Shown here in pieces: positions 1 through 64,000 of a stretch of DNA of 64,000 bases. The notes beneath the pieces are model-generated. The model did no database searches. It saw only the letters and a program-made list of their open reading frames with translations, and had not been told where the DNA came from. Source of the DNA: Candidatus Multivorans sp. (GTDB lineage: Bacteria; Acidobacteriota; Thermoanaerobaculia; Multivoradales; Multivoraceae); the NCBI GenBank assembly GCA_965247095.1, contig OZ251997.1, forward strand, positions 2,595,689 to 2,659,688. The letters are read 5' to 3'. Numbering within the stretch: the stretch's first letter is position 1; each line of letters starts with the position of its first letter. A program made the translations under genes and the position numbers.

Positions 1-184
1 CGAACCCGCCCGAAAACAGGCCGGGCCGGCCGGTCAGTACGACGGCTCTGGCATCGTCTGCGGCACGGTCGAGCATGGCATTGACGGCAGCGATCATGGG
101 CGGTCCGAAGACGTTGGCCTTGCCGTCGTCCAGGGTGACCAGGGCCACGTCGCCAACCTGCTCGTAGGTGGTCGGTTCAATCAT
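1..184 (-). CDS. enoyl-CoA hydratase/isomerase (crotonase) family protein, N-terminal part; gene continues beyond window start
   Basis: Reverse-strand translation from ATG ~184 gives MIEPTTYEQVGDVALVTLDDGKANVFGPPMIAAVNAMLDRAADDARAVVLTGRPGLFSGGF, a typical crotonase N-terminus; no stop before window edge. Confidence 0.7.
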   Translation of the reverse strand, partial: MIEPTTYEQVGDVALVTLDDGKANVFGPPMIAAVNAMLDRAADDARAVVLTGRPGLFSGGF

Positions 185-230
185 GAATCAGCTCCCTTGG
201 TGTCTGCCCCTCGGGTCAGGGGCGCTTCAT

Positions 231-1400
231 TCAGTTTGCCACCTTGATCTCGCGGATCTTCTTGAGCGGGACCGCGGTGATCTTCTCCGTCAGCCGGTAC
301 TCGAGGTCGCCCGGGTAGACCACCCACAGATGATCGAGACCGAGGTCCTTGCTGACCGTGTGCATCGACTTGGTCGTCCGGGGGGCATCCGCGCACTTGA
401 ACTCGAATCCCCAGCGCCTGCCGCCGCGGAGCAGCATGAGGTCCAGTTCCGCGCCCCGTTGGGTGCCCCAGAAGCATGCCTGGCGCGCACCGAACGCGAT
501 CAGGGTCTGTTCCAGGGCGAAGCCCTCCCAGCTTGGACCGTAGACGGGGTGGCGGACGAGGTCGTCCATCGATTCCAGCCCCAGCAGGTGGTGGAGAATG
601 CCGGAATCGCGGAGGTACACCTTGGGCGCCTTGACGACGCGTTTGCCGACGTTCTCGAACCATGGTTGGAGCACCCGGATCATGAACGTCCCGGCCAGCA
701 GGTCGCGGTAGTGGTTCACCGCGTTGACGCTGACACCCATCGAGCGGCTGAGCGCCGACGCGTTCCAGGTCTGCGAGTGGGCGTGCGCCAGCATGGTCCA
801 GAAGCGGCCTAGCGCCTCCGGCGACACCCTCGACCCGAGTCCCGGCACATCGCGCTCCAGGAACGTGCGCGCGAACGACTCCATCCACAACATGCAGGCG
901 GCATCCGACTCCGCCAGGTAGGCCAGTGGGAAGCCGCCGCGCATCCAGAGCCGGTCCTGGTTCTCCGCTCCCACCTCGTCGAGTGAGAAGCCGCTCACGT
1001 CGGCGAACGAGATGCGCCCAGCCAGGGTCTCGGAAACGCCGCGGATCAGGTCCCAGGAGGCGCTGCCCAGGAGCAGGAAGACGGCTTTCCGCGCAGGGTC
1101 GTCGCAGATCGGACGGAGAATCTCGAACAACTCGGGTACGCGCTGAACCTCGTCGATCACGATCAGCCCCTCGCCGCTTCGAAGGAGCCGCTCCGGAGTC
1201 GCGCGGAACGCCTCGCGAACCGCAGCCACCTCCAGGTCGTAGACCGTGGAGGGTCCCGTCCACGCCGCCACGATCTGTTGGGCGAGCGTCGTCTTGCCCA
1301 CCTGCCGAGCCCCCAGGAGAGCGGTGACCGGTGACTGGGAGAGTCTCCAGAGTGTGGCGTCGAGCAGGCGCTGTCGGGCGGTAGATTGTCGCATATTCAC
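231..1400 (-). CDS. AAA+ ATPase with DUF4143 C-terminal domain (COG1373-like ATP-binding protein)
   Basis: 389-aa ORF; Walker A GARQVGKTT, Walker B LIVIDEVQ, typical DUF4143 C-terminal region; 100 nt downstream of, and co-directional with, the GHKL ATPase gene. Confidence 0.8.
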   Translation of the reverse strand: MNMRQSTARQRLLDATLWRLSQSPVTALLGARQVGKTTLAQQIVAAWTGPSTVYDLEVAAVREAFRATPERLLRSGEGLIVIDEVQRVPELFEILRPICDDPARKAVFLLLGSASWDLIRGVSETLAGRISFADVSGFSLDEVGAENQDRLWMRGGFPLAYLAESDAACMLWMESFARTFLERDVPGLGSRVSPEALGRFWTMLAHAHSQTWNASALSRSMGVSVNAVNHYRDLLAGTFMIRVLQPWFENVGKRVVKAPKVYLRDSGILHHLLGLESMDDLVRHPVYGPSWEGFALEQTLIAFGARQACFWGTQRGAELDLMLLRGGRRWGFEFKCADAPRTTKSMHTVSKDLGLDHLWVVYPGDLEYRLTEKITAVPLKKIREIKVAN

Positions 1401-1500
1401 CCTCAGAGGTGAGGTTTACGACAATAAACCGAGTTGGCGGGCTTGTCCAGCGGTGCTCAGGCGGGTGCTTCGGCCTCGTGGAACTCCTTCGCCTTGGGAC

Positions 1501-2952
1501 CTATGTGCGCTTGAGGACCTTCTCGATGATCTCTCTAGCGGCCCGGCGTGACTCGGCAGACTCCGCGATGGCTTGGAACACCTTCCGATACGTGGCAACG
1601 TCCTCGGTTCTGACGTTCGTCAGCCGCGGGCGGCCACGCTGTGCCCGGAAGTGGGTGAGCCTGCGCTCGATGCTCTCTGCTCGGTCGAGCAAGCCCGCAT
1701 CCCACCCGTCTGTTGTGCGAAGTACGTCTCGAATCCGACCTAGCCGAGTAAGGTCGTGTTCAATCAACCGGCGAGCTACTTCGGCAGTCAGGTACCCAGA
1801 TCGCGCAAGCTCGTACGTCTCCTCCGAGTCCGCAATTGCCGCTGCGAACCTGCGCTCGCGCGTTCTCGTTGCTGAGGTGTTTCTGCAGCGCTCCGCCAGT
1901 CGGCGGAAGATCGCTCCCAGGTGGTTCTCCAGATTTCTCGTGTGGGGTCCGGGCTCGAAGTAGTCTCGCCGGCCGTTCGGGACGATCCTGGGGTCCAGAA
2001 TGTGTATCTCCCCTACGGCCCACCTATTGAGGCGGTCCTCCTTGAACATATGGTCGAAGACGCCTTCGCCGCCGACTTGGATGTTCCCGCATCGCGCTCT
2101 GAGTCCTCTGATACCCGCGCTCTTGGGGATTGCTCCGAGGTAAGACGTGTGGGCAAGCCACCCCGCTGCCGCTCGCTCGCGGCTGTCGATCTTGGGCACG
2201 TCGAACACTTCGAGGGCGCTGAAGGCGTCGCTTCGGCCGGCAGAGAACTCAATGCCCTCGGCATGGGGCCTGGTAACGGCATCGTCGCCGTCGATGGAGA
2301 CGTTCATCGCGTACAGCGCATCTCCAACATACTCTTCGACCATCTCGCGGAAGGGAAAGGCGGTTGAGAGAGGCACTGGACAGACCTCCGCGACGTAGCT
2401 GTGAACCCTCTGCCGGTTCAGGACAGAGCCAGCCGCGTAGCGGGCGACGCCACGGACCTCTACTTCGAAGTACTGGTCGGGCTCTTCGTCGGCATCCAGT
2501 TGTTCCACAGTGACGAAGTCACCTATTCGCTGTTCCGTGTCGGCTAGGTCGTGGTTCCTCAGACGGAGGGCGTCCCAAGTGACGCGGACAGGAGGCTGGT
2601 CCGCGCTGGCCCTGGTGGTGAAAGCGACTGCCTCTGCGAAAGCCAGACCAGCCAGGCGACCGATTCCGCGAAATCCCCTATTGCTGGCGGCGCGCTTGGT
2701 GCTTTGGCCGACCGGAATCAACGAGTCGACGGCTTCCTGGAACGTCAGGCCGGGGCCGTAGTCCCGGATGCGGATCTGGGCCTGCCGAGGGTCGAGGTGA
2801 ATCTCGACTCGGCCGGATCCTGGACTTCCTGTAGTCGCGTCCGCTGCGTTCTGGAGATACTCGCGGTAGAGCGTCAGCGGATCGTCGTACATCCCCGACG
2901 TGACCAGCCGAAGAAGGCTGTGGCCGAGCGCTGGTTCGTTGGAGCTGCTCAT
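1501..2952 (-). CDS. GHKL (Bergerat-fold, MORC/Hsp90-like) ATPase, candidate defence-cassette component
   Basis: 483-aa ORF; N-box LYREYLQNAADA, G1 IRDYGPGLTF (DxGxG), G2 GFRGIGRLAGLAFA (GxxGxG); possible RBS GGGGAGAG before ATG; no histidine-kinase DHp domain, MORC-like. Confidence 0.75.
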   Translation of the reverse strand: MSSSNEPALGHSLLRLVTSGMYDDPLTLYREYLQNAADATTGSPGSGRVEIHLDPRQAQIRIRDYGPGLTFQEAVDSLIPVGQSTKRAASNRGFRGIGRLAGLAFAEAVAFTTRASADQPPVRVTWDALRLRNHDLADTEQRIGDFVTVEQLDADEEPDQYFEVEVRGVARYAAGSVLNRQRVHSYVAEVCPVPLSTAFPFREMVEEYVGDALYAMNVSIDGDDAVTRPHAEGIEFSAGRSDAFSALEVFDVPKIDSRERAAAGWLAHTSYLGAIPKSAGIRGLRARCGNIQVGGEGVFDHMFKEDRLNRWAVGEIHILDPRIVPNGRRDYFEPGPHTRNLENHLGAIFRRLAERCRNTSATRTRERRFAAAIADSEETYELARSGYLTAEVARRLIEHDLTRLGRIRDVLRTTDGWDAGLLDRAESIERRLTHFRAQRGRPRLTNVRTEDVATYRKVFQAIAESAESRRAAREIIEKVLKRT

Positions 2953-3061
2953 GCTCTCCCCACTTGGAGACGGCCGTTCAGGTGATGGCTAGGCCGCCGT
3001 TGAAGGGCTAGCCGTTGTACCACAAGCAACGGGCCAGTAGCTGGCAGAGATCGCTTGGAGG

Positions 3062-4702
3062 CTAGCTCGCAGCCAGGACCTTCGTCGCCCGTGAGCGGGT
3101 GGCGGCGAGCGCCTCCTCGTGGCTGAACAGACCGGCGTCCTCCACGAACTCCTCTTCGCTGGGCATGGCCGGATCGGGATTGAGGGACGGGAACAACGGC
3201 AGTACCCGGTCCCGGACAGTCCCGGGAGCATCCTTCGTGTTGAGCGCATGGAAGCGGAGGAGCTGTCGAGTGGTGGCGTCGCGGGCTCGGTCGTTACTGG
3301 CGCGCTGACACAGGGCCCGTAGCTCGCCGTCCCCTCTAGCCTGAGCGAGGAAGGCGATGAACTCCCTTCTCTCCGACTCGGACAGTCGGGCTCGCAGCGT
3401 GTCGTACTCGTCCCGTGCTCCGGACTGCTCGTACTGCTCTCGGTGGAAGATGAGCGCGTGGGGCAACTCCAGTAGCTGCAAGAACTCCTCCTGGTCCCTT
3501 CCATAGGCGCGCTCGAAGAAGCTCGGGTTGCCGCTGACTACGCCACGGGTGGCCTGCAGCATGATCTGGAAGGACCGCAGGTAGTAGCGGTTCCAGCGCC
3601 TTCCCACGTGTGAGCGGTCCTTCAGCGTCACCGGTTGGTAGCGCATCGGGAACGACCAGATGCGAACGCCGAGCTCTTCGTTCAGGCCGATGTTCAGGCG
3701 CATCCGCTCGTACAGGTCCTCCGGGGAGTCCATGAAGTTGTACAGCATGTAGTTCGACAGCGACGTGATGCCGTTGTCAGCCGCCATCCTCACCGCGGTG
3801 GTGTAGATCTTTCGTAGTCCGATGTGGTCGAAGGCGATCCGGAGGGGGCTGATGCAGATAGTGGCCATCTCGCGCAGGTACATTGGGGACTTGACGAGAA
3901 TCCTTGCGTCCACACCCTGGTTGAAGTCGACGCGGCGCTTCACCGGCCGCTGATCGTTCCGCCTCAGCTTGGCTCCCTGCTCGAAACCGAGGTCGCGAAT
4001 CTCGGCGATGACCTCCTTGTACCGGGCGGACGCAGTGATGTTGTTGTCCATGAGCACGAGGTCCTTCTTGGGCCCGTGTCTCGCGTCTACCCCGTTGACG
4101 AGGGCGGCGAGGGGCGGCATTTCGCGCTGCGCACCCTCAAGTTTCGGGACGCCGCAGAAGGAGCACTTCCGTATGCAGCCCCTTGAGGCATAGCCGAAGT
4201 AGGCGTCCCGCACCGGATAGGTGTAGTCGAGCTGCTCCAGGATGGAGTAGTCCGGCACCATCTCCTCGATTGGAGGGCCGTCAAGGTCGTCCGCACCGAA
4301 CTCGAAGTCCTCCGCGCGAAGCTGAAGGGCTCTTGCCGGCGGGCCGTCCAGCAGTCCCGCGATGAAGCGGACCCCCGCCCACCGTGGCTCCTTGAGGAAC
4401 TCCTCGTGCATGAGCGAGGCAGCGATTCCGCCGACGAAGACCCGTTCGGGCTGGTTACCAGCCGATTGAATGGCGAAGTCGATGGTTTCGGCGGTGCGCT
4501 TCCACTCGAAGCTGAAGAGCGTCGTGACGTAGACGCGGTCCCACGGCTCCAGGAAGAGGCCCTTTTCCGACACACCTTTCGCGAGCGTCACCGCGTCGCC
4601 ACGCTGCCGGTGGTAAGCCGCGATCTTCATGAGCCCGAGAGGCGGGTACTTGTTGCGGTAGCCCGGCTCCAGGAGAAGCACGCGCTTCGTCGGCTCCGTC
4701 AT
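3062..4702 (-). CDS. radical SAM enzyme with N-terminal cobalamin-binding-like domain (class B rSAM-like)
   Basis: 546-aa ORF; CX3CX2C motif in YASRGCIRKCSFCGVP; N-terminal Rossmann-like RVLLLEPGYRNKYPPLGLMKIAAYHRQRGDAV typical of B12-binding rSAM enzymes; start overlaps stop of upstream small ORF (ATGA). Confidence 0.8.
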   Translation of the reverse strand: MTEPTKRVLLLEPGYRNKYPPLGLMKIAAYHRQRGDAVTLAKGVSEKGLFLEPWDRVYVTTLFSFEWKRTAETIDFAIQSAGNQPERVFVGGIAASLMHEEFLKEPRWAGVRFIAGLLDGPPARALQLRAEDFEFGADDLDGPPIEEMVPDYSILEQLDYTYPVRDAYFGYASRGCIRKCSFCGVPKLEGAQREMPPLAALVNGVDARHGPKKDLVLMDNNITASARYKEVIAEIRDLGFEQGAKLRRNDQRPVKRRVDFNQGVDARILVKSPMYLREMATICISPLRIAFDHIGLRKIYTTAVRMAADNGITSLSNYMLYNFMDSPEDLYERMRLNIGLNEELGVRIWSFPMRYQPVTLKDRSHVGRRWNRYYLRSFQIMLQATRGVVSGNPSFFERAYGRDQEEFLQLLELPHALIFHREQYEQSGARDEYDTLRARLSESERREFIAFLAQARGDGELRALCQRASNDRARDATTRQLLRFHALNTKDAPGTVRDRVLPLFPSLNPDPAMPSEEEFVEDAGLFSHEEALAATRSRATKVLAAS

Positions 4703-4899
4703 TTGGCCAGCATCCGGGTCGCGACCTTGCGACTCTTCCCGAACTCGAAGTCCACCATCTTCCTCGTTACCGGGTCATTCTGCAGTCGTCGGACAGCGTG
4801 ACCCTGCTCCTGCCACGCGAGGCTGATGCCGAAACCGCTCGAGACGCGCGTTAGCATATCAATGGTGCGCCGCTGGCCTCTCTCGCTCAAGCGCGTCAT
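4699..4899 (-). CDS. small hypothetical protein (66 aa) translationally coupled to the radical SAM gene
   Basis: ORF MTRLSERGQRRTIDMLTRVSSGFGISLAWQEQGHAVRRLQNDPVTRKMVDFEFGKSRKVATRMLAK; stop overlaps rSAM ATG by 4 nt; weak RBS; lies in the AT-richer island. Confidence 0.3.
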   Translation of the reverse strand: MTRLSERGQRRTIDMLTRVSSGFGISLAWQEQGHAVRRLQNDPVTRKMVDFEFGKSRKVATRMLAK

Positions 4900-5032
4900 G
4901 GGCCGGTCTGTCTCGCTCCTCGCCGCGCCAGCGAAGACCGGGCCGCGAGGCCAACTCCAAGATGGTCGAGCTTGTGAGTATTGTCGCATCCAGCTTCGAC
5001 CTCTGCCTCTCGCTTGTGGGACACCAGTCCTA

Positions 5033-7363
5033 CTAAACCGCCTGAGATTCAGCGATATCTTCCGGAAAGTACTTCTCGACCTTCTCAACATACTGGTTGA
5101 CGAAGGCGACCTGGTCCGGGGTCAGGACACCGCGCTCAGGGTGCGCCACGATGTTGCGAATATCGTTGAGTTTCTTGATCCATTGCGTGTTTGCCTTCAT
5201 GTTGTCCCTGTTACTCGCGTCCAGCGATATCACTTCTTTGAATAGCTGCCAATTGCGGTGACATATGTCGATATAGTTTATCAGAAAGAGTTGAGATTCT
5301 TCATTGCCCTCACGTCGCCGCTCTTCCCACCGGGCCATGCATTGCTGGCGGATCGTGAGCGGGATTCCTTCCGTCCACCACTCTGTGCCCTGCGCGCCAT
5401 AGTGTCCCTTCAACGCCACGATGACGTAGTCAAAGAGCCTACGCTGTATCTTTCGCACCTTGGCGCTCGCTTCTTCTGTACCCGCTTCATCGCGGGAATC
5501 CAAGTACTGCTGCAGCCCTGGCGGCCTGAAGCTGGGGATCGTCTGGCCAATATGCGCCTCCAAACCGTAGGCCTGCCGCCGCACGGCTGTCAGGGAAGAG
5601 CCAATGCGCCTAAAGGACTGGATCTCTTGCGGTGATGCGTTCTTCAAGTAGCCGACCAAGACCTGAAGATACGGCCGGATTTCCCCGAAGGTCTCTTCTG
5701 CATTGAAGAGACTGAGGTCCACGCCGTCCGTGCGACGGACATGGTCAGCAATATCTTCAATAACGTGAAACAGAGCCCGAATGCCGTTGTTGGTACACAG
5801 ATATCCACCGGCTCGGTCGCCGAGCTCCCAGTGGCTCGCGAGCCCCGCCGCGAACATGTTGAGGCACTCCGAGAGCACCCATAGGGCCTTCCTGAGGTTC
5901 GCGTTGTAGTCGTCGGTTCTGGCCGTAGACAGGGGGCCCGGCACAACCGCACCTCTAGCGAAGGCTCCCAACAGCTTGGCAACTCTGAGCCCGTCCCGCA
6001 CCGAAGTCTGTGTCAGGCAGCGATAGTGGCTCTTCCTCTTTCCGGTGACGACCAGGCGGTCATGGAGCGGCGAGGTGCTGTCGCGGTTGAGGCGGGAGGC
6101 GATACGCGAGAGTAGGGCCTGAAACGCTTCTTCACGGTCGGAAGAGCCCCAATGAAGGTCAGCGTAAAGCTCGACCAAGAGTCCTGTGCTCACCTTGACC
6201 TGCTTGCTGTTGATATCGATGAAGAGGTTCATCTCCTCCTCGGAAGGTAGGTTTTCATAGGCCAGCACGGACAGGACGGTTGAATCCTTGTTGAATCCCT
6301 CTTGTGCTCGCGCATAGGCGTAGCCATAGAGCCTATGCTGGCCGTCGATGATCCAGGCCGAGGCGTAGTTCGGTGGCAGATAGAGTGTGCCCCAGGCCTC
6401 GTCACCGTAGGTCTGCTTCGCATCGAAACGCATCCGAGTTTTCTTGCGGTTCTTCAAGTTGACAACGATATTTGTCGGAAACCTGCCGCCGCCATTGATG
6501 TATTGTGCGATCTTCTTCAGCCGGCGCGGCTGGAGCATGCGCTGGTATGTTTCCAAATTGTCGATGTCCCGGCTTGCCTTGTGGCCAACATAGGCGATCT
6601 TCAAGAGCTCGCCAGGGCTGATGAGGAAAGTGTAGAACGTCTCGCCGCCCATCCTGCCGCGGGTCGCTACGACTTGTCGGACTAGGCCGGGGATCTTCTG
6701 GCCGCCGAACATGTGCCCCAAGAACTGGTAGCGGGCCGCGCGTTTGAGGTGCTTCACGAGCTTCGCATAGTAGTCGAGTTCCCCGTCCGTGACGACCGCA
6801 ATCTCCGCCTTCTCGCACTTCGCAAGGTCCGCATCGCTCCATGAGACATTTCGTGTGGCGATGATAAATCTGACTTTGAGCCCCGACTGCCGGCCGTAGG
6901 CCTTGCGGACCGACTTGAGCAAGTTGCCCCGGATTGCCGTGATGTTCTCGATCAGCGGCGCCATGCGCTTCGTGCCCGGGGTGCCACGCTGCGTGCACTC
7001 GACGATGATGACGGTTTCGTCGTCCTTGGCGAACACATCGATCTGACGTCCTGGCGGGCCATCTTCGACGGCGATCGTGAACTTGCGGCCTTTGTTCATT
7101 TCATCGAAGCCCATCTGAGCTAGGATGCACCAAACTTCGTCCTCAAGCTGCTCGTCAGCAGGCTTCTCCTGGGCCATTCGCGTTGACTTGGCGTTCTTTC
7201 TGACCGTCCGCCAACCGTTAGCTGCTTCCAGCTTGACCTTTTGAGCGACAAGCTCCTTCGACGAACCCGAGACAGTCTTATAGATATCCGGCTTTTTCCG
7301 GCTCCTGAGCTCGGATGTGATCTCATCGCCGGATAAGAGGGGGTCTAGGTATTGGTCGGTCAT
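5033..7363 (-). CDS. DGQHR-domain (DndB/ParB-like) protein with C-terminal HEPN-like domain; candidate restriction/effector component
   Basis: 776-aa ORF; exact DGQHR motif in AWIIDGQHRLYGYAY (~aa 335); C-terminal NDIRNIVAHPERG carries the HEPN Rx4H signature; N-terminal ~170 aa has D..E-x-(K/Q)-like residues (IDVFAKDDETVIIVECTQ), possibly nuclease-like; clearly lower GC than surrounding genes. Confidence 0.85.
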   Translation of the reverse strand: MTDQYLDPLLSGDEITSELRSRKKPDIYKTVSGSSKELVAQKVKLEAANGWRTVRKNAKSTRMAQEKPADEQLEDEVWCILAQMGFDEMNKGRKFTIAVEDGPPGRQIDVFAKDDETVIIVECTQRGTPGTKRMAPLIENITAIRGNLLKSVRKAYGRQSGLKVRFIIATRNVSWSDADLAKCEKAEIAVVTDGELDYYAKLVKHLKRAARYQFLGHMFGGQKIPGLVRQVVATRGRMGGETFYTFLISPGELLKIAYVGHKASRDIDNLETYQRMLQPRRLKKIAQYINGGGRFPTNIVVNLKNRKKTRMRFDAKQTYGDEAWGTLYLPPNYASAWIIDGQHRLYGYAYARAQEGFNKDSTVLSVLAYENLPSEEEMNLFIDINSKQVKVSTGLLVELYADLHWGSSDREEAFQALLSRIASRLNRDSTSPLHDRLVVTGKRKSHYRCLTQTSVRDGLRVAKLLGAFARGAVVPGPLSTARTDDYNANLRKALWVLSECLNMFAAGLASHWELGDRAGGYLCTNNGIRALFHVIEDIADHVRRTDGVDLSLFNAEETFGEIRPYLQVLVGYLKNASPQEIQSFRRIGSSLTAVRRQAYGLEAHIGQTIPSFRPPGLQQYLDSRDEAGTEEASAKVRKIQRRLFDYVIVALKGHYGAQGTEWWTEGIPLTIRQQCMARWEERRREGNEESQLFLINYIDICHRNWQLFKEVISLDASNRDNMKANTQWIKKLNDIRNIVAHPERGVLTPDQVAFVNQYVEKVEKYFPEDIAESQAV

Positions 7364-7577
7364 GCCGCTGCTCCCTGGTGAGTCGACTATCTCGCATCAT
7401 GTCGCTGGAGGCGACATTCGTGGACCTGTGCCTCAGGGTGTTCCGCGGACGCAGTACCGGAAGGCGAAGGAAGGGCGTTGAAGCTGGACGTGAGTTTCGG
7501 GAGGCTAGCACTTCGGTTGCTGGGAGTCAGATCGGCCCGGAACCTGTCAACGACATTGACACAGCGGGGTTCTGGAT

Positions 7578-8630
7578 TTACTGAGTCGTCTCTGCAGTCT
7601 CGTTGTCGGGCTTGTTGATCCAGACGGCCTGGGGCAGTGGCGTATGCATCGGTTGGCCGCCGACGAATCGTTCGGGGGAGCTTTCCCAGGCGGCGCTCAG
7701 CGTGCGTTGGCGCTGCTCGATCACGGCTTGCGCCCGGCCGTAGTGGACGGTCTCGGGGGTCAGCATGGCGATGCCGGCATGGCGGTGTTCCGTGTTGTAC
7801 CAGGGGAAGAAGGACCTGCAGTAGTCGGTCGCGGCGTCCTGGTTGGGGAAGCGGCTGGGGAAGTCGGGGTGGTACTTGAGGGTCTTGAACTGTGCTTCGG
7901 AGTAGGGGTTGTCGTCGCTGACCCGCGGGCGGCCCAGGGACCGGTTCACGCCGAGGCGGGCGAGCAGTTGGGCGGTACCCTGGCTGGTCATGGGGGCGCC
8001 TCGATCGGAATGCAGGGTCAGGACATGGGGCTTGACGCCGTGCTTGAGGCAGGTCTCCTCGATGAGCCTTTGGGCGAGCGCGGAGTTCTCGCGGTCGGCG
8101 ACCATCCAGCCGACCGCGTAGCGGCTTAGGAGGTCAAGCAGGACGTAGAGGTAGTAGTAGGTCCAGGTCTGCGGTCCGAGCAGCCTGGTGATGTCCCACG
8201 ACCAGACCTGGTTGGGCGCGACAGCGACCAGCTCCGGCTTGGCGTACGACGGATGGACGCGCTGGTTGCGGCGGTCCCTCACGGGGTGGTTCGCTTCGAG
8301 GATGCGGTACATCGTGCGCTCCGAGCACAGGTAGCGGCCCTCGTCGAGCAGGGTGGCCACCACTTCTCCCGGCGAACGATCGACGAAACGCGGCGACGCA
8401 AGCGTGGCCTCGACCCGTTTCCGCTCGATCTGGCTCAGTGCCCGGGCAGGCGTGGGGCGGGGCTGCCGTCGCCCGGGAGCGGGCCTCGCACGACGATAGA
8501 AGGTCGATCGCGATACGCCCAGCGCCCGGCACGCCGGCGCGACGCCGACCTGCCGGGCCAGGGACCTTGCCGCCATCAGCAGTCCTTCCCGTCTTCGAGG
8601 CTGAATCCCAGCAGCCCTGCAACTTTTCCC
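7578..8630 (-). CDS. IS3-family transposase OrfB (DDE integrase core), expressed by -1 frameshift from OrfA
   Basis: rve-type region WSWDITRL…TWTYYYLYVLLDLLSRYAVGW…HSDRGAPMTS…PRVSDDNPYSEAQFKTLKYH; the ORF-track frame extends upstream to 8867 only through overlap with orfA. Confidence 0.8.
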   Translation of the reverse strand, partial: GKSCRAAGIQPRRREGLLMAARSLARQVGVAPACRALGVSRSTFYRRARPAPGRRQPRPTPARALSQIERKRVEATLASPRFVDRSPGEVVATLLDEGRYLCSERTMYRILEANHPVRDRRNQRVHPSYAKPELVAVAPNQVWSWDITRLLGPQTWTYYYLYVLLDLLSRYAVGWMVADRENSALAQRLIEETCLKHGVKPHVLTLHSDRGAPMTSQGTAQLLARLGVNRSLGRPRVSDDNPYSEAQFKTLKYHPDFPSRFPNQDAATDYCRSFFPWYNTEHRHAGIAMLTPETVHYGRAQAVIEQRQRTLSAAWESSPERFVGGQPMHTPLPQAVWINKPDNETAETTQ

Positions 8631-9061
8631 TGGACGTCCAGGATCGTGTGCGCGGCGGCGACTTCCCTCTCGAGACGCTTGACCTTCGCTTCCAGCCGCT
8701 TCACCTTCGGCATCAGAGGGTTGGCCTCGTTCGGCTTGCGGCCCCGCTTCTTCGGCCTCAGACCGGAAAGCGCGCCCTCGCGCCGCGCCTTGCGCCAGTT
8801 GGCCAGATGGGAGCTGTACAGACCCTCTCGCCGCAGCAGCCGACCCACCTCGCCGCGGTGGGTGCATCGGTCCGCTTCCTCCAGAATCCGCAGCCGGTAC
8901 TCCGCCGTGAACTGCCGCCTGGTCGGTCTCGCCAGCACTTCCGGGTCGGGAACCGCCCCGGCGGGCGCCGCGCCGGCCGCGGGGGCCTCGTCGCTACGCT
9001 CCTCAACCCCCGCGGCCGGGAGCTCCGAGCCGCCGCCAAACCTCTGCTCTCGTCTTGACAT
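8576..9061 (-). CDS. IS3-family transposase OrfA
   Basis: MSRREQRFGGG…RQFTAEYRLRILEEA…LANWRKARREG… typical IS3 OrfA with HTH and leucine-zipper region. Confidence 0.8.
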   Translation of the reverse strand: MSRREQRFGGGSELPAAGVEERSDEAPAAGAAPAGAVPDPEVLARPTRRQFTAEYRLRILEEADRCTHRGEVGRLLRREGLYSSHLANWRKARREGALSGLRPKKRGRKPNEANPLMPKVKRLEAKVKRLEREVAAAHTILDVQGKVAGLLGFSLEDGKDC

Positions 9062-9183
9062 TGATCCTCCTTGCCAACGTGTGCCCTCCACTATTCAACG
9101 GGATGGCCGCTGTGTCACGTACGTTGGCAGAGAGGGGCCGTAGGGGCGCTGACGCGTGGTTCGGAACGTGTTGGCTTCCGCCC

Positions 9184-10380
9184 TCAGAGCATTCGCGCGG
9201 CGATCCAGGGCAGGGCGACCGCGGTGCCCAGCACGCTGCCGAGGTTGCTCAGCACGACGACCAGGAGCACGCGTGTAAGGCGGTTGGACCAGAAGCCGCG
9301 CGCGGAACTGAGGCTGTCGGCGAGGTTCTCCATGTCCGCCACCAGGGGCCGGCGGAGCAGCGCCTGGACCAGTCCCGCGACCCAGCCGGCGGCGATCAGC
9401 GGGTTCAAGCTGGTCAGGGGCGCGGCGGCGAAGGCCGAGGCGATGGTCAGCGGATGCCCCAGGGCGATCGCGGCCCCTAGGGCGGACAAGCTGCCGTTGA
9501 TCAGGATCCAGAGGTAGATCGACTCGACCGACCGCTCGCGATCGCCGGTCAGGAAGCCGTAGGCCAGGAGCGCGATGATCGCGATCGGCAACGCCCACTT
9601 GACGATGCGCGGCCAGAGCGGCGGCTCGGGCAGTCGCTCGAGTTCCTCCAGATCGCAGGGCGAGCCCGCGAGGCTCGTGATGCCGGGCACGTGCCCGGCG
9701 CCGACCACGGCCACCGTGCGCGGACCTGCCGACTGGCGCAGCTTCTCGGCCATGTACGCGTCCCGTTCGTCGATCAGGGTGCCCTTGACGCTGGGCAATG
9801 CCTCGGCGAGGGCGGACACCAGGTCGCTCAGGTTGCCGCTGTCGCGGAGCTGCTCGATGTCCTCTTCCTTCAGGTCGTCGCCGACGAAGGCGCTGCCGGC
9901 CAACTGGGTCATCACCTTCGTCCGCTGCCAGAAGCCGAGTGAGGCCCAGGTGCGCTTCAGCGAGATCTGGATGTCGCGGTCGATCAGTTCGAGGCGTGCG
10001 CCGCGTTCCCGGGCCCGGGCGATCGCCTCTCTCATCTCGGCGCCGGGCTCGATGCCGAAGCGCTGGGCGATGCGCCGCTGGAAGGAGTGCATCAGGAACG
10101 AGCTGAGCAGCAGCGCCGCCTTGCCCTCGCGCAGGACCTGGAAGATGTCCAGCTTGCGCCACGACTCCTGGTCCTCCAGGTTGCGGTAGCGGGCCTCGCA
10201 GAGTTCGACGCAGACGGTGTCGGGCTCGAGCGCCTCGATCGCCTCCTTCGTGTCGCGCACGCTCTGCGGCGAGACGTGCGCGGTGCCGACCAGGAAGACC
10301 TCCCGCTCGTCGAGTTCGAGTCGCTGCACCGAGGCGGGCAGGTCGGGGGGCGCCGGTTGGCGCTCGGCTTCGGACATCAT
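9184..10380 (-). CDS. TraB/GumN family protein
   Basis: Start at MMSEAERQ (ATGATG at 10375-10380); TraB-family hallmarks FLVGTAHVSPQSVRD, …VVGAGHVPGI…, C-terminal transmembrane segments. Confidence 0.7.
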   Translation of the reverse strand: MMSEAERQPAPPDLPASVQRLELDEREVFLVGTAHVSPQSVRDTKEAIEALEPDTVCVELCEARYRNLEDQESWRKLDIFQVLREGKAALLLSSFLMHSFQRRIAQRFGIEPGAEMREAIARARERGARLELIDRDIQISLKRTWASLGFWQRTKVMTQLAGSAFVGDDLKEEDIEQLRDSGNLSDLVSALAEALPSVKGTLIDERDAYMAEKLRQSAGPRTVAVVGAGHVPGITSLAGSPCDLEELERLPEPPLWPRIVKWALPIAIIALLAYGFLTGDRERSVESIYLWILINGSLSALGAAIALGHPLTIASAFAAAPLTSLNPLIAAGWVAGLVQALLRRPLVADMENLADSLSSARGFWSNRLTRVLLVVVLSNLGSVLGTAVALPWIAARML

Positions 10381-10486
10381 GGCAGCGCGGAGCGTAGCCG
10401 ACGGCCGGCTGGAGGCGAAACCGCGGCGGCGTCGAGTACGATGTTGTGTTCCAGGTCGTGATGGCAGGGCTGATGGGAGGATTGGA

Positions 10487-12016
10487 ATGGAAGTGATGAG
10501 AGACCATTGCCCCGTGGCGGCACGGGCGCTGGCGATGGGCGCCCTGGTGTTCCTTGCCTGCACCGCGCCCGACGCCGATGCCCCCGTCGCGGATGCCGGC
10601 GCCGGCCCGCGGCCGAACATCGTTCTCATCCTTGCCGACGATCTCGGCTACGCCGACATCGGCATCTACGGCAGCGAGGTGATCTCGACCCCGAACATCG
10701 ACGCGCTGGCCGCGAGCGGCGTTCGCTTCACGGCGGGCTACGTCAGCCATCCGGTGTGCAGTCCGTCGCGGGCCGGGCTGATGACCGGGCGCTACCAGCA
10801 GCGCCACGGCTGGGAGTTCAACCCGGCCGGCCGGGATGTCGGCGCCGGCATGAGTCTCGAGGAGACGACCCTGGCCGACCGGATGAGGGCTCTGGGGTAC
10901 CGGACCGGCATGATCGGCAAGTGGCACCTGGGCCGCCAGGCGCCCCATCATCCGGTGAGCCGCGGCTTCGACGAGTACTTCGGCGTGCTCGAAGGCGGCA
11001 GCATCTTCATCGACTCCAGCCTGCCGGGCGTGGAGTACGGCTCGATCCGCGGCGAAGACGGGCCGACGGTCCGCCGGAACAAGGTGCTGCGGGGGTTCGA
11101 GGAAGAGAAGGTCGACCGCTACCTGACCGACGTGTTCACGGAGGAAGCGACAAGCTTCATCGAGCGCAGCGCGAGCGGTGAAGAACCCTTCTTCCTCTAC
11201 CTCAGCCACACGACGCCGCACACGCCGCTCCAGGCCACGGCCGAGTACCTGGACGGCTACCGCCACATCGAAGATCAGCGCACCCGCGTCTACGCGGCCA
11301 TGGTCGCGTCGCTCGACGAGAGCGTGCGGCAGGTGGTCGAGACGCTCAAGGCACAGGGCGTGTACGAGAACACGATGATCGTCTTCGCCAGCGACAACGG
11401 CTGCGCCGGCTACATTCACGCCGCCTGCTCGAACGCGCCGCTCTTCGGTTTCAAGCGCTACCACCACGAAGGCGGCGTGCGGATTCCCTTCATCATCAGT
11501 TGGCCGGAAGGAATCGAGGGAGGGCGGACGTTCAATCAACCGGTGATCACCCTCGACTTCACGGCGACCTTCACGGCTGCGGCGGGCCAGGAAGCAAAGG
11601 CGGGCGACAGCGTGAACCTGCTGCCGTACATGACCGGCGAGGCGGACGGCGCGCCGCACGAGTACCTCTACTGGCGGGCCGGCGCCAGCGTCGCGATCCG
11701 CGACGCCCAGTACAAGCTGATCAAGCTGAACCGCACCGAGTTCCGGCCCGACGATCTGCGCGGGGACGGCCGTTTGCAGCCGCCCGAAGGCGGCTGGCCC
11801 ACGGATTCGCCCCACGGGCAGGCCACCCTGCTCTACGACCTGGAAGCCGACATCGGCGAGTTGAACAACCTGGCGGCGGAGCAGCCGGAGGTCGTCGCCC
11901 GTCTCGAAGCCGAGTTGGATGCGTGGCGCGCCACGTTGCTGAGCGAGCCGATCCTGCCGGGTGTGCGTTCCACGATCACCGAGATCGATGGTGAGTGGGT
12001 CCAATTGGTATTCTGA
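10487..12016 (+). CDS. sulfatase (arylsulfatase family), secreted/lipoprotein
   Basis: MEVMRDH… start with GGGAGG RBS; signal peptide; ILADDLGYAD, CSPSRAGLMTGR (C-x-P-x-R FGly motif), GKWHLG. Confidence 0.85.
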   Translation: MEVMRDHCPVAARALAMGALVFLACTAPDADAPVADAGAGPRPNIVLILADDLGYADIGIYGSEVISTPNIDALAASGVRFTAGYVSHPVCSPSRAGLMTGRYQQRHGWEFNPAGRDVGAGMSLEETTLADRMRALGYRTGMIGKWHLGRQAPHHPVSRGFDEYFGVLEGGSIFIDSSLPGVEYGSIRGEDGPTVRRNKVLRGFEEEKVDRYLTDVFTEEATSFIERSASGEEPFFLYLSHTTPHTPLQATAEYLDGYRHIEDQRTRVYAAMVASLDESVRQVVETLKAQGVYENTMIVFASDNGCAGYIHAACSNAPLFGFKRYHHEGGVRIPFIISWPEGIEGGRTFNQPVITLDFTATFTAAAGQEAKAGDSVNLLPYMTGEADGAPHEYLYWRAGASVAIRDAQYKLIKLNRTEFRPDDLRGDGRLQPPEGGWPTDSPHGQATLLYDLEADIGELNNLAAEQPEVVARLEAELDAWRATLLSEPILPGVRSTITEIDGEWVQLVF

Positions 12017-12078
12017 GCCCGGCTGCTGACGTGCGCCGTGCCGCCCTCACCGCGGCGAACGATGCGGGCTGCTGAAGC

Positions 12079-13881
12079 ATGAGCGGTACACCCAAGGACG
12101 CTGAGCGCGGCCCTGCCGACGGTCCAGGTGCTGTGATGCGCCGCCGCCTCGAACAGGTACTGGCCGCCGGCCTGCAGTCGCCCATCTTCCGCTGGGAGAC
12201 CTGGCGGACGTTGTGGCCGCTGCGCCGCCGGGTTCAGGCGGCGCTGCTGGCCGTCCTCGCGGTGGCGGCGTTCTCGGCGTGGCGGGTTCAGCAGAAGGTC
12301 GGACAGGCGCGGCTCGAACTCGGTCTGGCGGAAGCGGCGACTGCCGGCGAGGGATTCGAGCGACTCGCCGAGCGGTCTCCAGGCCTGCTCAGCCTGGCCG
12401 CCCGGCACGCGGCCGGGGAGGGCCGCTGGCGCGAAGTGGCGGCGTTGTACGAGGACCATGCCGAACACCTGCCGCCGGCACTGCTGGCCGCGGCCGAGGT
12501 GGAACTCGGTGTGAATCGCGCCGAGGAAGCTGGAGCAGAATCGGCCGCGGACGAACCGCCGCCGGCGTCTGCGTTCGAGCGGCGTCTGCGGCGGGCACAG
12601 GCGGTCGACGCCTCGGGCGTGCAGCAACTGCTCTTCGACCGGCGGGGCCGGCCATTGGGATCGATCGGCGACGACCGTTCGTTGACGCTGGTAGAGGATC
12701 TGCCGGCCGGCCTGGTGCCGGTCGAGTTGGCGACCCATCTGCTGCCTTCCGCCCTCCAGCCGCCGGGTCTTGCCGCCGCCGGACCGGGGGCGATGAGCAG
12801 GTCCGCCGGCGCGCGAGCCCTGCGGCTGACGATCGACCGGGCCTGGAGCGAGGCGGCCGACACGGCGCTGGGCAGGGAAGAGGGCGCGATCGCGATCGTG
12901 GAGATCCCGTCGGGCGCGGTCCTGGCCGCGGTGAGCAACCGCGGTCGAAGCCGCCGGTGGCGGTCGAACGGCGACAGCGTCCTCGATCCGCGCGAGCCGG
13001 CGTCGATCGCCAAGCTGATCACCACGACGGCGGCGATGCGGGCCGGTCTCGACCCCGACCAGGAGATCGCCGACATGACCTGCCGCGGCTCGGTGCTGAT
13101 GGACGGTCAGCGGCTCTACTGCAGCGCGATCAACGGCCGGCTCCGGGGGCTCTCCGCAGCGATGGCCAGTAGCTGCAACGTCGCCTTCGCCAAGCTCGCG
13201 ATGGATGTCGGCGACCGGGCGCTGGTCGAAGAGTACGAACGCTACGGCTTCGTCATCGGCGGCAGGAGTAGCGAGGCGGTGCCGCGGAACGCCGTCGGTG
13301 TGGTGCATGAGTACCGTCACCCGGGCAAGCAGCTCGGCGATCTCTCGATCGGCCTGGAGGAGGCTTCGATCACACCGTTGGGGGCGGCCCTGTTCGCCGC
13401 CACCCTCTCGGACGGCCGCCGGCGCGAGCCGAGCTTCGTTCTGCAGGCGGACGGACTTCTGGGCATCTCGCCACGGACACCGGTCGGCGACGGTCCGCGC
13501 GAGGGCGTCGAGGTTCTCGACCCGTCCTGGCTGCCGGTGCTGCACGAGTCGATGCGCGCGGTCGTGTCTCCGGGCGGCTCGGCGAACCGGGTGGCGCCGA
13601 AGCGTCTCCGGGTGGCGATGAAGACGGGCACGGCGCGCGATCCGGACAAGCCGTTCCACGTGAACTACGCCGGCTTCTTCCCCTCCGACGAGAGCCAGCC
13701 GCCCCGATACGCCTTCGCGGTCAGGGTCACCGGCCAGCCGACGTCGGCACGGGTTCGCCGCGCCGGGTACGCCGTCACGTTCCGTCTGCTGCGGGCGCTC
13801 GACAGGTTGGTCGGCGAAGAGATCGAGACAGCGTCCCGGGTTCCGCAACGGCTGGCGGCAGCGACCGGAGCGAGCAAGTGA
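12079..13881 (+). CDS. penicillin-binding-protein-like transpeptidase domain protein with unusual N-terminal half
   Basis: 600-aa ORF; SxxK (PASIAKLITT), SxN (SSCNVAF), KTG (MKTGTA) motifs in C-terminal half; N-terminal half has no recognisable dimerisation domain; stop overlaps start of the downstream cytochrome gene. Confidence 0.65.
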   Translation: MSGTPKDAERGPADGPGAVMRRRLEQVLAAGLQSPIFRWETWRTLWPLRRRVQAALLAVLAVAAFSAWRVQQKVGQARLELGLAEAATAGEGFERLAERSPGLLSLAARHAAGEGRWREVAALYEDHAEHLPPALLAAAEVELGVNRAEEAGAESAADEPPPASAFERRLRRAQAVDASGVQQLLFDRRGRPLGSIGDDRSLTLVEDLPAGLVPVELATHLLPSALQPPGLAAAGPGAMSRSAGARALRLTIDRAWSEAADTALGREEGAIAIVEIPSGAVLAAVSNRGRSRRWRSNGDSVLDPREPASIAKLITTTAAMRAGLDPDQEIADMTCRGSVLMDGQRLYCSAINGRLRGLSAAMASSCNVAFAKLAMDVGDRALVEEYERYGFVIGGRSSEAVPRNAVGVVHEYRHPGKQLGDLSIGLEEASITPLGAALFAATLSDGRRREPSFVLQADGLLGISPRTPVGDGPREGVEVLDPSWLPVLHESMRAVVSPGGSANRVAPKRLRVAMKTGTARDPDKPFHVNYAGFFPSDESQPPRYAFAVRVTGQPTSARVRRAGYAVTFRLLRALDRLVGEEIETASRVPQRLAAATGASK

Positions 13882-16736
13882 CAGCGAGCGCGGGCGGCGC
13901 AAAACCGCCCGCACGCCGGCGCTACCGACCGGCGATCGGCCCCAGGCTGAAACCGCTCCTGTGGGTGGTCTTCGGACTGTTCGCTCTGCTGGCGGTGAAC
14001 TCGTTCTACCTCTCCGGCGTTCGCGTTGCCGAGGCGGCAACCGGCGCGACCTACCAGAACTGGTTCTACATCTCGATGTTTCTGCTTCACTTGGCGGTGG
14101 GGGGATTGTTCGTGGCGCCGGTGATCTGGTTCGGTCTGGCGCACATGCGGAACGCGCGCAATCGACCCAACCGGCGCGCGGTGAAGGTGGGGTATGCGCT
14201 GTTCGGGACGGCGCTCGTGCTCCTTCTGAGCGGCATCGTGCTGACGCGGATCGAGGGTGTGATCACGGTGAACGACCCGGCGGTCCGCGGCGTGGCCTAC
14301 TGGCTGCACGTCCTGGCGCCCCTGGTAGCGGCCTGGCTGTTCGTGCTGCACCGGCTCGCCGGCAAGCGAATCAACTGGCGGATCGGTGCGCGCGTCGCGG
14401 CCGCCGCCGTGGTTCTGGTCGGCGTGGCGCTGGTGCTGCAGTTCCAGGATCCGCGGGCGTGGAACGTGGAAGGTCCGGAGTCGGGAGAGCAGTACTTCTT
14501 CCCGGCCCTGGCGCGCACCGCGAGCGGCGGGTTCATCCCCGAGCGGGTGTTGATGAACGACGCCTACTGCGTGGACTGCCATGCCGACATCCACGCTCGC
14601 TGGACCTACAGCGCCCACCGCTTCAGCTCCTTCAACAACCCCGCCTACAGTTTCTCCGTCCAGGAGACCCGCGACAAGGCGTACGAGCGTTCGGGCGACG
14701 TGCAGGCGTCCCGCTTCTGCGCCGGCTGCCACGATCCGGTGGTGTTCTTCTCGGGCGCCTTCGACGACCCGGAGTTCGACGTCGAGCAGCCGGCCGCGCA
14801 CGCCGGCATCACCTGCACGTCCTGCCACGCGATTACGCACATCAACAGTCCCCGCGGCAACGCCGACTACACGATCGAGGAGCCCCAGCACTACCCGTTT
14901 GCCTTCAGCGACTCAGGGTTCCTCAAGTTCGTCAACCATCAACTGGTCAAGGCGAAACCGGAACTGCACAAACGGACCTTCCTCAAGCCCCTGCACACGA
15001 CGGCGGAGTTCTGCGGCGCCTGCCACAAGGTCCACCTGCCCGAGGAGTTGAATCACTACAAGTTCCTGCGCGGCCAGAACCACTACGACTCGCACCTTCT
15101 CTCCGGCGTCTCGGGCCACGGCGTGGCGAGCTTCTACTACCCGCCCGAGGCCGAGCCGAACTGCAACGGCTGCCACATGGACCTGCTGCCGTCGGACGAC
15201 TTCGGTTCTCGCCGCCACCCGGAGAGCGACCAGCCTGATGTCACCCAGGTTCACGATCACCTGTTCCCGTCCGCGAACACCGGCATCCCCCATCTGCTCG
15301 ACTTCCCGGACTGGGTGATCGAGGCCCACCGCGAGTTCAACGAGGGCGCCGTCGACGTGGACATCTTCGGCGTCAAGCCGGGCGGCGCGATCGAGGACGA
15401 GCTGATCGCGCCGGTGCGCCCCGAGATACCGGCCCTCGAGGCGGGCGAGGACTATCTGCTGGAGGTCGTTGTACGCACCGTTGCCTTGGGGCATCACCTG
15501 ACCCAGGGCACCGTTGACTCCAACCAGCTCTGGCTGGACATCGCGGTGCGCGACGACAGCGGCCGGCTGGTGGGGCGGAGCGGCGGTTTGGGCGAGGGCA
15601 ACCGGGTCGACCCCTGGTCGCACTTCATCAACGTCTACATGCTCGACCGCGAGGGCGCGCGGATCGATCGCCGCAACGCCGAGGACATCTTCGTGCCGCT
15701 GTACGACCATCAGATCCCGCCGGGGGCGGGCGACGTGGTCCACTACCGGATGGAAGTACCGCCAGGGGCGGCCACCGGCAGCCTGACGGTCGAGGCCGCG
15801 CTCCGCTACCGCAAGTTCGACACGACGTACCTGCGCTACATCTACGGCGAGGACACGGTGAACGAACTGCCGATTCTCGACCTGGCCCGGGACACGGTGA
15901 CCTTCCCGGTGGCGGGCGCCTCCGCCCCTGGGCACGCGGGCGTCTCGCCCGCATCCGGTCCGGAGGTCCGCCAACCCGCCAAGCCTCTCTGGCAGCGCTG
16001 GAACGACTACGGCATCGGCCTGCTGCGCAAGGGCGGCACCGGTCGCGGCGAACTGCGGCAGGCGATCGAAGCCTTCACCCGGGTCGAGGAGTTGGGCCGT
16101 CCCGACGGACCGCTCAACCTCGCCCGCGTCTACCTGGCGCAGGGCACCGTCACCGACGACGCGATCGCGGCGCTCGAGCGGGCCGCCACCTTCGACCCGG
16201 CGGCGCCGGCGTGGTCGGTGGCCTGGTTCACCGGGCTGGTCAACTTCCAGAACGGCGCCGTCGACGAGGCGATCGCCAACTTCCGCTCGATCCTCGACGC
16301 CGACAGCGAGGAGATGCGACGCCGCGGCTTCGACTTCAGCCGCGACGTGCGGCTGCAGAACCAGCTCGGTCTGGCTCTGTTCGAGCGCGCCAAGCGCGAG
16401 CGGGGCCCTGCCCGCGCCGAGGCGCGCGCGGCGCGGCTCAACGAGGCGCGGGAGTCGTTCGAGAGCGCTCTGGTCATCGACCCGGAGAACGTGACCGCCC
16501 ACTACAACCTGGGTCTGATCTACGGCCAGCTTGGCGATCGCGAGGGCGCCGCCCGGCACCAGGAACTTCATGCGAAGTACAAGCCTGACGACAACGCCCG
16601 GGACCGGGCGATCGCCACGGCCAGACGCGCCGACGCGGCGGCCGATCACGCGGCGGAGGCGATCGTGATCTACGACCTGCACCGGCCCGAGCGCTTCGAA
16701 GGCGACCGGGCCGGGGTCGCCGGAGCGGGCGGTTGA
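13878..16736 (+). CDS. membrane-anchored multiheme cytochrome c (5 CxxCH) fused to C-terminal TPR repeats
   Basis: 952-aa ORF; N-terminal transmembrane helices; CVDCH, CAGCH, CTSCH, CGACH, CNGCH; C-terminal TPR-like repeats; contains one in-frame REP-like repeat copy. Confidence 0.8.
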   Translation: MTASAGGAKPPARRRYRPAIGPRLKPLLWVVFGLFALLAVNSFYLSGVRVAEAATGATYQNWFYISMFLLHLAVGGLFVAPVIWFGLAHMRNARNRPNRRAVKVGYALFGTALVLLLSGIVLTRIEGVITVNDPAVRGVAYWLHVLAPLVAAWLFVLHRLAGKRINWRIGARVAAAAVVLVGVALVLQFQDPRAWNVEGPESGEQYFFPALARTASGGFIPERVLMNDAYCVDCHADIHARWTYSAHRFSSFNNPAYSFSVQETRDKAYERSGDVQASRFCAGCHDPVVFFSGAFDDPEFDVEQPAAHAGITCTSCHAITHINSPRGNADYTIEEPQHYPFAFSDSGFLKFVNHQLVKAKPELHKRTFLKPLHTTAEFCGACHKVHLPEELNHYKFLRGQNHYDSHLLSGVSGHGVASFYYPPEAEPNCNGCHMDLLPSDDFGSRRHPESDQPDVTQVHDHLFPSANTGIPHLLDFPDWVIEAHREFNEGAVDVDIFGVKPGGAIEDELIAPVRPEIPALEAGEDYLLEVVVRTVALGHHLTQGTVDSNQLWLDIAVRDDSGRLVGRSGGLGEGNRVDPWSHFINVYMLDREGARIDRRNAEDIFVPLYDHQIPPGAGDVVHYRMEVPPGAATGSLTVEAALRYRKFDTTYLRYIYGEDTVNELPILDLARDTVTFPVAGASAPGHAGVSPASGPEVRQPAKPLWQRWNDYGIGLLRKGGTGRGELRQAIEAFTRVEELGRPDGPLNLARVYLAQGTVTDDAIAALERAATFDPAAPAWSVAWFTGLVNFQNGAVDEAIANFRSILDADSEEMRRRGFDFSRDVRLQNQLGLALFERAKRERGPARAEARAARLNEARESFESALVIDPENVTAHYNLGLIYGQLGDREGAARHQELHAKYKPDDNARDRAIATARRADAAADHAAEAIVIYDLHRPERFEGDRAGVAGAGG
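15927..15958 (+). repeat. REP/MITE-like hairpin repeat copy inside the cytochrome CDS (in frame)
   Basis: CCTGGGCACGCGGGCGTCTCGCCCGCATCCGG, encoding …[13 protein letters not shown]…; same core GCGGGCGTCTCGCCCGC as the intergenic copies. Confidence 0.7.
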
Positions 16737-18598
16737 CTCCCGACCGGCCGGACGAAGAACTCGTAGCCGAGGACGACGCGGTCATCGGCCGCGTATTCGC
16801 TCGTTCCCTCAAGGTACTGGCGGCGCTGGCCGTTGCCGCGCTTCTCGTGTTCGCGCTCCGTGTCGTCTTCCGGGCGGCGCCCGAGGAGGCGAGGGAGATC
16901 CCGGTCGAGGCGCCGCGGGCCGTGGCGGCGGCGCCGGAGGTTCCGGTCATCTCCTTCACGGACGTCACGGCGGAGGCCGGCATCGACTTCGTCCATGTCA
17001 ACGGCGCCGAGGGCGATGCCCTGTTGCCGGAGACGATGGGTTCGGGCGCGGCCTTCTTCGACTTCGACCGCGACAGCGACCAGGACCTGCTGCTGGTCAA
17101 CTCGACCGGGTGGAAGGCGGCGCCGGAGACCGGCCCGACGATGGCGCTGTACGAGAACGACGGCGCCGGGCGGTTTGCCGACCGGACCGCCGCACTCGGT
17201 CTGGCGACGAGCTTCTACGGCACCGGCGTTGCGGTCGGCGACGTGGACAGCGACGGCTGGGTCGATCTGTTCATCTCCGCGGTGGGGCCGAACCGCCTGT
17301 TCCGGAACGTGGAAGGAGCTCGCTTCGAGGACGTGACCGTGAGGGCGGGCGTGGCCGGCGCCGCCTCGGAGTGGAGCAGCAGCAGCGCCTTCTTCGACGC
17401 GGACGGAGACGGCGACCTCGACCTCCTGGTCGGCAACTACGTGCGCTGGTCGCGCGAGATCGACATCGAGGTCGGCTACCAGTTGACCGGAGTTGGGCGC
17501 GCCTACGGGCAGCCGGTCAACTACGGCGGCACGACCATGGACCTCTACCGGAACGACGGCTCGGGCGTCTTCGTCGATGTCTCGGAGGATGCCGGATTGC
17601 ACATCCTGAACCCGGCCTCGGATGCGCCGGTGGCGAAGACGCTGGGGCTGGCGCCGGTCGACATCGAGGGCGACGGCGATGTCGACGTGCTGGTCGCGAA
17701 CGACACGGTGCGGAACTTCCTGCTCGTGAACGACGGCAGCGGCGTCTTCACCGAGGAGGGAGGGAACTACGGCCTGGCCTACAGCCGCGACGGCGCGGCG
17801 ACCGGCGCGATGGGCGCCGATGCCGCCGATTTCCGCAACGACGGCGAACTCGGCTTCGCGATCGCGAACTTCGCCAACGAGATGACCTCGCTCTACGTCT
17901 CCCAGGGCGATCCGACGCTGTTCAGCGACGAGGCGATCACCGCCGGCATCGGCGCGCCGAGCCGCCGCGTGCTCAGCTTCGGCCTCTTCTTCTTCGACTA
18001 CGACCTGGACGGCCGGTTGGACCTGCTCCAGGTCAACGGCCATCTCGAGGACGACATTGAGGTCGTGGAACCCAGCCAGCGCTACCGGCAGCCGCCGCAG
18101 TTGTTCTGGAACGCCGGCTCAGGAGCGGCGTCGACCTTCGTGCCGGTCACGCCGGCGCCCGGCGACGGTCTGACCCGCGAGCTGGTCGGCCGGGGCTCGA
18201 CCTACGCCGACATCGACGGCGACGGCGACCTGGACATCCTGCTGCTCCAGACCGGCGACCGGCCGCTGCTGCTGCGCAACGACCAGAAGACCGGCCACCG
18301 CTGGCTGCGGTTCCGTTTGCGCGGCGACGGCGAGCGCGTCAACCGCGACGCGATCGGTTCCTGGGTTGAGGTCGAAGAGCGGACCACGGCTGGGCCTGTG
18401 GTGCAGCGGCGCCGCGTCATGCCGACCCGCAGCTACCAGAGCCAGGTCGAGCCGGTGGTGACGATCGGCCTGGGCGCCGCGTCGTCGGTCGACGACCTGG
18501 TGCGGATCGACGTGGTCTGGCCCGACGGTACCCGGCAGGCAGTCGAAGTCAACGGCCTCGACCGGGTCGTCGAGGTCGAGTACGGGTCTCCGAACTAG
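16733..18598 (+). CDS. CRTAC1 family protein (FG-GAP/VCBS repeats plus ASPIC/UnbV C-terminal domain)
   Basis: 621-aa ORF; repeated D-x-D-G-D calcium-binding motifs, …RNDQKTGHRWLRFRLRG… UnbV_ASPIC region; start overlaps the cytochrome stop. Confidence 0.8.
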   Translation: MTPDRPDEELVAEDDAVIGRVFARSLKVLAALAVAALLVFALRVVFRAAPEEAREIPVEAPRAVAAAPEVPVISFTDVTAEAGIDFVHVNGAEGDALLPETMGSGAAFFDFDRDSDQDLLLVNSTGWKAAPETGPTMALYENDGAGRFADRTAALGLATSFYGTGVAVGDVDSDGWVDLFISAVGPNRLFRNVEGARFEDVTVRAGVAGAASEWSSSSAFFDADGDGDLDLLVGNYVRWSREIDIEVGYQLTGVGRAYGQPVNYGGTTMDLYRNDGSGVFVDVSEDAGLHILNPASDAPVAKTLGLAPVDIEGDGDVDVLVANDTVRNFLLVNDGSGVFTEEGGNYGLAYSRDGAATGAMGADAADFRNDGELGFAIANFANEMTSLYVSQGDPTLFSDEAITAGIGAPSRRVLSFGLFFFDYDLDGRLDLLQVNGHLEDDIEVVEPSQRYRQPPQLFWNAGSGAASTFVPVTPAPGDGLTRELVGRGSTYADIDGDGDLDILLLQTGDRPLLLRNDQKTGHRWLRFRLRGDGERVNRDAIGSWVEVEERTTAGPVVQRRRVMPTRSYQSQVEPVVTIGLGAASSVDDLVRIDVVWPDGTRQAVEVNGLDRVVEVEYGSPN

Positions 18599-18619
18599 CT
18601 GCTAGCCATAGCCAGGGCA

Positions 18620-19069
18620 CCGGGAACCCGGGTCATCGACCTTGCCGGCGCCTACGTGCTGCCGGGTCTGTGGAACAACCACTCCCATCTCGGCGACCTG
18701 CTGCCGGACCCGAAGGGCCTGCTGCCCAACGAACCGCTGCTTCGGGCCTCGATTCGCGCCGGCCGCAACGCGATGCACGCGCTCAAGGCCGGGATTCTCG
18801 AGATCGAGCAGCTCGCCTTCCACGGAATTCCGGCCATGGGCGCCATCCAGGCCGCGACCCGAAACAGCGCCGAGATGATGGGAATGCTGGACGATCTGGG
18901 CACGGTCGAGGTCGGCAAGCTGGCCGATCTGATCGTGCTCGAGAAGAACCCGCTCGAGCACATCTCGCACATGCGCAGCCTGTCCATGGTGATCAAGGAC
19001 GGCAAGATCGTGAATCGCTCGAGAGACGAGGGGCAGGCCAGCTTCTGGGAGCTCTACCTGCAGGAGTGA
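18620..19069 (+). pseudogene. amidohydrolase-family remnant with large internal deletion
   Basis: Reading frame gives …VIDLAGAYVLPGLWNNHSHLGD (HxH metal motif) joined after ~100 aa directly to a typical amidohydrolase C-terminus (…GKLADLIVLEKNPL…VIKDGKIV); about 250 aa of TIM barrel are missing and the N-terminal ~60 aa are absent. Confidence 0.5.
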
Positions 19070-19102
19070 GGAGCGGCGCGGTGAACCTACCGCCCGGACG
19101 AC

Positions 19103-19864
19103 GTGCCCGAGGTGTTCCGGGAGCACTTCGTCAAGTACACGTACTTCGAAGGGCCGAACGGCAAGCGGATCCACATCCTGGCTTCGGACGGCTGGACCCG
19201 CGACCAGATCAAGCACGGCCGCAACGTGATGCGGTCCGCAGGAGGAGTCGGGTACCGTTGCGGCATGCAGGAAGCCAGCGAACGCCTTGCGCAGCAGATT
19301 CGGTTTCTGGTCGAAGCCGACCGCCTCAAGCAGGTGCTGCGGCGCACCTCCATCGTTGGAAACGACCGCCGGGAGAACTCCGCGGAGCACTCGTGGCAGT
19401 TGGCCTTGATGGCCCTGGTGCTGGCGGAACACGCGGCCTTCAAGGGGCTCGATCAGCTCAAGGTGCTCAAGATGCTGGTCGTGCACGATCTGGTGGAGAT
19501 CGATGCCGGCGATACGTTCGTCTACGACGCGGTGGGTGTAGAGGACCAGGAGGAGCGCGAGGAGCGTGCTGCCGACCGCATCTTCGGGCTGTTGCCGGAC
19601 GAGACGGGGGCCGAGTTGCGCGCCCTCTGGGACGAGTTCGAGGCGCGGCAGAGTCCGGAAGCGAAGTTCGCCAAGGCGATGGACCGCCTGCAGCCGATGC
19701 TGCTCAACTACGTGAACGGCGGCGGTGTCTGGCGGAAGCACGGCGTGCGGGCGGACCAGGTACGGGAGATCAACTGCTGTATCGAAGATGGCGCGCCCGA
19801 GCTGTGGCGTTACGCCGAGGAACTGATCGAAGACGCGGTACGGCGCGAGTACCTGGCCCCTTGA
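19103..19864 (+). CDS. HD-domain phosphohydrolase (YfbR-like 5'-deoxynucleotidase family); true start possibly at 19265
   Basis: ENSAEHSWQLALMALVL…VVHDLVEIDAGD (H…HD…D motifs); the last ~199 aa from MQEASERL match family length, so the first 54 aa may be an over-extension. Confidence 0.7.
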   Translation: MPEVFREHFVKYTYFEGPNGKRIHILASDGWTRDQIKHGRNVMRSAGGVGYRCGMQEASERLAQQIRFLVEADRLKQVLRRTSIVGNDRRENSAEHSWQLALMALVLAEHAAFKGLDQLKVLKMLVVHDLVEIDAGDTFVYDAVGVEDQEEREERAADRIFGLLPDETGAELRALWDEFEARQSPEAKFAKAMDRLQPMLLNYVNGGGVWRKHGVRADQVREINCCIEDGAPELWRYAEELIEDAVRREYLAP

Positions 19865-19948
19865 GGCCGCCGCGAGCCGGCCGCCACGGCCTGACCGGGC
19901 GCGGATGACGCAACAAGAGCAGCTATGACGCCGCAAGGAGGACGAACC

Positions 19949-20566
19949 ATGAAGCCTCGAAACTGCCAACGTCTCGCCTCGGTGCTGTTGGTCTGCGTGA
20001 TCGTTGTTGCCTGCGGCGCGGCGCCGGACGAAGGCGCTGGCGCCGCCGATGCGACCGAGCCGGCGACAAGCGAACTCGCCTGGGTCAAGAAGGTGATGGT
20101 CCACGGCGTTCCGATCCTGGCGGAGACGATTCGGGCCGGCCTGACGCCGCGCGAGATCATTCGGGACTACACCCGCAAGTTCGAGGAGGCCGGGATCGTC
20201 GTCCGCGACAACCAGCTCCACATGGTGACCCCGAAGAACGACTTCCCGGCCTATGCGACCGGCTTCGACGCCGCGAAGACCCACATCTCGATCGACTCCC
20301 ACGGGCAGATGAAGGGCGCCCGCCCCGAGTCGGTCGAGACCTACTTCGGCCCCCGGATCGGCTCCCTGGGCCCGGATTGGTCGAAGGAGATCCCGCTCGC
20401 TCCGTACCACCACTTCGTCATCGAGTACTTCTTCTACATGCCTTCGCCGGCGCCCGAGGGGCAGGACCAGTACCTCCTGTGGTGGGACCACGAGGAAGCG
20501 TTGGCGACGGAGGACGGCATCGAGTACCTGTCGCCGCCGCAGAAGGAACTCATCCTGGTCCGCTGA
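19949..20566 (+). CDS. hypothetical lipoprotein
   Basis: MKPRNCQRLASVLLVCVIVVACGA lipobox-like signal; no recognisable domain. Confidence 0.45.
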   Translation: MKPRNCQRLASVLLVCVIVVACGAAPDEGAGAADATEPATSELAWVKKVMVHGVPILAETIRAGLTPREIIRDYTRKFEEAGIVVRDNQLHMVTPKNDFPAYATGFDAAKTHISIDSHGQMKGARPESVETYFGPRIGSLGPDWSKEIPLAPYHHFVIEYFFYMPSPAPEGQDQYLLWWDHEEALATEDGIEYLSPPQKELILVR

Positions 20567-22045
20567 TCACACCAGCAACTTCTCCAGCCGCGCCACCACG
20601 TCCGGCTTGGCGGCGGCGATGTTCTCGTCCTCGAGCGGGTCCGCCTCCAGGTCGAACAGCTCCTTCTCCTCCTGGAAGCCGTCGACCAGCTTGTAGCGGT
20701 GGTCCTGGACCAGGCGGAAGCGCCCGCTCGCTGCGTTACCCGACTGGAGAGCGGAGCGGACGTACTCGCGGTGCTCGCCCGCACCGGCATCGAGCAGCGG
20801 GCGCAGTGACCGGCTCTGCATCTCCTCGGGAACCCCGGCCTCGCCATAGTCCAGGCTGGTCGCGGCCAGGTCCATCAGCGAGACGAGCGCGTCGCTGCGG
20901 ACGCCGCTGGCGATACCCGGCCCGGCCATGACCATGGGGACCTTCCATGAGGCCTCATGGGGCAGGCCCTTGCCCCAGTAGTCGTGGTCGCCGAGCATCT
21001 CGCCGTGGTCGCTGGTGTAGATCACGATCGTGTCCTCCAGTTCGCCACGCTCGGTCAACCGCTCCTGGTAGAGCCCGATCCAGCGGTCGATGTTCTCGAT
21101 CATCGCCGCGTAGTTCTGGCGGATGCGGATGTGATGTTCCGGCGTGAACGGAGACGGCGGCGCCAGCATTTGTCCAACGCGCGCAATGCCCTGGTAGTTG
21201 TGCGGCTGCGGGAAGTCCTCGATCACCCGATCCGGCCCTCGGTACTCCCGTTCCATGCGCTCGGTGATGTCCATGGGCGGATGCGGCCCGTTGAAGTTCA
21301 CGTGCAGGAACCAGGGGCTTCCGTCGGGGACGCCGTCGAGCAGCTCCATGCCGGTGCGCGCCGTGTAGTTGTCCTTGTAGGCGTGGTCGCCGATCGGTGT
21401 CGGGTCCGTCATCCCCCACCAGTTGACGTGCCGGGGAAGGCGCCGCTCGCTGATGTCCGCGTTGTGGATGTCCTTGAGCGGCGGGTCGAGCGAATCGAGC
21501 CAGAACCCGTAGGGCTCCGTGTCTCCGCCGTTCTTGCTGCCGGTGATCAGCATGTCGGAGAAGCCCCACTCCTCCATGTGCAGCTTCCCGTCCGGACGCC
21601 GGCCGTCGGGACCCTTGTGGAGATCGATCTTGCCGCAGCCCATCGTGTGGTAGCCGCTGTCGTGGAGGTGCTTGAAGAAGGTCGGCCGGAGCGCCGCGTT
21701 GTACTCGTCGCGGTTCCGTTCGACGGTGCAGTTCTCGTACTCCATGCCGGACGCCAGGCACGACCGCGAGGGTCCGCACACCGGCGCCGGCACGACCGCC
21801 TGGGTGAAGTCGACGCCCCGGGACGCTAAGGCGTCCAGGTGCGGCGTCGGCACCGGAATGTCCGGGTTCCGCCCCACCCAGTCGAACCGGTGCTGGTCCG
21901 AGATGAGAAGCAGGATGTTCGGGCGCTTGATGGCCCGTGGCCCCGGTGTCTGCGCGCCGCCGCAGCCGGTGAGAGCGGCCGCGGTTGCCGCGGCGCCGGC
22001 AGTCAGAACCTCGCGGCGGGAGAGAAGGTGGTTGCGACGGTTCAT
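20567..22045 (-). CDS. sulfatase with Tat signal peptide
   Basis: MNRRNHLLSRREVLTAGAAA (twin-arginine); LISDQHRFD, CGPSRSCLASG (C-x-P-x-R); ATG verified at 22043-22045. Confidence 0.85.
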   Translation of the reverse strand: MNRRNHLLSRREVLTAGAAATAAALTGCGGAQTPGPRAIKRPNILLLISDQHRFDWVGRNPDIPVPTPHLDALASRGVDFTQAVVPAPVCGPSRSCLASGMEYENCTVERNRDEYNAALRPTFFKHLHDSGYHTMGCGKIDLHKGPDGRRPDGKLHMEEWGFSDMLITGSKNGGDTEPYGFWLDSLDPPLKDIHNADISERRLPRHVNWWGMTDPTPIGDHAYKDNYTARTGMELLDGVPDGSPWFLHVNFNGPHPPMDITERMEREYRGPDRVIEDFPQPHNYQGIARVGQMLAPPSPFTPEHHIRIRQNYAAMIENIDRWIGLYQERLTERGELEDTIVIYTSDHGEMLGDHDYWGKGLPHEASWKVPMVMAGPGIASGVRSDALVSLMDLAATSLDYGEAGVPEEMQSRSLRPLLDAGAGEHREYVRSALQSGNAASGRFRLVQDHRYKLVDGFQEEKELFDLEADPLEDENIAAAKPDVVARLEKLLV

Positions 22046-22161
22046 GTCGACTCCTTGCCTGGCAGCTACGGCCTGTCTATTCTTGTGGGAACTTCCTACA
22101 ATGTTAGCAGGCGGTGGTTGTGTCTCGTTGAGATCCGACGCCGGCGCTGGAGGTAAGCGGC

Positions 22162-23634
22162 ATGAGCGACAAGAGCACCCGGCGCAAGTTCCTGCGCCAG
22201 TCGTCGACCCTGGTCGCCGGCAGCGGTCTGGCGGGTCTCGCCGCCTGTGCCGATCCGAACTCCCAGATACCGGCCGACGCCGCGGGACGCCGGCCGAACT
22301 TCCTGTTCTTCTTTCCCGATCAGCACCGGTACGACTGGATCGGTCTCGACAACTACGCAGTACCGCTGTCGACGCCGCACATGGCACGGCTCGCGCGGAC
22401 CGGGGTCAACTTCACCTCCGCCGTGTGCGCGGCGCCGACCTGCGCTCCCTCGCGCGCCTGCCTCGCGTCCGGCATGGAGTACGACCGCTGCGGTGTGCCG
22501 GACAACAGCTACGACTATCTCGTCGACCGGCCCACCTACTACGGTCTGCTCCGCGATGCGGGCTACCACACGATGGCCTGCGGCAAGCTCGATCTATCCA
22601 AGGGGAGCAGCGACTGGGGGCTCGAGGGAACGAACCGCGCCGACGCCTGGGGCTTCTCGGCGATGATCAACAACGCCGGCAAGGGCGCGGGCATGTCCTA
22701 CCTGCGGGAACCGGTCGGTCCGAGTGACCCGTACTACGGCTTTCTGGACGCTCTCGAACCGCCGCAGGGGCGGCTCTGCGCCGAGGACATGGCCCGGCGC
22801 AACGCCACCAGGCCGGAGGGTTGGTGGGGAGACACAAGCCCCTCACCCCTCGACCCGGACGCCTACTGCGACAACTGGCTCGCCCGCAACGGCCTCGACC
22901 TCCTCGATCAGGCGCCGGCCGACAAGCCCTGGCACCTGGTGGTGAACTTCGTCGGTCCACACCCGCCGATGGACATCACGCGGGAGATGGAGCGCAAGGT
23001 GCGTGGCCAGGAACGCGTCCTCGACGGACTGGGCCTGCCGCACCACTACACCGGCTCGTTCACGGCCGAGCAGCACCTGGGCTCGCGCCAGAACTACGCC
23101 GCGATGATCGAGAACATCGACATGTGGCTTGGCCTGTACGTCGACATGCTGGAGGAGAAGGGGCAGCTCGACAACACCATCATCGTCTACTCCTCCGATC
23201 ACGGCGAGATGCTCGGCGAGCACGGGCGCTGGGGCAAGGGGGTGCCGTACCGGGCATCTGTCGGCGTGCCGCTGCTCCTGGCGGGACCCGGAGTCCGGCA
23301 AGGCTTCCAGACTGGCACGCCGGTCTCGATCATGGACCTCGCGGCGACCTTCCTCGACTACGGCGGCGTAGACGTCCCGGGCGAGATGGATAGCCGCTCG
23401 CTCCGGCCGTTGCTCGAAGGCTCGACCGACAGCCACCGCGAGGTCGTGCTCTCCGGCCTGCGGGACTTCAGGATGGCGTGGGACGGCCGCTACAAGCTGG
23501 TCCGTGACTACGGCGACGAAGAGTGGCGGCTGTGGGACCTTCTGGCCGACCCGGAGGAGTCGCGGAACCTGGCTTCCTGGCAGCCGGACCAGGTGCGACG
23601 GCTGAGGGAGTGGTTGCCGCAGCGGCGCGCCTGA
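22162..23634 (+). CDS. sulfatase with Tat signal peptide (paralog of 20567..22045, divergently transcribed)
   Basis: MSDKSTRRKFLRQSSTLVAG (twin-arginine); FFFPDQHRYD, CAPSRACLASG; overall collinear similarity to the neighbouring sulfatase. Confidence 0.85.
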   Translation: MSDKSTRRKFLRQSSTLVAGSGLAGLAACADPNSQIPADAAGRRPNFLFFFPDQHRYDWIGLDNYAVPLSTPHMARLARTGVNFTSAVCAAPTCAPSRACLASGMEYDRCGVPDNSYDYLVDRPTYYGLLRDAGYHTMACGKLDLSKGSSDWGLEGTNRADAWGFSAMINNAGKGAGMSYLREPVGPSDPYYGFLDALEPPQGRLCAEDMARRNATRPEGWWGDTSPSPLDPDAYCDNWLARNGLDLLDQAPADKPWHLVVNFVGPHPPMDITREMERKVRGQERVLDGLGLPHHYTGSFTAEQHLGSRQNYAAMIENIDMWLGLYVDMLEEKGQLDNTIIVYSSDHGEMLGEHGRWGKGVPYRASVGVPLLLAGPGVRQGFQTGTPVSIMDLAATFLDYGGVDVPGEMDSRSLRPLLEGSTDSHREVVLSGLRDFRMAWDGRYKLVRDYGDEEWRLWDLLADPEESRNLASWQPDQVRRLREWLPQRRA

Positions 23635-23683
23635 GGGTCCGAGGGCTCGGTTCGATCCTGGGCCGACGTGTCCAGGTGGACCA

Positions 23684-23959
23684 TCACGGACCCGTTTCCC
23701 GGCGCCATCCGAATCTGCGGGAGGCGCGGATCTCCCGGAGTTCGGCGTTTGTTTCCTCTCTGGGCCGCGTGGGCGGTGCCTCGCGGAGGCGGGTGATCAC
23801 TTTCAACATGCGAAGATGCTCGACCTCGCTCAGCCGGTCGGCCCGGGCTGCGAAGTCGGCTACCGCCTCGCGGACGACCTGACTCTGCGGTTTGCCGAGT
23901 CGCTCTGCCGTGCGGCGGATGCGGCGGACCGTCGCATCATCGAGGGAATACGTGACCAT
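23684..23959 (-). CDS. ribbon-helix-helix (CopG/VapB-like) antitoxin-type protein; no toxin partner found
   Basis: MVTYSLDDATVRRIRRTAERLGKPQSQVVREAVADFAARADR… typical RHH N-terminus; the ORF-track frame extends far upstream only by overlapping the AKR gene in another frame. Confidence 0.5.
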   Translation of the reverse strand: MVTYSLDDATVRRIRRTAERLGKPQSQVVREAVADFAARADRLSEVEHLRMLKVITRLREAPPTRPREETNAELREIRASRRFGWRRETGP

Positions 23960-24003
23960 GACCACAACGCGGCAAATCCTGCCATAGCTGCCGGTGGATT
24001 CAC

Positions 24004-25050
24004 CTACCAGGTGAGCTGACTCTTCATCCAACCCGACGTGTTGTGGAAGTCCGACACGGCGCTGCCCGGCGGCACCAAGGCGTCGCAGGCGGCGGCGATC
24101 TCGGGGTCGAGCGTCATCTCCTGGACCGCCACGAGTTCGTCGAAGTGTTCGCAGGTCCGGGGGCCGATCAGCGGCGCCGTGACGCCCGGCTGGTCCTTGC
24201 ACCACAGGATCGCCAGTTGGGCCGGCGTGATCCCGGCCTTGGCCGCGAGCTTGGCGAACTCGACGCCGACCCGGACGGCGCGCTCGGTGACCCGCCGCGC
24301 GTAGTACTTGCCGAGCAGGTCGGCACGGGAGCCTTCGGGGTACTGGTCTGCATCGGCGTAGCGGCCCGCCAGCACGCCCATCCCCAGCGGCGCCCAGGCG
24401 AGGATGCCGAGGCCGTGCTTCTGGCACAGGGGGATCAGCTCGTTCTCGATCCGGCGGTCGAGCAGGTTGTAGGGCGATTGCTCCGACGAGAAACGGGCGT
24501 AGCCCTTCATCTCGCTGACCATCAGCGCTTCCATCACGCTCCAGGCCGGATAGGTCGAACAGCCGATGTACCGGACCTTGCCGGCCCGGACCAGGTCGTC
24601 GAAGGCGCGCAACGTTTCGTCGATCGGGATGCTGAAGTCGGGGCGGTGGGTCTGGTACAGGTCGATGTGGTCCGTCTGCAGGCGCCGAAGCGCCGCGTCG
24701 CACGCGTTGAGAATCCCGGCCCGCGAGAGTCCCTGCTCGTTCGCGTTGTGCCCCGCCACGTGCTCCGACCGGGCGAGACCAGTCTGTTCGTCGAACTGGC
24801 CGGGATAGACCTTCGTCGAGATCACGACCTCGTGACGCCGGCCGGTCTCCTTGAGCACGCTGCCGACGATCCGTTCGGCTTTGCCATCGCCGTAGATGTG
24901 ACCGAGGTCGATCAGGTTGACGCCGGAGTCGAGCGTCCGCTCGATGATTCGCCGCGCTTCGTCTTCCGGCGTCACGTCGCCGAAGTTGCTCGTGCCGAGG
25001 CCGAGCGGCGAGACCTTCAGGCCGGTGCGGCCGAGGGTGCGGTAGTTCAT
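24004..25050 (-). CDS. aldo/keto reductase
   Basis: 348-aa ORF; MNYRTLGRTGLKVSPLGLGTSNFG…LIDLGHIYG…IDLYQTHRPD…RYIGCSTYPAW, classic AKR. Confidence 0.9.
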   Translation of the reverse strand: MNYRTLGRTGLKVSPLGLGTSNFGDVTPEDEARRIIERTLDSGVNLIDLGHIYGDGKAERIVGSVLKETGRRHEVVISTKVYPGQFDEQTGLARSEHVAGHNANEQGLSRAGILNACDAALRRLQTDHIDLYQTHRPDFSIPIDETLRAFDDLVRAGKVRYIGCSTYPAWSVMEALMVSEMKGYARFSSEQSPYNLLDRRIENELIPLCQKHGLGILAWAPLGMGVLAGRYADADQYPEGSRADLLGKYYARRVTERAVRVGVEFAKLAAKAGITPAQLAILWCKDQPGVTAPLIGPRTCEHFDELVAVQEMTLDPEIAAACDALVPPGSAVSDFHNTSGWMKSQLTW

Positions 25051-25132
25051 TTCAGGGTGGCTCCTCTGTGTTCCGGGGCTGCTGCCAACGAGCTCGTTGG
25101 CAACAGGATTGTTGGCAAGACGAGCCGCCTTC

Positions 25133-25826
25133 CTACATGCGGTCCGCGAGCTGCAGCGCCGGATCGAACAGGCGATTCGGCGCCTCGTCCTCGCCCAGGA
25201 GGAACCGGATCTCGTCGTCGTAGCCGGTCATCTCCCAGCGGCTGAGCGAGATCGGGATGATGCTGCCGGCCAGGAACTCGTCGATGAAGTCTCTGAGCAC
25301 GAAGTCGTCGCCGAGTTGCATCGCGCGTTCGCGGAACAGTTTCATGAAGTGGGCCTTGCCGACCACGACGCCGGTGTGGAAGCCGGGGAAGCGCAGGTTG
25401 TTCGTAGATGCGCGCCTCCCGAGGGGCGGCCCAGATCGCGATCGTGGCGAGATCCGAAGCGCCTTCGGTCAGGTTGGACCTGGCCTGTTCGTAGATCTTC
25501 GGCACCGCTCGCAGGGTCGTCCGGTACTCCTCCAACTCTCCGTCGTCGAACGGCGGCTCGAGTTCGAAGAGGGTCCGGAAGCCCGCCATCGCCGGTCCGG
25601 CGCCGCCCTGAGACATCAGGTAGAACGCGGGATCCCGGGACCACGGCCGGGTCACCCGATGGTGGAAGTCGAGCCCGTTCATCTCGGCGCGGACCAGGTG
25701 ATGGTCGATCTGCTCGGAGACGGGCCAGTCGTCGATTTCGATGGCGGCCAGCCGCGCCTTGTAGTCCTCGAGCCCTTGGCGTTGCCGCTCCATCGCCTCG
25801 GCGGTGTAGTCGGACACGCCGCCCAC
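25133..25826 (-). pseudogene. DUF885-family remnant (N-terminal region joined by frameshift/deletion to the C-terminal ~80 aa)
   Basis: Frame A has a DUF885 N-region (…DPAFYLMSQ…EYRTTLRAVPKIYEQ…); near 25385 the sense frame switches to …NLRFPGFHTGVVVGKAHFMKLFRERAMQLGDDFVLRDFIDEFLAGSIIPISL…, the DUF885 C-terminus; ~300 aa of catalytic core absent; the ORF-track 'M' start is a GTG. Confidence 0.5.
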
Positions 25827-26166
25827 GATCTCGGGCTCCTGGAAGACGCGGAAGTCCTCGAAGAGCTGCAGGAGACATGCGGGCTCCTTCTCAGCGAAGT
25901 GGCGGGTCTTCTTGGCGTCCGAGAGGGCTACTCACTGGCAAGCTCCGCGATTGACAGGAGTTATCCATGAGGCAATAGTCAGTGTGTGCTCGGCCAGGAG
26001 ACCGTGCCCGGGCGTCCCACGTTGGGCATCGCCGACCTCCACCGCCGATGGTACTCCTCGGGCGGAGAGAGGGTGATACCGTGCCCGGCCCCCGGAGGGG
26101 CACTGACCTGCCGGTCACACTCCAGAGGCGATGGACGTCCGGTGCCCCGGACCAGGGTTCGCGGCA

Positions 26167-26934
26167 ATGACTAACTCCTCCCGGCCAAATCGCATTCGCA
26201 CACTGGCCAACGCGCCGATTCGCGAGGCGCTGATAGACCTCCGCTGCGAGTTGCCGGAAGGTCAGGACGCCGAGCTGTTGGCCAGATTCGATGCCGCTCA
26301 TCGGGGGATCGAGAGCGAGTTCCCCGAGAAGGGGAAGAACTACGCGGCGAGTGTTTCTGCCGAGTTGAAAGAAGGTACGGATCCAGCAGTTGCCGCGACC
26401 GCGGCGTTGCGTGGATACCACTTCAGGAACTCTCAAGGAGACAAGATCGTCCAGTTTCGCCTTGATGGCTTCACTTTCAACAAGCTGCGCCCCTATACGA
26501 AATGGGCGCAACTCCGGGCGGAGGCTGAGACTCTGTGGACGAAGTACAGGTCGTTGTTGTCGGAAGTTCGGGTTACGAGGGTTGGCGTCCGTTACATCAA
26601 CGAGATCCAGGTTGCCCCCGGGGTCGGTTTCGAGACCATCTTCGTAGAGCCCCTGAGACAGCCGCTGGGCTTCGGTCAGGGTCGAATTCGGCAGTCTTTG
26701 GAGCGACTTCAAATCTCGAGTCACGACGCCTTCGAGAGGACGATAGTGACCCGCCTAGCTAGAGAAGAGAAAGCGGGGTTCACTGTGATCCTCGATATCG
26801 ACGCCTTTGCCGTGGCGCCAGATGGGGCCTTCGAGGACTGCGAGGTGTGGGCGCGTATTGACGAACTTCGTAGCCGGAAGAACGAGATCTTCTTCAGCAG
26901 TTTGACTGCCAACGGAATCGAGAGGTACGCATGA
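26167..26934 (+). CDS. hypothetical protein, possibly TIGR04255 family
   Basis: MTNSSRPNRIRTLANAPIREALIDLR…RVGVRYINEI…; AT-richer than surroundings; stop overlaps next ORF (ATGA). Confidence 0.5.
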   Translation: MTNSSRPNRIRTLANAPIREALIDLRCELPEGQDAELLARFDAAHRGIESEFPEKGKNYAASVSAELKEGTDPAVAATAALRGYHFRNSQGDKIVQFRLDGFTFNKLRPYTKWAQLRAEAETLWTKYRSLLSEVRVTRVGVRYINEIQVAPGVGFETIFVEPLRQPLGFGQGRIRQSLERLQISSHDAFERTIVTRLAREEKAGFTVILDIDAFAVAPDGAFEDCEVWARIDELRSRKNEIFFSSLTANGIERYA

Positions 26935-27431
26935 GTCTAGTTGCCGTAGAAGCTCAGGATTGGGTGGGACAACTCGGGAGGCGGCGCTCGACGGCTGTTG
27001 GGCCGGAGGCGTTTCGAATCGATAGGGAGGAAGAGACTTCGGAATCAGCAGTCTCCGCATGGCAGTTGTCGAGACAGGATGCCAGGAGGAACCTGTGGGA
27101 GATCTTCGAAGAGGCGTCCGTTCCCGGCTGGGACGGTGACGATGCCAGGCCGCTCTCGCGCCGCGCGAAGGACGCCGTAGTCGATGCTCTCTTCACCCTT
27201 GCGCCCCATGTACCGATTCCCGAGATAGTGCCTGAGCCCGACGGTGGCGTGGCCATGCAGTGGTCGAGTGGCAGTACGCACTCTCTGATTGTGAGCTTCG
27301 GGCCGGATGGCGACCTCTATTTCGCCGTTCAGATTCCGGGTCGGCGAGAATCGGGCCGACGCCCTTTCGACGCCCAACTTCCCTCGGATCTGCTGGGGCT
27401 CGCGAAGGAGGCCGCGGCTGACGATCCGTGA
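26931..27431 (+). CDS. hypothetical protein
   Basis: 166-aa ORF translationally coupled to upstream gene; no recognisable motif. Confidence 0.4.
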   Translation: MSLVAVEAQDWVGQLGRRRSTAVGPEAFRIDREEETSESAVSAWQLSRQDARRNLWEIFEEASVPGWDGDDARPLSRRAKDAVVDALFTLAPHVPIPEIVPEPDGGVAMQWSSGSTHSLIVSFGPDGDLYFAVQIPGRRESGRRPFDAQLPSDLLGLAKEAAADDP

Positions 27432-27810
27432 TGGGGAGTCCGTTGCCCGGTTCCTCTACACGAAGAGTTACTTCTCCGTCGCCAAGAGGACGGTGAAGCA
27501 CGCTGCCTTTATGCCCCCGAGTGATCTCCGAACGTCGGTCTACCGAATTGACGGGCTGGATGAGACAGGGGTGCGCCAGCTAGCTTCCGAAACATCTCGG
27601 AAGACTTCGTTCAAGGGACACGGGGTTTTCCTGGCGGCTGATGTGCGATCAGTGTCTCAACTGGATGTCGTTCCCGAAACGAGTCAACATCCGCTTCACG
27701 CCGACATTGTGGGTTGGCCGACAGAACGAGAGAAGCGGATTGAACTCGCCCGCCTGCTCGCGGTCAAGGCTGAATTTGTACCGTCAGCGCCGGGACCCAG
27801 TTCGGCTTGA
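27427..27810 (+). CDS. hypothetical protein with unresolved start (possibly frameshifted continuation of 26931..27431)
   Basis: The frame starting 27307 is protein-like only downstream of ~27430 (DGESVARFLYTKSYFSVAKRTVKHAAFMPPSDLRTSVYRIDGLDETGVRQ…); no in-frame ATG near the junction. Confidence 0.3.
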   Translation, partial: RDGESVARFLYTKSYFSVAKRTVKHAAFMPPSDLRTSVYRIDGLDETGVRQLASETSRKTSFKGHGVFLAADVRSVSQLDVVPETSQHPLHADIVGWPTEREKRIELARLLAVKAEFVPSAPGPSSA

Positions 27811-27869
27811 CGGTGAGGTCGTGTACACGGCCGAATTGACTACCCGGCCGCGGGAGCACTGCTGCCGAT

Positions 27870-29462
27870 CTATGGAATGTTGACCAGGGTGTAGTAGGCC
27901 TCCGGGTGGAGAAGCGGCTCACCGCCCTTGCTCCGGACTCCGTCGAGATGCAGCTCGTGGACGTAGCCGGCACGCAGCGGCTCGACGGTCAGGCGGACGC
28001 TCCTCGCGTCGGCGGCCACCCGAGCGGATCGGATGGCGACCCGCAGCTTGTCGTCCTCGGGCCCGCCGTAGCTCGAGCTGAGGCGATAGGTGTAGCTCTG
28101 CATGCGGTAGGTCGCGGGGTTTCCTGCACTCTCCGGATCCACCGGCCGGGTGAACGTGAGTTCGAAGCCGTCGGGACGGGCCCGCATCTCGTGGACCTCG
28201 AACGGCAGGGCGCCGGTCCAGACGATCCGCTGGAGACCGTGGGGCTCGGGGCCGACGCCGCCCCAGCCGCGGTCCGACATGCCGGCGAAGAGCGATCCGT
28301 CGTCAGCGAAGGCGAGGCGGATCACGCCGCTGTCGAGGCCGCGCCGGAAGTTGAACGCGGCGCCCTGCCAGTGGCCGCCGATCTTCTCCAGGAACACCCG
28401 CATGACCATCGCGTGATGCTGGTCGCCGACGAAGAGCTGGCCGGCGAAGGGCCCGAACTTGCCGCCGGTCGTGTCCCACTTGAGACCGGAGGGGGACTGC
28501 CCCATCTTCACGTAGGGGAACCACACCGACGGCATGCGGAAGTTCGGAATCAGCTCGTGCATGTCCTTCATGAAGGTTCCGCCCTGCGGCTGGCCTTCGG
28601 GCGGCGGCTCGACCTTGGACTCGGGTAGGTGGGTGGAAGCCATGCCGTGGGGATGACCATGAAAGTCGCCCACATCGATCAGCGAGAGCTTCGAGGCGTT
28701 GTTCCACTCGCCCTGGTTGTCCGTGTAGAAGACCTCGCCCCAGGGGCTGACCTCGACGCCGGCGGGAGAGCGCAGGCCGGCGGCGACGAACTCGGCGTCG
28801 CCGCTCGCGGGATCGACTCGGACCGCCCAGCCCCGCCAGTCCGCGAACCCGTAGGGCTGGGCGCCGAAGGGGATGTTCAGCGTCACCCAGAGCTTGCCGT
28901 CCGGCGTCAGGCGCGGTCCGAAGACGTACTCGTGGTAGTCGCCGCTGGTTTCCCACGCGTCCGTGACGGTCTCGAAGACATCGGCCCGATCGTCTCCGTC
29001 CGTGTCCTTGAGCCGGGTCAGCTCGCCCCGCTGTGCCGTGTAGATCCAGCCGTCGAGCTCGAGCAGGCCGAGCGGCTGCCCGAGGCCGAAGGCGTACTGC
29101 TTGAACGCCGGTTGCGGCGGGTCGCTGAACGCGTTCTCGACGATGAAGATCTCGCCCCGCCGGGTTCCCGCCATGATGCGGCCGTCCGAGAGCTGCAACA
29201 GCCCGCCGACCTCCATCGACATCCCCTCCTCGAGGGGCATCGTGAGCAGCCGGTAGGACAGCTCCTCCGCGGCGGCCTGCGCGCCGATGGCGTCCTGCTG
29301 GCGGGCGAGGATCTGCTTCTCGGTCTCCTCGCGCAGGCCATCGTCCAGGGGTTCCTGGGCGAGAAGCGGCAGGGGCAAGCAGATCAGCAGGGCGACCAGC
29401 GCTGTGGCGGCGGCGCGGCCGGGTTGCAAGGTGTTTGCGCTCACGAGGGCCATGGGGATCAC
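27870..29462 (-). CDS. dehydrogenase-domain (beta-propeller, sorbosone-dehydrogenase-like) protein partnered with the PVC-type heme-binding protein
   Basis: 530-aa ORF with signal peptide; start overlaps the upstream gene by 4 nt; this family is typically co-operonic with CxxCH heme-binding proteins. Confidence 0.65.
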   Translation of the reverse strand: MIPMALVSANTLQPGRAAATALVALLICLPLPLLAQEPLDDGLREETEKQILARQQDAIGAQAAAEELSYRLLTMPLEEGMSMEVGGLLQLSDGRIMAGTRRGEIFIVENAFSDPPQPAFKQYAFGLGQPLGLLELDGWIYTAQRGELTRLKDTDGDDRADVFETVTDAWETSGDYHEYVFGPRLTPDGKLWVTLNIPFGAQPYGFADWRGWAVRVDPASGDAEFVAAGLRSPAGVEVSPWGEVFYTDNQGEWNNASKLSLIDVGDFHGHPHGMASTHLPESKVEPPPEGQPQGGTFMKDMHELIPNFRMPSVWFPYVKMGQSPSGLKWDTTGGKFGPFAGQLFVGDQHHAMVMRVFLEKIGGHWQGAAFNFRRGLDSGVIRLAFADDGSLFAGMSDRGWGGVGPEPHGLQRIVWTGALPFEVHEMRARPDGFELTFTRPVDPESAGNPATYRMQSYTYRLSSSYGGPEDDKLRVAIRSARVAADARSVRLTVEPLRAGYVHELHLDGVRSKGGEPLLHPEAYYTLVNIP

Positions 29463-32410
29463 CAGGACAGGGTCACGTCGAGCTGGAGCGTTTCGCCTGG
29501 TGCGAGGTCGATCCGCTGCAGGAGTTGGCGGACTCCCTGGGACTCCCGGACGAACGTCGCGAGGTCCGCTTCGGAGGCATCGGAGGCAAGGGATACGTCG
29601 AGCCGGCCATCGACGCTCCAGGAGCGCTCCGACGCCGGCACGATCTCCTCACCCTCGGCCAGCAACAGATAGAGCGGACGGGGGTCCGAGCCGGCGGAGA
29701 GCTGGAAGCGGCGGATCAGATTCGTGCCGCCGCCGCTGTGCAGTGGCGTCGGCGCCTCCTCGATCAGGAGGTCGTGCAGGCGGTAGCGCAGCACCGGTCT
29801 GCCCTCGTCGTCGAGCCGGTAGCCGAGGAAACGGCCGCCCACGTTCCGGTCGGCCCGGCCCGCCGTGGGCCAGGGGCTGTCGATGTCGCCCAGGTCCGCA
29901 AAGGCCGGACCCGGCGGAAGATCCAGCACATCCGTGCCGTAGGGGCCGAAGAACCGGCCCGCGCGGCCCTGCCACGTGCCCTTGGCGTCGAAGAAACCGC
30001 CTCGCCAGATCTTCGCCAGGCGGACGTTGTTCGCGTCGAAGGCGACGTGGACGTTCTCCGGGTAGCCGATGGCGATCGACCGCGGTCCGACATCGATCAT
30101 GAAGGTGCGGAACACGATCGGGCGCTCGTCCGGGACGAGAACCAGCTCGGCGCCGATGTTCGTGCCCTCGGGCGCGGGCATGGAAGTGCCGAGCGAGAGG
30201 GCGTTCCAGATCGCATCGATCTGGCCGTCCATCGAACCGCCGCCGAGATGCTGGAAGTTGACGACGCCTTCGGGCCAGAACGAGGGCATGCGGGTTCCCG
30301 GGCGGATCGCGGCCGGATCCCGCAGGAACCGCGCGACCCATCCGGGCCGCAACCGGTCGTAGACGGTGGCGAGGTCGATGGTCGAGACGCCTTGGGCGGG
30401 ATGGACGTGAACGTTGTGGCACGTGATGCAGCTCATGGACTTCTCGCCCAGCAGTTCAATCCCGTCGCGGGCGGCTTCAGTCGAGAAAACCGGTTCGTCG
30501 AGGTCGCCTGCCGCTGCGTCGACTGCTTCGAGCGCGGCGGCCAATCGTTCGGCCGCGGCCGCGGGGAAGCTCGGCATCCTGACCTCCATGAAGTCGCGGC
30601 GGACGTGCAGGTCGTCGCCGGTCAGGATCGAGCGCAACGCGCCCGGCTTCAGCTTTCCGCCGGCGCCGTGGAGCGGAGGCGGCAGCCGCCCCTCGTCGCC
30701 GAGGTCCTGGCCGCCGACGACGGCGAAGTACGTCGCGCGCACCGGATCCGGGCCGCCGACTTCCGCGTCACCGGCGCGTCGCTGGTGGCAGGCGTAGCAG
30801 TTGTAGCTCGCCATCGTGTGGACGATCTGGTCGCCGGGCTGCCGCGACTCCGCGAGATGGGAAAGCACCCCGAGTGCGGCCCGGATCGCGCGCCTCTGAT
30901 GACTGGCGAGCGGATAGCGCGGCGAGGAGTCGCCCGTGTGCATGCCGGGTCCGTTGACCACGGCGGCCGGATCCAGCTCGGCGAGAGGCGGCGGAGCGGC
31001 GACGTCCCGCCGGTCGGGCTGGATTCCCGAGTAGCCGTGGCACGAGGCGCAGCCGTGGCGAACGAAGAGTCGCGCGCCCCAGCCCGCGTCCTCCGCGTCC
31101 CGCGAAACCAGGGTTCCCCCGTCCGGCCGCAGCCGCACGTTCTCGTAGCTGGTGTAGTCGTCGAGAACAGCGCCCCGGGGGAGGGAAGCGCCCTCGAGGT
31201 TGACGCGGAGAAAGGGCTCTCCCGTGTCGCCGCGAATGAAGTAGGTCACTTCCACCGGGTGATCTCCGGCCTCTAGCTGGAGTCGGATGTCCGCCTCCCG
31301 GGCGCTGCCGGCGGTCTTGGTGGCGACCACCTCGCCGTCAACGGCGAGCGAGGAACCCGAGCGGCGGTCCGAGGCCAGGGTGAACGTGTAAGGGCCTGTC
31401 GCCGGCGCCCGCATCACGCCGGCAAACCGGTACGCGTGGTTGCCGTAGTTCATCTCGACCGGGAGGCGTAGCGACAGGCCGCGGATCCGACCCTCGGCGG
31501 CAGGTTCCATCGCGTCGAGGTCGGCAGGCGGCCGGTCGAAGAAGCCTCTTACGTCCTCGTCCTGCATGGGATCGAGGAAGTACTCGAACTCGAAGCCTTG
31601 CCGCCGCTCGACCACCTGCGGTTCCTGTTCCCGCAGCAGGTAGATCGCCAGATCCTCCGCTTCCGCCGGGGTCAGGTACAGGGACGGCATGCGCCCGCCT
31701 GGCCTTGTCGACCGTGGGTCCAGGAGGAACTTCGAGAGCGCCGCGACCGAGGTCTTGCCGGCAAGATCCGGCAGAGGGACGGAGGGAATGGCCGGTTCGG
31801 CGCCGGCAGCCTCCGGCGCGTGGCAGGCGACGCAGCCGATCGAGTGGAACAGCCTGCGCCCCCGCTCCACCGCGGCCCGGAAGCGGAACACCGGGAACTC
31901 ATCCGCCACACCGCCGCTCGCATCGTCGGCCGGGTGTGGGGCCCCGTCCGGCTCGGGCGGCTCTTCCTCGTAGAACAGGTAGCGCGCGATGGAACGCGCG
32001 ACGCGGTTCCCATCCTCGGGGTCGAGAGAGTGCAGGACCTCAGGCATCGTCGAGCCCGGCTTGTGTTCGTCCGGGTCGGCCAGGTAGGCGGTGAGCCACT
32101 CGACGGTGACCCGCTCGTTGAGCTCCGCGAGGTCGGGGGCCGTACGTGTGGGTATCCGTTTCGACACGTCGGGCGTCGGTTCATGGCAGGACAGGCAGTT
32201 CAGTTCGCCGAGCAGCACTTCGCCGAGGGCCGCCTCGCTGGCCGCGCCGGCCAGCCGCAGGTGCTCGTAGCCCGGCACGACCGGCGTCGGCGCGGCCGGA
32301 ACCGCCGCCTGGGCCTGAATCGCCGCGCTCAGCGCCGCGGCCAGGACCGGGAAGACGAGCCGGCCGGACCGGCTCGGACGCGGTGCGCGGCGGCCGATCA
32401 CATCGGCCAC
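29459..32410 (-). CDS. PVC-type heme-binding CxxCH protein (multi-cytochrome-c domain, membrane-bound dehydrogenase family)
   Basis: 983-aa ORF with signal peptide; CLSCH, CVACH, CASCH, CYACH, CITCH motifs spread along the length. Confidence 0.8.
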   Translation of the reverse strand: MADVIGRRAPRPSRSGRLVFPVLAAALSAAIQAQAAVPAAPTPVVPGYEHLRLAGAASEAALGEVLLGELNCLSCHEPTPDVSKRIPTRTAPDLAELNERVTVEWLTAYLADPDEHKPGSTMPEVLHSLDPEDGNRVARSIARYLFYEEEPPEPDGAPHPADDASGGVADEFPVFRFRAAVERGRRLFHSIGCVACHAPEAAGAEPAIPSVPLPDLAGKTSVAALSKFLLDPRSTRPGGRMPSLYLTPAEAEDLAIYLLREQEPQVVERRQGFEFEYFLDPMQDEDVRGFFDRPPADLDAMEPAAEGRIRGLSLRLPVEMNYGNHAYRFAGVMRAPATGPYTFTLASDRRSGSSLAVDGEVVATKTAGSAREADIRLQLEAGDHPVEVTYFIRGDTGEPFLRVNLEGASLPRGAVLDDYTSYENVRLRPDGGTLVSRDAEDAGWGARLFVRHGCASCHGYSGIQPDRRDVAAPPPLAELDPAAVVNGPGMHTGDSSPRYPLASHQRRAIRAALGVLSHLAESRQPGDQIVHTMASYNCYACHQRRAGDAEVGGPDPVRATYFAVVGGQDLGDEGRLPPPLHGAGGKLKPGALRSILTGDDLHVRRDFMEVRMPSFPAAAAERLAAALEAVDAAAGDLDEPVFSTEAARDGIELLGEKSMSCITCHNVHVHPAQGVSTIDLATVYDRLRPGWVARFLRDPAAIRPGTRMPSFWPEGVVNFQHLGGGSMDGQIDAIWNALSLGTSMPAPEGTNIGAELVLVPDERPIVFRTFMIDVGPRSIAIGYPENVHVAFDANNVRLAKIWRGGFFDAKGTWQGRAGRFFGPYGTDVLDLPPGPAFADLGDIDSPWPTAGRADRNVGGRFLGYRLDDEGRPVLRYRLHDLLIEEAPTPLHSGGGTNLIRRFQLSAGSDPRPLYLLLAEGEEIVPASERSWSVDGRLDVSLASDASEADLATFVRESQGVRQLLQRIDLAPGETLQLDVTLSW

Positions 32411-32901
32411 TCGAGGCGTTCGGGGGGGACAACGGACGGCTCGTCCGGTCCGGGGAAGGCAGCCGGCACGCCGATCGTCACCTCGCCGGTGGCCGCGTAC
32501 TCCGTGCCGCGGGCGAGCGCGGTCTGGAAACCTGTGCAGTCCAGGGAGGCGCCGGCCGGGCCGCGCAGTGAGGCGTAGAGCTCGTCAGCCGCGTGCATCC
32601 AGGTGGTCGGCAGGCCGGCCAGGATGGGGTGGTCGGGCCGATCGTGGATGACCTGGAACTCCCGGATACGGCCGTGCCGGCCGCTCAACCCCTCGTCGGG
32701 CGAGGTGCTGACGTCTACCGTGAAGCGCCTGGTCCGCTCGAGCGTCGCCCTGACGGCGGCGGTGGTGCGCGCCCAGTCGTGGTTGTTCACGCCGCCGATG
32801 ATCAGGACCGGAATCCTCGCGTCCGCTCCGGCTGATTCGACTCGCGGCGCCGTGCAGCCGCACACCAGAACCAGGATCGCGATGGAGCGAGAAACGAGCA
32901 T
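32398..32901 (-). CDS. ThuA-like (class I glutamine-amidotransferase-like) lipoprotein, short form
   Basis: MLVSRSIAILVLVCGCTAP lipobox; VLIIGGVNNHDWARTT…DHPILAGLP…DELY motifs of ThuA; shorter than typical ThuA. Confidence 0.55.
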   Translation of the reverse strand: MLVSRSIAILVLVCGCTAPRVESAGADARIPVLIIGGVNNHDWARTTAAVRATLERTRRFTVDVSTSPDEGLSGRHGRIREFQVIHDRPDHPILAGLPTTWMHAADELYASLRGPAGASLDCTGFQTALARGTEYAATGEVTIGVPAAFPGPDEPSVVPPERLEWPM

Positions 32902-32939
32902 TCAATCGGCGGTTGAACACGATACACGAGGAGATCCGC

Positions 32940-32985
32940 CCCTGGGAACGCGGGCGTCTCGCCCGCATCCGGCGCGGAGCGCCCG
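32940..32985 (+). repeat. REP/MITE-like hairpin repeat copy (intergenic)
   Basis: CCTGGGAACGCGGGCGTCTCGCCCGCATCCGGCGCGGAGCGCCC; 7-bp stem GCGGGCG/CGCCCGC with 3-nt loop. Confidence 0.75.
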
Positions 32986-33016
32986 TCTGGTTGCCGCCGG
33001 CAACTAGGATCGGACG

Positions 33017-34389
33017 GTGAGCGTCGCGAAAGCAGGCTCGGTTGCTCTTGTCCTCGCGATGCTCCTCGCTTGCGCGTCCGACCTGGGCGAGACTTCCGCG
33101 CCGCCGGCCGGGATCCCCCACCCCGAACTCGCGGAACTCGAACCGCCCCTAGCCCGAGAACTCGAAGCCCGCCGGGCCGGACTCGACGCGCTGCTCGCCG
33201 ACGAAGCCGCGACCGCCAAGGAGCAGGCCCAGGCCTTCGGCGAGCTGGGCCGGCTCTACCAGGCCGAGGAGTCCCTGGCGCGCAGCGGGACGACCAGGGT
33301 CGCGATGGCCGACCCGCTGATGCACGAATTGACGACCCTGGCGATCGGCGCCTCGCCGCACCTGGCGCGGGGCAATGCCGCCGCGCGGGAGGGCCGGCTG
33401 GCGGAAGCGGAGTCCGCCTACCGGCAGGCTGTGGCAGCCGACGCCGCGAATCCGCGCGCCCATCAGAGCCTGGGTACCGTCCTGGTTCGCCGTGGCAATC
33501 CGCAGGCGGCCCTGGAGCACTTCGGCGCCGCCGTCGCGCTGGAGCCGGAGAATGCCCGCGCGCACTCGGACCTCGGCGTCCTGCTGGGAGAGCTCGGGCA
33601 GAACGACCGCGCCCTGGAACACCTGGGCCGCGCGGTCGAACTCGAGCCTGGGCTGGTGCAGGCACTGCTGAGTCTCGGCAACGTCCAGGCGCGTATCGGT
33701 CGCCTGGACGAATCGGAAGCGACCTACCGCCGGGTGCTCGAGAGCGACACCGGCAACGGAGATGCCCGGCTCGGACTGGGGGCCGTCCTGGCGCAGACCG
33801 GCGACTTCGAGCAGGCCGTCGTCGAGTTGCAGGAAGCGCTACGGCACGAGCCGGGCGACGAGCGGGCCTCCCGCATCCACTTCGGCCTCGCCGAAGCCCT
33901 GGTGCGCACCGGCCAGCTTGAGGAAGCCCTGGCGCACTACACCCGCGTCCGCGAAATCGATCCCGACCAGGGCCTCGCCTGGCTGCGCGAGGCGACGGTG
34001 CTGATGGGCCTCGAACGTTTCGCCGACGCCAAGGGCGTGCTCGAAGCGCGGCTGGCAGTTGCGCCCGCCGACGACCGCGCCGCTCACTCCCTGGCGAGAC
34101 TGCTCGCCGGCGCACCCGACCCGTCGCTCCGCGACGGTCCGCGGGCCCTGGCCATCGCGGGCGTCTGCTCGAAGCAGACAACGCCGCGCCCGAGGCCGAG
34201 ACCGCCGCGATGGCCCTGGCTGAAGCCGGCCGCTTCGAGGAGGCGATCGACATCCAGCGCACCCTGGTCCAGGACGCGCGGCGGCTGGAGCGAGCGGGCG
34301 AGGAGCGGCGTCTGGCCCGGAACCTGGACCGGTACGAGCGCGGCGAGGCGTGCTGTGCGCGGGTGGGGGATGTACTTCCGCCGTATTGA
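33017..34389 (+). CDS. TPR-repeat lipoprotein, with apparent frameshift near 34160
   Basis: Signal/lipobox MSVAKAGSVALVLAMLLACASD; many TPR units; after …RALAIAG the sense frame switches (+2) to …LLEADNAAPEAETAAMALAEAGRFEEAIDIQRTLVQDARRLERAG…PPY*, while the original frame degenerates to P/R/W-rich text. Confidence 0.6.
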
Positions 34390-34419
34390 GCGGACTGGCG
34401 GTCTACCATTGAGGAGATC

Positions 34420-34707
34420 ATGGCGATGCAGAACCCACCACATCCGGGCGGGATCGTCCGAAGGCAGTGCCTGGAGCCCCTGGGGCTGTCCGTGACGCGA
34501 GCCGCAGAAGGCCTGGGCGTCACCCGGCAGGCGCTCTCCGACCTGGTGAACGGTCATGCCGGAGTGTCGACGGAGATGGCGGTTCGCCTGTCGAAGGCGT
34601 TCGGCTCGAGTCCTGAGACTTGGCTCGGGAGGCAGATGGCCTACGATCTTTGGCAGGTCCGCGACCGTGCCGAGCAGATCACGGTCGAGCGCTTTGACGC
34701 GGCCTGA
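34420..34707 (+). CDS. higA: HigA-type antitoxin (XRE-family HTH), solitary
   Basis: MAMQNPPHPGGIVRRQCLEPLGLSVTRAAEGLGVTRQALSDLVNGHAGVSTEMAVRLSKAFGSSPETWL, strongly HigA-like; no upstream higB possible (TPR gene ends 30 nt upstream). Confidence 0.7.
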   Translation: MAMQNPPHPGGIVRRQCLEPLGLSVTRAAEGLGVTRQALSDLVNGHAGVSTEMAVRLSKAFGSSPETWLGRQMAYDLWQVRDRAEQITVERFDAA

Positions 34708-34769
34708 GTGCCGGCGATGCAAGTAAGTTCCAACTAGCAGCTAGGGGCTTGCGCGGCAGGACGATCTGA

Positions 34770-34812
34770 CCTGGGAACGCGGGCATCCTGCCCGCATCCG
34801 GCGCGAAGCGCC
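34770..34812 (+). repeat. REP/MITE-like hairpin repeat copy with compensatory stem change
   Basis: CCTGGGAACGCGGGCATCCTGCCCGCATCCGGCGCGAAGCGCC; the last stem pair is changed G-C to A-T on both arms, so the hairpin is preserved. Confidence 0.75.
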
Positions 34813-34835
34813 GGCCTCTGGGAGTTCTGCCGCGC

Positions 34836-35246
34836 CTAGGCCGATCTGAGGCCGGTATCGACGAACTCTCGTGGGGAGACGACGCGAACGTTCTGCCTGG
34901 CGCTGGCTGGGAAGTGTCTGGCGTTTCCGGTGACCAGATAGTCGGCCAGGGCGGCTGCCGCCACTTCCAGGAAGGGCTCGTCGTGGGGATCGGGAAGCCT
35001 GGCCGGCAAGGGCATTGGAGAGGTCAGTTCGCCACGGGCTTCGACTTGTAGCAGTAGCGCGCTGATGTCCTCTTCAGCGAGAGAGAATCTGGGTCGGCGC
35101 AGTACCTCGGCGTACTCGGCGAGGATTCGCGCGTCGTAGCAGAGGCTGAGGCTGCCTGCAGCGGTCAGCCCGACGATGGTGCCCGGTGGCCCGAAGGGCG
35201 ATAGCAAACCGGAGACGAGGACGTTCGTGTCGACGACGATTCTCAT
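34836..35246 (-). CDS. vapC: PIN-domain toxin (VapC-like)
   Basis: MRIVVDTNVLVSGLL…; 4-nt overlap with the upstream antitoxin gene. Confidence 0.8.
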   Translation of the reverse strand: MRIVVDTNVLVSGLLSPFGPPGTIVGLTAAGSLSLCYDARILAEYAEVLRRPRFSLAEEDISALLLQVEARGELTSPMPLPARLPDPHDEPFLEVAAAALADYLVTGNARHFPASARQNVRVVSPREFVDTGLRSA

Positions 35247-35530
35247 GCGCGGCGTCGGCGCCGCGCTTCATTGATCTCAGCGTTCACTTCGTCGAGGCTC
35301 CACTGATCAAGGCCCGCTTCACGTGCTCGGCGCTGCATATTGAGCACAGCCAACTGTGCTCGGGCTTGCCGAAGCGCCGTCAGCGTTGCTTCGAGGGTCG
35401 ACGCGGTCGCGGCAGAAAGGACGGCGACCGGCTTGCCGTTGGAAGTGACCACGAGGTCCTTCGCTTCCCCCAGTGATTCCCAGACTGCTGCGGAGCGAGT
35501 ACGTAAGTCACGGATGCTGACGAATTCCAT
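35243..35530 (-). CDS. Phd/YefM-family antitoxin
   Basis: MEFVSIRDLRTRSAAVWESLGEAKDLVVTSNGKPVAVL… typical Phd/YefM; coupled to the PIN gene. Confidence 0.7.
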   Translation of the reverse strand: MEFVSIRDLRTRSAAVWESLGEAKDLVVTSNGKPVAVLSAATASTLEATLTALRQARAQLAVLNMQRRAREAGLDQWSLDEVNAEINEARRRRRA

Positions 35531-35590
35531 GGGTGCAACCCTCAAGGTTCACAATCGAGTACACGACGGTGGCACGATTGTGTCTTCTCG

Positions 35591-36643
35591 TCAAGACCGT
35601 GGACCCAGGGTTTCCCCCTCGCCCTGAACCAGCGTCTGATACTCGCCAGGGCGCACATCCGTCCAACGCTCCACCGCGCCGTCGGGCCAGCGGACTTCGA
35701 CGTGGCTGACGCCGGCGTTCTCGCCATCGCCGAGGCCGACGAGCACTCTGGGGTCGCGGGCTGACGCGTTGCTGCCGTCGGTGTGGACGTGGCGCCAGAT
35801 GGGCGGTGCGTCGGCGCGGTGGACCAGGACGTGAGCGCCCAAGGCGTCGCGGTTGTGGGCGACGAGCCGGAGGCCCAGCCACGGGCGGCCTTGGCCGACC
35901 TGGTTCAGCAACAGACGGGTCGGCGCGTTGCTGTTGACGACGACGACATCGAGGTCGCCGTCGTTGTCGACATCGCCGAACGCGGCGGCGCGGCTGACTT
36001 CGGCCGACTCGAAGACGACGCCAGCCTCGGCCGTGACCTCGCGGAAGGCGCCGTCGCCACCATTGCGGAGGAGCTGGTTCGCCTGCCGCAGCGGGTACGG
36101 ATCGCCGGCGCGGATCAGCGCGTCGATGCCGATCACGGCGCCGTTGACGGCGAGCACGTCGAGCCAACTGTCGTTGTCGTAGTCGATCCAGCCGATGCCG
36201 AAGGTGGTGAAGGGGAGGCTGGGGGGCCCGAGTTGCGACGCCGCCGACTCGTCGCGGAACAGGCCGGCGCCGTCGTTGTCGAAGTCGAGCAGGGCCGCGC
36301 CGTAGTAGAGGGTCAGGGCGCTGCCGACGAAGGCCGTCGAGTACGGGATCGCCATGGACATGCGCGTCGCCGGCGCCAGCATGTCGTGCACCTCGATGGT
36401 GAAGCGCAGCGCCTGGTAGGCGAAGACGGCAAGGAAGGCGGCCGAGCTGAGCGCGACCACGGCGCCGATCCAGCGCTGCACCTTGGGCGGAGTCCTGTCG
36501 ACCAGGAACCGGAGCGCGAAGTGGGTGCCGGTCTTCATCGCGTAGGCGGCCGAGAGAGCCGCCAGCCACATGAGGAGAAACCGGGCCAGCTCTTCCGACC
36601 AGGACAGCCTGGTCCGCCACCCGCTCGAGGTGGCGGTGTGCAC
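35591..36643 (-). pseudogene. chimeric ORF: TRAP small-permease (DctQ-like) fragment fused to the C-terminal ASPIC/UnbV part of a CRTAC1-like protein
   Basis: N-terminal ~120 aa resemble the transmembrane half of DctQ (…GTHFALRFLVDRTPPKVQRWIGAVVALSSAAFLAVFAYQALRF…); the remainder (FGDVDNDGDLDVVVVNSNAPTRLLLNQVGQGRPWLGLRLV…VEVRWPDGAVERW) is a CRTAC1 C-terminus paralogous to 16733..18598. Confidence 0.45.
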
Positions 36644-36666
36644 GTTGCTGGTCGCCCGTCAATGCA

Positions 36667-37731
36667 CTAGTGCCCGCCCCAGATGTCGCCCACCACGAAG
36701 CCGTTGGGGAACGGGTCCTCCGGGTCGAGGACGTACTGGGCGAAGCCGGTAATCCACGCGGTGCCCGCCAGGGTCGGCACCGCGGCGGCGTAGTCGCCGA
36801 CCTGCGTCTCCCGAATCATGCGGCCCGTGAACGTCGTGCCCAGAATCCCCTCGTGGACGAAGTCCTGGCCGAGCGGCAGCTCGCCCTTGGCCCACATCGC
36901 CGCCATCTTGGCGCAGGTGCCGGTGCCGCAAGGTGAGCGGTCAAGCGCCCCGGTCCAGGTCAGCGGCTTGTTCCAGTCGAGCGTGCCGGTCGACACGATG
37001 ACCGTGTTGCGCCGGTCGGCGCCTGATGTCAGCGGCGGCGCGGAGAGCTGGCCGATCGTGACGCCGCGGATCTGCGGGTTCAGCGGGTGGACGGGCGCGG
37101 GAAGCTGCTCCTGGCAGGCGGCCTTGATCATCTCGCCGACCCGGGCGGCGTCGGCGGCTTCCTCGGGCGCCAGGGTGAGGCCGACCTGATCCGCGTCGGC
37201 GATGACGTAGAACATGCCGCCGTAGGCGACGTCGACCGTGACCTTGCCGAGTTCCGGCACGTCGAGTTCGGCGTCGAGATGGACGGCGAAGGCCGGCACG
37301 TTCTTGAACTCGACCCGCTTCACCTTGCCCCGCTCGACCTCGGCGCGCACTTGGATCAGGCCGGCGGGCGACTCCAGGGTGAGTTCGGTGAGCGGCTCCG
37401 TCGACGCCACCATCCCGGTCTCGATCAGCACGGTAGCGACGGCGATCGTGTTCGTGCCCGACATGCCGGGGTACTCGACCTGCTCCATGATCACGTAGCC
37501 GGCGACCGCATCGGGATGGGTGGCCGGGAGGATCAGGTTGCAGTTCGCCGCCGGATAGCCGCGCGGCTCGCGCAGCATGCGCAGCCGGAGTTCGTCGGCC
37601 TCGGTTTCGAGGTAGCGCATCTTCTCGAACATCGTCGATCCGGGGACGTCGAGGACGCCGCCGACGATCACCCGTCCCGGCTCGCCGCAGACGTGGGTGT
37701 CGACGGCGTGGATGACGTTGGAGACGCGCAT
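36667..37731 (-). CDS. proline racemase / 4-hydroxyproline epimerase / hydroxyproline dehydratase family protein
   Basis: MRVSNVIHAVDTHVCGEPGRVIVGG…SGTNTIAVATVL…DRSPCGTGTCAKMA… family hallmarks; 354 aa, appears intact. Confidence 0.8.
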   Translation of the reverse strand: MRVSNVIHAVDTHVCGEPGRVIVGGVLDVPGSTMFEKMRYLETEADELRLRMLREPRGYPAANCNLILPATHPDAVAGYVIMEQVEYPGMSGTNTIAVATVLIETGMVASTEPLTELTLESPAGLIQVRAEVERGKVKRVEFKNVPAFAVHLDAELDVPELGKVTVDVAYGGMFYVIADADQVGLTLAPEEAADAARVGEMIKAACQEQLPAPVHPLNPQIRGVTIGQLSAPPLTSGADRRNTVIVSTGTLDWNKPLTWTGALDRSPCGTGTCAKMAAMWAKGELPLGQDFVHEGILGTTFTGRMIRETQVGDYAAAVPTLAGTAWITGFAQYVLDPEDPFPNGFVVGDIWGGH

Positions 37732-37736
37732 CGGAT

Positions 37737-38936
37737 CTAACTCCCGGCTGGTGGAAGAACCGTCATCTTCATCCAGTCCGCCGTGTTGTGAAAGTCCGCC
37801 CGGGAGTTCTCCGGATAGTCGGACTCGCTCAGGTAGCGGCCGGCGAGCACGCCCATCGCCATCGGCGCCCAGGTAATCACGCCCACGCCGAGGCGCTGGC
37901 ACATCGGGATCAGCTCGTTCTCGATCCGGCGGTCGAGCAGGTTGTAGGGCGGTTGCTCGCTGACGAAGCGGGCGTAGCCCTTCAGTTCGCTCGTCATCAC
38001 GGCTTCGGCGACCATCCAGGCCGGGTGGGTCGAGCAGCCGATGTAGCGGATCTTGCCGGTCCGCACCAGGTCGTCCAGAGCTCTCAGGATCTCGTCGAAC
38101 GGGATCTCGGGCGACGGGCGGTGCAGTTGATAGAGGTCGATGTAGTCGGTCTGCAACCTTCGGAGCGACGCCTCGCAGGCGCGGATCAGGTTGAGGCGCG
38201 AGTGGCCGTACTCGTTGGGACCGATGCTGGCGGTGTAGTCCGTAACGCTCTCGCCGACGACTCGCCGCCCGAACGTGGTGTTGAAGAACTCGAGGTCGTC
38301 CTGGATGAACTGGAAGCCCTGCAGTCCCGTTTCGAGAAAGGCCATGTGGTCCGTGCAGCAGGTGTTGCCGGGCACGATCCAGGACATCCCCACATCGTGG
38401 AAGGGCGCCATCCAGGCCTCGAAGATCGGTCGCGCCCTGTCGTTGCCCTGCAGGTAGATGCCTCGGAAGCGGCCGTACCAGTCGACGTTGAAGTACACGG
38501 ACAGGTTCGCGTGCGCGGCCGGCTTCTCGGGCGACTCGGGATCGCCGAAGTGCTCGCGCACGTAGACCCGGGAGCCGAGCAGCCCGCTCTCTTCCGCGCC
38601 CCAGAGCGCTGCTCGGATCGTGCGCCGGGGCTTGAGGTCGAGGGCCCGCAGGAGCCGCATCGCCTCCATCACGATCGCACTGCCCGCCGCGTTGTCGGTG
38701 GCAGCCGTCGTAGGAGGGGAGTTCGCGTACCGGGGACCGTAGACGTCGGTCAGGACGCGGGCGAACTCCATCACCTGGGAGCGCCGAAAGCCCTCGTCGC
38801 GCAGGTCGGCTACGACGGTCTCGGCGCCAGCGGTCGGCTTGCCGTCGCCGTGTTCCTCGGCGCGAGACTCGTTCCCGCCGAGCAGCGCAACGAGCGCGAG
38901 GAGTGCCGGCATCCGGGTGACACCGCGTGCGATCAT
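37737..38936 (-). pseudogene. chimeric ORF: M28 peptidase (signal peptide, internally deleted) fused in frame to a duplicated 3' fragment of the aldo/keto reductase gene
   Basis: [21 protein letters not shown] signal; M28 pieces (…[18 protein letters not shown]…[11 protein letters not shown]…TDHMAF…) with the HxD region missing; the C-terminal ~200 aa (…[49 protein letters not shown]…) are ~80% identical at nt level to 24004..~24600. Confidence 0.5.
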
Positions 38937-38960
38937 CAGCAGCCTGGCACTATACAGCCG

Positions 38961-39007
38961 TCCCGGGCACACGGATGGCACGCGGGCGTCTCGCCCGCAT
39001 CCGGCGG
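38961..39007 (+). repeat. REP/MITE-like hairpin repeat copy (between two gene fragments)
   Basis: …GGCACGCGGGCGTCTCGCCCGCATCCGGCGGCG. Confidence 0.7.
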
Positions 39008-39008
39008 C

Positions 39009-39500
39009 GACTACACTGCCGCAGTGTCGGCCATCGATTTCGTCCAGCGGATGATCTCGGCCGATTCGGGCCGCTCGGCCAAGCGCGGCTGCTATCTGGC
39101 CGCGGGGCTGACGCTGGTGGTCGGGCTCGCCGTCTCCCTGATCGGGCTGTCGGCGTTCTACTTCGGCCGGGACCCGGGTTCCTCGCTGCTGATCGACCTC
39201 GCCTTGAGCGATCTGCCGGGCCTGGTGGGCGGCGGGATCCTGCTCGGTCTGTTCTGGCGCAAGGCGAACACTCCGGGGGCACTGGCCGGTGTGATTGCCG
39301 GTAGCGTCGCCCGAATGACTCTCCACTTCGCGGTGGCCGATGCGTACCGCGGCCTCGACACCCTGCTGGCGCCGGTCTTCAGCCTGGCCGCCATGGTGAC
39401 CGTGTCGCTGCTGACCCAGGCCGCGTATCGACCGCGGCACGACGAGTTGAAGCGCGTGCCGTCCGAGCGCGATCTTGTGGCTGGCCTGGACGGCGCCTAG
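39009..39500 (+). pseudogene. C-terminal fragment of a sodium:solute symporter (SSS) family transporter
   Basis: …[77 protein letters not shown]… matches only the last ~160 aa of SSS transporters; no upstream body. Confidence 0.5.
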
Positions 39501-39534
39501 GAGTCCGCGAGGCGGAGCGATGGGCCACTCTGGA

Positions 39535-39570
39535 CCTGGGAACGCGGGCGTCTCGCCCGCATCCGGCGCT
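39535..39570 (+). repeat. REP/MITE-like hairpin repeat copy abutting the IS630 left end
   Basis: CCTGGGAACGCGGGCGTCTCGCCCGCATCCGGCGC, followed immediately by the IS630 inverted repeat. Confidence 0.75.
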
Positions 39571-40710
39571 AGTGTAGTGTCTCCGATATGGGTTGACAGT
39601 TTCGGGCAAGTTCGTCAGTATGCCGTTCATGTGGGAACCAGCGGAACGACTTCACATCGAAGAGAGGGATCGAGCGCTTCTCAAGAAATGGGTAGAGGCG
39701 CCGACGACGACGCAACGCACGGTCCGGCGTAGCCGGATCGTGCTCGCTGCGGCGGAGGGCACGGCCAATCGGGCGATTGCGGCGAAACTCGGCGTTTCGC
39801 GGCCCACGGTGCTGCTGTGGCGTCGTCGGTTCGCGGAGGACGGACCTTCGGGGCTGACCAGGGATCGTCCCCGCGGTTGCGGAAAGCCGCCGCTCTCGGA
39901 GTCGGTCGTGCGTAAAGTGATCGAAGCGACGCTGCACGAGAAGCCGCCCGGTCAGACCCACTGGAGCGTGCGTTCGATGGCTCGGGCCCAGGGCATCAGT
40001 CCGGCGGCGGTCCAGCGCATCTGGGTGGCGCACGGGCTGAAGCCCCATCTGGTCAAGACGTTCAAGCTGAGCAACGACCCCAGGTTCGTGGAAAAGCTGC
40101 GGGACGTTGTGGGCCTGTACCGGAATCCGCCCGAGAACGCGCTTGTGCTGTGCGTGGACGAGAAGAGCCAGATCCAGGCTCTGGACCGGACCCAGCCGGG
40201 CTTGCCGCTCAAGCGCGGCCGCGCGGGAACGATGACCCACGACTACAAGCGCAACGGGACGACGACGTTGTTCGCTGCGCTGAACGTGTTGGAGGGCACG
40301 GTGATCGCGGAGTGCATGGGCCGGCAGCGCCACCAGGAGTTTCTCCGTTTCCTCAAGCGTCTCGACCGTGAGATCCCGAAGCATCTCGACCTGCACCTGA
40401 TCCTGGACAACTACCAGACCCACAAACACGACGCCGTGCGCGCATGGCTGGAGCGAAAGCCTCGCTTCCACTTCCATTTCATTCCCACTTCGTCGCCCTG
40501 GCTCAACCTGGTCGAACGCTGGCTGGGCGGTCTGACCACGAAGGCGATCCGGCGCGGTGCATTCCAGAGCGTCAACGACCTCGTAAAGACCATCTACGAC
40601 TACGTGGAGCACAGCAACGAAAACTCCCGGCCGTTCGTCTGGACGGCCACCGCCGACAGCATCATCGCAAAGGTTACACGTGGTAAAGCCATGTTGGAGA
40701 CAGTACACTA
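39571..40710 (+). mobile_element. IS630-family insertion sequence
   Basis: Terminal inverted repeats TAGTGTAGTGTCTCC (39571-) and GGAGACAGTACACTA (-40710); single transposase ORF. Confidence 0.8.
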
Positions 40711-40711
40711 G
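39593..40711 (+). CDS. IS630-family transposase (DDE)
   Basis: N-terminal HTH (…[21 protein letters not shown]…), DDE region (…[12 protein letters not shown]…[15 protein letters not shown]…[13 protein letters not shown]…). Confidence 0.85.
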
Positions 40712-41036
40712 CAGCAGCCTCGACGAACAGGTTCGGCGCCTGGAGCGCCTGCTCCGACGCGAGCTCGAGGCGGAGGGCCTCAAGGTGGAGGAAGCTGTCG
40801 AGAAGGGCGAACGGGTGCTGGTCATCGGCGAAATGAGGATCTTCCCCCGGCGTCTTCTCGAAGGCCAACTCACGGCAGCCGATACAAGCGACTCGAGCAC
40901 CGTCGACCTCGATTGGCTCGCCGCCGCCCACCGCAGTTACTTCCGCAACCTGCGCCGGTTCCATCCGAGTCTGGTCGTTCGGTAGCAGCGTGCGCGGCAG
41001 GAAGAATCGGCGTACCCCATGTTCTGCGGCGCACGC

Positions 41037-41360
41037 TTGCATGGAACAAACCCCTCGTCCTGGCCGGCCCTTCGTGCCTAATGCGGGCGAGACGCCCGCG
41101 TTCCCCAGGGCGGACCGAAGTAGCGACCACGCTCTTACGGTGTTCCCTGCGCGACAGCGCAGCGATACCGCTGTGGGTACTTGCATGGAACAAACCCCTC
41201 GTCCTGGCCGGCCCTTCGTGCCTAATGCGGGCGAGACGCCCGCGTTCCCCAGGGCGGACCGAAGTAGCGACCACGCTCTTACGGTGTTCCCTGCGCGACA
41301 GCGCAGCGATACCGCTGTGGGTACTTGCATGGAACAAGCCCTGTTCCCTGTGCGTCAGCG
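41037..41360 (+). repeat. tandem direct repeat, 144-bp unit x ~2.2; each unit embeds a reverse-oriented REP-like hairpin
   Basis: Unit begins TTGCATGGAACAAACCCCTCGTCCTGGCCGGCCCTTCGTGCCTAATGCGGGCGAGACGCCCGCGTTCCCCAGGGCGG… at 41037, 41181 and partially at 41325; no spacers, so not CRISPR. Confidence 0.8.
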
Positions 41361-41410
41361 CGGCGCGGACGCCGCGACTCGACTCCTAGCCGGCGTACAC
41401 TTGGCGGCCG

Positions 41411-42460
41411 ATGCGGAACGCCTTGGCTCTGGGCCGTCGATCGATCCTGCTAGCGCTCGCGGCGGCCGCGGCCGCGGTGGGCTGCGGCGGTGACGGCCGG
41501 ACGCCGGTGGTCGTCTACTCGCCGCACGGCCGGGATCTTCTGACCGTCGTCGAGCAGGCTTACGAGCAGGCCCGTCCCGATGTCGATGTCCGTTGGCTCG
41601 ACATGGGTTCGCAGGAGGTCTACGACCGCATCCGCTCGGAGCGTGCGAACCCGCAGGCGGACGTGTGGTTCGGCGGCCCGGCGACGATCCTGGCCCGCGG
41701 CGCGGCGGAGGGCCTGCTGGCGCCGTTCGAGCCCTCGTGGGCCGGCGCTCTCGATGCCGCCGACCGGCATCCTGAAGGTCTCTACTACACGCTCTACCAG
41801 ACGCCGACGATCATCGTCTACAACCGCGACGCGATCAGCGCCGAGGAGGCGCCGGCCGACTGGGACGATCTGCTGGACGAGCGCTGGCAGGACGAGATCG
41901 TGATCCGCGACCCGCTCGCCAGCGGCACGATGCGGACGATCTTCGGCAAGATCCTGGCCGACTCGGTGGTCGAGACCGGCAGCACGGAGGCCGGCTTCGA
42001 CTGGTTGCGACGGCTCGACGGACAGACCCGGGAGTACGTGCACAGTCCGGCGGTGCTGCACGAGAAGCTGACCCGCCAGGAGGGTCTGCTCACGCTCTGG
42101 GAAATGACGGACACGCTGTCCCTGATCGACCGGGGCGCGCCCGTGGCGTACCGGTTCCCGGAGAGCGGAACGGCCGTGATCCAGGACTCGGTGGGCGTCG
42201 TCGCGGGCGCCCGCCACCCGGACGCGGCGGCGGCCTTCGTCGAGTGGCTGGGCTCGCCCGAAGCCCTGGGTCTGGCGGTGCGCGAGGCGTTCCGCCTGCC
42301 GGCCCGGGGCGACCTGGACGCGGCGGAGCTCGCGCCCTGGGTGGCGGACGTGCAGTCGCGGCTGCGCCGGGCCGAGGTCGACTGGCAGATGATCGAGGAG
42401 AACGGCAGCGAGTGGATGGCGCAGTGGGACCGGGCCGTTCGCGGCCAGGGCGGAGGATGA
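41411..42460 (+). CDS. ABC transporter substrate-binding lipoprotein (Fe3+/PotD-like extracellular solute-binding family)
   Basis: Signal/lipobox …LALAAAAAAVGCGGD; family-typical length and motifs; first gene of an ABC operon. Confidence 0.75.
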   Translation: MRNALALGRRSILLALAAAAAAVGCGGDGRTPVVVYSPHGRDLLTVVEQAYEQARPDVDVRWLDMGSQEVYDRIRSERANPQADVWFGGPATILARGAAEGLLAPFEPSWAGALDAADRHPEGLYYTLYQTPTIIVYNRDAISAEEAPADWDDLLDERWQDEIVIRDPLASGTMRTIFGKILADSVVETGSTEAGFDWLRRLDGQTREYVHSPAVLHEKLTRQEGLLTLWEMTDTLSLIDRGAPVAYRFPESGTAVIQDSVGVVAGARHPDAAAAFVEWLGSPEALGLAVREAFRLPARGDLDAAELAPWVADVQSRLRRAEVDWQMIEENGSEWMAQWDRAVRGQGGG

Positions 42461-43599
42461 GTCTGACGGCGGGCGTCTCCGTCCGGTTCGACGACGTCTT
42501 CAAGTCGTTCGACGACACGGTCGTCCTCGCCGGCGTCTCGCTCACCGTTGAACCAGGTGAGATCTTCGCCCTGCTGGGGCCGAGCGGCAGCGGCAAGACG
42601 ACCATGCTGCGGCTGCTGGCGGGCTTCGAGCAGCTCGACCGCGGCCGCCTGCTGATCGCGGACGAGGCGGTCGAGCACCTGCCGCCCGCCCGCCGCGGCG
42701 TCGGCATGTTGTTCCAGAGCTACGCGCTCTTCCCGCATCTGAGCGTGGCGGAGAACGTGGCCTTCGGTCTCAAGGTCCGCGGCGGCGGGCAGGGCGAGGT
42801 GCAGGGGCGGGTGGCCGAGATGCTCGAGCTCGTGCGCCTCGGCGGTTTCGAGGCGCGCCGCATCGCCGAGCTCTCGGGCGGCCAGCAGCAGCGGGTCGCC
42901 CTGGCCCGGGCATTGGCGCCGCGGCCGCGGGTGCTGCTGCTGGACGAGCCGCTATCGAACCTCGATCCGGCGCTGCGTGAGGAGACCCGCGCAGATCTGC
43001 GCCGTGCGGTCAAGCAGACCGGCATCACGACGGTGCTGGTCACCCACGAACAGGAGGAGGCGTTCGAGCTCGGCGAACGGATCGGGGTTCTCAACGGCGG
43101 CCGCCTGGAGCAGGTCGCGGCGCCCGCCGAGCTGTACCAGGATCCGGCTTCGCGCTTTGTGGCGACGTTCGTCGGCCGCTGCTCCGTGCTGCCGGGGGTG
43201 GTCGAAGCCGGGGGCGACGGCGGCGCGCTCGACGTTCGGATCGAATCGCAGGGGGCGCCGCAGGTCTGGCGTTGCCGGGGCGGCGACGGGATCGGGGCCG
43301 GCGACCGGGTCGATGTCTGCGTTCGCCCGGAATCCCTGGAGCTGGCGACGGGCGCGGGCGCCGGGCTGGCGGGCGAGATCGCCGCGGAGCGCTACACCGG
43401 CAGCAACAGCTTCTACACGGTTCGGTTGACCACGCCGTCGGGCGGGTCGGGGGCCGCGTCGCGTTCGGTCACCGTCGAGGTGGCGATGCCCGGCACCGCG
43501 GCCGGTCTGACCGGCGCCTGCGTGGTGCGACCGCTTCCGGAGGAGCCGCCGTGCGTTTTCGCGGCCGGGGCAGCCGGGGCAACCGGGGCCGAACCTTGA
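42457..43599 (+). CDS. ABC transporter ATP-binding protein (FbpC/PotA-like)
   Basis: Walker A GPSGSGKTT, signature LSGGQQQRVALARAL, Walker B VLLLDEPLS; ATGA overlap with the SBP gene. Confidence 0.85.
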   Translation: MSLTAGVSVRFDDVFKSFDDTVVLAGVSLTVEPGEIFALLGPSGSGKTTMLRLLAGFEQLDRGRLLIADEAVEHLPPARRGVGMLFQSYALFPHLSVAENVAFGLKVRGGGQGEVQGRVAEMLELVRLGGFEARRIAELSGGQQQRVALARALAPRPRVLLLDEPLSNLDPALREETRADLRRAVKQTGITTVLVTHEQEEAFELGERIGVLNGGRLEQVAAPAELYQDPASRFVATFVGRCSVLPGVVEAGGDGGALDVRIESQGAPQVWRCRGGDGIGAGDRVDVCVRPESLELATGAGAGLAGEIAAERYTGSNSFYTVRLTTPSGGSGAASRSVTVEVAMPGTAAGLTGACVVRPLPEEPPCVFAAGAAGATGAEP

Positions 43600-43643
43600 A
43601 CTCGGCCAGTCGCGGCCGCGGCTCGTTGCAGCTCCGGTCGCTG

Positions 43644-45284
43644 ATGCCGTGGCTGCTGCTGGCGTTCCTGGTCTGGCTGGTCGGCTATCCGCTGCTCGTG
43701 GTGGCGGCCGAGGCGTTCGGCATCGGCGGTCTGGAGGGGGACGGTCCGACGACGGAGGCGTTCCGCTCCTTCTTCAGCCGGGCGGACGAGTGGAACGCGA
43801 TGTGGCGGACGCTGTGGATCTCCGTGCTGTCCACGCTCGCCGCGGCCGCGGTCGGGGTGCCGCTCGGCTTCCTGTTCGAGCGCAACGAGATTCCGGGCCG
43901 GCGTCTTCTCGGCGCCCTGGTCGCGCTGCCGGTGGCGCTACCGCCGCTGGTGGGCGTCATCGCGTTTCTCTTCCTCTACGGCGAGAGCGGTCTCGCCGCG
44001 CGGGGGCTGCAGACCCTGGGTCTCGACGTGTCGTGGCGGCTGACCGGGCCGGCGGCCATCCTCCTGGTCCACGCGTACTCGATGTACGTGTACTTCTACC
44101 TGTTCACCCGGGCGGGACTCTCCGGGCAGGACGGCGCCGCCATCGAGGCCGCCCAGAGCCTGGGCGCGAAGCGGTCGCAGATCCTGTTCCGGGTCACCCT
44201 GCCGCGGCTGCGGCCGGCCCTGGCGGGCGCCACGCTGCTCACCTTCATGACCTCGCTCGGCTCGTTCTCGGCCCCCTACATCTTCGGCGGCGGCTTCCGC
44301 GTGATGACCACGCAGATCGTCGCCTCCAAGCTGAACGGGGAGCTGCGCATGGCCTACGTCGAGACGACCATGCTGGCGCTGATGGCGTTCGGCGCCCTGC
44401 TCCTGCTGCGCCGGATCGATCCGGGCCTGGACCTGGCGTCGGGCGCGCGTGGCACGCCGCCGGCGCGGCGGCGCCTGCACAGCCGGGGCGGCCGCGTTGC
44501 CGCCGCAGCCGGCGGCTGGATCCTCGCCGGGGTCTTGCTCCTGCCGCATGCGACGTTGATCCTGATGTCGCTTGTGCCGCCGAACACCTGGACCGTGGAG
44601 GCGTTCCCGCCGGTCCTGGGCCTCGTCAACTACGGCGATCTGCTGTCGTCGGCGGAACGGCTGCGGCCGGCCCTGAACTCGCTCTGGATGGCCGCCGCGG
44701 CGACGCTGGCGGCGGTGGTCGTGGGCGTCGTGACGGCGCGCCTGTCGCTCCGGCGCGGCGGTCTGCCCGGGCGCGCACTGGAGACGATGATGACCCTGCC
44801 CTGGGCGATTCCGGGGACGGTCTTCGCCCTCGCCCTGGCCGCGGCGATGAGCGTCAACGCTCCCTGGGTCGGTCGCTTCGTGCTGGTGGGCACGATCTGG
44901 ATCCTGCCGCTGGCCTACCTGGTGCGCTCCCTGCCGCTGACCGGCCGCTCGGTGTTCGCGGCCCTGCGGCAGCTCGACCCGCGCCTGGAGGAGGCCGCGG
45001 CGAGTCTCGGCGCCGGCGCGTTGAGAACGGTGCTGCAGATCGTGCTCCCCCTGCTGCGGCCGGCGGTGATCGCGGGCGCCGGCCTTGCCTTCATCACCAT
45101 GCTGGGCGACTTCGTGACCTCGATCGTGCTCTACACCTACGACACCCGCCCGATCTCGATCGAGATCCAGTCCAGCCTGCGGATCCAGGAGACCGGTATT
45201 GCCGCCGCCTACGGCGTGCTGCTCATGCTCTTGAGCGCGGCCGCATTCATCGCCTGGAACGACCGCGCCGGCGGGCGGCTCTGA
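43644..45284 (+). CDS. ABC transporter permease, duplicated two-domain (FbpB-like)
   Basis: Two repeats of the binding-protein-dependent transport inner-membrane motif (…AAQSLGAKRSQILFRVTLP… and …EAAASLGAGALRTVLQIVLP…). Confidence 0.8.
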   Translation: MPWLLLAFLVWLVGYPLLVVAAEAFGIGGLEGDGPTTEAFRSFFSRADEWNAMWRTLWISVLSTLAAAAVGVPLGFLFERNEIPGRRLLGALVALPVALPPLVGVIAFLFLYGESGLAARGLQTLGLDVSWRLTGPAAILLVHAYSMYVYFYLFTRAGLSGQDGAAIEAAQSLGAKRSQILFRVTLPRLRPALAGATLLTFMTSLGSFSAPYIFGGGFRVMTTQIVASKLNGELRMAYVETTMLALMAFGALLLLRRIDPGLDLASGARGTPPARRRLHSRGGRVAAAAGGWILAGVLLLPHATLILMSLVPPNTWTVEAFPPVLGLVNYGDLLSSAERLRPALNSLWMAAAATLAAVVVGVVTARLSLRRGGLPGRALETMMTLPWAIPGTVFALALAAAMSVNAPWVGRFVLVGTIWILPLAYLVRSLPLTGRSVFAALRQLDPRLEEAAASLGAGALRTVLQIVLPLLRPAVIAGAGLAFITMLGDFVTSIVLYTYDTRPISIEIQSSLRIQETGIAAAYGVLLMLLSAAAFIAWNDRAGGRL

Positions 45285-45303
45285 GCGCGGGCCGCCTCCT
45301 GCT

Positions 45304-46479
45304 GTGCCGCGACTGATCGACCATCGCCTGGGGGCGCTGATGGCGGTCGCGTTCGTGTGCACGCTGGGCGAGTTCCTAGTCGTAGCACTTCTCCCGTTCT
45401 ACGCGGAGCGATACGGCGCGAGTCCCTTCGAAGTCGGCGCTCTGGTGTCCGCCTTCGCCCTGGCGGCGATGGCGACCGCACCGCTCTGGGGCCGGCTCGC
45501 CGACCGCTCGGGGCGCAGGCCGGCGCTGCTGCTCGGCCTTCTGGTGTCGGCTGTGGGCTTCGCCCTTTTCGGCGTGGCGCAGTCGATCGAGTTGCTGCTG
45601 CTGAGCCGCCTGGTGCAGGGTGTGGGTGGCGGCACGGTGCCGGTGGTGTTCGCCTACATCGCCGACTCGGTGACCGGCGAGCGGCGCGCCGAGGGTGTCG
45701 GGTGGGTGACCGCCGTCACCAGCTCAGCGGCGATGATCGGCCCGGCCGTGGGCAGTTTCGCGGGCCAGGTCCATCCGGCCGGGCCCGGAGCGGTGGCCGC
45801 GGCGCTCAGCGTGGCGGCCGCGGTGTTCGCGCACTTCTGGCTGCCGGAGTCGCGGCCGCGAGGGACGCCGAGCGGCGAGGGGGAGGAGGCGCGGTACTCG
45901 ATCCTGGGGGCCGTCGGCCGGGTAGCCGCACAGCCGCTTCGCCCGCTCAATCTCCTGATCTGGATCTACGCCGCCGGGCAAATCGGCATGGCGGGGATGA
46001 CGGCGATCATCGGCCTCTACCTGGGGCGTCGTTTCGGAGTGGACGAGTCGAACATCGGGTTGTTCTTCTTCTATCTGGGCGGCCTGTCCATCGTCTTCCG
46101 CGTTCTCGTTCTGGGGCGGGCGGTCCGTCGCTGGGGCGAGGTCAACGTCTTGCGCACCGGCGCCTTGAGCTTCGGCGCCGGGCTGATTGCGATCCCGTTC
46201 GCCACCGGGCTATGGACGCTCGGGGCGGCGATCTTCCTCGTCCCGTTGGGCACTTCGCTGCTGTTCCCGTGCACGACCTCGCAGGTCTCGAAGCGCGCCC
46301 CCGGAAGCGGCGTCGTGGGGCAGGTGCTCGGCGTGCAACAGGCCTACGGCAACGCCAGCAAGATCGCCGCGCCGCTCCTTGCGGGCTATCTGTTCCAGGA
46401 GCTGTCGCCGGGCGCGCCGTTCGTGGTCATCGGCGCAGTGCTGCTCGTTGCTGCCGTGGCGTCGTTCCGGTTGCGGTGA
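45304..46479 (+). CDS. MFS transporter
   Basis: 12-TM pattern; GRLADRSGRR motif between TM2 and TM3. Confidence 0.8.
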   Translation: MPRLIDHRLGALMAVAFVCTLGEFLVVALLPFYAERYGASPFEVGALVSAFALAAMATAPLWGRLADRSGRRPALLLGLLVSAVGFALFGVAQSIELLLLSRLVQGVGGGTVPVVFAYIADSVTGERRAEGVGWVTAVTSSAAMIGPAVGSFAGQVHPAGPGAVAAALSVAAAVFAHFWLPESRPRGTPSGEGEEARYSILGAVGRVAAQPLRPLNLLIWIYAAGQIGMAGMTAIIGLYLGRRFGVDESNIGLFFFYLGGLSIVFRVLVLGRAVRRWGEVNVLRTGALSFGAGLIAIPFATGLWTLGAAIFLVPLGTSLLFPCTTSQVSKRAPGSGVVGQVLGVQQAYGNASKIAAPLLAGYLFQELSPGAPFVVIGAVLLVAAVASFRLR

Positions 46480-46720
46480 TCGCTGCGCTCTACCCGGACG
46501 TCGGGTCGCATTCAGTGCTGCCGTTTATCCATTGACCAGACCCACGCAGAGACAACCGGCGAAGCCCGCCGGAGAAAGTCGCCACAGTCCGGGAATGTCG
46601 AGGCCGATGGCCGCGGGCCGGGTCGGATCCGGCTGCCTCGTCAGGGCCACTGGAACCAGCGCGAGGGTGAGGAGGATCGCCGTGCTGAACAGCAGGGCGG
46701 CAGTTGCCTGAGCATCGCGG

Positions 46721-47203
46721 TCATCTCTTGTTGCGGCGGCCCGCTTCAAGAGCCTGGAGGACCTCCTCCGGGGTTCGTTCGGCAGAGGCGAACGGATCGA
46801 TCACCCGAACTTCGCCGAAAGTCTGGCCGTGCTGGAGATCCTCGGTGAGGAGGACCGGACATCCACACGATTGAGCGGCCGCCACGATCAACGCGTCCCA
46901 CCAGGACAGCGAAGTGGCCTGCTCGAGAATCCACGCTCGTTCCATGATGGCGAGGTTGACCGGGACCGGCTGCCACGCGGCCAGAGCCCGGACGATCTGG
47001 CGAGCTTTGGCGCCGCCCATGCCCGGCTTCAGCTTGCGGGTAAGGGTCGCGTACAGCTCCTGCAAGACCTGCACACTCAGGCGGCCGGAGTGGCTGCGCC
47101 ATAGATACGAGTACCAGTCTTCGGCACGCGACTGCTTCGCCGGGTCGGACGAGTCGTGCCGGTAGACGAGTACGTTCGTGTCAACGAAGACCGGGCCGGT
47201 CAT
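46721..47203 (-). CDS. vapC: PIN-domain toxin (VapC-like)
   Basis: MTGPVFVDTNVLVY…; overlaps the upstream RHH antitoxin gene. Confidence 0.8.
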   Translation of the reverse strand: MTGPVFVDTNVLVYRHDSSDPAKQSRAEDWYSYLWRSHSGRLSVQVLQELYATLTRKLKPGMGGAKARQIVRALAAWQPVPVNLAIMERAWILEQATSLSWWDALIVAAAQSCGCPVLLTEDLQHGQTFGEVRVIDPFASAERTPEEVLQALEAGRRNKR

Positions 47204-47423
47204 GGAGCGAGTCTCGCGAGGGGTAAGGCTGGCCCCTCTGCTTCAGCCTCTCGGGCTGAATCGCGAGGGCTCGTTCCATGGCGACGTCGTAACGATCCTC
47301 CTGGCGCCTCATCCGTTGAACCAGGTCTGCCAACCAGCGGGAAACGCTGCGCTCGTTCTCCGCAGCGCGGACCCGGACCCACCGGGCGTCCTCTTCGGGC
47401 AGGGTGATCGTGACGTTCTTCAC
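47181..47423 (-). CDS. ribbon-helix-helix antitoxin (VapB/CopG-like)
   Basis: MKNVTITLPEEDARWVRVRAAENERSVSRWLADLV… classic RHH; paired with the PIN gene. Confidence 0.65.
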   Translation of the reverse strand: MKNVTITLPEEDARWVRVRAAENERSVSRWLADLVQRMRRQEDRYDVAMERALAIQPERLKQRGQPYPSRDSLHDRPGLR

Positions 47424-47439
47424 GGCACGAGACTAGGGA

Positions 47440-47573
47440 AACACGAAGTTCGTGTCAATGAGTTCCGGAGTGTCTTCGGTGGTGGCCCCGCGACATGCGA
47501 AAAGGGCGTGGCCAGCGGCCGCGCCCTTGGAAGACTTGGTAGCGGGGGCAGGATTTGAACCTGCGAGCCTTGG
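47440..47573 (-). repeat. degenerate tRNA-fMet 3'-end + terminator repeat copies (the downstream copy is split by IS21)
   Basis: …GGTGGTGGCCCCGCGACATGCGAAAAGGGCGTGGCCAGCGGCCGCGCCCTTGGAAGACTTGGTAGCGGGGGCAGGATTTGAACCTGCGAGCCTTGGG matches the 137-bp unit downstream of the genuine tRNA. Confidence 0.6.
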
Positions 47574-47687
47574 GTGGAGGCATGGCTCGGAAACTGAGCC
47601 ACCCAACGCTCGGAAAGTGATCCACCCTCGGCCCTGACACCGGTAGCTTGGTCTTGTTCAGTAGACCAACGCGCTCGGAGGAAGGAC

Positions 47688-49129
47688 TTGCTGAGGATGG
47701 ATCAGGTTCATGTTATTCGGCACCAGGTGCTGGTGGAGGGTCGGAGCCAGCGCTCGGTGGCTCGGGAGCACGGTGTGAGCCGCAACACGGTGCGCAAGTA
47801 CCTGGATCAGAGCGAGCCGCGGCGGGTGGAGAGCAGGCCGCGGCGGCGGCTGGTGACGGAGCGTGTGGCGCCTCGTCTGGAGGAGTTGCTGAGGACGTGG
47901 TCTCGCCGGACGACGGCGAAGCAGCGTCTGACGGCGACGCGTCTGCATCGCCAGTTGCTGGAGGATGGCTACGAGGTCTGGATCACGACGATTCGCAGCT
48001 ACGTTCGGGAGTGGAAGCGTCAGCGCCAGGAGACGTTCATTCCGCTGGTGCACCGTGCCGGCGAGTGCGGCCAGGTGGACTTCTTCGAGGTGACGGTGGA
48101 GGAGGACGGTGTGGCGCACCGGGTGTGGAAGTTCCTGCTGCACCTGCCGTACTCAGGCCGTTCGTTCGTGTGGCTGTACGACCGCTGCGACCAGGTGGCG
48201 TTCCTCGACGGCCACGTGCGGGCGTTCGCGCACTTCGGCGGCGTGCCGCTGCGTCTGGTCTACGACAATCTGAGTGCGGCGGTGCGTCGGCGGGTGGGCG
48301 GCGAGCGTCAGTTGACGGCTCGATTCCAGGCGCTGGTGAGCCACTACCTGTTCGAGCCTTGCTTCGCCCGCCCCGGCGAGGGGCACGACAAGGGCAGCGT
48401 GGAGTCGCGCGGCAAGGGAATCCGTCTGGCGCACATGAGTCCGGTGCCTCAAGGCCGCACCCTGGAGGAGATCGCACGGGCGTGCTGGCTTCGGTCGACG
48501 CGGCACACAGTCAGCGCGCCCGGTGGCAGGAGGAGCAGGCAGCTCTGCGCGAGCTGCCGCCGACCGCGTTCGAGGCAAGGAAGCTCAGGATCGTGCGGGT
48601 GTCGCGCCAGGCGACGGTGCAGTTGGGCGGCGCGATCTACTCGGTTCCCTCGCGGTGGAAGAGCCTCCAGGTCCATGCCCGCGTCGGTACGGGCGACATC
48701 GTCTTCACCTGTCGCGACGCGGAGTACCGCTGCGCTCTGGTGCGGCCGGGACAGCGCCTGGTGCGCTACGCGCACTACTTCGAGGAGCTGTCCCGGAAGC
48801 CTCAGGCGGTGCGACAGGTGGCTCCGGAGCTGCTCGCGGAGCTTGGCCCGGCCTATCGCAAGCTATGGAGAATGCTGGAGTTGCGGCACGGCGCGCTGGA
48901 GACGGCGCGGCTCTTCGCCAAGCTGTTGAGCGTGGTCACAGACCACGGCAGCGAGGAGGTAGCCGCCGCACTCGAGGAGGCCCTGACCGCCGGTCGCTTC
49001 GACCTTCTGGGACTCGCCCTGCGGAGTCCCGCCTCCAAGATCGAGGTGCCGGAGCCGCTCCGCCGCCACGACATCGAGAGCGCTCGCGCCGCCGACTTCG
49101 ACGTGCTGCTTCAGGAGGCGGCATCGTGA
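47688..49129 (+). pseudogene. istA: IS21 transposase IstA, apparently frameshifted near 48480-48500
   Basis: N-terminal HTH and DDE core (…VDFFEVTVEEDGV…LVYDNLSAAV…ESRGKGIRLAHMSPVPQGRTLEEIARAC) in one frame, continued in another frame (…LASVDAAHSQRARWQEEQAALRELPPTAFEARKLRIVRVS…to stop 49129). Confidence 0.7.
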
Positions 49130-49878
49130 GCCGGGCGGCACGCAGAGCCGTCATCGCCGAGGGCCTCAAGATGCTCAAGATGCCTTCCGTGCTGCGCGAC
49201 TACGAGCAGCGGGCGCGTCAGGCCCAGGACGCACAGTGGGACTACGAGGACTACCTGTGGCAACTGCTCGAGACCGAGATTCGGGACCGTGAGGCCCGCA
49301 CCGTCGAGCGCCGGCTGCGCGCGGCCCGCTTCCCCGACCACAAGACCCTCGAGCAGATCGACTTCCAGGCGCTACAGGGAGTGTCCAAACCGAAGCTGCG
49401 CGAGCTGGCCTCCTGCGACTACATCGACCGCGGCGACGACGTCGTCCTCGTCGGACCCATCGGCACCGGCAAGACGCATCTCGCGATCGCACTCGGCATC
49501 GAGGCCGCGAAGCGCCGCCGCCGGGTCTGGTTCCGCAAGGCCTCCGACCTCGTCCGCGACCTGATCGAAGCCCGCGATCAGCGGGAGTTGGGGCGCCTGC
49601 AGCAGTGGCTACAGCGGGTGGATCTACTGATCTGCGACGAGCTCGGCTTCGTGCCATTCGACCGCGCCGGCGGCGAGTTGCTCTTCAACGTCTTCGCCGA
49701 CCGTTACGAGCGCCGCTCGACCATCGTCACCTCCAACCTCGCCTTCTCCGAATGGGTCCGCGTATTCGGCGACGAAAAGCTCACCACGGCTCTGCTCGAC
49801 CGCCTCTCCCACCACGCCCACATCCTCGCCACCAAGGGCTCCTCCTATCGGACTCGGCTGCGGAGAAGCCCTTCGTGA
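49126..49878 (+). CDS. istB: IS21 helper ATPase IstB
   Basis: GTG start overlapping the istA stop; Walker A GPIGTGKTHLAIALG, Walker B LLICDELGF. Confidence 0.85.
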   Translation: MSRAARRAVIAEGLKMLKMPSVLRDYEQRARQAQDAQWDYEDYLWQLLETEIRDREARTVERRLRAARFPDHKTLEQIDFQALQGVSKPKLRELASCDYIDRGDDVVLVGPIGTGKTHLAIALGIEAAKRRRRVWFRKASDLVRDLIEARDQRELGRLQQWLQRVDLLICDELGFVPFDRAGGELLFNVFADRYERRSTIVTSNLAFSEWVRVFGDEKLTTALLDRLSHHAHILATKGSSYRTRLRRSPS

Positions 49879-50154
49879 ATCCGGATCGCACGACGCGCAA
49901 CCGGACCGCCGCGGCGCCGCCGCTGAGAGCACCGCAACGGCCGCCGGCTGCGGAAGCTGCCGGCGCCGCGGAAAACGGCAGACCGTTTCCCGCACCGCCT
50001 TGGAAAACCGGCAGACCGGTTTTCCACAGCTACCGCAGCCGCTACGGCTACTGACTCAAGGGGACCGACGAGAGAAGACTCGCGTACACTCAACACGGCC
50101 GACGTGGCTCACTTTCCAAACGGTGGGTGGCTCACTTTCCGAGCGTTGCCAACA

Positions 50155-50397
50155 CCTTGGGCTATGGCAGGCCGATGAGCTAGGTGTTCCAGAGGTGTGT
50201 TCGGTGGTGCCCCCGCGACAAGCAAGAAGGGCGCGGCCAGCGGCCGCGCCCTTAGAAGACTTGGTAGCGGGGGCAGGATTTGAACCTGCGAGCCTTGGGC
50301 TATGGCAGGCCGATGAGCTAGGTGTTCCAGAGGTGTGTTCGGTGGTGCCCCCGCGGCAAGCAGAAAGGGCGCGGCCAGCGGCCGCGCCCTTGAAGCT
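50155..50397 (-). repeat. two tandem 137-bp copies of a degenerate tRNA-fMet (pseudo-tRNA) plus terminator hairpin, immediately downstream of the genuine tRNA
   Basis: Units start at 50155 and 50292; each is CGCGGGGGCACCACCGAACACACCTCTGGAACACCTAGCTCATCGGCCTGCCATAGCCCAAGGCTCGCAGGTTCAAATCCTGCCCCCGCTACCA (intact acceptor/T arms, degenerate D/anticodon region) + AGGGCGCGGCCGCTGGCCGCGCCCT hairpin. Confidence 0.7.
50361..50390 (-). terminator. rho-independent-like terminator hairpin downstream of the tRNA
   Basis: On the minus strand: …CCA AGCTTC AAGGGCGCGGCCGCTGGCCGCGCCCTT TCTGC…, a perfect GC-rich 10-bp stem. Confidence 0.5.
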
Positions 50398-50474
<77 letters not shown>

Positions 50475-50528
50475 TCAGGACGGGGGATCGTGGCACAGGA
50501 GGGGTGCAGTGTCAACCTGGAGAGCTGT

Positions 50529-52092
50529 CCAGCGAGAAGTGAGCGTGAGCGGGGTGCGTGAATCCAGCGAGAAGTGAGCGTGAAGCGCCGGTATCGGGGA
50601 TCATCGGAGGATGATCGTGACGCTCCAGACACGCCGACTTCAGACTCTTTGTGAGGTCCGCAGTTTCGTGGCCGGCAACGAGGCGGTGGACTTCGTGGTG
50701 GTGGACCGCGGATCGACCTACGAGTTCATCCGTGAGACGCTGGTCAGGTTCCGCTACCGGGCGCTTGTGAGGCGCGACAAGGGCATGATTCGGCGCTACC
50801 TGATGAAGATGACCGGGAAGTCCGAGTCGCAGGTGACGCGGCTGATCCGGCAGCACCGGGAGACGGGCCGCATCGAGGACCGCCGCGGTGCGCCGCCTCA
50901 CGCATTCGGGCGGCGTTACACGAAGGCCGACATCGGCCTTCTCGCCGAGGTCGACGCGGCACTGGGCCAGATGTGCGGTCACAGCACGCGGGCGGTGATG
51001 CGGCGCCAGTTCGAGCTGTACGGCGACGAGCGCTTCGAGCGTCTGGCTGTGATCTCGAACGGCCAGTTCTACAACCTGCGCAAGTCGACCACCTACCAGC
51101 GGCGCCGGACGACGTTCAAGAAGACGCGGTCGACCGCGGTCGGGATCGGGGAACGACGCAAGCCCCAGCCGGAGGGGAAGCCGGGCTACCTGCGGGTGGA
51201 CACGGTGCATCAGGGGGACAAAGACGGCGAGAAGGGCGTGTACCACATCAACCTCGTGGACAAGGTGTTGCAGTGGGAGCACGTGGCGACGGTACGGGCC
51301 ATCTCCCAACGGTGTCTCGTGCCGGTGCTCAAGGAGCTCATCGAGTCCTGCCCCTTCAAGGTGCTGGGCTTCCACGCCGACAACGGCTCCGAGTACATCA
51401 ACCGCAAGGTCGCCGAGATGCTCAACCAACTGCACGTCCCCGAGTTCACCAAGTCCCGCAGCCGGCACACCAACGACAACGCCCTGGTCGAGAGCAAGAA
51501 CGGCAACGTGATCCGGCGCCAGTTCGGATACCGGCACATCCCCAAGCTCTTCGCCCGCGAGATCAACGTCTTCGCACGCGATGTGCTCACCCCCTTCCTC
51601 AACTTCCATCGCCCGTGCCTGTTTCCCACCGAGGTCACCGACAGGAAGGGCCGCACCAGGAAACGCTACCGCTACCAGGACACCATGACGCCGTTCGAGA
51701 AGCTCAAGTCCCTGCCGGACGCGGAGCGGTACCTCAGGCCCGGCGTCACCATCGCCGCCCTCGAAGACCAGGCCGGCGCCACGAGCGACCTCGACGCCGC
51801 GATCGCCCTCAAGCTGGCTCGTGCCAGACTCTTTGAACTCATCGACCGGGAGTCCGATCCCCACCGGCGCCGGAGCGCCTGAACCGCAGACCGCGCAGCC
51901 CGATGCCATACACCGCCCACCACCACCGGCCCAGGCCGGAACACAACGCCAGTAACCCGCCGCGGCCTCGCAGCGGGCGCTACCGCAGGCGGCAGACGGT
52001 GCAGAACCGTCTGCCGCTCCAGAACTACCCCGAGACCGACCCGACTCGACTCTCCATGACGGTCCCGTTCACGCTCATTTCAGGATTGGACT
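50529..52092 (+). mobile_element. IS element with rve-type DDE transposase (IS481/ISNCY-like; family uncertain)
   Basis: Imperfect terminal inverted repeats GAGAAGTGAGCGTGAGCGGGG (50536-; second copy 50572-) and CCCGTTCACGCTCATTTCAGG (52065-52085, reverse complement); single transposase ORF between them. Confidence 0.5.
50611..51882 (+). CDS. DDE-type integrase/transposase (rve core domain)
   Basis: 423-aa ORF; …GYLRVDTVHQGDKDGEKGVYHINLVDKVLQWEHV…LGFHADNGSEYINRKV…NDNALVESKNG… integrase-core motifs. Confidence 0.75.
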   Translation: MIVTLQTRRLQTLCEVRSFVAGNEAVDFVVVDRGSTYEFIRETLVRFRYRALVRRDKGMIRRYLMKMTGKSESQVTRLIRQHRETGRIEDRRGAPPHAFGRRYTKADIGLLAEVDAALGQMCGHSTRAVMRRQFELYGDERFERLAVISNGQFYNLRKSTTYQRRRTTFKKTRSTAVGIGERRKPQPEGKPGYLRVDTVHQGDKDGEKGVYHINLVDKVLQWEHVATVRAISQRCLVPVLKELIESCPFKVLGFHADNGSEYINRKVAEMLNQLHVPEFTKSRSRHTNDNALVESKNGNVIRRQFGYRHIPKLFAREINVFARDVLTPFLNFHRPCLFPTEVTDRKGRTRKRYRYQDTMTPFEKLKSLPDAERYLRPGVTIAALEDQAGATSDLDAAIALKLARARLFELIDRESDPHRRRSA

Positions 52093-52175
52093 ACGCTCCT
52101 GGAGCCGGGCCGGATCTTGCTTCTCCGGCTCCCGTCTTCGCGGCCTCGAGTCCGCCCCTCGTATAGGCTTCGTCC

Positions 52176-52526
52176 GTGTCAGCGACGCCTCCAGACCGGC
52201 GCGGGCGGCTGCGGGAGCGCATCGATCGTTGGCGCGAATGGACGCAGCGCTCGCTTCCGACGATGATCGGCGTCGGCCTGATCCTGGTGCTCCTTTTTCT
52301 CGCCAAGGCCGGCGCCGAGAACTACTCGGGCCTTGCCGAACTCGCGGACCGGGAGGCGGAGCTCGAGATCGAGCTGGAGGAGGCGAGGCTGCGGGTCGAG
52401 AGCCTGAGGCGCACGGTCGTGCTGATGCAGGACGATCCGGCAGTGCTGGAGCGTCTGGCGCGAGAGGAGCTGGGCCTGGTGAGACCAGGTGACACGGTCG
52501 TCGTCCTGCCCCGGACGGACGACTGA
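52176..52526 (+). CDS. ftsB: septum formation initiator FtsB/DivIC family protein
   Basis: Single TM (MIGVGLILVLLFLA) followed by a coiled coil (…EAELEIELEEARLRVESLRRTVVLMQDDPAVLERLAREELGLVRPGDTVVV), typical FtsB. Confidence 0.7.
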   Translation: MSATPPDRRGRLRERIDRWREWTQRSLPTMIGVGLILVLLFLAKAGAENYSGLAELADREAELEIELEEARLRVESLRRTVVLMQDDPAVLERLAREELGLVRPGDTVVVLPRTDD

Positions 52527-55500
52527 TCCGGCCGTTGATCCGGTGTCCGTGTGGCGTGAACTCCGCCGCCGCATTCGCCGCGGCCGGGACTACCGCGAAC
52601 TCGCTGCGGCTGAGCGTGCGGCGGTCGTCGGTCTGCCGGTGCGCGCGGCCTCGGTGGTGTTCGAGCTGCTGGCCGAGGATCGTGCCGCGGCCCAGCTCGT
52701 GGTCGTGCCGAGCGAAAGCGAGGTCCTGGCCTGGACCGAAGGGGCTCGGCTGCTTGGGCGCCGCGACGGGGCGCGGGTCGTTCCCTTTCCGTCACCGGCG
52801 CTGACGCCCTACCAGCAGGCCGAGGCCTCGCTGCAGGTGCGCGCCCAGGAAAGCGTCGCCTACGACACCCTGCTTGGCGCTTCACGGGTCACCGTGGTCT
52901 GCACGCCCCGGACGCTGTTTCAACGCCTCGCCGAACCGGAGGCGTTCCTGCAGTCGGTCATAGGCGTTCGGGTTGGGGAAGACGTGGTTCCCGAGGAACT
53001 CCTGACCCACCTGGTCGCCCGCGGCTACCGGCGCAGCGATCTGGTGGCGGCGGTGGGCGCGGTGGCGCAGCGGGGCGGAGTCTTCGACCTCTTTGCACCC
53101 GGCGAACCGCGGCCGGCGCGACTTGACCTGTTCGGCGACACGATCGAGAGCATCCATCGTTTCGATCTGTCGACGCAGCGTTCCGAGGAGGCAATCGATT
53201 CGTTGCGCATCCGGCCTCTGACGCCGTTCGCGGCCGCGCCGGAGCAGGCCGCCGAGCTGGCCCTGGTGCTGCTGGAAGAACGAAGCGACGATCTGGCTGA
53301 ATCGGCCCGCACCCAGTTGCAGGAAATGGTGGAGGGCGAGCCCTTTCCGGGCTGGGAGAAGTACCTCCCTCTGCTGCAGCCGAGCACGAGTCTCGGTGAG
53401 GTGATGGAGAACGCCACCGTCGTCGTGGTCGAAGTGGACCGGGTGCGACGGGAGATCGAGCAGCACACCGAGATGCTGTGGGACGAGTACGCCAGACGAT
53501 CCGACGACGGCGACATCGCCGCCGAACCGGAACGGTTGACGGCGCCCAGTGCTCAGGTGCTCGAGTTCGTGGAAGACGCGGTCTTCCGGATCGGGGGCGT
53601 GCTGGATGAGCGTGCGGGACGGCGAACCCGGGTCGACTTCGGCGCGGTCGAAACGGACGTCCTGGTCGATCAGCTTCCCCGCTTTCCGCGCGAGGTGGAG
53701 ACCGCCGCGGCGCGCGGCGACGACCTGTGGCTGGTGGCGCGCGCCGGGCGGCACGAGTCGCTGCGCCAGACACTCGGCAGCCGGGAGATCGACTGGGATG
53801 GAGGCGGCGTGCGGCTGGTCGACGGCGAACTGGGACGCGGTTTCCGGCTCCCGGCAGCCGGCCTCGTGCTCTTCGGCGAGGGGCAGCTCTTCCGGCGCCG
53901 GGCGGCGGCGCCCCGCCGCCGCCGGATGGGGCCCTTCGTGTCCGGCCTCGGCGATCTGCGGGTCGGCGAGTTCGTGGTCCACGAGGATCACGGCATCGGG
54001 CAATTCCTGGGGCTCAGGACACTTGAAGGTCCACCCGGCGACGGGCCCGACGTGGAGGGCTACGGACCCCGCAGGCCGTCGCGGGCGGTCGAGGTCATGG
54101 AGCTCCTCTACTCATCGGGCCGCACGCTGCTCCTGCCTCTGACTCGCCTGAACGAGATCGAGCGCTACAGCGGCATCGATGGGCTCGCGCCCCGTCTCGA
54201 CCAACTGGGCGGCAGCAGTTGGGCGAAGAAGAAGGGCCGGATCAGTCGCAGCCTGAAAGCGATCGCCACCGATCTGTTGAAGCTCTACGCGGAGCGGCGG
54301 CTGGCGCGGGCGGTGCCGATGAACGAGGACAGCGACCGCCAACTCCAGTTCGAGGGCGCCTTCACCTACGAGGAGACGCCGGATCAACTGGAGGCGGTGC
54401 GCACGATCAAGGAGGATCTGGGCCGCGAACAGCCGATGGACCGGCTTCTGTGCGGCGACGTCGGCTTCGGCAAGACCGAGGTGGCGATGCGGGCGGCGTT
54501 CAAGGCGGTGGACAACGGCCTGCAGGTCGCGGTCCTGGCGCCGACGACGATTCTCGCCGATCAGCACCTGCGCACGTTCCGGCGGCGCTTCCAGGGCTTC
54601 GACTTCGAGATCGAGATGGTCTCCCGCTTCCGTTCGGCGGCCCAGGTCAAGGCGATCCGCGAGCGTCTGGCGGCGGGCGAGATTCACATTCTCATCGGTA
54701 CCCACCGACTCCTGAGCCGTGACATCGACATGCCCTGCCTGGGCCTGGTGATCATCGACGAGGAGCAGCGTTTCGGAGTCGCCCAGAAGGAACGCCTGCG
54801 TGAGTTGAAGCGCAACGTCCACGTGCTGGCGATGTCGGCGACGCCGGTGCCGCGCACGCTGCAGTTGTCGCTGGCCGGGGTGCGTGACCTGTCCCTGATC
54901 GAGTCGCCGCCCCGGGACCGGATGGCGGTCGAAACCCGGGTGCTGCCGTTCTCGGGCGATCTCGTCCGCGAGGCGATCGAGTTCGAGGTCGAGCGCGGCG
55001 GCCAGGTGTTCTACGTCTACAACCGGGTCGAGGACATCGAAGGCATGCTCCGCTATCTGCGGGAGCTCGTGCCGGGGCTTCGGATCACCGTCGGTCACGG
55101 TCAGATGGATGAAGGGGAGCTGAGCCTTCGGATGCGTGGGTTTACTTCCGGCGAGTACGACCTGTTGCTGGCGACGACGATCATCGAGAACGGGATCGAC
55201 ATTCCCAACGTGAACACGATGCTCGTTCACCGCGCGGATCGCTTCGGTCTGGCCCAGCTCTACCAGTTGCGGGGCCGGGTCGGCCGCAGCGATCAACTGG
55301 GCTACTGCTACCTTCTGGCCCCCCCGGACACGGTGCTTTCGGAGGAGGCGCGCAAGCGACTCGTCGCCATCCGGGAGTTCACCGAGCTCGGGGCGGGTTT
55401 CCGGATTGCGGCGCGTGACCTGGAGATTCGGGGCGCCGGCAACCTGCTCGGAGCGGAACAGAGCGGCCACATCGCGGAAGTTGGGATCGAGACCTACATG

Positions 55501-56016
55501 AAGATGCTGGAGAAGACGATCGCCGAACTCCGGGGCGAGGCGCCGGCGGACAGGCCGTCGGCGTCGATCAGCCTGCCCGCGGCCATGTCGATTCCGGAGG
55601 ACTACATCGGCGAGATCTCTTTGCGACTGGAGATCTACCGGCGCCTTGCGGATGCCGACGAGGATCCGGAGACGCTGCTTGCCGAGCTGCGCGACCGTTT
55701 CGGACCACCGCCCGAGGCGGTGCATGCCCTGATTCGGGGCGCGGAACTGAAACGGATTGCGGAATCCCTGGGTGTCCAGTCGATCGCGCACCGGAGCGAT
55801 CGACTGACGGTCAAGCTTCGCCGCGACGCGAAGGTCGATCTGGAACGCTTGATCCGCTTCGTTTCCGAGCGGGAGGGCTCGGGCTTCACTCCGGACGGGG
55901 TGCTGACGCTGTCCGAGATACCGGGCCGTGAGTCGCTCGAGATCGCGCTTCAGCTCCTGCAGTTGCTGGCGGGTGAACCGCTGTCGCGGCTCGCCGGTTC
56001 GGAGACGGTCCATTGA
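52489..56016 (+). CDS. mfd: transcription-repair coupling factor Mfd
   Basis: 1175-aa ORF; CarD/RNAP-interaction region, DEAD/DEAH helicase motifs GFGKTEVAMRAAF, DEEQRFG; TRCF C-terminal domain; start uncertain (ATG 52489 overlaps ftsB; alternative GTG ~52547). Confidence 0.9.
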   Translation: MTRSSSCPGRTTDPAVDPVSVWRELRRRIRRGRDYRELAAAERAAVVGLPVRAASVVFELLAEDRAAAQLVVVPSESEVLAWTEGARLLGRRDGARVVPFPSPALTPYQQAEASLQVRAQESVAYDTLLGASRVTVVCTPRTLFQRLAEPEAFLQSVIGVRVGEDVVPEELLTHLVARGYRRSDLVAAVGAVAQRGGVFDLFAPGEPRPARLDLFGDTIESIHRFDLSTQRSEEAIDSLRIRPLTPFAAAPEQAAELALVLLEERSDDLAESARTQLQEMVEGEPFPGWEKYLPLLQPSTSLGEVMENATVVVVEVDRVRREIEQHTEMLWDEYARRSDDGDIAAEPERLTAPSAQVLEFVEDAVFRIGGVLDERAGRRTRVDFGAVETDVLVDQLPRFPREVETAAARGDDLWLVARAGRHESLRQTLGSREIDWDGGGVRLVDGELGRGFRLPAAGLVLFGEGQLFRRRAAAPRRRRMGPFVSGLGDLRVGEFVVHEDHGIGQFLGLRTLEGPPGDGPDVEGYGPRRPSRAVEVMELLYSSGRTLLLPLTRLNEIERYSGIDGLAPRLDQLGGSSWAKKKGRISRSLKAIATDLLKLYAERRLARAVPMNEDSDRQLQFEGAFTYEETPDQLEAVRTIKEDLGREQPMDRLLCGDVGFGKTEVAMRAAFKAVDNGLQVAVLAPTTILADQHLRTFRRRFQGFDFEIEMVSRFRSAAQVKAIRERLAAGEIHILIGTHRLLSRDIDMPCLGLVIIDEEQRFGVAQKERLRELKRNVHVLAMSATPVPRTLQLSLAGVRDLSLIESPPRDRMAVETRVLPFSGDLVREAIEFEVERGGQVFYVYNRVEDIEGMLRYLRELVPGLRITVGHGQMDEGELSLRMRGFTSGEYDLLLATTIIENGIDIPNVNTMLVHRADRFGLAQLYQLRGRVGRSDQLGYCYLLAPPDTVLSEEARKRLVAIREFTELGAGFRIAARDLEIRGAGNLLGAEQSGHIAEVGIETYMKMLEKTIAELRGEAPADRPSASISLPAAMSIPEDYIGEISLRLEIYRRLADADEDPETLLAELRDRFGPPPEAVHALIRGAELKRIAESLGVQSIAHRSDRLTVKLRRDAKVDLERLIRFVSEREGSGFTPDGVLTLSEIPGRESLEIALQLLQLLAGEPLSRLAGSETVH

Positions 56017-56867
56017 GCGGCCGGTTGGACTCGCGTGCGATGCGACGAGCCTGCGCCTGTCTCCTGGCCGGGGTATCCCTGGGCTGTGGCGGCGGCGGGC
56101 TGCCGGAGGGCGTGGTGGCGCGAATCGGCAACCAGGACTTTCGTTACGAGGACTTTCACGGCTACGCTGAGGAGTCCCTTGGCGGGGACGCTTCGCGCTT
56201 CGGCAGCGCGGTGCTTTCCCGGCTCTTCGAGCGCTTCGTCGACGACCAATTGCTCGTGCAGTTGGCGCGGGATCGGGGGCTCGTGGAGGGGGAAGCTACG
56301 GTCCACGAGGCCGCGATGCGGTTGCTCGAGGCGTCAACGCCGGTCGTGTCGTTGTCGGAGATGGAGAGCTACTACGCCGAACACCGGAGTGATTTCGCGC
56401 GGCCGCCACGGGTGCGCCTGCGTCAGATCCTGGTCCAGGATCGAGCCGCCGCCGAGCTGGCGCTGGCAGAGCTCGAAGTGGGCGTGGACTTCGGGGAGGT
56501 GGCGCGTCTGCGTTCCATCGGCCCCAGCGCGTCAGCCGGCGGTCTCCAGGGCGAACTGTCGAGCGAGGATCTTCCCCCGGCGCTCGCCGACGTCGTGTTC
56601 GAGCTTGGCGAAGGAGAATGGAGCGAGCTGCTCGAGGCCGACTACGGCTTTCGCATCTTCCAGGTCGAGCGCCTCTTGCCGGAAGAAACCTTGACGCTCT
56701 CGGAGGCGGCGCCAAGAGTAAGGACCCTGCTGGAGGAGGCGCAAAGCGAAGAGCTCGTCCGAGCCGCCGCCGCCCAAGCCCGGCAGGAGTACAATCTGCG
56801 CGTCGCGGTGGAGCGGTTGCCCTTCGAGTACCACGGCGCGTTCGTGGATCAGGCTGCCGCAGAATGA
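56013..56867 (+). CDS. peptidyl-prolyl cis-trans isomerase, parvulin (PpiC) type, lipoprotein
   Basis: Lipobox LLAGVSLGCGG; PpiC domain …RVRLRQILVQDRAAAELALAELEVGVDFGEVARLRS…. Confidence 0.7.
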   Translation: MSGRLDSRAMRRACACLLAGVSLGCGGGGLPEGVVARIGNQDFRYEDFHGYAEESLGGDASRFGSAVLSRLFERFVDDQLLVQLARDRGLVEGEATVHEAAMRLLEASTPVVSLSEMESYYAEHRSDFARPPRVRLRQILVQDRAAAELALAELEVGVDFGEVARLRSIGPSASAGGLQGELSSEDLPPALADVVFELGEGEWSELLEADYGFRIFQVERLLPEETLTLSEAAPRVRTLLEEAQSEELVRAAAAQARQEYNLRVAVERLPFEYHGAFVDQAAAE

Positions 56868-56877
56868 GGTAGTAAAA

Positions 56878-58053
56878 TTGACTCAACGCAGCCTGGGCCC
56901 CGCGCCCGGCAGTTCCTGGTTTGCCGGCCGCCGTATCGCCGGCTCACTCGCCGGCTCGGTGGCGGCCTTGCTGGCCATGGCAGCCCTCCCCGTGGCCGGG
57001 CAGTCTTCGCCCGGCTCGGAGAACCGCGTCGTGCTGCGGGTCAACGACCGCATCGCGACCCTCTACGACTACCAAAGGGCGGTCAACGAGGAGGTCGGCT
57101 TGATCCGGAGCGCTCTCGGACTGACCGAGCCGGAGCGGCAGGAGCGGATCGCCGACGCCGGCCGCTTCGTGATGAAGAGGCTGTTCGAGGAACTGCTGCT
57201 CATGTCGCGGGCGGACCAATTGGCTGTCGTGGTGGACGAGAGCGAAGTCGAGGACCAAATCCGCGCCACCAGGGAGCGTTTCGGGCTCGAGAGCGAGGAG
57301 CAGTTCCGTCAGGCTCTGGCGCAGCAGGGCATGCGGGAGGAGGACTTCCGGGCGCAGACCCGCAAGCGGTTGCGGTCCAACGTCGTCCGGGGCCGGGAGG
57401 TGGCGCCCCGGGTGGTGGTCGAAGATGAAGACATGCGACGGTTCTACCGCGACAACGAGGAGCGTTTCCGCATTCCGGAGCGGGCTCGCTTCGAGGAGGT
57501 CGTGGTTCTGGAGGGTGTGGTTCCAGCCGACCGCATGGCGCTGCTGGCGGCGCTGGCCCGTACGCGGTTGAGGGCCGGCGGTACGGCCGCGGAGGTGGCG
57601 GAAGGCCTTGGCGAAGGTGTGACGGCCGTCGATGTTGGATGGGTGACGGCCGGCGACCTGGCGCCCGCTCTCGATTCCGTTGCCTGGGAGCTCGATGTCG
57701 ACGGCGTCGGCGACGCGATCGCCGCCCGCGGCGGTCTGCATGTTCTGAAGATGCTGGAGCGAACGCCGGCGACGGTTCAGCCGTTCGAGGAGGTCCGCGA
57801 CGCGATCCAGCAGGAAGAGCGGAATCGACTGTTCTCCGAGGAGTACGACCTCTACCTGAGCGAACTCGCGGACGCCGCCTACGTTGTCGAACGGCTGCCG
57901 GAGGGGGCCGAGGGATATCGGCCTGTCGAGTCCCCTTCGCTCGACGGCGACGCGCTGGGGCTGCTCGCTCCGTTCGGTCGCGGCGTCCAGGCGCCGGATG
58001 TCGACGAGCCGTCCGGCGATACGGCCGAGGAGACCGACGGGCAACAACGCTGA
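56878..58053 (+). CDS. SurA N-terminal-domain periplasmic chaperone / PPIase-like protein
   Basis: Signal peptide; …VVLRVNDRIATLYDYQRAVNEE… SurA_N-like region; second parvulin-like region. Confidence 0.6.
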   Translation: MTQRSLGPAPGSSWFAGRRIAGSLAGSVAALLAMAALPVAGQSSPGSENRVVLRVNDRIATLYDYQRAVNEEVGLIRSALGLTEPERQERIADAGRFVMKRLFEELLLMSRADQLAVVVDESEVEDQIRATRERFGLESEEQFRQALAQQGMREEDFRAQTRKRLRSNVVRGREVAPRVVVEDEDMRRFYRDNEERFRIPERARFEEVVVLEGVVPADRMALLAALARTRLRAGGTAAEVAEGLGEGVTAVDVGWVTAGDLAPALDSVAWELDVDGVGDAIAARGGLHVLKMLERTPATVQPFEEVRDAIQQEERNRLFSEEYDLYLSELADAAYVVERLPEGAEGYRPVESPSLDGDALGLLAPFGRGVQAPDVDEPSGDTAEETDGQQR

Positions 58054-58296
58054 CGATCGGCCGGTCGGGGCCCCCGGAAGAGGGGCCTAGCCGTTCGTAG
58101 CAGGTCCTCGGGAGGTCTCTTCGTGGTTCCGGGGTTTGTTCCGGGGTTTTCCTCAATCCTCGCGTGGAGCAAAGTGGTCTGAAGTAGACAAGAATGGCCC
58201 AGAAGTGGTAACGTCGCGCGTCTGAGCGTCAGTTTGTGGGCACTACGCCCACTTCTTGTGGGTACCACACCCACCTGACTCTTCAGGTCGTGAGCG

Positions 58297-58770
58297 ATGT
58301 TTCGAGGGCATGCAGAAGCAAAGATCGACGCGAAGGGCCGCCTGAAGGTCCCGAGCGTGTTCCTGCGCCCGCTGCAGGAGCGTTTCGGTCCCGACATCTT
58401 CACCACTTCGCTGCACGGCGATTGCGCGTGGATCTACCCCCTGCGGCTCTGGGAGCTGGAGGAGCAGCGCATGGCCCGCCTGCCGGCCACCCACAGGCTG
58501 CGCCGCAAGTGGGAGTCCCGGGTCAGCTACTTCGGTCTCCAGAGCCGTCTCGATTCGCAGGGGCGGCTGATGGTCCCGGCGAAGTTGCGAGGACGCGCGG
58601 GCATCGAGGGCGAGGTTGTCATTTTCGGTCGCCCGGACCGCCTTGAGGTCTGGAACCTCGAGCGGATGGAGAACGACCTGGACTCGGAACCGTTCACGGA
58701 TGGCGAGTTGGACGAACTGACCGACGATCTCGAGGCGCTGGATGCGTCCGGCAACAGGGATGTCGACTGA
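58297..58770 (+). CDS. mraZ: transcriptional regulator MraZ
   Basis: MFRGHAEAKIDAKGRLKVPSVF… duplicated MraZ/SpoVT-AbrB repeats; first gene of the dcw cluster. Confidence 0.9.
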   Translation: MFRGHAEAKIDAKGRLKVPSVFLRPLQERFGPDIFTTSLHGDCAWIYPLRLWELEEQRMARLPATHRLRRKWESRVSYFGLQSRLDSQGRLMVPAKLRGRAGIEGEVVIFGRPDRLEVWNLERMENDLDSEPFTDGELDELTDDLEALDASGNRDVD

Positions 58771-59746
58771 TGTGGGCGGCGACGGTCAGAAGCCCCGGCA
58801 CCAGCCCGTCCTGGTCAGCGAGGCCCTGCGGTTCCTGGCGCCGGAACGCGGCGGTTGGTTCGTCGACTGCACGGTCGGTCTGGGCGGTCATGCCGCGGAA
58901 CTCCTTGGGCGCTTTCCCGGCGCGCGAGTGCTCGGCATCGACCGCGACGAGGAAGCCCTGGACCACGCCCGGCGCCGGCTGCGCGAGTTCGGTTCGCGGG
59001 TCCTCCTGGTGCACGGGAACTTCCATTCGATCGACGAAGTTCTCGCTGAGGTGGGGAGCGGGAAACCAGCGGGAATCCTCGCCGATCTCGGCGTTTCGTC
59101 GCTGCAACTCGACCAGCCGGAGCGGGGCTTCAGTTTCAGGCGCTCCGGCCCGCTCGACATGCGCATGGATCAATCGACTCGATCGGCAACCACGACTGCG
59201 AGGGACATCGTGAACCTGGAATCCCAGAGCGTGTTGGAGACCGTGCTCCGCGATTACGGCGAGGAGCGCCAAGCCCGCAAGATCGCGCGGGCGATCGTGG
59301 AGCGTCGTCGCCGCGGGCCGATCGAGACCACCGACGACCTGCGCGAACTGGTTCACGAGACGGTTGGGACGTCCAGGGTGAGGCGGGGCCGCGCGATGCC
59401 GGGAAGCCGGTCGATCGATGCCGCGACCAGGACGTTCCAGGCGCTTCGGATCGCCGTCAACGAGGAGTTGTCCGGGTTGGAGCCGGCCCTCGAACGAGCG
59501 GTGAATCTGCTCGAGCGGGACGGCCGGTTGGTCGTCATCTCGTACCACAGTCTGGAAGACCGGATCGTCAAGCACCGGCTCCGCGCCCACGCCGTGGGCG
59601 AGGTCGATCCGATCACCGGGCGCCCGCGCACCGAAACACGGCTGATCGAACTGATGACCAAGAAGCCGATCCGGCCGCAGCCGAGCGAGGTGGAGTACAA
59701 CCCCCGGTCGCGGTCCGCGCGGTTGCGCGCGGCCCGCAGGCTCTAG
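58760..59746 (+). CDS. rsmH: 16S rRNA (cytosine1402-N4)-methyltransferase RsmH
   Basis: …HQPVLVSEAL…VDCTVGLGGHA…ADLGVSSLQLDQPERGFSF… classic RsmH/MraW motifs; overlaps the mraZ 3' end. Confidence 0.9.
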   Translation: MSTDVGGDGQKPRHQPVLVSEALRFLAPERGGWFVDCTVGLGGHAAELLGRFPGARVLGIDRDEEALDHARRRLREFGSRVLLVHGNFHSIDEVLAEVGSGKPAGILADLGVSSLQLDQPERGFSFRRSGPLDMRMDQSTRSATTTARDIVNLESQSVLETVLRDYGEERQARKIARAIVERRRRGPIETTDDLRELVHETVGTSRVRRGRAMPGSRSIDAATRTFQALRIAVNEELSGLEPALERAVNLLERDGRLVVISYHSLEDRIVKHRLRAHAVGEVDPITGRPRTETRLIELMTKKPIRPQPSEVEYNPRSRSARLRAARRL

Positions 59747-59773
59747 CAGCGGCAGAGACGGGATCCGTGAACT

Positions 59774-60160
59774 GTGAAAACCGGTTACAGCGTCAGCAAG
59801 GAGATCACGAATCCCTTCCTCGTGCGCCAGCGGGATCCGGGCCGGCTCCGCGGCCTGTGGCGGCTGGTGGCGATCGTCCTGCCCTTCGCCGGCGCGGTGT
59901 TCGCGTACACCTGGGTACACGAACAGGGTCTGGAGGCCGGCTACCGGATCGAGCAGTTCGAACGGCGCCTGGAGGACCTGCTGCAGGAAGAACGCCTGCT
60001 CGAACTGGAGGCCACGCGGCTCGCGCGGCCTGAGCGGCTGAGGGCGCTGGCGCTGGAACAGCTCGGCATGGCGCCCCCGACGCTGGACCAGATGATCTTC
60101 CTGAGTTCGGAGAGCGCGTCCCTCGTCCAGGCCGGCATCGCGACGGAGGCGGCGCAGTGA
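59774..60160 (+). CDS. ftsL: cell division protein FtsL-like
   Basis: Small bitopic protein (TM WRLVAIVLPFAGAVFAY) plus coiled coil; GTG start; position between rsmH and ftsI. Confidence 0.65.
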   Translation: MKTGYSVSKEITNPFLVRQRDPGRLRGLWRLVAIVLPFAGAVFAYTWVHEQGLEAGYRIEQFERRLEDLLQEERLLELEATRLARPERLRALALEQLGMAPPTLDQMIFLSSESASLVQAGIATEAAQ

Positions 60161-61992
60161 ACGCCCTCGGACCCCGCGCCAGGGGCGCCCGGCGCCGCCA
60201 CCTCGGAAGGCTGTTGATCCTGACCACGGTCGCCGGCATCTGGATGGGCGCGATCGGTTGGCGGCTCTTCGATCTGCAGATTCTCGGCGCCGACTCGTAC
60301 CGGGAGAGCGCGGCGCGGCAGCAGCGCAGCGAGGTCGTCCTGAACCCCAAGCGCGGGACGATCTACGACTCGCGCGGCAGAACCATGGCGGTGTCGGTCG
60401 AGACCCGGACGCTCTATGCCGAAACCGCCAAGGTGGACGATCCGCCGACGCTGGCCGCCTACATTGCTCCGTTGGTGGGCCGCACCGAGGAACGGATCGA
60501 GGCGCTGCTGCAGAAGCCCGGGCACGTGCCGCTGGCGCGGAAGCTCGACCGCGCCCTGGCCGACGGCATCGACCTGTCCGCGTTCCCGGGCCTCTACTTC
60601 CTGGCCGAGAGCAAGCGCGAGTACCCGATGGGTTCGCTGATGGCTCATGTGCTTGGCTTCGTCGGTACGGACACCAGCCTCGCCGGTATCGAACTCAAGT
60701 ACGACGGCGAGGTCGCGGGTGAGTCGGTCAAAAGGCACGTACTCCGGGATGGCCAGCAGCGGTTGGTCGTCGTCGCCGGTTCGTTGGGCGAACCGAAGCC
60801 GGGGGCGGACCTCCACCTGACCATCGACGCGACGATCCAGCACCTGGCGGAGCGGGCCCTGCGGGAGACGATCGAGTGGTCGAAGGCCAAGGCCGGCAAC
60901 GTGGTGATTCTGGCGCCGGAGGATTCGGCGGTGCTGGCGATGGCCTCCTATCCGGCCTTCGACCCGAACCAGTTCGGCGACTTCGGTCCCGAGGAGCTCC
61001 GGAACAGGGCGATCCAGGATTCGTATGAGCCGGGCTCGACGTTCAAGACGATCACGGTGGCGGGAGCGTTCCAGCGGCAGGTTGTTCACGCCGACCAGAT
61101 CATGGATTGCGGCAATGGCCGGATTCGCGTCGGCAGGGCGCGGATCAAGGACCACAAGCCCTTTCCCGAACTCACCTTCCGCACGGCGATCGCCAAGTCG
61201 AGCAACGTCTGCGCGATCAAGGCAGGGCTCCTGGCCGGTGAGCAGACGATGCAGGACCTCGTGGCGGCCTTCGGGTTCGGCCAGACCACCGGCATCGACA
61301 TCGGTGGCGAGCATCCGGGCATCGTGCCGCTCCGGGTCTGGGATCGCGAAACGACAGCGTATGCCTCGTTCGGCTACGGCTTGGCGGTGACGCCCCTCCA
61401 GCTTGCGAACGCCTACGCGGCGGTTGCCAACGGCGGGGTGTGGAACCAGCCGTACATCGTGCGCTCCCTGGAGCGCGAAGGTGAGATCGTCGACCAGCGT
61501 CCCAAGGATCGCAGCCGGCGCGTGATCTCGAAGTCGACCGCGTACGAGGTCATCCGCCTGCTCGAGGAAGTGGTCGTGAGCGGCACCGGCCGCAAGGCCG
61601 CCATCGCCGGCTACCGCGTAGCCGGCAAGACGGGAACGGCCGAGAAGTCGGACTCGGAGGGCTACTCGGAGACCGGTCGCGTCGCTGGTTTCGTCGGTAT
61701 CGCTCCCGCCCGGGCGCCCCGACTGGTCTGTCTGGTGATGATCGACGAGCCGACCGTCGCCACCGGTGGCGGTGAAGTCGCGGCGCCGGCCTTCCAACGC
61801 ATCGTCAGCGAGGCGTTGTTCTACCTCGGTGCGACGCCTTCGCGGCAGCCGATGGGTTGGAGCCAGCCGGTGTGGCTGCGGCCGGCCGAGCCGGCGGACG
61901 TCAAGGTCGCCGACGCGGTCGCCGAAGAGGAGGTGAAGCAGGAGGACACGGGGACGGAAGGCGAGCTGTGGACGGCAAAGGCTTCGAGCTGA
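60157..61992 (+). CDS. ftsI: peptidoglycan D,D-transpeptidase FtsI (PBP3-like)
   Basis: 611-aa ORF; N-terminal TM, dimerisation domain, transpeptidase motifs STFK, SSN, KTGTA. Confidence 0.9.
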   Translation: MNALGPRARGARRRHLGRLLILTTVAGIWMGAIGWRLFDLQILGADSYRESAARQQRSEVVLNPKRGTIYDSRGRTMAVSVETRTLYAETAKVDDPPTLAAYIAPLVGRTEERIEALLQKPGHVPLARKLDRALADGIDLSAFPGLYFLAESKREYPMGSLMAHVLGFVGTDTSLAGIELKYDGEVAGESVKRHVLRDGQQRLVVVAGSLGEPKPGADLHLTIDATIQHLAERALRETIEWSKAKAGNVVILAPEDSAVLAMASYPAFDPNQFGDFGPEELRNRAIQDSYEPGSTFKTITVAGAFQRQVVHADQIMDCGNGRIRVGRARIKDHKPFPELTFRTAIAKSSNVCAIKAGLLAGEQTMQDLVAAFGFGQTTGIDIGGEHPGIVPLRVWDRETTAYASFGYGLAVTPLQLANAYAAVANGGVWNQPYIVRSLEREGEIVDQRPKDRSRRVISKSTAYEVIRLLEEVVVSGTGRKAAIAGYRVAGKTGTAEKSDSEGYSETGRVAGFVGIAPARAPRLVCLVMIDEPTVATGGGEVAAPAFQRIVSEALFYLGATPSRQPMGWSQPVWLRPAEPADVKVADAVAEEEVKQEDTGTEGELWTAKASS

Positions 61993-63539
61993 TGAGACTC
62001 GGCGACGCGATCGCCGACCTGCCGCTGCGGTCACCGCTGGGCCTTGCCGCCGCCGAGACGGAAGTCATGGGCGTTCAGCACGACTCCCGCCGGGTTGTGA
62101 GCGGCGATCTGTTCGTCGCCTGGCGAGGCGACCTCCACGACGGTCGTGTCTTCGCTCCGGACGCGGTGGCGCGCGGCGCCGCGGCGGTACTGGCCTTCGG
62201 CCCGCCGCCGGCCCCGCCGACCGTACCGTGGCTGGAGGTCGATGATCCCCGTGCCCGCATGGGGCGGGTGGCCGCGAGGCTCTACGGCCACCCGGAACGG
62301 GAACTTGTGACCGTCGGCGTCACCGGCACCAACGGCAAGAGCACGACGTCCCAGTTGATCGGCGCCTGTCTGACCCGGTCGGGTCGTTCCGCCGCAGTGG
62401 TCGGAACCCTCGGCCGCACGGTCCATCGGCCGGGTTCCGCGCCGGCGGCCTTCGAGCCCCTGAGCCGGGCGGCGGAGGACCGCACCACGCCGGAGAGCAG
62501 TGACCTGTTCCGGATGTTGCGCCGGGCCGTGGACCTGGGCGCGCGGTCGGCGGCGATCGAGGTCTCGTCCCACGCCCTCGACCAGGGTCGCATGAACGGC
62601 ATGAGGTTCGACGCCGCGGTGTTCACGAACCTGACCAGAGACCATCTCGATTACCACCCGTCGTTCGAGGCCTACTTTGCGGCCAAGCGCCGCCTGTTCT
62701 CCCTGCTCCGGCTCGAGGGCGCGGCGGTGCTCAACGTCGACGACGAGTACGGCCGTCGTCTGGCGTCGGAGCTCCAGGACAGCGGCAGGGTCGTGCGGTT
62801 CAGCGCCTCCGGACGCCGGGACGCCGAGGTGCGAGTGGTCCGCGCCGACCTCGATCTTGCCGGGATTCGCGCCGAGATCGAGACGCCCGCGGGCCTCATC
62901 GCCCTGAACAGCCCACTTCTCGGCCGGTTCAACCTCGAGAACCTGGCCGCGGCCGTGGCCGCGGCCGGGGCCCTCGGCGTCTCCGCCGAAGCCATTCGCG
63001 ACGCGGTAGCCGACCAGCCGCCGCTCTCCGGCCGGCTGGAGCCGGTGGAGCGTGGTCAGGAGTTTCCCGTTCTCGTCGACTACGCCCACACGGACGGGGG
63101 TCTGCGCGCGGCCCTGGCGGCGGTGCGCGAACTGAGCGACCGGCGCATTGCCGTCGTGTTCGGCTGCGGCGGCGACCGCGACCGCGGCAAGCGGGAGCTG
63201 ATGGGACGCGCGGCGGGAGAACTCGCGGATCTCGCGATCGTCACCGACGACAACCCGCGGAGCGAGGAACCGGCGCTTATTCATGCCGCGATCGTGGCTG
63301 GTCTCGAGGCGGCTCGGGGTTGTGCCTGGGAAGTCGTCGCGGGCCGGCGCGAGGCGATTCGGCGGGCCGTCTCGGTGGCGGCGGCGGCGCCGGGGTGGAC
63401 GGTCCTGGTTGCCGGCAAGGGCCACGAGGCGACGCAAACGATCGGTGCCCTCAAGGTGCCCTTTCGTGACCGCGATGAGTTGGAGTCGGCCCTGAACGCA
63501 CTGAACGGGGAGCTCGAGGGTGAGACGACCCCTTGCTGA
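61992..63539 (+). CDS. murE: UDP-N-acetylmuramoyl-L-alanyl-D-glutamate--2,6-diaminopimelate ligase MurE
   Basis: ATG overlaps the ftsI stop (ATGA); GVTGTNGKSTT P-loop, …DYAHTDGGLRAAL…, DNPRSE motif. Confidence 0.9.
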   Translation: MRLGDAIADLPLRSPLGLAAAETEVMGVQHDSRRVVSGDLFVAWRGDLHDGRVFAPDAVARGAAAVLAFGPPPAPPTVPWLEVDDPRARMGRVAARLYGHPERELVTVGVTGTNGKSTTSQLIGACLTRSGRSAAVVGTLGRTVHRPGSAPAAFEPLSRAAEDRTTPESSDLFRMLRRAVDLGARSAAIEVSSHALDQGRMNGMRFDAAVFTNLTRDHLDYHPSFEAYFAAKRRLFSLLRLEGAAVLNVDDEYGRRLASELQDSGRVVRFSASGRRDAEVRVVRADLDLAGIRAEIETPAGLIALNSPLLGRFNLENLAAAVAAAGALGVSAEAIRDAVADQPPLSGRLEPVERGQEFPVLVDYAHTDGGLRAALAAVRELSDRRIAVVFGCGGDRDRGKRELMGRAAGELADLAIVTDDNPRSEEPALIHAAIVAGLEAARGCAWEVVAGRREAIRRAVSVAAAAPGWTVLVAGKGHEATQTIGALKVPFRDRDELESALNALNGELEGETTPC

Positions 63540-63553
63540 TGCGGCCAGGATCA

Positions 63554-64000
63554 TGAACGGCTGCCTGATCGGAGAGGTTGACCCCGGCGCCTGTTACCAG
63601 GGCGGGGCGATCGACTCGCGCCGGATCGAGGGCGGCGAACTGTTCTTCGCGCTGCCCGGTGAGCGGACCGACGGCCATCGCTTCGTGGCCGACGCCCTGG
63701 CCGCGGGCGCAGCGGCCTCGGTGGTGGCGGTGCCGGTCGACCGGGCGGGGGGCCCCCAGATCCGGGTCGACGACGTGACGACTGCGCTCCACGATCTGAC
63801 CCGAGACCATCGCCGGCAGCTCAAGGCCCGGGTCGCGTCGGTCACCGGCTCGGCCGGCAAGACGACGACCAAGGATCTGCTGGCCCTGCTGCTCGGCGAA
63901 TGCTGGCGGGTTCACAAGAGTCCGGGCAATCTGAACAACCTTCTCGGCTTCCCGCTCACGCTGCTTGCCGTAGACGAGGACTGCGAGTGGTTGGTGGCTG
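63554..64000 (+). CDS. murF: UDP-N-acetylmuramoyl-tripeptide--D-alanyl-D-alanine ligase MurF, N-terminal part (continues beyond window)
   Basis: MNGCLIGEV…IDSRRIEGGELFFALPGERTDGHRFVADAL…VTGSAGKTTTKDLLA… typical MurF N-terminus and P-loop; no stop before window end. Confidence 0.8.

Follow-up and report, generated by a model that had tools for sequence, protein, structure and literature searches.

A radical SAM enzyme (rSAM) and a GHKL ATPase form the conserved core, a near-invariant pair, of a gene cassette that is horizontally mobile and widespread and that joins this pair to partner modules. Together with a partner, the two almost certainly constitute a conserved functional unit, and we consider it likely that the cassette is a nucleic-acid conflict system of the anti-phage or anti-plasmid type. 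The copy analyzed here lies in a 64,000-nucleotide stretch of DNA from a Candidatus Multivorans sp. (the window), where the relevant features are:

231-1400, minus strand: DUF4143/AAA_14 ATPase, 389 aa (profile matches to DUF4143, 4e-38, and AAA_14, 1e-20)
1501-2952, minus strand: GHKL (Bergerat-fold) ATPase, 483 aa (HATPase_c match and invariant motifs)
3062-4702, minus strand: rSAM enzyme, 546 aa (weak Radical_SAM match and cysteine motif)
4702-4836, minus strand: putative decayed 3'-end remnant of a ParB2 gene (local alignment to the ParB2 of locus L010)
5033-7363, minus strand: DGQHR-HEPN partner protein, 776 aa (TIGR03187, DpdB and HEPN_Swt1 matches)
6791-7159, minus strand: its N-terminal putative PD-(D/E)xK-like domain, aa ~69-191 (structure model)
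5750-6667, minus strand: its DGQHR ParB-fold domain, aa 233-538 (profile match)
5111-5446, minus strand: its C-terminal Swt1-like HEPN domain, aa 640-751 (weak profile match)
7544-9130, minus strand: insertion sequence (IS), outside the cassette (transposase ORF and inverted repeats)

The original prediction had described four intact, co-directional genes bearing characteristic motifs, and all four are present on one strand at the positions it gave, separated (in the order listed) by 100, 109 and 330 nt. The AT-richer composition that it reported is borne out by the GC profile, which is 0.54-0.61 over positions 4751-7750 and 0.61-0.65 over 1251-4750 versus 0.65-0.73 over most of the window. 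At third codon positions the GHKL and DGQHR genes have a GC content (GC3) of 0.73, compared with 0.84-0.86 in the genes for rSAM and DUF4143 and 0.83-0.94 in most window genes. The left flank is part of an enoyl-CoA hydratase gene (its first ~61 codons), identified via the orthologous gene of locus L007.

The pairing of rSAM with GHKL was seen in two collections. Among 80 representative genomes with rSAM, which define the locus counts out of 80 given here, the GHKL gene lies directly downstream of the rSAM gene in 79, and full-length rSAM and GHKL genes occur on an identical set of 12 plasmids among 72,556. The rSAM is translationally or operonically coupled to the GHKL ATPase; the stop and start codons of the two genes overlap in loci L005, L087 and L090. 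Full-length DGQHR-HEPN genes were found on five plasmids, every one within the set of 12. An rSAM gene adjoins a DGQHR-HEPN gene (at least 60% identical) in 17 of 19 metagenome loci and also adjoins 28-50% identical DGQHR-HEPN relatives at at least 17 loci. Homologues do co-occur elsewhere, in an association far above chance. The compact arrangement of DGQHR-HEPN, rSAM and GHKL is found again in Algicella, Mesorhizobium, Novosphingobium pNL1 and Agrobacterium, and also in many MAGs and metagenome contigs.

The partner modules are alternative or stackable. ParB-SNF2-ParB accompanies the core at 55/80 loci, NurA-HerA plus a second GHKL protein (GHKL2) at 10/80 and DGQHR-HEPN at 8/80, with stacked modules in L104, L107, L108, L090 and L091. 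Of the triad that had been put forward, rSAM and GHKL are the conserved core and DGQHR-HEPN is a minority partner. In close relatives (Candidatus Multivorans MAGs) the same chromosomal locus retains the flanks and the rSAM-GHKL pair at ~80-94% nucleotide identity with the partner module swapped. The SNF2 gene of related cassettes resembles DpdE and ZorD. In ParB-SNF2-ParB-type cassettes the ParB2 gene precedes and overlaps the rSAM start; elsewhere the overlapping ParB-fold gene is ParB2 or a short DGQHR gene. The translation of window positions 4702-4836 aligns with the C-terminus of L010 ParB2 (AVRRLQNDPVT versus AIRKLLDNPQT) with a local score of 55 versus 25.4 +/- 4.2 for shuffles, a score reached by 1 of 2000 shuffles, and its frame terminates in an ATGA overlapping the rSAM start. 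This alignment hints that the segment may be a decayed ParB2 tail left behind. No ParB-fold reader is present in the NurA-HerA-type loci.

Two neighbors were set apart from the cassette. The DUF4143 ATPase, originally counted as a member, does not belong to it; its gene is a lineage-specific neighbor, probably independent, that lies within 8 kb of rSAM in 8/80 loci, four of them close relatives with shared locus synteny (sometimes with insertions between), and is missing from most others. The protein is 91-94% identical in L007-L010 regardless of partner type; a DDE transposase or about 3 kb separates its gene from the GHKL gene in L007 and L010. In PADLOC it matches the candidate single-gene system PDC-S01 (6e-80). 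The IS, which comprises an rve-type DDE transposase ORF (7578-8867) between 24-nt imperfect inverted repeats (7544-7567 and 9107-9130), is separated by 180 nt from the start of the DGQHR gene, on its upstream side. The IS had been taken for an island boundary, but is missing from the orthologous loci L007-L010, where homology picks up again at window positions ~9181-9228; it was inserted, in the window only, at a locus with core-genome flanks.

In the rSAM, an N-terminal Rossmann domain resembling B12-binding domains is combined with a partial TIM barrel, in which the motif C176-x3-C180-x2-C183 is invariant, and a helical C-terminal domain; an acidic motif in the tail, V-E-D-A-G-L-F (aa 520-526), is conserved. 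The B12-like radical SAM architecture that had been claimed is present. No family HMM reached its cut-off in Pfam and NCBIfam profile searches and PADLOC gave no match of any kind. The best structural matches were the class B methylases TsrM, TokK, CysS and MgmA, AprD4, and the methylthiotransferases RimO and MiaB, all of which share the Rossmann-plus-rSAM-barrel architecture but only 11-17% sequence identity. To our knowledge none of these acts on DNA. The rSAM lacks the auxiliary-cluster cysteines and the TRAM domain of methylthiotransferases, and the helical C-terminal domain and acidic tail set it apart from these relatives and the class B enzymes. Cobalamin use is a candidate feature only, possibly as methyl carrier; AprD4, a cobalamin-independent enzyme, is an equally good match. 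The rSAM is unusually strongly conserved, and ~70% identical proteins are spread over many phyla. The cassette is found in only about 0.3% of species genomes. Phages carry distant relatives of the rSAM: in Marinitoga virus 1 the neighbor is HerA-NurA, and in LoVEphage the surrounding genes include C5- and N6-DNA methyltransferases.

The GHKL protein gave a weak HATPase_c match (1e-4) and its homologues match HATPase_c_3. The complete N/G1/G2 Bergerat motifs noted earlier (E31/N35/D38, D64xGxG68 and G93xxGxG98) are invariant, and a family-specific motif, P-N-G-R-R-D-x-F-E, spans aa 325-333. MORC/paraMORC-like, as it was first described, is a candidate label only; the nearest profiles are HSP90-family (1.5e-11), sacsin and MutL modules, all under the NCBIfam cut-offs. 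Common to the cassette and the MORC/paraMORC systems (Iyer, Abhiman and Aravind 2008) are a GHKL ATPase with intact ATP-binding motifs, proximity to SNF2-type helicases and nucleases, and mobile operons; neither a radical SAM nor a ParB partner is mentioned in the 2008 paper.

The 776-residue protein has the same sequence as P0121 (100% identity), and more than 100 homologues share 67-76% identity with it. It matches TIGR03187 (DGQHR, 3e-55) and DpdB (6e-17) in NCBIfam, DpdB (6e-18) and, on its HEPN part, PDC-M34B in PADLOC, and HEPN_Swt1 (1e-4, sub-threshold) in Pfam. Q274-R275, D340-G-Q-H-R344, F381/N385 and R736-x4-H741 are invariant in 20 homologues, and these include the exact DGQHR and C-terminal HEPN Rx4H motifs that had been predicted. 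That prediction had overlooked the N-terminal domain, where a low-confidence AF2 model has an alpha-beta-beta-beta-alpha-beta topology and the best local Foldseek matches, with weak E-values, are the nuclease-bearing proteins Cdn1, Card1, AF1548 and EndoMS. We tentatively call it PD-(D/E)xK-like; the call is tentative because the model is poor (pLDDT 56). Fusions of DGQHR/DUF262 domains to PD-(D/E)xK and HEPN domains accompany DNA-modification systems (Makarova 2013).

The cassette is cargo of one ICE and of conjugative plasmids and also forms small insertions between housekeeping genes. Its neighbors include TA, methyltransferase, AAA_15/21 and ubiquitin-like (Bil-type) genes, and many cassettes lie outside recognizable defense islands. 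Modularity of partners at a conserved core is typical of defense systems. Neither the rSAM nor the system has a model in PADLOC 2.0, NCBIfam or Pfam, and a full-text literature search found no description; the combination of DGQHR-HEPN, rSAM and GHKL is, as first suspected, undescribed in the databases and literature searched.

The roles suggested at first, modification-restriction or abortive infection, are conjectural. How the cassette might work can be modeled on Dnd, Ssp and Dpd, and a modification-plus-reader mechanism is the reading we favor, though at somewhat less than even odds. A dimer of the GHKL ATPase would clamp or remodel DNA and hand it to the rSAM, which by 5'-deoxyadenosyl radical chemistry would give host DNA an unusual chemical mark. 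The ParB-fold partner (the DGQHR domain here, ParB2 or short DGQHR proteins elsewhere) would use its NTPase switch to sense whether the mark is there and release nucleases on unmarked invader DNA. PD-(D/E)xK would act on DNA, and HEPN would attack RNA as a suicide arm held in reserve; the SNF2 or HerA-NurA translocase-nucleases would be the modules released in other variants. All catalytic motifs of the three cassette genes are intact. Several analogies speak for the mechanism: DGQHR proteins are relatives of DndB and DpdB, the DpdB-DpdA pairing resembles the ParB-fold gene overlapping the rSAM start, the SNF2 gene is DpdE- and ZorD-like, distant rSAM relatives have the phage neighbors named above, and DGQHR/DUF262 fusions keep company with DNA-modification systems. 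Against it stand the unusual conservation of the rSAM, the lack of any apparent variable target-recognition domain, the NurA-HerA loci lacking a reader and the many loci outside defense islands. On metagenome contig L096 the DGQHR-HEPN gene is intact, but what lies next to it is a decayed stub of the rSAM gene, and GHKL is missing. This argues against a strict logic in which unmodified self is lethal; it would still be compatible with an Ssp-like scheme, where the reader is switched on by the mark. DNA as the rSAM substrate is a proposal only, with nucleotide, RNA or protein as alternatives.

A nucleotide substrate is the basis of the leading alternative, which we judge unlikely. The rSAM would turn a free nucleotide into a chain terminator or second messenger, as viperin does with CTP, and DGQHR, ParB and GHKL proteins would bind the product and switch on HEPN, PD-(D/E)xK, NurA and PIN nucleases, giving abortive infection with no DNA mark. 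Prokaryotic viperins, the only rSAM defense enzymes known to us, act on NTPs, and ParB-fold domains are NTP-binding switches. The combination of one conserved enzyme with changing nuclease effectors recalls CBASS, Thoeris and type III CRISPR, where HEPN and PIN effectors are typical; L096 is tolerated, and extreme rSAM conservation fits a universal small-molecule substrate. However, most of the partners are DNA translocase/nuclease machines with several subunits (SNF2, HerA-NurA), not single effectors gated by a ligand, CARF, SAVED, STING and TIR-type sensor domains were not found, the rSAM fold is class-B/methylthiotransferase-like rather than viperin-like, and the tight coupling to a DNA-clamp-type GHKL ATPase is left unexplained.

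Two further readings are improbable, to a similar degree. The GHKL ATPase could clamp foreign DNA received from ParB, SNF2 or HerA sensors and translocases for the rSAM to damage or cross-link by hydrogen abstraction, without self-marking. Spore photoproduct lyase is an rSAM enzyme that acts directly on DNA, and an invariant core with varying DNA-handling modules and no target-recognition domain would fit; but most partner modules already have nucleases, which makes a second radical effector redundant, and such a scheme lacks precedent and does not explain self/non-self discrimination. Alternatively, the cassette might not serve immunity at all, being a mobile DNA-repair or maintenance module (rSAM lesion reversal, a MutL-like GHKL and SNF2 or HerA-NurA motors) or an epigenetic or addiction system of plasmids and ICEs. 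Repair proteins are known from each of the component families (MutL, SNF2, HerA-NurA, spore photoproduct lyase, ParB), many loci lie among housekeeping genes, and plasmids and an ICE carry the cassette. The toxin-type HEPN, PIN and PD-(D/E)xK domains point elsewhere, and so do the patchy distribution with cross-phylum transfer, the low frequency (that ~0.3% of species genomes) and the exchange of modules at a single locus, all of them features that mark conflict systems and not repair. That unrelated genes came together by chance at a recombination-prone spot, for which the adjacent IS and the merely neighboring DUF4143 gene could be cited, is refuted for the three-gene unit by rSAM/GHKL co-occurrence (79/80, 12/12) and by DGQHR-HEPN-rSAM linkage at 28-100% identity in unrelated contexts, and retains practically no probability.

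Dpd, which comprises DpdA/DpdB/DpdC plus DpdD-K and carries out 7-deazaguanine DNA modification and restriction, shares with the cassette a DGQHR ParB-fold protein beside an enzyme that acts, or in the cassette would act, on DNA, DpdB being the best relative after the generic domain (PADLOC, NCBIfam). The SNF2 helicase of related cassettes resembles DpdE, and the cassette is likewise mobile and patchy. It lacks the tRNA-guanine-transglycosylase-like DpdA, DpdC and preQ0 genes, its enzyme being instead the radical SAM protein with the GHKL ATPase, and its DGQHR protein, which carries nuclease domains, scores 61.7 versus 300 bits against DpdB, far below the cut-off. The phosphorothioate systems Dnd and Ssp (DndABCDE-DndFGH, SspABCD-SspE) combine a conserved modification core with alternative restriction modules, the logic proposed for the cassette. 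DndB is a DGQHR protein; SspE, which reads the mark on DNA, is a fusion of a nuclease with a ParB-fold (DUF262) NTPase. The four proteins of the cassette region match no DndA/C/D/E or SspA-D models (PADLOC, NCBIfam), TIGR04172 reaches 86.5 bits with a cut-off of 450 bits (NCBIfam), and an rSAM stands in place of sulfur chemistry. The type IV GmrSD, BrxU and DUF262-nuclease enzymes also combine, in one polypeptide, a nuclease with a ParB-fold NTPase that has QR, DGQ(H/Q)R and FxxxN motifs, but in place of HNH (DUF1524) the cassette has PD-(D/E)xK-like and HEPN nucleases, and the 776-residue protein is obligately linked to rSAM and GHKL. With prokaryotic viperins (pVip) the cassette would share the use of a radical SAM enzyme in antiviral defense; viperins are single-gene systems without the N-terminal Rossmann/B12-like domain. 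If the proposal is correct, the cassette would be an anti-phage/anti-plasmid system built on unusual radical chemistry on nucleic acids.

Profile searches and alignments bore out the four co-directional genes and the motifs that the original prediction had named for them. The genes are intact and lie head-to-tail, with intergenic gaps of 100, 109 and 330 nt.

Cassette region of the window
231-1400, minus strand: DUF4143 gene, 389 aa, AAA_14 and DUF4143 profile matches
1501-2952, minus strand: GHKL ATPase gene, 483 aa, Bergerat motifs
3062-4702, minus strand: radical SAM enzyme (rSAM) gene, 546 aa, C176-x3-C180-x2-C183
5033-7363, minus strand: DGQHR-HEPN gene, 776 aa, TIGR03187
7544-7567 and 9107-9130: inverted repeats of an rve-type insertion sequence (IS), 180 nt away from the DGQHR gene on its upstream side

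The stretch had been described as AT-richer, and its GC content is below that of the surroundings over all four genes (0.54-0.61 across the DGQHR gene and 0.61-0.65 across the next three, versus ~0.66-0.73 elsewhere), yet GC3 is host-like in the rSAM and DUF4143 genes (0.84-0.86, versus 0.73 in the GHKL and DGQHR genes). A promoter and terminator scan gave nothing informative. A second GC dip in the window (0.61 at 25257-27431) holds three ORFs of lower GC3 (0.67-0.72) that have no Pfam or PADLOC match, and a PADLOC scan of the other low-GC3 ORFs of the window was likewise without matches. A second rve-type integrase/transposase gene (47688-48929), accompanied by a KorA-like HTH, lies ~1.5 kb from a tRNA-Met (50398-50474). 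Window positions 47575-50474 are 95% identical to 3136-5720 of L007, an orthologous locus in a close relative, where ~2 kb separates this segment from the DGQHR-HEPN gene downstream of it. Hence, the two genomes share a mobile element located at different positions.

The rSAM, GHKL and DGQHR-HEPN genes form a conserved unit in which the rSAM-GHKL core is near-invariant, the nucleic-acid-handling partners are interchangeable and the catalytic motifs are intact. Homologues of rSAM number in the thousands, many being ~70% identical across phyla, and their neighbourhoods have the constant order rSAM followed by GHKL ATPase. A search with an rSAM alignment yielded 552 loci from genomes representing 185,579 species; in the best 80 of these the GHKL gene directly follows rSAM in 79 of the 80 representative genomes. 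Full-length rSAM and GHKL proteins are encoded by exactly the same 12 records among 72,556 plasmids, and the stop and start codons of the core genes overlap in several cassette versions. In the same best 80 of 552 loci the partner module was a ParB-like protein, a small ORF, an SNF2 helicase and a second ParB-like protein (ParB-SNF2-ParB; for example L002 6019-13136) in 55, NurA-like and HerA-like proteins plus a paralogous GHKL (NurA-HerA-GHKL2) in 10 and a DGQHR-HEPN protein of the 776-aa type in 8, with a few loci having none of these three modules. On alphaproteobacterial plasmids the start of rSAM lies within the end of a gene for a short DGQHR protein (~340 aa), a PIN-like plus GHKL pair is also found, and several modules are stacked in one locus. 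Metagenome contigs also carry the single array ParB-SNF2-ParB-rSAM-GHKL-DGQHR-HEPN.

The linkage is equally recurrent when approached from the DGQHR-HEPN side. The core is present in all five plasmids that encode full-length DGQHR-HEPN, rSAM adjoins DGQHR-HEPN copies of at least 60% identity in 17 of 19 metagenome loci, and it lies beside relatives of only 28-50% identity in at least 17 loci. The triad also stands alone in unrelated contexts: in an ICE of Algicella marina, beside chemotaxis genes in Mesorhizobium and within the menaquinone operon of a MAG, which it splits. Homologues of three of the four genes thus co-occur elsewhere, decisively so, and the objection that they never do fails for rSAM, GHKL and DGQHR-HEPN. 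Given this co-occurrence across genomes, plasmids and metagenomes, the triad cannot owe its adjacency to chance.

Other genes were seen around the core in homologous loci. The pair of a PIN-like protein (~620-650 aa) and a paralogous GHKL recurs beside the rSAM cassette in alphaproteobacterial plasmids and chromosomes (L006 6328-9775; L087 2081-5634; L090 11303-14786; L091 809-4131) and may be either a two-gene system of its own or one more accessory module. In Chloroflexota MAGs some rSAM-GHKL cores are flanked by a pair consisting of a GHKL-like protein (~550-630 aa) and a ~320-350-aa protein (L063 6736-9491 and 13192-16122; L046 6556-9386; L074 10374-13039). A distant clade (L125-L138; for example L129 6412-9916 and L132 6947-10493) has a ~750-aa relative of the long DGQHR protein (~30% identity) together with a shorter rSAM (~410-430 aa, ~42% identity), and no GHKL gene was detected beside this pair with the reference sequences used. 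Downstream of the cassette, a Holophagales relative encodes a 792-aa AAA_15/AAA_21 ATPase together with ThiF, DUF6791 and Multi_ubiq genes (L003 13456-17917; L004 7870-12331); the latter genes are of the Bil type of ubiquitin-like conjugation, and the surroundings of L003 and L004 are those of a defence island. Some loci have an XRE-family HTH gene just upstream of the partner module (L008 5483-6226; L002 5593-5892), and its product may regulate transcription of the cassette. The IS occupies this position in the window.

Two elements of the original prediction did not survive. The DUF4143 gene, proposed as a cassette member, lies within 8 kb of rSAM in just 8 of the best 80 of 552 loci, four of which are close relatives of the window. 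In close relatives its identity is 91-94% regardless of the partner module, sometimes with a transposase or ~3 kb before the GHKL gene. Owing to this sparse co-occurrence and an identity independent of partner type we rejected it as a system component; it gave the only PADLOC candidate-system match (single-gene candidate PDC-S01) and should be regarded as a separate, neighbouring gene. The IS had been taken as the island boundary, a role we rejected because it is absent from the loci of all relatives. The observation itself therefore stands and its interpretation stands in part; the system should be re-centred on rSAM plus GHKL with alternative partners, and DUF4143 and the IS should be dropped.

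The nearest relatives of the window are from Candidatus Multivorans and acidobacterial MAGs, and most hosts of the best 80 of 552 loci are uncultured MAG lineages, several of them named as sponge symbionts. Many of the host MAGs are assembled to chromosome level, probably from long reads. Window positions 1-4691 and 9186-14498 align with L008, another orthologous locus, at ~90% nucleotide identity. The flanks are core genes (enoyl-CoA hydratase on one side; a TraB/PrgY-family gene, a sulfatase and a PBP on the other), and between them rSAM-GHKL-DUF4143 is kept at ~80-94%. The partner is another DGQHR-HEPN allele of just 70% nucleotide identity in L007 and L008, NurA-HerA-GHKL2 in the orthologous locus L009 and ParB-SNF2-ParB in L010. 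The 330-nt spacer of the window holds an apparent decayed C-terminus of ParB2 (the gene that precedes rSAM in ParB-SNF2-ParB cassettes) having an ATGA overlap with the rSAM start, a weak match with a score reached by 1 of 2000 shuffles. It was the only such trace, as tblastn gave no remnants of SNF2, ParB1 or short DGQHR in the window. From the partner swaps in relatives and the ParB2 remnant, the window cassette probably descends from a ParB-SNF2-ParB form whose module was replaced. Module swapping at a fixed core is, like transfer across phyla and presence on plasmids and an ICE, a signature of conflict systems.

The 546-aa protein has the CX3CX2C motif in a partial TIM barrel that defines the radical SAM superfamily, and C176, C180 and C183 are invariant in our alignments. 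Its model (pLDDT 79) comprises an N-terminal Rossmann domain, the radical SAM barrel and a helical C-domain, and the top Foldseek matches were TsrM, OxsB and RimO. MiaB/RimO methylthiotransferases have a three-Cys auxiliary cluster in an N-terminal UPF0004 domain and a C-terminal TRAM domain. This identity was rejected because rSAM has no cysteine before C176; methylthiotransferase HMM scores were 15-17 bits versus cut-offs of 251-357, and the C-terminal part, modelled as helices, gave no Pfam TRAM match. The Foldseek matches and the lack of the methylthiotransferase N-terminal cysteines argue that rSAM is class-B-like in predicted architecture. The Rossmann domain matches cobalamin-binding domains, with PF02310 detected below threshold and only in distant relatives. 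AprD4, an equally good structural match, is cobalamin-independent, so that cobalamin binding by rSAM is putative.

rSAM falls under no family model of Pfam, NCBIfam or PADLOC, a Pfam scan of its longer, distant relatives gave no informative domain fusion, and a PDB sequence search with the three cassette proteins gave nothing useful. The broader family comprises ~270 clusters at 50% identity (E <= 1e-30). At the C-end a disordered linker is followed by a strongly conserved acidic (E/D)-x-V-E-D-A-G-L-F motif (aa 520-526, window 3125-3145; rSAM alignments A1 and A2), kept even in a 55%-identical alphaproteobacterial clade; the motif resembles a peptide on which a partner protein docks. Phages encode shorter relatives (24-32% identity), including those of Marinitoga camini virus 1 (L088 5998-9824), next to HerA and NurA genes, and a Bacteroides LoVEphage (L089 5974-6891), among C5- and N6-DNA methyltransferase and PAPS-reductase genes. 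Such relatives hint that viruses have a wider family of rSAM enzymes directed at nucleic acids.

The GHKL protein has the complete Bergerat motifs expected of it (ExxxNxxD, DxGxG and GxxGxG): the N-box (E31, N35, D38), G1 (D64xGxG68) and G2 (G93xxGxG98) are invariant in 11 sequences including GHKL2, as is a family-specific PNGRRDxFE motif, and homologues match HATPase_c_3 above cut-off. Profile matches were to generic GHKL, HSP90-family and MutL only, with marginal TmtA matches in PADLOC (E ~0.008). The hallmark of MORC is an S5-fold transducer domain with a GhXhhpXXRhl motif, and paraMORC has its own family-specific features (2008 MORC paper).

The DGQHR assignment of the 776-aa protein is firm: TIGR03187 scores 187.8 bits versus a 58.85-bit cut-off, and Q274-R275, D340-R344 (DGQHR) and F381/N385 (FxxxN) are invariant in homologues. 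HEPN domains are all-helical with a conserved Rx4-6H motif. The 776-aa protein has R736-x4-H741, invariant in homologues, in a C-terminal region modelled as helices (pLDDT ~75-87); the HEPN_Swt1 profile scored 22.6 bits, below its 27.5-bit cut-off, and four homologues (P0187, P0209, P0221 and P0222) have a precomputed PF18731 match. The pNL1 DGQHR-HEPN homologue found here is presumably Saro_3948. A ParB(Saro_3948)-HEPN fusion is in the list of Anantharaman et al. 2013. As the AF2 model of the 776-aa protein is poor overall (pLDDT 56), the fold search gave just weak local matches, the best being to nuclease-bearing proteins; residues 69-191 are modelled with the alpha-beta-beta-beta-alpha-beta topology of restriction endonucleases. 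The predicted PD-(D/E)xK, ParB-fold and HEPN architecture matches a general class that accompanies DNA-modification systems (Makarova et al. 2013).

How might the cassette act? By analogy we tentatively favour a logic like that of Dnd, Ssp and Dpd, in which the GHKL ATPase would handle DNA on behalf of rSAM, rSAM would place a mark on the DNA, ParB-fold NTPase readers (the DGQHR domain, ParB2 or short DGQHR) would couple recognition of the mark to nucleases or translocases and thereby restrict, and HEPN would be a suicide back-up. In favour are the affinity of the DGQHR domain to DndB and DpdB, the translational coupling of a ParB-fold gene to rSAM, the constant core with variable restriction-type modules and the phage rSAM relatives beside DNA methyltransferase genes. 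Against it, a variable specificity domain is absent, NurA-HerA-type loci have no ParB-fold reader, and one metagenome contig (L096 567-3218) has an apparently intact DGQHR-HEPN gene followed by a frameshifted 71-codon rSAM stub, with no GHKL, a case that bears on whether the partner alone is toxic. The more specific proposal that rSAM-GHKL installs a new covalent DNA modification by radical, possibly cobalamin-dependent chemistry, read by ParB-fold reader-nucleases for self/non-self discrimination, is less likely than not, though realistic; the mark could be, for instance, a methyl group on an unactivated carbon of a base or sugar, or a backbone alteration. The product is unlikely to be, instead, a nucleotide (of viperin type or a second messenger) to which the NTP-binding ParB folds would respond. 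We give little credence to direct damage of foreign DNA by radicals, and a mobile repair or maintenance module seems improbable.

The unit is widespread, robustly conserved and apparently undescribed. If it is a defence system, a large family (thousands of proteins and ~550 loci in representative genomes of 185,579 species) would join the bacterial immune repertoire, its conserved engine would be an rSAM of a class unknown in immunity or on DNA, and it would offer a route to new nucleic-acid chemistry and enzymatic tools. Were the mark reading true, cellular genomes would have a first epigenetic immune mark based on radical SAM chemistry. The exchange of ParB-SNF2-ParB, NurA-HerA and DGQHR-HEPN at one core is a natural experiment on sensor/effector module exchange. 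The cassette appears especially common in sponge-symbiont lineages and is a candidate for their unexplained richness in defence genes; it is also found on rhizobial and sphingomonad plasmids, and thus in culturable, directly testable hosts.

Comparison with known systems sets the cassette apart. In Dnd systems DndA/IscS, DndC (PAPS-reductase-like), DndD (SMC-like ATPase) and DndE are encoded with DndB. Membership was rejected because the cassette proteins have no DndA, DndC, DndD or DndE match in PADLOC or NCBIfam; DndB profile matches were weak (PADLOC 7e-4; Pfam DndB 1e-12, N-terminal half only). Dpd, in which DpdA (TGT-like transglycosylase) and DpdC adjoin DpdB, was rejected likewise, no cassette protein matching DpdA or DpdC in PADLOC or NCBIfam, and the DpdB equivalog gave the 776-aa protein 61.7 bits versus a 300-bit cut-off. 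No system model of PADLOC 2.0 covers rSAM plus GHKL, rSAM itself having zero matches there, and PGAP annotates the cassette genes with generic names. The MORC (2008), HEPN (2013) and Dnd-reappraisal (2024) papers do not tie rSAM to these partners, and in freely accessible full-text literature we found no description of a system uniting rSAM with ParB, SNF2, MORC, GHKL, HerA/NurA or DGQHR. The claim that the combination is undescribed thus holds across PADLOC 2.0, NCBIfam, Pfam and that literature. We class the cassette as of defence type, modular in build, with ParB-fold components and coupled to a putative nucleic-acid-modifying enzyme.

Follow-up and report, generated by a model that had tools for sequence, protein, structure and literature searches.

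The locus described here raises the question of whether a large nuclease-like protein acts alone against foreign nucleic acid or as one part of a larger system. The protein, the product of gene A, is encoded in the window, which is the whole stretch of 64,000 nucleotides of Candidatus Multivorans DNA that was analysed, and it is predicted to combine a restriction-endonuclease (REase) fold, a DGQHR ParB-like domain and a HEPN domain (Table 1). The earlier note on this DNA took it for a self-contained Type IV enzyme of the GmrSD/SspE type; in fact, gene A sits in a conserved module with a radical-SAM gene (gene B) and a GHKL ATPase gene (gene C), and its distant relatives are found beside DNA methyltransferase (MTase) genes. 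We propose, with moderate confidence, that gene A encodes the nuclease or effector subunit of a horizontally mobile, restriction-modification (R-M)-like defence module, in which the radical-SAM and GHKL genes would form the self-mark half.

Table 1. Features of the module in the window (nucleotide positions are those of the window; residues are those of the gene A product).
Feature	Position (nt)	Residues	Strand	Remarks
Gene C: 483-aa GHKL (Hsp90/MORC-like) ATPase	1501-2952		minus	immediately downstream of gene B
Gene B: 546-aa radical-SAM enzyme with putative B12-binding-like N-terminal domain	3062-4702		minus	conserved gene A partner
A-B spacer, 330 nt	4703-5032		minus	unusually long; typically about 100-120 nt at other loci
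Gene A: 776-aa REase-fold/DGQHR ParB-like/HEPN protein (predicted domains)	5033-7363		minus	open reading frame, translation, more than 2,000 full-length homologues
Gene A, N-terminal PD-(D/E)xK REase-fold domain (predicted)	6680-7363	1-228	minus	motif D109...E122-C-T124, nt 6992-7039
Gene A, DGQHR (DndB/DpdB-type ParB-like) domain	5750-6667	233-538	minus	TIGR03187, Pfam DndB
Gene A, helical linker and Swt1/AbiF-type HEPN domain (predicted)	5036-5746	540-776	minus	Rx4H
Gene A, HEPN core (predicted)	5111-5446	about 640-751	minus	

Gene A begins with an ATG codon and, as read from the sequence, has a GGGAG-like ribosome binding site about 9 nt upstream. The homologue search returned more than 2,000 relatives of about 776 aa, and 2,588 cluster representatives match at E<=1e-3, 486 of them with E<=1e-30, a family match far beyond chance; the existing annotation of the family is 'DGQHR domain-containing protein'. 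The middle domain scores 187.8 bits against TIGR03187 (E 3.2e-55, curated cutoff 58.85) and 47.8 bits against Pfam DndB (PF14072, cutoff 29.1), which is also matched by 56 of 56 diverse homologues. Residues 336-347 are AWIIDGQHRLYG, and the DGQHR motif within them (residues 340-344) was read from the DNA at nt 6332-6346. Across 127 diverse family members the QR pair Q274/R275, D340-R344 and F381 are 100% conserved and N385 is 99% conserved, giving the complete DGQHR-family motif set (DGQHR, QR pair and FxxxN) set out in PMC4619093.

The N-terminal domain has the PD-(D/E)xK core fold (alpha-beta-beta-beta-alpha-beta), with D109...E122-C-T124 at the position of the motif. Among the 127 diverse members D109 is present in 121, E122 in 110 and K124 in 90. 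In the window's clade D109 and E122 are invariant and the canonical nuclease lysine is replaced by threonine, which makes REase activity there uncertain; the DNase may be inactive or rewired. K113 is invariant in the same clade, and K/R113 accompanies T124 in 12 of 16 representatives, against 20 of 90 otherwise, a pattern compatible with migration of the lysine. The C-terminal region is all-helical and contains NDIRNIVAH (residues 733-741) with an intact Rx4H motif (R736-NIVA-H741, RNIVAH, nt 5141-5158), which is invariant in the close clade of 36 members; family-wide, the arginine is found in 105 and the histidine in 101 of the 127. We assign this region to HEPN with moderate confidence, the Pfam score of the window protein being below the gathering threshold and Foldseek having given no match. 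The REase domain resembles the nuclease domains of Can2/Card1, and the HEPN domain resembles Csm6/AbiF.

Searches with the N-terminal or the C-terminal part only retrieved just fragments of the same family and thus gave no independent view of the wider distribution of these domains. A family profile search of PDB sequences found no relative of solved structure, and isolated phage genomes yielded no full-length homologue. The open reading frame and both motifs quoted in the earlier note are present, the minus strand and the operon partners having been missing from it, and its reading of a DndB-type DGQHR middle domain, a possibly PD-(D/E)xK-like N-terminus and a C-terminal HEPN with Rx4H agrees with the profile scores, the fold match and the motifs given above. 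The architecture is not new: the family is very large and a ParB/Swt1-like HEPN fusion, Saro_3948, had already been tabulated (PMC3710099).

Gene B carries the motif C176-x3-C180-x2-C183, invariant in the 20-55 orthologues compared. Pfam Radical_SAM (PF04055) is found in 19 of 20 members and B12-binding in 3 of 20, all as sub-threshold or weak matches (the window copy scores 19.3 bits against PF04055, below the 29.5 cutoff), and the CxxxCxxC motif together with the profile match in orthologues places gene B in the radical SAM superfamily. The profile search of PDB sequences gave weak radical-SAM-core matches only, no characterised radical-SAM family was found above threshold, and no PADLOC-DB v2 model matches the gene. 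QueE and viperin were rejected as identities, there being no family match, as was a methylthiotransferase (MiaB/RimO), since the match is confined to the CxxxCxxC segment and further cysteines all fall below 93% conservation. To our knowledge, no radical-SAM enzyme writes an epigenetic mark on DNA. Gene C is a GHKL ATPase in which Bergerat motifs I-III are invariant (E31/N35/D38, D64-x-G66-x-G68 and G93-x-x-G96-x-G98); HATPase_c_3 is above its cutoff in the orthologues, and the gene C profile matches HtpG/Hsp90 N-domains in the PDB with E 3.9e-13. In PADLOC-DB v2 gene C gives very weak matches only and gene A a domain-level match to DpdB/DndB (DpdB, 62.8 bits), and no known anti-phage system is fully matched.

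The genes near gene A in the window are the radical-SAM and GHKL genes, AAA_14/DUF4143 and IS3, with no Dnd genes, no dpdA or dpdC and no TGT-like gene among them. The GC content of the module is lower than that of its flanks, IS3 lies upstream and a PDC-S01 candidate gene downstream, and a promoter and terminator scan around the operon gave nothing informative. Positions 1-4691 of the window are 91-94% identical in nucleotide sequence to two Ca. Multivorans loci (L012 and L050), the gene A region is 70-72% identical, and positions 4692-5060 have no match in these loci; at the protein level, genes B, C and D share 90-95% identity with Ca. Multivorans loci and gene A 65-67%. The A-B spacer thus marks where an allele was replaced. 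A 130-aa open reading frame at 4699-5091 in this spacer was treated as a spurious high-GC ORF.

The partners of gene A were compared in an A-anchored survey of 79 genome loci plus the plasmid pNL1; these loci are samples (the best 80 per scan, pattern-seeded) rather than a census, and many are MAG contigs. An adjacent radical-SAM and/or GHKL gene is present in 61 of the 80 sampled loci (both in 54, one only in 7), a D12 MTase in 12 and an MT-A70 in 4, with no partner in 3; a radical-SAM/GHKL gene and an MTase occur together in 0 of the 80. Gene B adjoins gene A in most sampled loci in which A is at least 40% identical to the window copy, and the distant members of the family pair with DNA methyltransferases (Dam-like or MT-A70), the genes often overlapping. 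On viral contigs, each of the 7 full-length homologues lies next to a D12 MTase gene. In a neighbour-joining tree of A, built rapidly from distances and carrying no support values, the MTase-linked forms are basal and diverse, and the radical-SAM-linked forms consist of one large derived clade and an archaeal pair (L068/L069) that falls within the Dam-linked forms of archaea, a placement that suggests a second partner switch.

In the reciprocal, B-anchored view, a GHKL gene follows B in 45 of the 48 loci with enough sequence, and long A is present in only 4 of 80 sampled loci; B and C usually occur without A, the asymmetry that would be expected of a toxic restriction and a harmless modification component. 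Other partners of the pair, in 27 loci of at least 11 kb, are a ParB_N-like protein with an SNF2 helicase (16-17 loci) and a HerA-like protein (4 loci). Moreover, the identities of A and of B to the window copies are discordant across loci, and this, together with the divergence of A only, speaks for a substrate, and against a tightly co-evolving interface, as the means by which A and B/C communicate. The complete system is present in a cultured organism, Novosphingobium aromaticivorans DSM 12444, whose plasmid pNL1 encodes, within genes SARO_RS17520-17535, a full-length A homologue of 62% identity with radical-SAM and GHKL genes beside it. Mobile settings include this conjugative plasmid and, in Algicella, the inside of an ICE between traG and trb genes. 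Patatin, TA, ThsB_TIR/caspase and PIN_8+GHKL genes are also seen beside the module.

Since the same gene A stands next to an MTase in some branches and next to the radical-SAM/GHKL pair in others, the arrangement appears R-M-like and mechanistically closest to DndI. In the explanation that we favour, the DGQHR ParB-like domain would bind DNA in a nucleotide-dependent way and, like its counterparts in DndI, SspE and GmrSD, act as a switch that senses DNA state; when the self mark is missing, it would license the REase domain to cut DNA, and HEPN would possibly cut RNA as a second, abortive layer. The radical-SAM/GHKL pair, filling the methyltransferase slot, would install or maintain a DNA self mark, or otherwise restrain A; at many loci, though not in this window, it is accompanied by a short DpdB-like DGQHR protein. 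From gene-neighbourhood substitution alone we infer the role of gene B in DNA modification. Tentatively, it is possible that the radical-SAM enzyme with the Hsp90/MORC-like ATPase (and, in many loci, the DpdB-like DGQHR protein) writes a novel radical-chemistry DNA mark, which A, ParB_N-like + SNF2 and HerA-like proteins would read as interchangeable restriction modules. If true, this would be a radical-SAM counterpart of Dam methylation, Dnd phosphorothioation and Dpd deazaguanine insertion, and a new modification-restriction class.

The short DGQHR gene leads to an alternative in which gene A is an accessory of the modification machinery, as DpdB is for DpdA and DndB for DndCDE; through its DGQHR ATPase it would place the radical-SAM enzyme on DNA or regulate it there, and its REase and HEPN domains would have degenerated or play a secondary part. 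DpdB offers a precedent, a short DpdB-like DGQHR gene lies directly upstream of B in 26 A-anchored and about 30 of 47 B-anchored loci, and in the window, which has the order A>B>C and no short DGQHR gene, A fills this slot; the loss of K124 in the window clade can be read in the same way. We consider this unlikely, because Rx4H, D109 and E122 are all invariant in that clade, many loci hold both the short DGQHR gene and long A, which are thus no simple equivalents, and the long protein also stands beside ordinary MTases, enzymes that require no loader. Gene A also occurs in the order B>C>A and in convergent orientation, and B and C usually do without it.

ParB-family domains bind NTPs, and nucleases of the Can2/Card1 and Csm6/AbiF kinds are typical ligand-activated effectors. 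It could thus be argued that B and C are a sensor or signal generator, or make an antiviral nucleotide by viperin-like radical-SAM chemistry on an NTP, with the ParB-like domain of A as the receptor that switches on DNase and HEPN RNase in abortive infection, with no R-M logic; radical-SAM defence enzymes that act on nucleotides do exist (pVips; Ophion). This reading is distinctly unlikely, since a signalling model hardly accounts for the loci in which DNA methyltransferases stand in place of B/C. Moreover, B/C otherwise partner DNA-tracking proteins (SNF2, ParB_N-like, HerA), and gene B, which gives no family match, is not viperin-like.

The Type IV reading, in which the DGQHR domain of a GmrSD/SspE/BrxU-like enzyme senses modified foreign nucleic acid, HEPN or REase cleaves it and the neighbours are incidental, has become very unlikely. 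The analogy to a ParB-like NTPase with a nuclease, drawn in the earlier note, is reasonable: DGQHR and DUF262 are related ParB/Srx domains (PMC4619093), and 2 of 56 family members weakly match GmrSD_N. Modification-dependent restriction is the part that did not stand, the layout pointing to an R-M-like system instead. In fact, 77 of the 80 sampled loci have radical-SAM/GHKL or DNA MTase genes beside A, the partner follows the phylogeny of A, and a modification-dependent nuclease beside Dam or MT-A70 would be self-destructive unless blind to the mark. Moreover, gene A has neither the DUF262 DGQQR motif nor a His-Me/DUF1524 domain; the window protein does not match GmrSD_N, and no HNH/DUF1524 match was found in it or in 56 diverse relatives. 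It is most improbable that the module is a post-segregational killing or plasmid-ICE conflict device that stabilises mobile elements and gives no anti-phage immunity, as the pNL1 and ICE locations and the part of ParB/Srx nucleases in conjugative-plasmid conflict (Maindola 2014, as cited in PMC10853773) might suggest, because the majority of loci, the window among them, lie in chromosomal islands flanked by housekeeping genes; nor does this reading exclude our preferred explanation, since R-M modules do both.

Taken alone, the gene A product is elaborate but otherwise ordinary among ParB-nuclease defence proteins; what makes it interesting is its partners. One and the same three-domain protein is linked now to classical DNA MTases, now to the radical-SAM/GHKL pair, and the pair in turn exchanges A for other DNA-tracking modules. 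Reciprocal substitution of this kind is the comparative-genomic pattern that gave the earlier leads to the Dnd, Dpd and BREX modification systems, and here it makes an uncharacterised radical-SAM family a candidate for DNA modification. Should the modification reading be wrong, the locus would still represent an undescribed, widespread and mobile three- or four-gene module of bacteria, archaea and prophages. The literature searched, which included HEPN, MORC, Dnd-reappraisal, BREX and modularity-network papers, describes no DGQHR + radical-SAM + GHKL system, an absence that is no proof.

Among known proteins, Saro_3948 of Novosphingobium aromaticivorans is tabulated as a Swt1-clade HEPN fused to ParB and 'mostly active' (Anantharaman et al. 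2013, PMC3710099 Table 1), and we infer that it is WP_011906619.1, the pNL1 homologue of gene A; it is absent from the supplement of that paper. The operons of another HEPN protein, MAE_28990, also encode a ParB nuclease together with a DNA methylase (PMC3710099). This ParB-HEPN-methylase theme corresponds to the MTase-linked branch of the gene A family, although the N-terminal REase domain and the radical-SAM/GHKL partners are both missing from the table. Compared with Type II/IIS R-M enzymes (FokI, N.BspD6I) and with Can2/Card1, gene A has no recognisable sequence-recognition domain and adds the ParB-like and HEPN domains, and the window clade differs from Type II/IIS R-M in swapping the MTase for enzymes without the methyltransferase fold.

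DpdB and DndB belong to the same domain family as gene A and work alongside a DNA-modifying enzyme; according to PMC12839542, the insertion of preQ0 into DNA by DpdA requires DpdB, a DGQHR ATPase. In many related loci the gene immediately before the radical-SAM gene encodes a short DpdB-like DGQHR protein. Gene A differs from both in carrying the added REase and HEPN domains and in having no dpdA/dpdC or dndCDE nearby, and it was rejected as DndB proper (TIGR03233, 12.7 bits against a cutoff of 328) and as DpdB proper (NF041060, 61.7 bits against a cutoff of 300).

DndI, SspE, GmrSD and BrxU share with gene A a ParB/Srx-superfamily NTPase fused to one or more nucleases and genetically coupled to a DNA-modification module. 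Their NTPase is of the DUF262 (DGQQR) type and their nuclease a DUF1524 His-Me finger, whereas gene A has the DGQHR/DndB type with PD-(D/E)xK and HEPN, and its partners are radical-SAM and GHKL genes or Dam/MT-A70 in place of the phosphorothioation genes of Dnd and Ssp. DndI, with its ParB-like NTPase and nuclease, is constitutively active as a nuclease and is kept off self DNA by self modification (PMC11662687), which is the same logic of restraint that we propose for gene A.

Gene A encodes a protein in which a PD-(D/E)xK REase fold, a DGQHR ParB-like domain and, with moderate support, a HEPN domain are combined, and both motifs quoted by the earlier note were found in it: AWIIDGQHRLYG occupies residues 336-347 and NDIRNIVAH residues 733-741. 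The equivalog scores lie far under their cutoffs (61.7 against 300 for DpdB, 12.7 against 328 for DndB, 86.5 against 450 for 'DGQHR protein 1'), so by these profiles A is a member of the DGQHR domain family outside these three orthologous groups. PMC4619093 describes three signatures of DGQHR domains, and all of them (DGQHR, the QR pair Q274 R275 and F381...N385) are 99-100% conserved among 127 aligned full-length relatives, a diverse set of 28-55% identity. In the REase motif D109...E122-x-124 (window 6992-7039, minus strand) the canonical lysine K124 is kept in 90 of the 127 family representatives; residue 124 is T in 35/36 members of the window's clade, where K113 is invariant. K/R113 accompanies T124 in 12/16 representatives versus 20/90 of those with K124, the representatives not being phylogenetically independent. 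This pattern would fit a catalytic lysine that has migrated; the DNase could also be inactive in the window's clade.

Features of the window and of the compared loci (L-numbers)
Feature	Locus	Position	Strand	Details
AAA_14 + DUF4143 ATPase	window	231-1400	-	389 aa; directly downstream of C; PADLOC candidate PDC-S01, 267 bits, strong
Gene C (GHKL ATPase)	window	1501-2952	-	483 aa; downstream; GHKL motifs I-III invariant
Gene B (radical-SAM, rSAM)	window	3062-4702	-	546 aa; downstream of A; invariant motif C176-x3-C180-x2-C183
Gene A	window	5033-7363	-	776 codons; ATG start; GGGAG-like ribosome-binding site upstream
Middle domain of A, DGQHR	window	residues 233-538	-	TIGR03187 187.8 bits (cutoff 58.85); Pfam DndB 47.8 bits
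IS3-family transposase	window	7578-8867	-	429-aa ORF; immediately upstream of A
Example from B-anchored metagenome loci	L118	6449-7984		example
Example from B-anchored metagenome loci	L144	3939-5180		example
Example from B-anchored metagenome loci	L120	12858-14333		example
PIN_8 + GHKL pair	L002	6328-9775		
PIN_8 + GHKL pair	L082 (pNL1)	13850-16301		
PIN_8 + GHKL pair	L113	14395-16334		
Archaeal variant of A module	L068	10360-12902		
Archaeal variant of A module	L069	5379-7871		

The three-domain architecture of A is, to judge from sequence comparison, common and old. A first homologue search returned >2,000 proteins of ~776 aa that are 67-76% identical to A; 2,588 representatives of 50%-identity clusters match it at E<=1e-3 and 486 at E<=1e-30, mostly in end-to-end alignments, and a pattern-seeded scan of one genome per species gave 409 stretches encoding homologues. 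They occur in Proteobacteria, Acidobacteriota, Chloroflexota, Desulfobacterota and Spirochaetia, and among archaea in Methanoperedens, Methanoregula, Woesearchaeota and others, under the database labels 'DGQHR domain-containing protein' or 'DndB'. The entry 'ParB (Saro_3948), mostly active' among the Swt1-like HEPN fusions of Anantharaman et al. 2013 (PMC3710099) very probably belongs to this family, since plasmid pNL1 of Novosphingobium aromaticivorans DSM 12444 carries a full-length homologue 62% identical to A. ParB-HEPN fusions in DndB-like proteins were likewise pointed out by Makarova et al. 2013 (PMC3632139), and because such fusions were catalogued earlier the architecture in itself is not new. 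A is a variant of ParB-nuclease defence proteins, new to the literature but abundant in databases; neither the REase-DGQHR-HEPN + radical-SAM + GHKL module nor the wider rSAM-GHKL-centred family was found described in the literature searched, and the A/B/C module is absent from PADLOC v2.

Gene A is broken into two or three ORFs in seven related loci (L022, L023, L025, L037, L041, L059, L066); two of these, L037 and L059, have a split B as well. The split A ORFs could be real pseudogenes, which are expected if the nuclease is costly; given the split B genes, the breaks may just as well come from frameshifts introduced during MAG assembly.

Neither B nor C scores at any curated family cutoff, and B has no match among PADLOC models. 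No cysteine of B outside the radical-SAM motif is conserved at >=93%, and its N-terminal domain has weak similarity to B12-binding domains; C matches HtpG/Hsp90 N-domains by profile (E 4e-13). B orthologues have a conserved acidic stretch close to their C-terminal end (consensus PEDExVEDAGL; in the window it reads EEFVEDAGLF, 3062-3170 region, minus strand), and it may serve to dock a partner, for example the Hsp90-like ATPase.

The partners of A were counted in 79 genome loci plus pNL1; locus samples were pattern-seeded, the best 80 per scan and rich in MAG contigs. Radical-SAM and/or GHKL genes accompany A in 61 loci (54 with both, seven with one alone), a Dam-like D12 methyltransferase in 12 and an MT-A70 methyltransferase in four; three loci have neither kind and none has both. 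Among the rSAM/GHKL-linked loci gene order varies (A>B>C, B>C>A, or A convergent with B>C), and in 26 of them a short DpdB-like DGQHR gene (~345 aa) lies directly upstream of B. The methyltransferase-linked loci are the ones whose A shares just 31-39% identity with the window protein; genes there often overlap. On viral/prophage contigs seven full-length homologues were found, each abutting a D12 methyltransferase. In a quick neighbour-joining tree without support values, methyltransferase-linked forms make up deep, diverse branches and rSAM-linked forms one large derived clade; the archaeal rSAM-linked pair L068/L069 groups within the Dam-linked forms of archaea, a placement suggesting that the partner switched more than once. 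In these two loci, from Methanoregula and a second archaeal MAG, the genes that follow A encode a far shorter B12-binding/radical-SAM-like protein of ~360 aa and a 472-487-aa DGQHR protein, whose N-terminus weakly matches the TBP-TOTE domain known from conflict systems.

In the best 80 B-anchored loci from metagenome contigs (L115-L194), C follows B in 45/48 with enough downstream sequence, a short DGQHR/DndB-like gene abuts B upstream in ~30/47, and long A occurs in just 4/80. Among the 27 loci of >=11 kb the B-C core is partnered by a ParB_N-like protein + SNF2 helicase in 16-17, by a HerA-like ATPase in four, by long A in one and by none of these in five; SNF2 is rare in A-anchored loci (4/59). 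Two more conserved neighbours of the core, of ~300 and ~230 aa, have no Pfam match. By the A- and B-anchored counts, two portable units recombine: A, which pairs with Dam, MT-A70 or rSAM-GHKL, and the rSAM-GHKL core, with or without the DpdB-like DGQHR gene, which pairs with A, ParB_N-like + SNF2 or HerA.

The window offers an example of such exchange. Its flanks, B, C and D (the gene beside C) are 89-95% identical to two other Candidatus Multivorans loci (Acidobacteriota; L012 and L050), versus ~70% nucleotide and 65-67% protein identity for A (window 4692-9185 against L012 5751-10447 and L050). An allele exchange seems to have taken place at gene A, and one of its breakpoints falls where B begins. 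GC is ~60% from about 4 to 8 kb versus 65-72% in the flanks, and the 330-nt A-B spacer and the IS3 element are present in the window alone. The first ~90 aa of the transposase ORF are Ala/Gly/Arg-rich without a model match; probably its annotated start is too far upstream, or orfA/orfB were fused by the ORF caller. The PDC-S01-like gene is kept beside the operon in Ca. Multivorans loci only, so that it probably belongs to a small defence island independently of the operon.

Settings of A modules are mobile and defence-island-like: they are found inside an ICE and on the conjugative plasmid pNL1, with patatin, FitA/PIN, ThsB_TIR + caspase, HicA and PIN_8 + GHKL as neighbours. The last pair, a PIN-like protein of ~620-640 aa and a second HATPase_c_3 GHKL ATPase of ~512-533 aa, recurs beside A/B/C in unrelated genomes and may form a system of its own or one that works with A/B/C.

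Every functional statement on A, B and C is a comparative inference. A methyltransferase or rSAM-GHKL fills one slot beside A, never together, which argues for an R-M-like system built on a ParB-type sensor nuclease: A would be its restriction/effector half, and B-C most likely supplies the self-protection given elsewhere by the methyltransferase, plausibly as a DNA modification, with a smaller chance that rSAM chemistry makes a categorically new one. B-C can occur without A, and A of the window's clade hardly ever without B-C; such asymmetry would be expected if B-C protects and does no harm on its own while A is a dangerous nuclease. A could possibly be a DpdB-like loader, as the A>B>C arrangement without a short DGQHR gene would allow. 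Other rival readings are a role in plasmid addiction and signalling or abortive infection through a nucleotide that B would make and the ParB-like domain of A would bind. A stand-alone Type IV enzyme, a further rival, is poorly compatible with the adjoining methyltransferases.

If A is the effector half, its DGQHR domain would read the state of the DNA and gate the REase, and the HEPN domain would add RNA cleavage or serve dimerisation. Precedents for this mechanism exist among ParB-like proteins: DndI, a DUF262 NTPase joined to a nuclease, cuts DNA that lacks the modification, and phosphorothioate on self DNA stimulates its ATP hydrolysis and so frees it from that DNA (PMC11662687); DpdB is a DGQHR ATPase needed by DpdA for preQ0 insertion into DNA (summarised in PMC12839542).

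Follow-up and report, generated by a model that had tools for sequence, protein, structure and literature searches.

A 64-kb stretch of DNA from Candidatus Multivorans (Acidobacteriota), hereafter the window, contains short GC-rich hairpin repeats inside a cytochrome gene, in intergenic spacers, and beside an insertion sequence, which raises the question of what these repeats are and how they came to occupy such sites. We consider it probable that they form a REP-type family of short, non-autonomous palindromic elements, the bare unit of which is presumably copied in trans. Our verdict is that of an untagged, selfish REP-like family within a known class and not of a new kind of system, and no role of the element in the host emerged from the analysis.

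A profile HMM was built from 126 copies outside the window and run on the complete 64 kb, revealing exactly seven copies (E-values from 1.6e-11 to 1.1e-8; next match, E = 2.7; Table 1). The repeat family proposed in an earlier note, made from the sequence alone, is real by both pattern and profile searches, but it has seven copies in the window and not eight or more. Copies were found at the positions listed there, although the one placed at 38961 in fact lies at 38975–39005 and lacks the head CCTGGGAAC of the unit, with GGATGGCAC in its place. The spacing between copies is irregular, unlike the regular spacing that characterizes CRISPR repeats. The exact core GCGGGCGTCTCGCCCGC is present in every window copy except copy 3, which carries the variant core GCGGGCATCCTGCCCGC (allele GCGGGC-A-TCC-T-GCCCGC, followed by CCGGCGC-GAA-GCGCCGG). 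The second palindrome, GGCGC...GCGCC, had been described as part of the consensus; it is intact only at 32971–32983 and 34799–34815.

Table 1. Hairpin copies and associated elements in the window (positions counted from the first nucleotide of the window).
Feature	Position	Strand	Core at	Description
Copy 1	15926–15959 (unit 15927–15959)	+	15936	CCCTGGGCAC-GCGGGCGTCTCGCCCGC-ATCCGG; in-frame in multiheme cytochrome-TPR gene 13878–16736
Copy 2	32940–32983	+	32950	Consensus unit, then second hairpin GGCGC-GGA-GCGCC
~97-nt MITE with copy 3 at its centre	34742–34838 (core 34769–34802)	+	34779	Between convergent HTH_3 and PIN genes
Copy 4	38975–39005	+	38982	Remnant of longer three-hairpin form; head replaced by ..CACGGATGGCAC (family alignment)
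~70-nt insertion with copy 5	39503–39571 (core 39534–39567; hairpin 39544–39560)	+	39544	Absent from L109 and L110
IS630-family element	39570–40710 including TA target duplications (39570–71, 40709–10); IS 39572–40708	+		DDE_3 transposase 39593–40711
Short MITE	40983–41041			Same inverted-end family as the copy 3 MITE, no hairpin core; TAGCAGCGTGCGCGGCAG...GTTCTGCGGCGCACGCTTGCA
144-bp tandem repeat, 2.1 units	41036–41341	-		One hairpin per full unit
Copy 6	41077–41108	-	41083	Tail ATTAGG
Copy 7	41221–41252	-	41227	Tail ATTAGG

The copies occupy diverse sites. Copy 2 lies in a 115-bp divergent spacer between a ThuA-like ORF (32398–32901, minus strand) and a TPR gene (33017–34495, plus strand), and copy 4 in a native intergenic spacer between M28 peptidase and SSF genes, where the syntenic relative L109 has a degenerate ortholog (GCGGGCGAATCGGCCGC) and L110 has none. 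The insertion containing copy 5 provides a conserved small ORF with an in-frame N-terminus of 19 residues. The two minus-strand copies had been assigned to 144-bp tandem units, which was confirmed. They represent one insertion event, and the tandem, absent from L109 and L110, arose from this insertion by subsequent local duplication. The 144-bp unit was also considered as a larger dispersed element in its own right and rejected, as matches elsewhere extend only to the hairpin core. The left flank of the long form was likewise rejected as a coding start, its translations diverging after ~25 residues.

The unit comprises ~33 nt, i.e., the head CCTGGGAAC, the hairpin GCGGGC-R-TCY-Y-GCCCGC, and the tail ATCCGG. 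Folding of each copy gave a stem of 7 bp and a loop of 3 nt for all seven window copies, exactly as initially described. Across a wider set of copies, the head takes the forms CCTGGGAAC or YNGGGAAC and the tail the form AT(CCGG), and conservation of the majority form ends ~10 nt beyond the hairpin. The GTAG or CGTC tetranucleotide typical of the hairpin foot in REPs is absent; the sole CGTC falls within stem and loop. Among 66 distinct copies, 98.5% of stem cells are paired, a value that none of 500 shuffles reached. The innermost stem pair is G-C in 90 and A-T in 35 of 129 copies, with four mismatches (Fisher p = 7e-27), although the copies are not independent and a few master sequences could give part of this covariation. 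The exchange of both members of the innermost pair from G-C to A-T, pointed out for the copy at 34770, is correct but represents a common allele of a subfamily and is not private to this copy. It had been taken as a sign that structure and not sequence is maintained. This does not hold, as the six outer base pairs of the stem hardly vary between phyla, and neither do head and loop: the stem is under structural constraint, which the data support, and its sequence is conserved too. The unit is free of stop codons in all six frames and therefore persists both downstream of genes and as in-frame linker insertions.

Copy 1 illustrates the latter. It encodes 11 in-frame residues (aa 684–694) within an intact 952-aa protein with five CxxCH motifs and a TPR domain, so that the expectation of an in-frame copy in an unbroken protein was borne out. 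In the predicted structure, pLDDT is below 50 at aa 682–699, the linker that joins a beta domain to the TPR helices. An alignment of orthologs, a comparison that the earlier note had proposed, revealed that the insert is present in some relatives and missing from others, including all orthologs of ≤92% identity, and that the linker is hypervariable; ortholog P0010 is 95% identical to the window protein. By alignment and structure prediction, the cytochrome copy was genuinely inserted in-frame, into a linker that is both disordered and hypervariable. At one orthologous cytochrome site, the innermost pair is G-C in the window, A.C in L112, and A-T in L107, while the cytochrome gene of L108 contains a tandem pair of units with a 33-nt period. 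The orthologous site is a clear-cut case of in-frame fixation of a REP unit in a protein linker, with the G-C, A.C, and A-T states all represented. In-frame insertions were also identified in PGI-like, FG-GAP/UnbV, and other genes (cytochrome-TPR genes included, length differences of 33, 45, 54, 60, and 66 nt), and copies within ORFs use five of the six frames.

In Ca. Multivorans genomes, the unit is multi-copy and dispersed. We counted at least 105 loci among the matches listed, of which at least 60 derive from seven Ca. Multivorans genomes, with positions spread along the chromosomes. This agrees with the notion of a dispersed family and disagrees with a purely local duplication. Between close relatives, copies are gained, lost, tandemly duplicated, and nested in other small repeats, which speaks for mobility. 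A clean filled/empty pair inside a gene is given by a 60-nt insert in L012 that is missing from L038. Compared to L107, L108 has extra copies in a PGI-like gene, an FG-GAP/UnbV gene, and two spacers. Copy density per 21–23 kb ranges from zero (L106, L109, and L110) over one (L107) and three (L112) to eight (L108). Flanking target duplications had been suggested as a check on mobility; neither these nor a target motif are visible at bare-unit insertions among the few filled/empty pairs. Beyond the genus, head and hairpin (the 26-nt core) were found in at least eight phyla, with matches in Acidobacteriota, Alpha-, Beta-, and Gammaproteobacteria, Planctomycetota, Chloroflexota, Binatia, Armatimonadota, Bacteroidota, and Bacillota. 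Blastn against plasmids gave just weak chance matches in IS3 genes. Viral contigs yielded a single match, so the repeat is not phage-borne. Orientation relative to replication, as judged by local GC skew, is unbiased (45 vs. 41 copies) and thus gives no hint that the lagging strand is targeted.

REPs, BIMEs, RAYTs, and intragenic REPs are established systems (PMC3479197, PMC3733652, PMC3116915), and the present family shares several traits with the REP, BIME, and REPIN–RAYT systems of E. coli and Pseudomonas. It consists of short imperfect palindromes in the 20–40-nt range that occur in many dispersed copies, chiefly outside genes and close to gene 3' ends. It has a conserved unpaired head at the hairpin foot, is found clustered or in mosaic arrangements with further small hairpins, and differs in copy number between lineages. 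Inverted doublets of the unit, resembling REPINs, occur in other phyla, for example on the gammaproteobacterial chromosome OZ251545.1; there, 14 of 48 copies from these phyla, but none of 82 from Multivorans and the window, have a second copy in inverted orientation at most 110 nt away. Further similarities exist to GTAG and CGTC REPs, intragenic REPs of Opitutus terrae, and Rickettsia palindromic elements (RPEs), all of which are stem–loop repeats in several phyla (PMC3733652; PMC10969869). As with intragenic REPs and RPEs, insertion into unrelated genes has occurred repeatedly in-frame and is tolerated in flexible linkers or termini. CGTC repeats, too, have no dedicated transposase (PMC3733652), and none was detected for the present family in the window and ~1 Mb of loci. 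Nevertheless, GTAG and CGTC REPs carry their tag at the stem foot, whereas the present unit has none and combines a 7-bp stem with a 3-nt loop and extreme GC richness, and classical RPEs, at ~100–150 nt, are longer than the 33-nt unit and unrelated in sequence. The unit belongs to a different sequence family; neither GCGGGC nor GCCCGC is contained in the main text of Di Nocera 2013 (PMC3733652), and a full-text literature search with 12- to 17-mers of the repeat returned no relevant paper.

Within this REP-like reading, the bare unit would be copied in trans by an enzyme that recognizes the folded hairpin together with the conserved head on single-stranded DNA, most likely a RAYT- or IS200/IS605-type HUH/Y1 transposase. 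Such recognition would account for the conservation of head, loop, and outer stem sequence, and for an innermost pair that varies only in a compensatory manner. Searches for the enzyme were negative, which argues against the REP reading, as do the lack of a GTAG or CGTC tag, the unbiased orientation relative to GC skew, and the filled/empty pairs without visible target duplication or motif. A tblastn search with an approximate sequence of the E. coli RAYT (YafM) gave no match in the window and the 105 loci listed, and the HUH...Y..NP motif was not found in any six-frame ORF of the window and ~1 Mb of loci. Clustering of all flanking ORFs revealed no recurrent gene family beside the copies, and genes located between inverted copy pairs are ordinary by Pfam and include no RAYT or Y1 transposase.

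The family differs from REP/REPIN–RAYT systems in the head CCTGGGAAC instead of GTAG, in the singlet state of Multivorans units, in the negative searches for a RAYT, and in the distribution of the core. The REPIN model regards singlets as immobile remnants, and REPIN–RAYT systems are described as lineage-specific and mostly vertically inherited. A 26-nt core common to at least eight phyla fits poorly with such inheritance. REPs do not usually have such a breadth, which may point to horizontal spread or to a recognizing protein shared by the hosts. We tentatively propose, as an idea with a small chance of being right, that YNGGGAAC-GCGGGC-RTCYY-GCCCGC-AT may constitute one horizontally spreading REP lineage. 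A widely distributed candidate protein, and not a lineage-restricted RAYT, would bind or mobilize it, singlets would proliferate, and linkers would have taken up the unit repeatedly, its structure being kept by compensatory change within coding sequence. In any case, the family extends REP-like selfish hairpins to the Thermoanaerobaculia (Acidobacteriota).

The placement of copies relative to genes could also point to a hairpin that is functional for the host, acting as a bidirectional terminator without U tract, as an mRNA 3'-end stabilizer, or as a binding site for a conserved host protein; selection would then keep it, and spread would be secondary. Copies follow the stop codon at the 3' end of the upstream gene at a median distance of ~50 nt, and they are over-represented in spacers between convergent genes, which contain 18 of 48 classified intergenic copies but account for 48 of 221 baseline spacers. 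The near invariance of head, loop, and outer stem across at least eight phyla would fit such a function, as would the perfect consensus of the window copy in the M28/SSF spacer, the L109 ortholog of which has decayed. Moreover, roles of REPs in mRNA stability and protein binding have been reported (PMC3733652, PMC3479197). However, an intrinsic terminator was rejected, since there is no T run behind any of the copies and a terminator scan called none of them. Rfam searches at gathering and permissive (E ≤ 5) thresholds gave no family at the copies, and orientation relative to transcription is unbiased (10 sense vs. 12 antisense). Depending on gene-call stringency, 59–72 of 86 copies lie outside ORFs and 14–27 (~16–30%) inside, which also counts against a host function. 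Presence and absence between close relatives, with densities of 0–8 copies per ~22 kb, speak against maintenance by selection as well. We therefore regard a host function as the main driver as unlikely.

REP-like copying of the bare unit also has to be weighed against movement by a DDE transposase, for which copy 3 provides the example. The earlier note had suspected a mobile MITE, and for this one copy the suspicion was justified: the element at 34742–34838 has the inverted ends TAGGGGCTTGCGCGGCAGGAC and GTTCTGCCGCGCCTA with TA at either end, and its fold is markedly more stable than that of shuffled sequence (z = -4.2). The carrier is of the IS5/IS1182 type and not of the IS630 type; an IS630-type MITE was rejected, since the IS630 inverted ends (GTGTAGTGTCTCC...) bear no relation to those of the MITE. 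The latter comprise ~21 bp (TAGGAGCKTGCGCSGCAGAAC) and are identical in full-length IS5/IS1182-like elements of L170 and L178, the parent insertion sequences, which encode DDE_Tnp_1/DUF772 transposases and contain no hairpin. TA flanks both ends of all four canonical MITE copies, although this TA could belong to the inverted end itself, and an empty site is present in L107. The same MITE family, with homologous head and hairpin but a different stem, was identified on unrelated metagenome contigs, so the association of MITE and hairpin is old; as most matches in this metagenome scan were chance coding matches, only TA-flanked ones were used. Judging by its terminal sequences, one subfamily (ATCCT) thus rides at the centre of a ~100-nt MITE with IS5/IS1182-like inverted ends. 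The element and its relatives resemble IS5/IS1182-derived MITEs in these ends, in the TA at both of them, in a length of 50–105 nt, and in the empty site in a close relative.

A broader version of this finding would make every copy the core or a decayed remnant of the ~100-nt MITE with inverted ends, with an IS5/IS1182-like DDE transposase as the sole mover and an immobile 33-nt unit. The central position of the hairpin in the Multivorans MITE family and in the metagenome contigs, the full-length insertion sequences with identical ends, and the TA flanks are all compatible with it. But inverted ends are detectable in only ~5 of 84 copies, every one of the ATCCT allele, so that the MITE class fits only ~6% of hairpin copies, and the six other window copies lack the terminal inverted repeats of an autonomous IS. 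Conservation of the majority form ends too close to the hairpin, filled/empty inserts of 33–60 nt are too short to include inverted ends, and short MITEs of the family occur without the hairpin, as in the window. The hairpin is also cargo at the MITE centre, outside the inverted ends. For the family as a whole, we consider the MITE-remnant explanation improbable, clearly more so than a host function.

Returning to the copies beside degraded genes, the earlier note had placed hairpins exactly at junctions between gene fragments and at the IS630 end, and had proposed a role as recombination or insertion hotspot. Six of the seven copies indeed lie in an 8.3-kb stretch containing degraded genes. 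Mapping against the intact syntenic relatives L109 and L110 revealed ~7 internal deletions in the window, located from 36.3 to 39.5 kb. A hairpin is near just one of the junctions, i.e., that in the SSF gene at ~39029–39036, 30 nt from copy 4, which itself resides in a native spacer and is also found in L109. The other junctions (~36300, 36607–36671, 37799, 38261–38272, 38704–38707, and 39238–39247) are distant from any copy. The IS630-family element interrupts the small ORF at a GCTAGC site that lies 10 nt beyond the 3' side of copy 5, and the left TA duplication of the element is 10 nt from the hairpin. IS630 elements usually target CTAG and duplicate TA. The proximity was thus observed correctly, but as a single case it is read as family target preference rather than targeting of the hairpin. 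That hairpins made the gene-fragment junctions and drew the IS630 element is very unlikely, and the apparent link between them here is coincidental.

An origin of the matches as random GC-rich palindromes at a genomic GC content of 68% would be consistent with short segments folding just modestly better than shuffles (z = -0.7 to -1.9), as any GC-rich sequence folds well, but is refuted by a window scan with ≤3 mismatches (18 matches vs. 4.2 expected, with 0 of 100 shuffles giving as many), by profile E-values of around 1e-8 or lower, and by a 7-nt head that lies outside the search pattern and is still conserved in matches from other genomes. The units also account for hypervariable Ala/Gly/Ser/Pro linkers and for many small spurious ORFs in the annotation of these genomes.

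The conserved span of the unit, a GC-rich hairpin repeat, covers ~33 nt and consists of the head (C)CCTGGGAAC, the stem and loop GCGGGC-R-TCY-Y-GCCCGC, and the tail ATCCGG. Searching the window for the 17-mer GCGGGCGTCTCGCCCGC with up to three mismatches gave 18 matches against 4.2 expected, a number reached in 0 of 100 shuffles. A profile HMM trained on 126 copies, all from other genomes, recovered exactly seven copies (E-values 1.6e-11 to 1.1e-8; following match E = 2.7), which corrects the count of at least eight in the earlier note. The 7-bp stem and 3-nt loop proposed there were seen in all seven copies on folding, whereas only two retain a complete second palindrome (GGCGC...GCGCC). Copies 6 and 7 lie inside a tandem repeat. 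As its 144-bp unit, apart from the hairpin core, had no other match among the sequences compared, we regard them as a single insertion followed by local duplication. Rfam contained no family at the copies, and a full-text literature search for the repeat sequence returned no relevant paper.

Coordinates of hairpin copies and other features in the window
Feature	Position (strand)	Remarks
Cytochrome-TPR gene	13878-16736	contains copy 1
Copy 1	15926..15959	GCGGGCGTCTCGCCCGC at 15936 (+)
FG-GAP/UnbV_ASPIC gene	16733-18598	paralog of fragment at 35591-36300
Cytochrome c/PA14/DUF6797 gene	29459-32410 (-)
ThuA-like ORF	32398-32901 (-)
Copy 2	32940..32983	GCGGGCGTCTCGCCCGC at 32950 (+)
HTH_3 gene	34420-34707 (+)
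MITE	34742-34838	97 nt; copy 3 at centre; inverted ends, TA on both sides
Copy 3	34769-34802 (core)	variant 17-mer GCGGGCATCCTGCCCGC at 34779
PIN_3 gene	34836-35246 (-)
FG-GAP/UnbV_ASPIC fragment	35591-36300	C-terminal; fused to DctQ fragment at ~36300
Chimeric ORF	35591-36643	fused pseudogene pieces
Inverted piece	36605-36655	51 bp
Chimeric ORF	37737-39440	fused pseudogene pieces
Copy 4	38975..39005	GCGGGCGTCTCGCCCGC at 38982 (+)
Copy 5	39534-39567 (core)	GCGGGCGTCTCGCCCGC at 39544 (+)
IS630	39572-40708	TA duplicated; target GCTAGC
Short MITE	40983-41041	same family, without hairpin
144-bp tandem repeat	41036..41341	2.1 units
Copies 6 and 7	41083, 41227 (-)	exact GCGGGCGTCTCGCCCGC matches
Other small repeat	41324-41400	unrelated to hairpin (..CCCTGTGCGTCAGCGCGGCGCGGACGCCGCGACTCGACTCCTA)
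Second PIN gene	46721-47242
Partial tRNA-Met, 3' half	47535-47579
ORF	47598-48929	weak HTH matches only
Partial tRNA-Met, 3' half	50260-50304
tRNA-Met	50398-50474 (-)

Species-representative genomes scanned for ACGCGGGCRTCYYGCCCGCAT yielded at least 105 loci. Among the matches listed, at least 60 belong to seven Candidatus Multivorans assemblies (Acidobacteriota, Thermoanaerobaculia), and the cytochrome-TPR protein of the window is 95-98% identical to proteins of genomes of this type. As these loci are scattered along chromosomes of 4.4-5.4 Mb, the motif is not confined to the region of the window; this dispersal and the location of copy 3 inside a true MITE bear out the earlier description as a REP/MITE-like family. 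The other loci listed (at least 45, from ~36 genomes outside these assemblies) come from Gamma-, Beta-, and Alphaproteobacteria, other Acidobacteriota, Planctomycetota, Chloroflexota (Anaerolineales), Binatia, Armatimonadia, Bacteroidota (Prevotella, Symbiothrix), and one Oscillospiraceae MAG. Mis-binning was rejected as their source, as several are on closed chromosomes or have AT-rich flanks. Furthermore, the seven bases 5' of the search pattern are mostly CCTGGGA, CCCGGGA, or GCTGGGA in these other loci; since they recur though lying outside the pattern, we consider the units homologous and not chance palindromes. The unusual point of the repeat is this near-identical core of ~26 nt in at least eight phyla. 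Viral contigs gave one match. Inverted pairing, which REPINs share with some units in other phyla (partner hairpin within 110 nt at 14 of 48), was absent in Multivorans (0 of 82). Regular tandem arrays with the hairpin occur in three loci of an Anaerolineales MAG and Ca. Versatilivorator (L065, 5431-5600; L089, 3570-3781; L079, 960-1790), with periods of ~81-88 nt and ~160-180 nt and several different hairpins alternating; they resemble BIME clusters, unlike the Multivorans singlets.

According to the earlier note, copy 3 carries a compensatory stem mutation, so that structure and not sequence would be maintained. The covariation statistics overstate the count of independent events, the copies being phylogenetically non-independent: the innermost pair, left free in the search pattern, occurred as G-C 90 times, as A-T 35 times, and as a mismatch four times (Fisher p = 7e-27), and among 66 distinct copies picked by head, loop, and tail alone for a pairing test, covariation was seen at this pair only (51 G-C, 13 A-U). 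Overall, 98.5% of cells in this set were paired, which 0 of 500 shuffles matched, and the outer six pairs were almost invariant (GCGGGC/GCCCGC). The compensatory change in copy 3 is therefore real, but its A-T form is a common subfamily allele. Sequence and structure are both conserved, suggesting either recent common descent or recognition of the specific sequence. A few other, fully compensated stems occur in other loci (GCCGGC, GCGGCC, GCGACC, and GCAGGC). A better case of in-place stem change is the orthologous cytochrome linker site, with G-TCT-C in the window, A-TCT-C (A.C mismatch) in relative L112, and A-TCT-T in L107; at this site, L108 carries a tandem pair of 33-nt units, L050 a 5'-truncated unit, and L106 none.

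Copy number differs between relatives, with syntenic stretches of 21-23 kb containing between 0 (L106, L109, L110) and 8 (L108) copies. Compared to L107, L108 has extra copies in a PGI-like gene, two spacers, and the N-terminal region of the FG-GAP/UnbV gene (+45 nt; +66 nt vs. the window), and copy 5 with ~70 nt around it is missing from L109 and L110. In locus L012, a 60-nt intragenic insert comprises the unit and a second small hairpin, and the site is empty in L038; the target duplication looked for at this pair was not visible.

The cytochrome-TPR protein (952 aa, five CxxCH motifs, C-terminal TPR domain) is intact, with copy 1 encoding an 11-residue peptide at aa 684-694, in agreement with the in-frame insertion described earlier. 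In 64 orthologs, the stretch from VTFPV to RQPAKPLWQRWNDYG is highly length-variable and rich in Ala/Gly/Ser/Pro. The proposed comparison of orthologs revealed the unit, in some cases duplicated or with part of it deleted, in all those of at least 93% identity and no trace of it in others that are still closely related (e.g., P0017-P0026, ~90-92%). An AlphaFold model (56-sequence alignment) gave pLDDT < 50 for aa 682-699, a segment preceded by a confidently modelled beta strand (667-679) and followed by the first TPR helix (704-719). The unit has zero stop codons in all six frames. By GC3-based, approximate gene calls, 14 (strict) to 27 (loose) of 86 Multivorans copies are within ORFs, in five of six frames, the commonest reading being the cytochrome linker peptide. 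In silico removal of IS630 restored a conserved small ORF of ~100 aa, whose 19-residue N-terminus reads the unit in the frame of the cytochrome copy. Intergenic copies lie at a median of ~50 nt from the 3' end of the upstream gene and are enriched between convergent genes; their orientation is unbiased with respect to both transcription (10 to 12) and local GC skew (45 to 41). The main rival to copying as a mobile unit is a possible host role, e.g., in mRNA 3'-end protection or protein binding, which is hard to reconcile with the variable presence of copies among relatives, the copies inside coding sequence, the lack of a T run at the copies, and the unbiased orientation.

The unit is dispersed, structured, and copy-number-variable, is found nested within other small repeats, and persists in linkers. 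It may be copied in trans by an enzyme reading the folded hairpin and the conserved single-stranded head, the substrate read by RAYT and IS200/IS605 Y1 transposases (PMC3479197). We consider this step weak, because no Y1 transposase gene was found in the ~1 Mb examined, the unit lacks a GTAG or CGTC tag, and it occurs as singlets in Multivorans. Earlier work has described REP superfamilies that extend over several phyla, intragenic REP units in flexible linkers, REP families lacking a dedicated transposase, and REP-like families with no tag (PMC3733652), and RPE-type in-frame insertions have been reviewed (PMC10969869). The hairpin unit works like these; however, it differs from REP/REPIN by the missing tag and, in the Multivorans lineage, the missing inverted pairing, and we class the repeat as an untagged REP-like family.

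The MITE subfamily would be moved by an IS5/IS1182-like DDE transposase. Canonical MITE relatives have the ends TAGGAGCTTGCGCGGCAGAAC / GTTCTGCCGCGCAAGCTCCTA, with an empty site in L107. Metagenomes scanned with the MITE end contained mini-MITEs of 51 nt, among the matches listed, and 92-nt MITEs centred on a head and hairpin homologous to those of the unit but differing in the stem. Full-length elements in L170 and L178 share the MITE ends and encode transposases of 430-440 aa of the IS5/IS1182 type (DDE_Tnp_1/DUF772/DDE_Tnp_1_6). Only ~5 of 84 copies have a MITE context, every one with the ATCCT allele. The full-length elements (L170, 563-2120; L178, minus strand, ~1.5 kb) are on soil metagenome contigs and have the 21-bp inverted ends of the Multivorans MITEs, which suggests a transposon family, with its MITEs, widespread beyond the genus. 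Copy 4 is what is left of a ~105-nt form with three hairpins (CCTGGGAAC, a 67-nt two-hairpin segment, and GCGGGC...), which folds at z = -7.7 when complete; its site is the native M28/SSF spacer, where L109 has a degenerate copy. The small repeat at 41324-41400 matches L088 (98%) and L106 (95%), and directly abuts a hairpin unit in L088. The HTH_3 and PIN_3 genes converge on the MITE and, like the second PIN gene, may represent toxin-antitoxin modules.

Copies had also been placed exactly at gene-fragment junctions and at the IS630 end. In L109 and L110, the block of genes 5' of the solute-binding gene is intact (DctP, DctM, DctQ, SDR, proline racemase, aldo-keto reductase, M28 peptidase, SSF symporter, and a small ORF); the window retains only pieces of it, with junctions at ~36300, 36607-36671, 37799, 38261-38272, 38704-38707, 39029-39036, and 39238-39247. 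Only one of these seven (39029-39036, 30 nt from copy 4) is near a hairpin, and the hairpins are therefore not markers of fragment junctions. IS630 does lie 10 nt from copy 5, but this is a single case at a CTAG target, the usual target of IS630. Compared to L109/L110, 36301-39502 has lost the SDR gene and has many internal deletions (269, 442, 780, 713, and 246 bp in the aldo-keto reductase, M28 peptidase, and SSF symporter genes); it is either a decaying region or a product of faulty assembly. DctP and DctM, 5' of DctQ in the relatives, are missing from the window. The partial tRNA-Met copies lie inside direct repeats of ~140-150 nt (93% identical) and a tandem repeat (138 bp, 2.2 units). 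The repeats bracket ~2.7 kb containing the ORF with weak HTH matches (47598-48929), and 47430-50474 resembles a scar left by an element that had integrated at the tRNA. Finally, the ThuA-like ORF overlaps the stop-to-stop frame of the cytochrome c/PA14/DUF6797 gene, and a frameshift has probably divided a single gene into the two.
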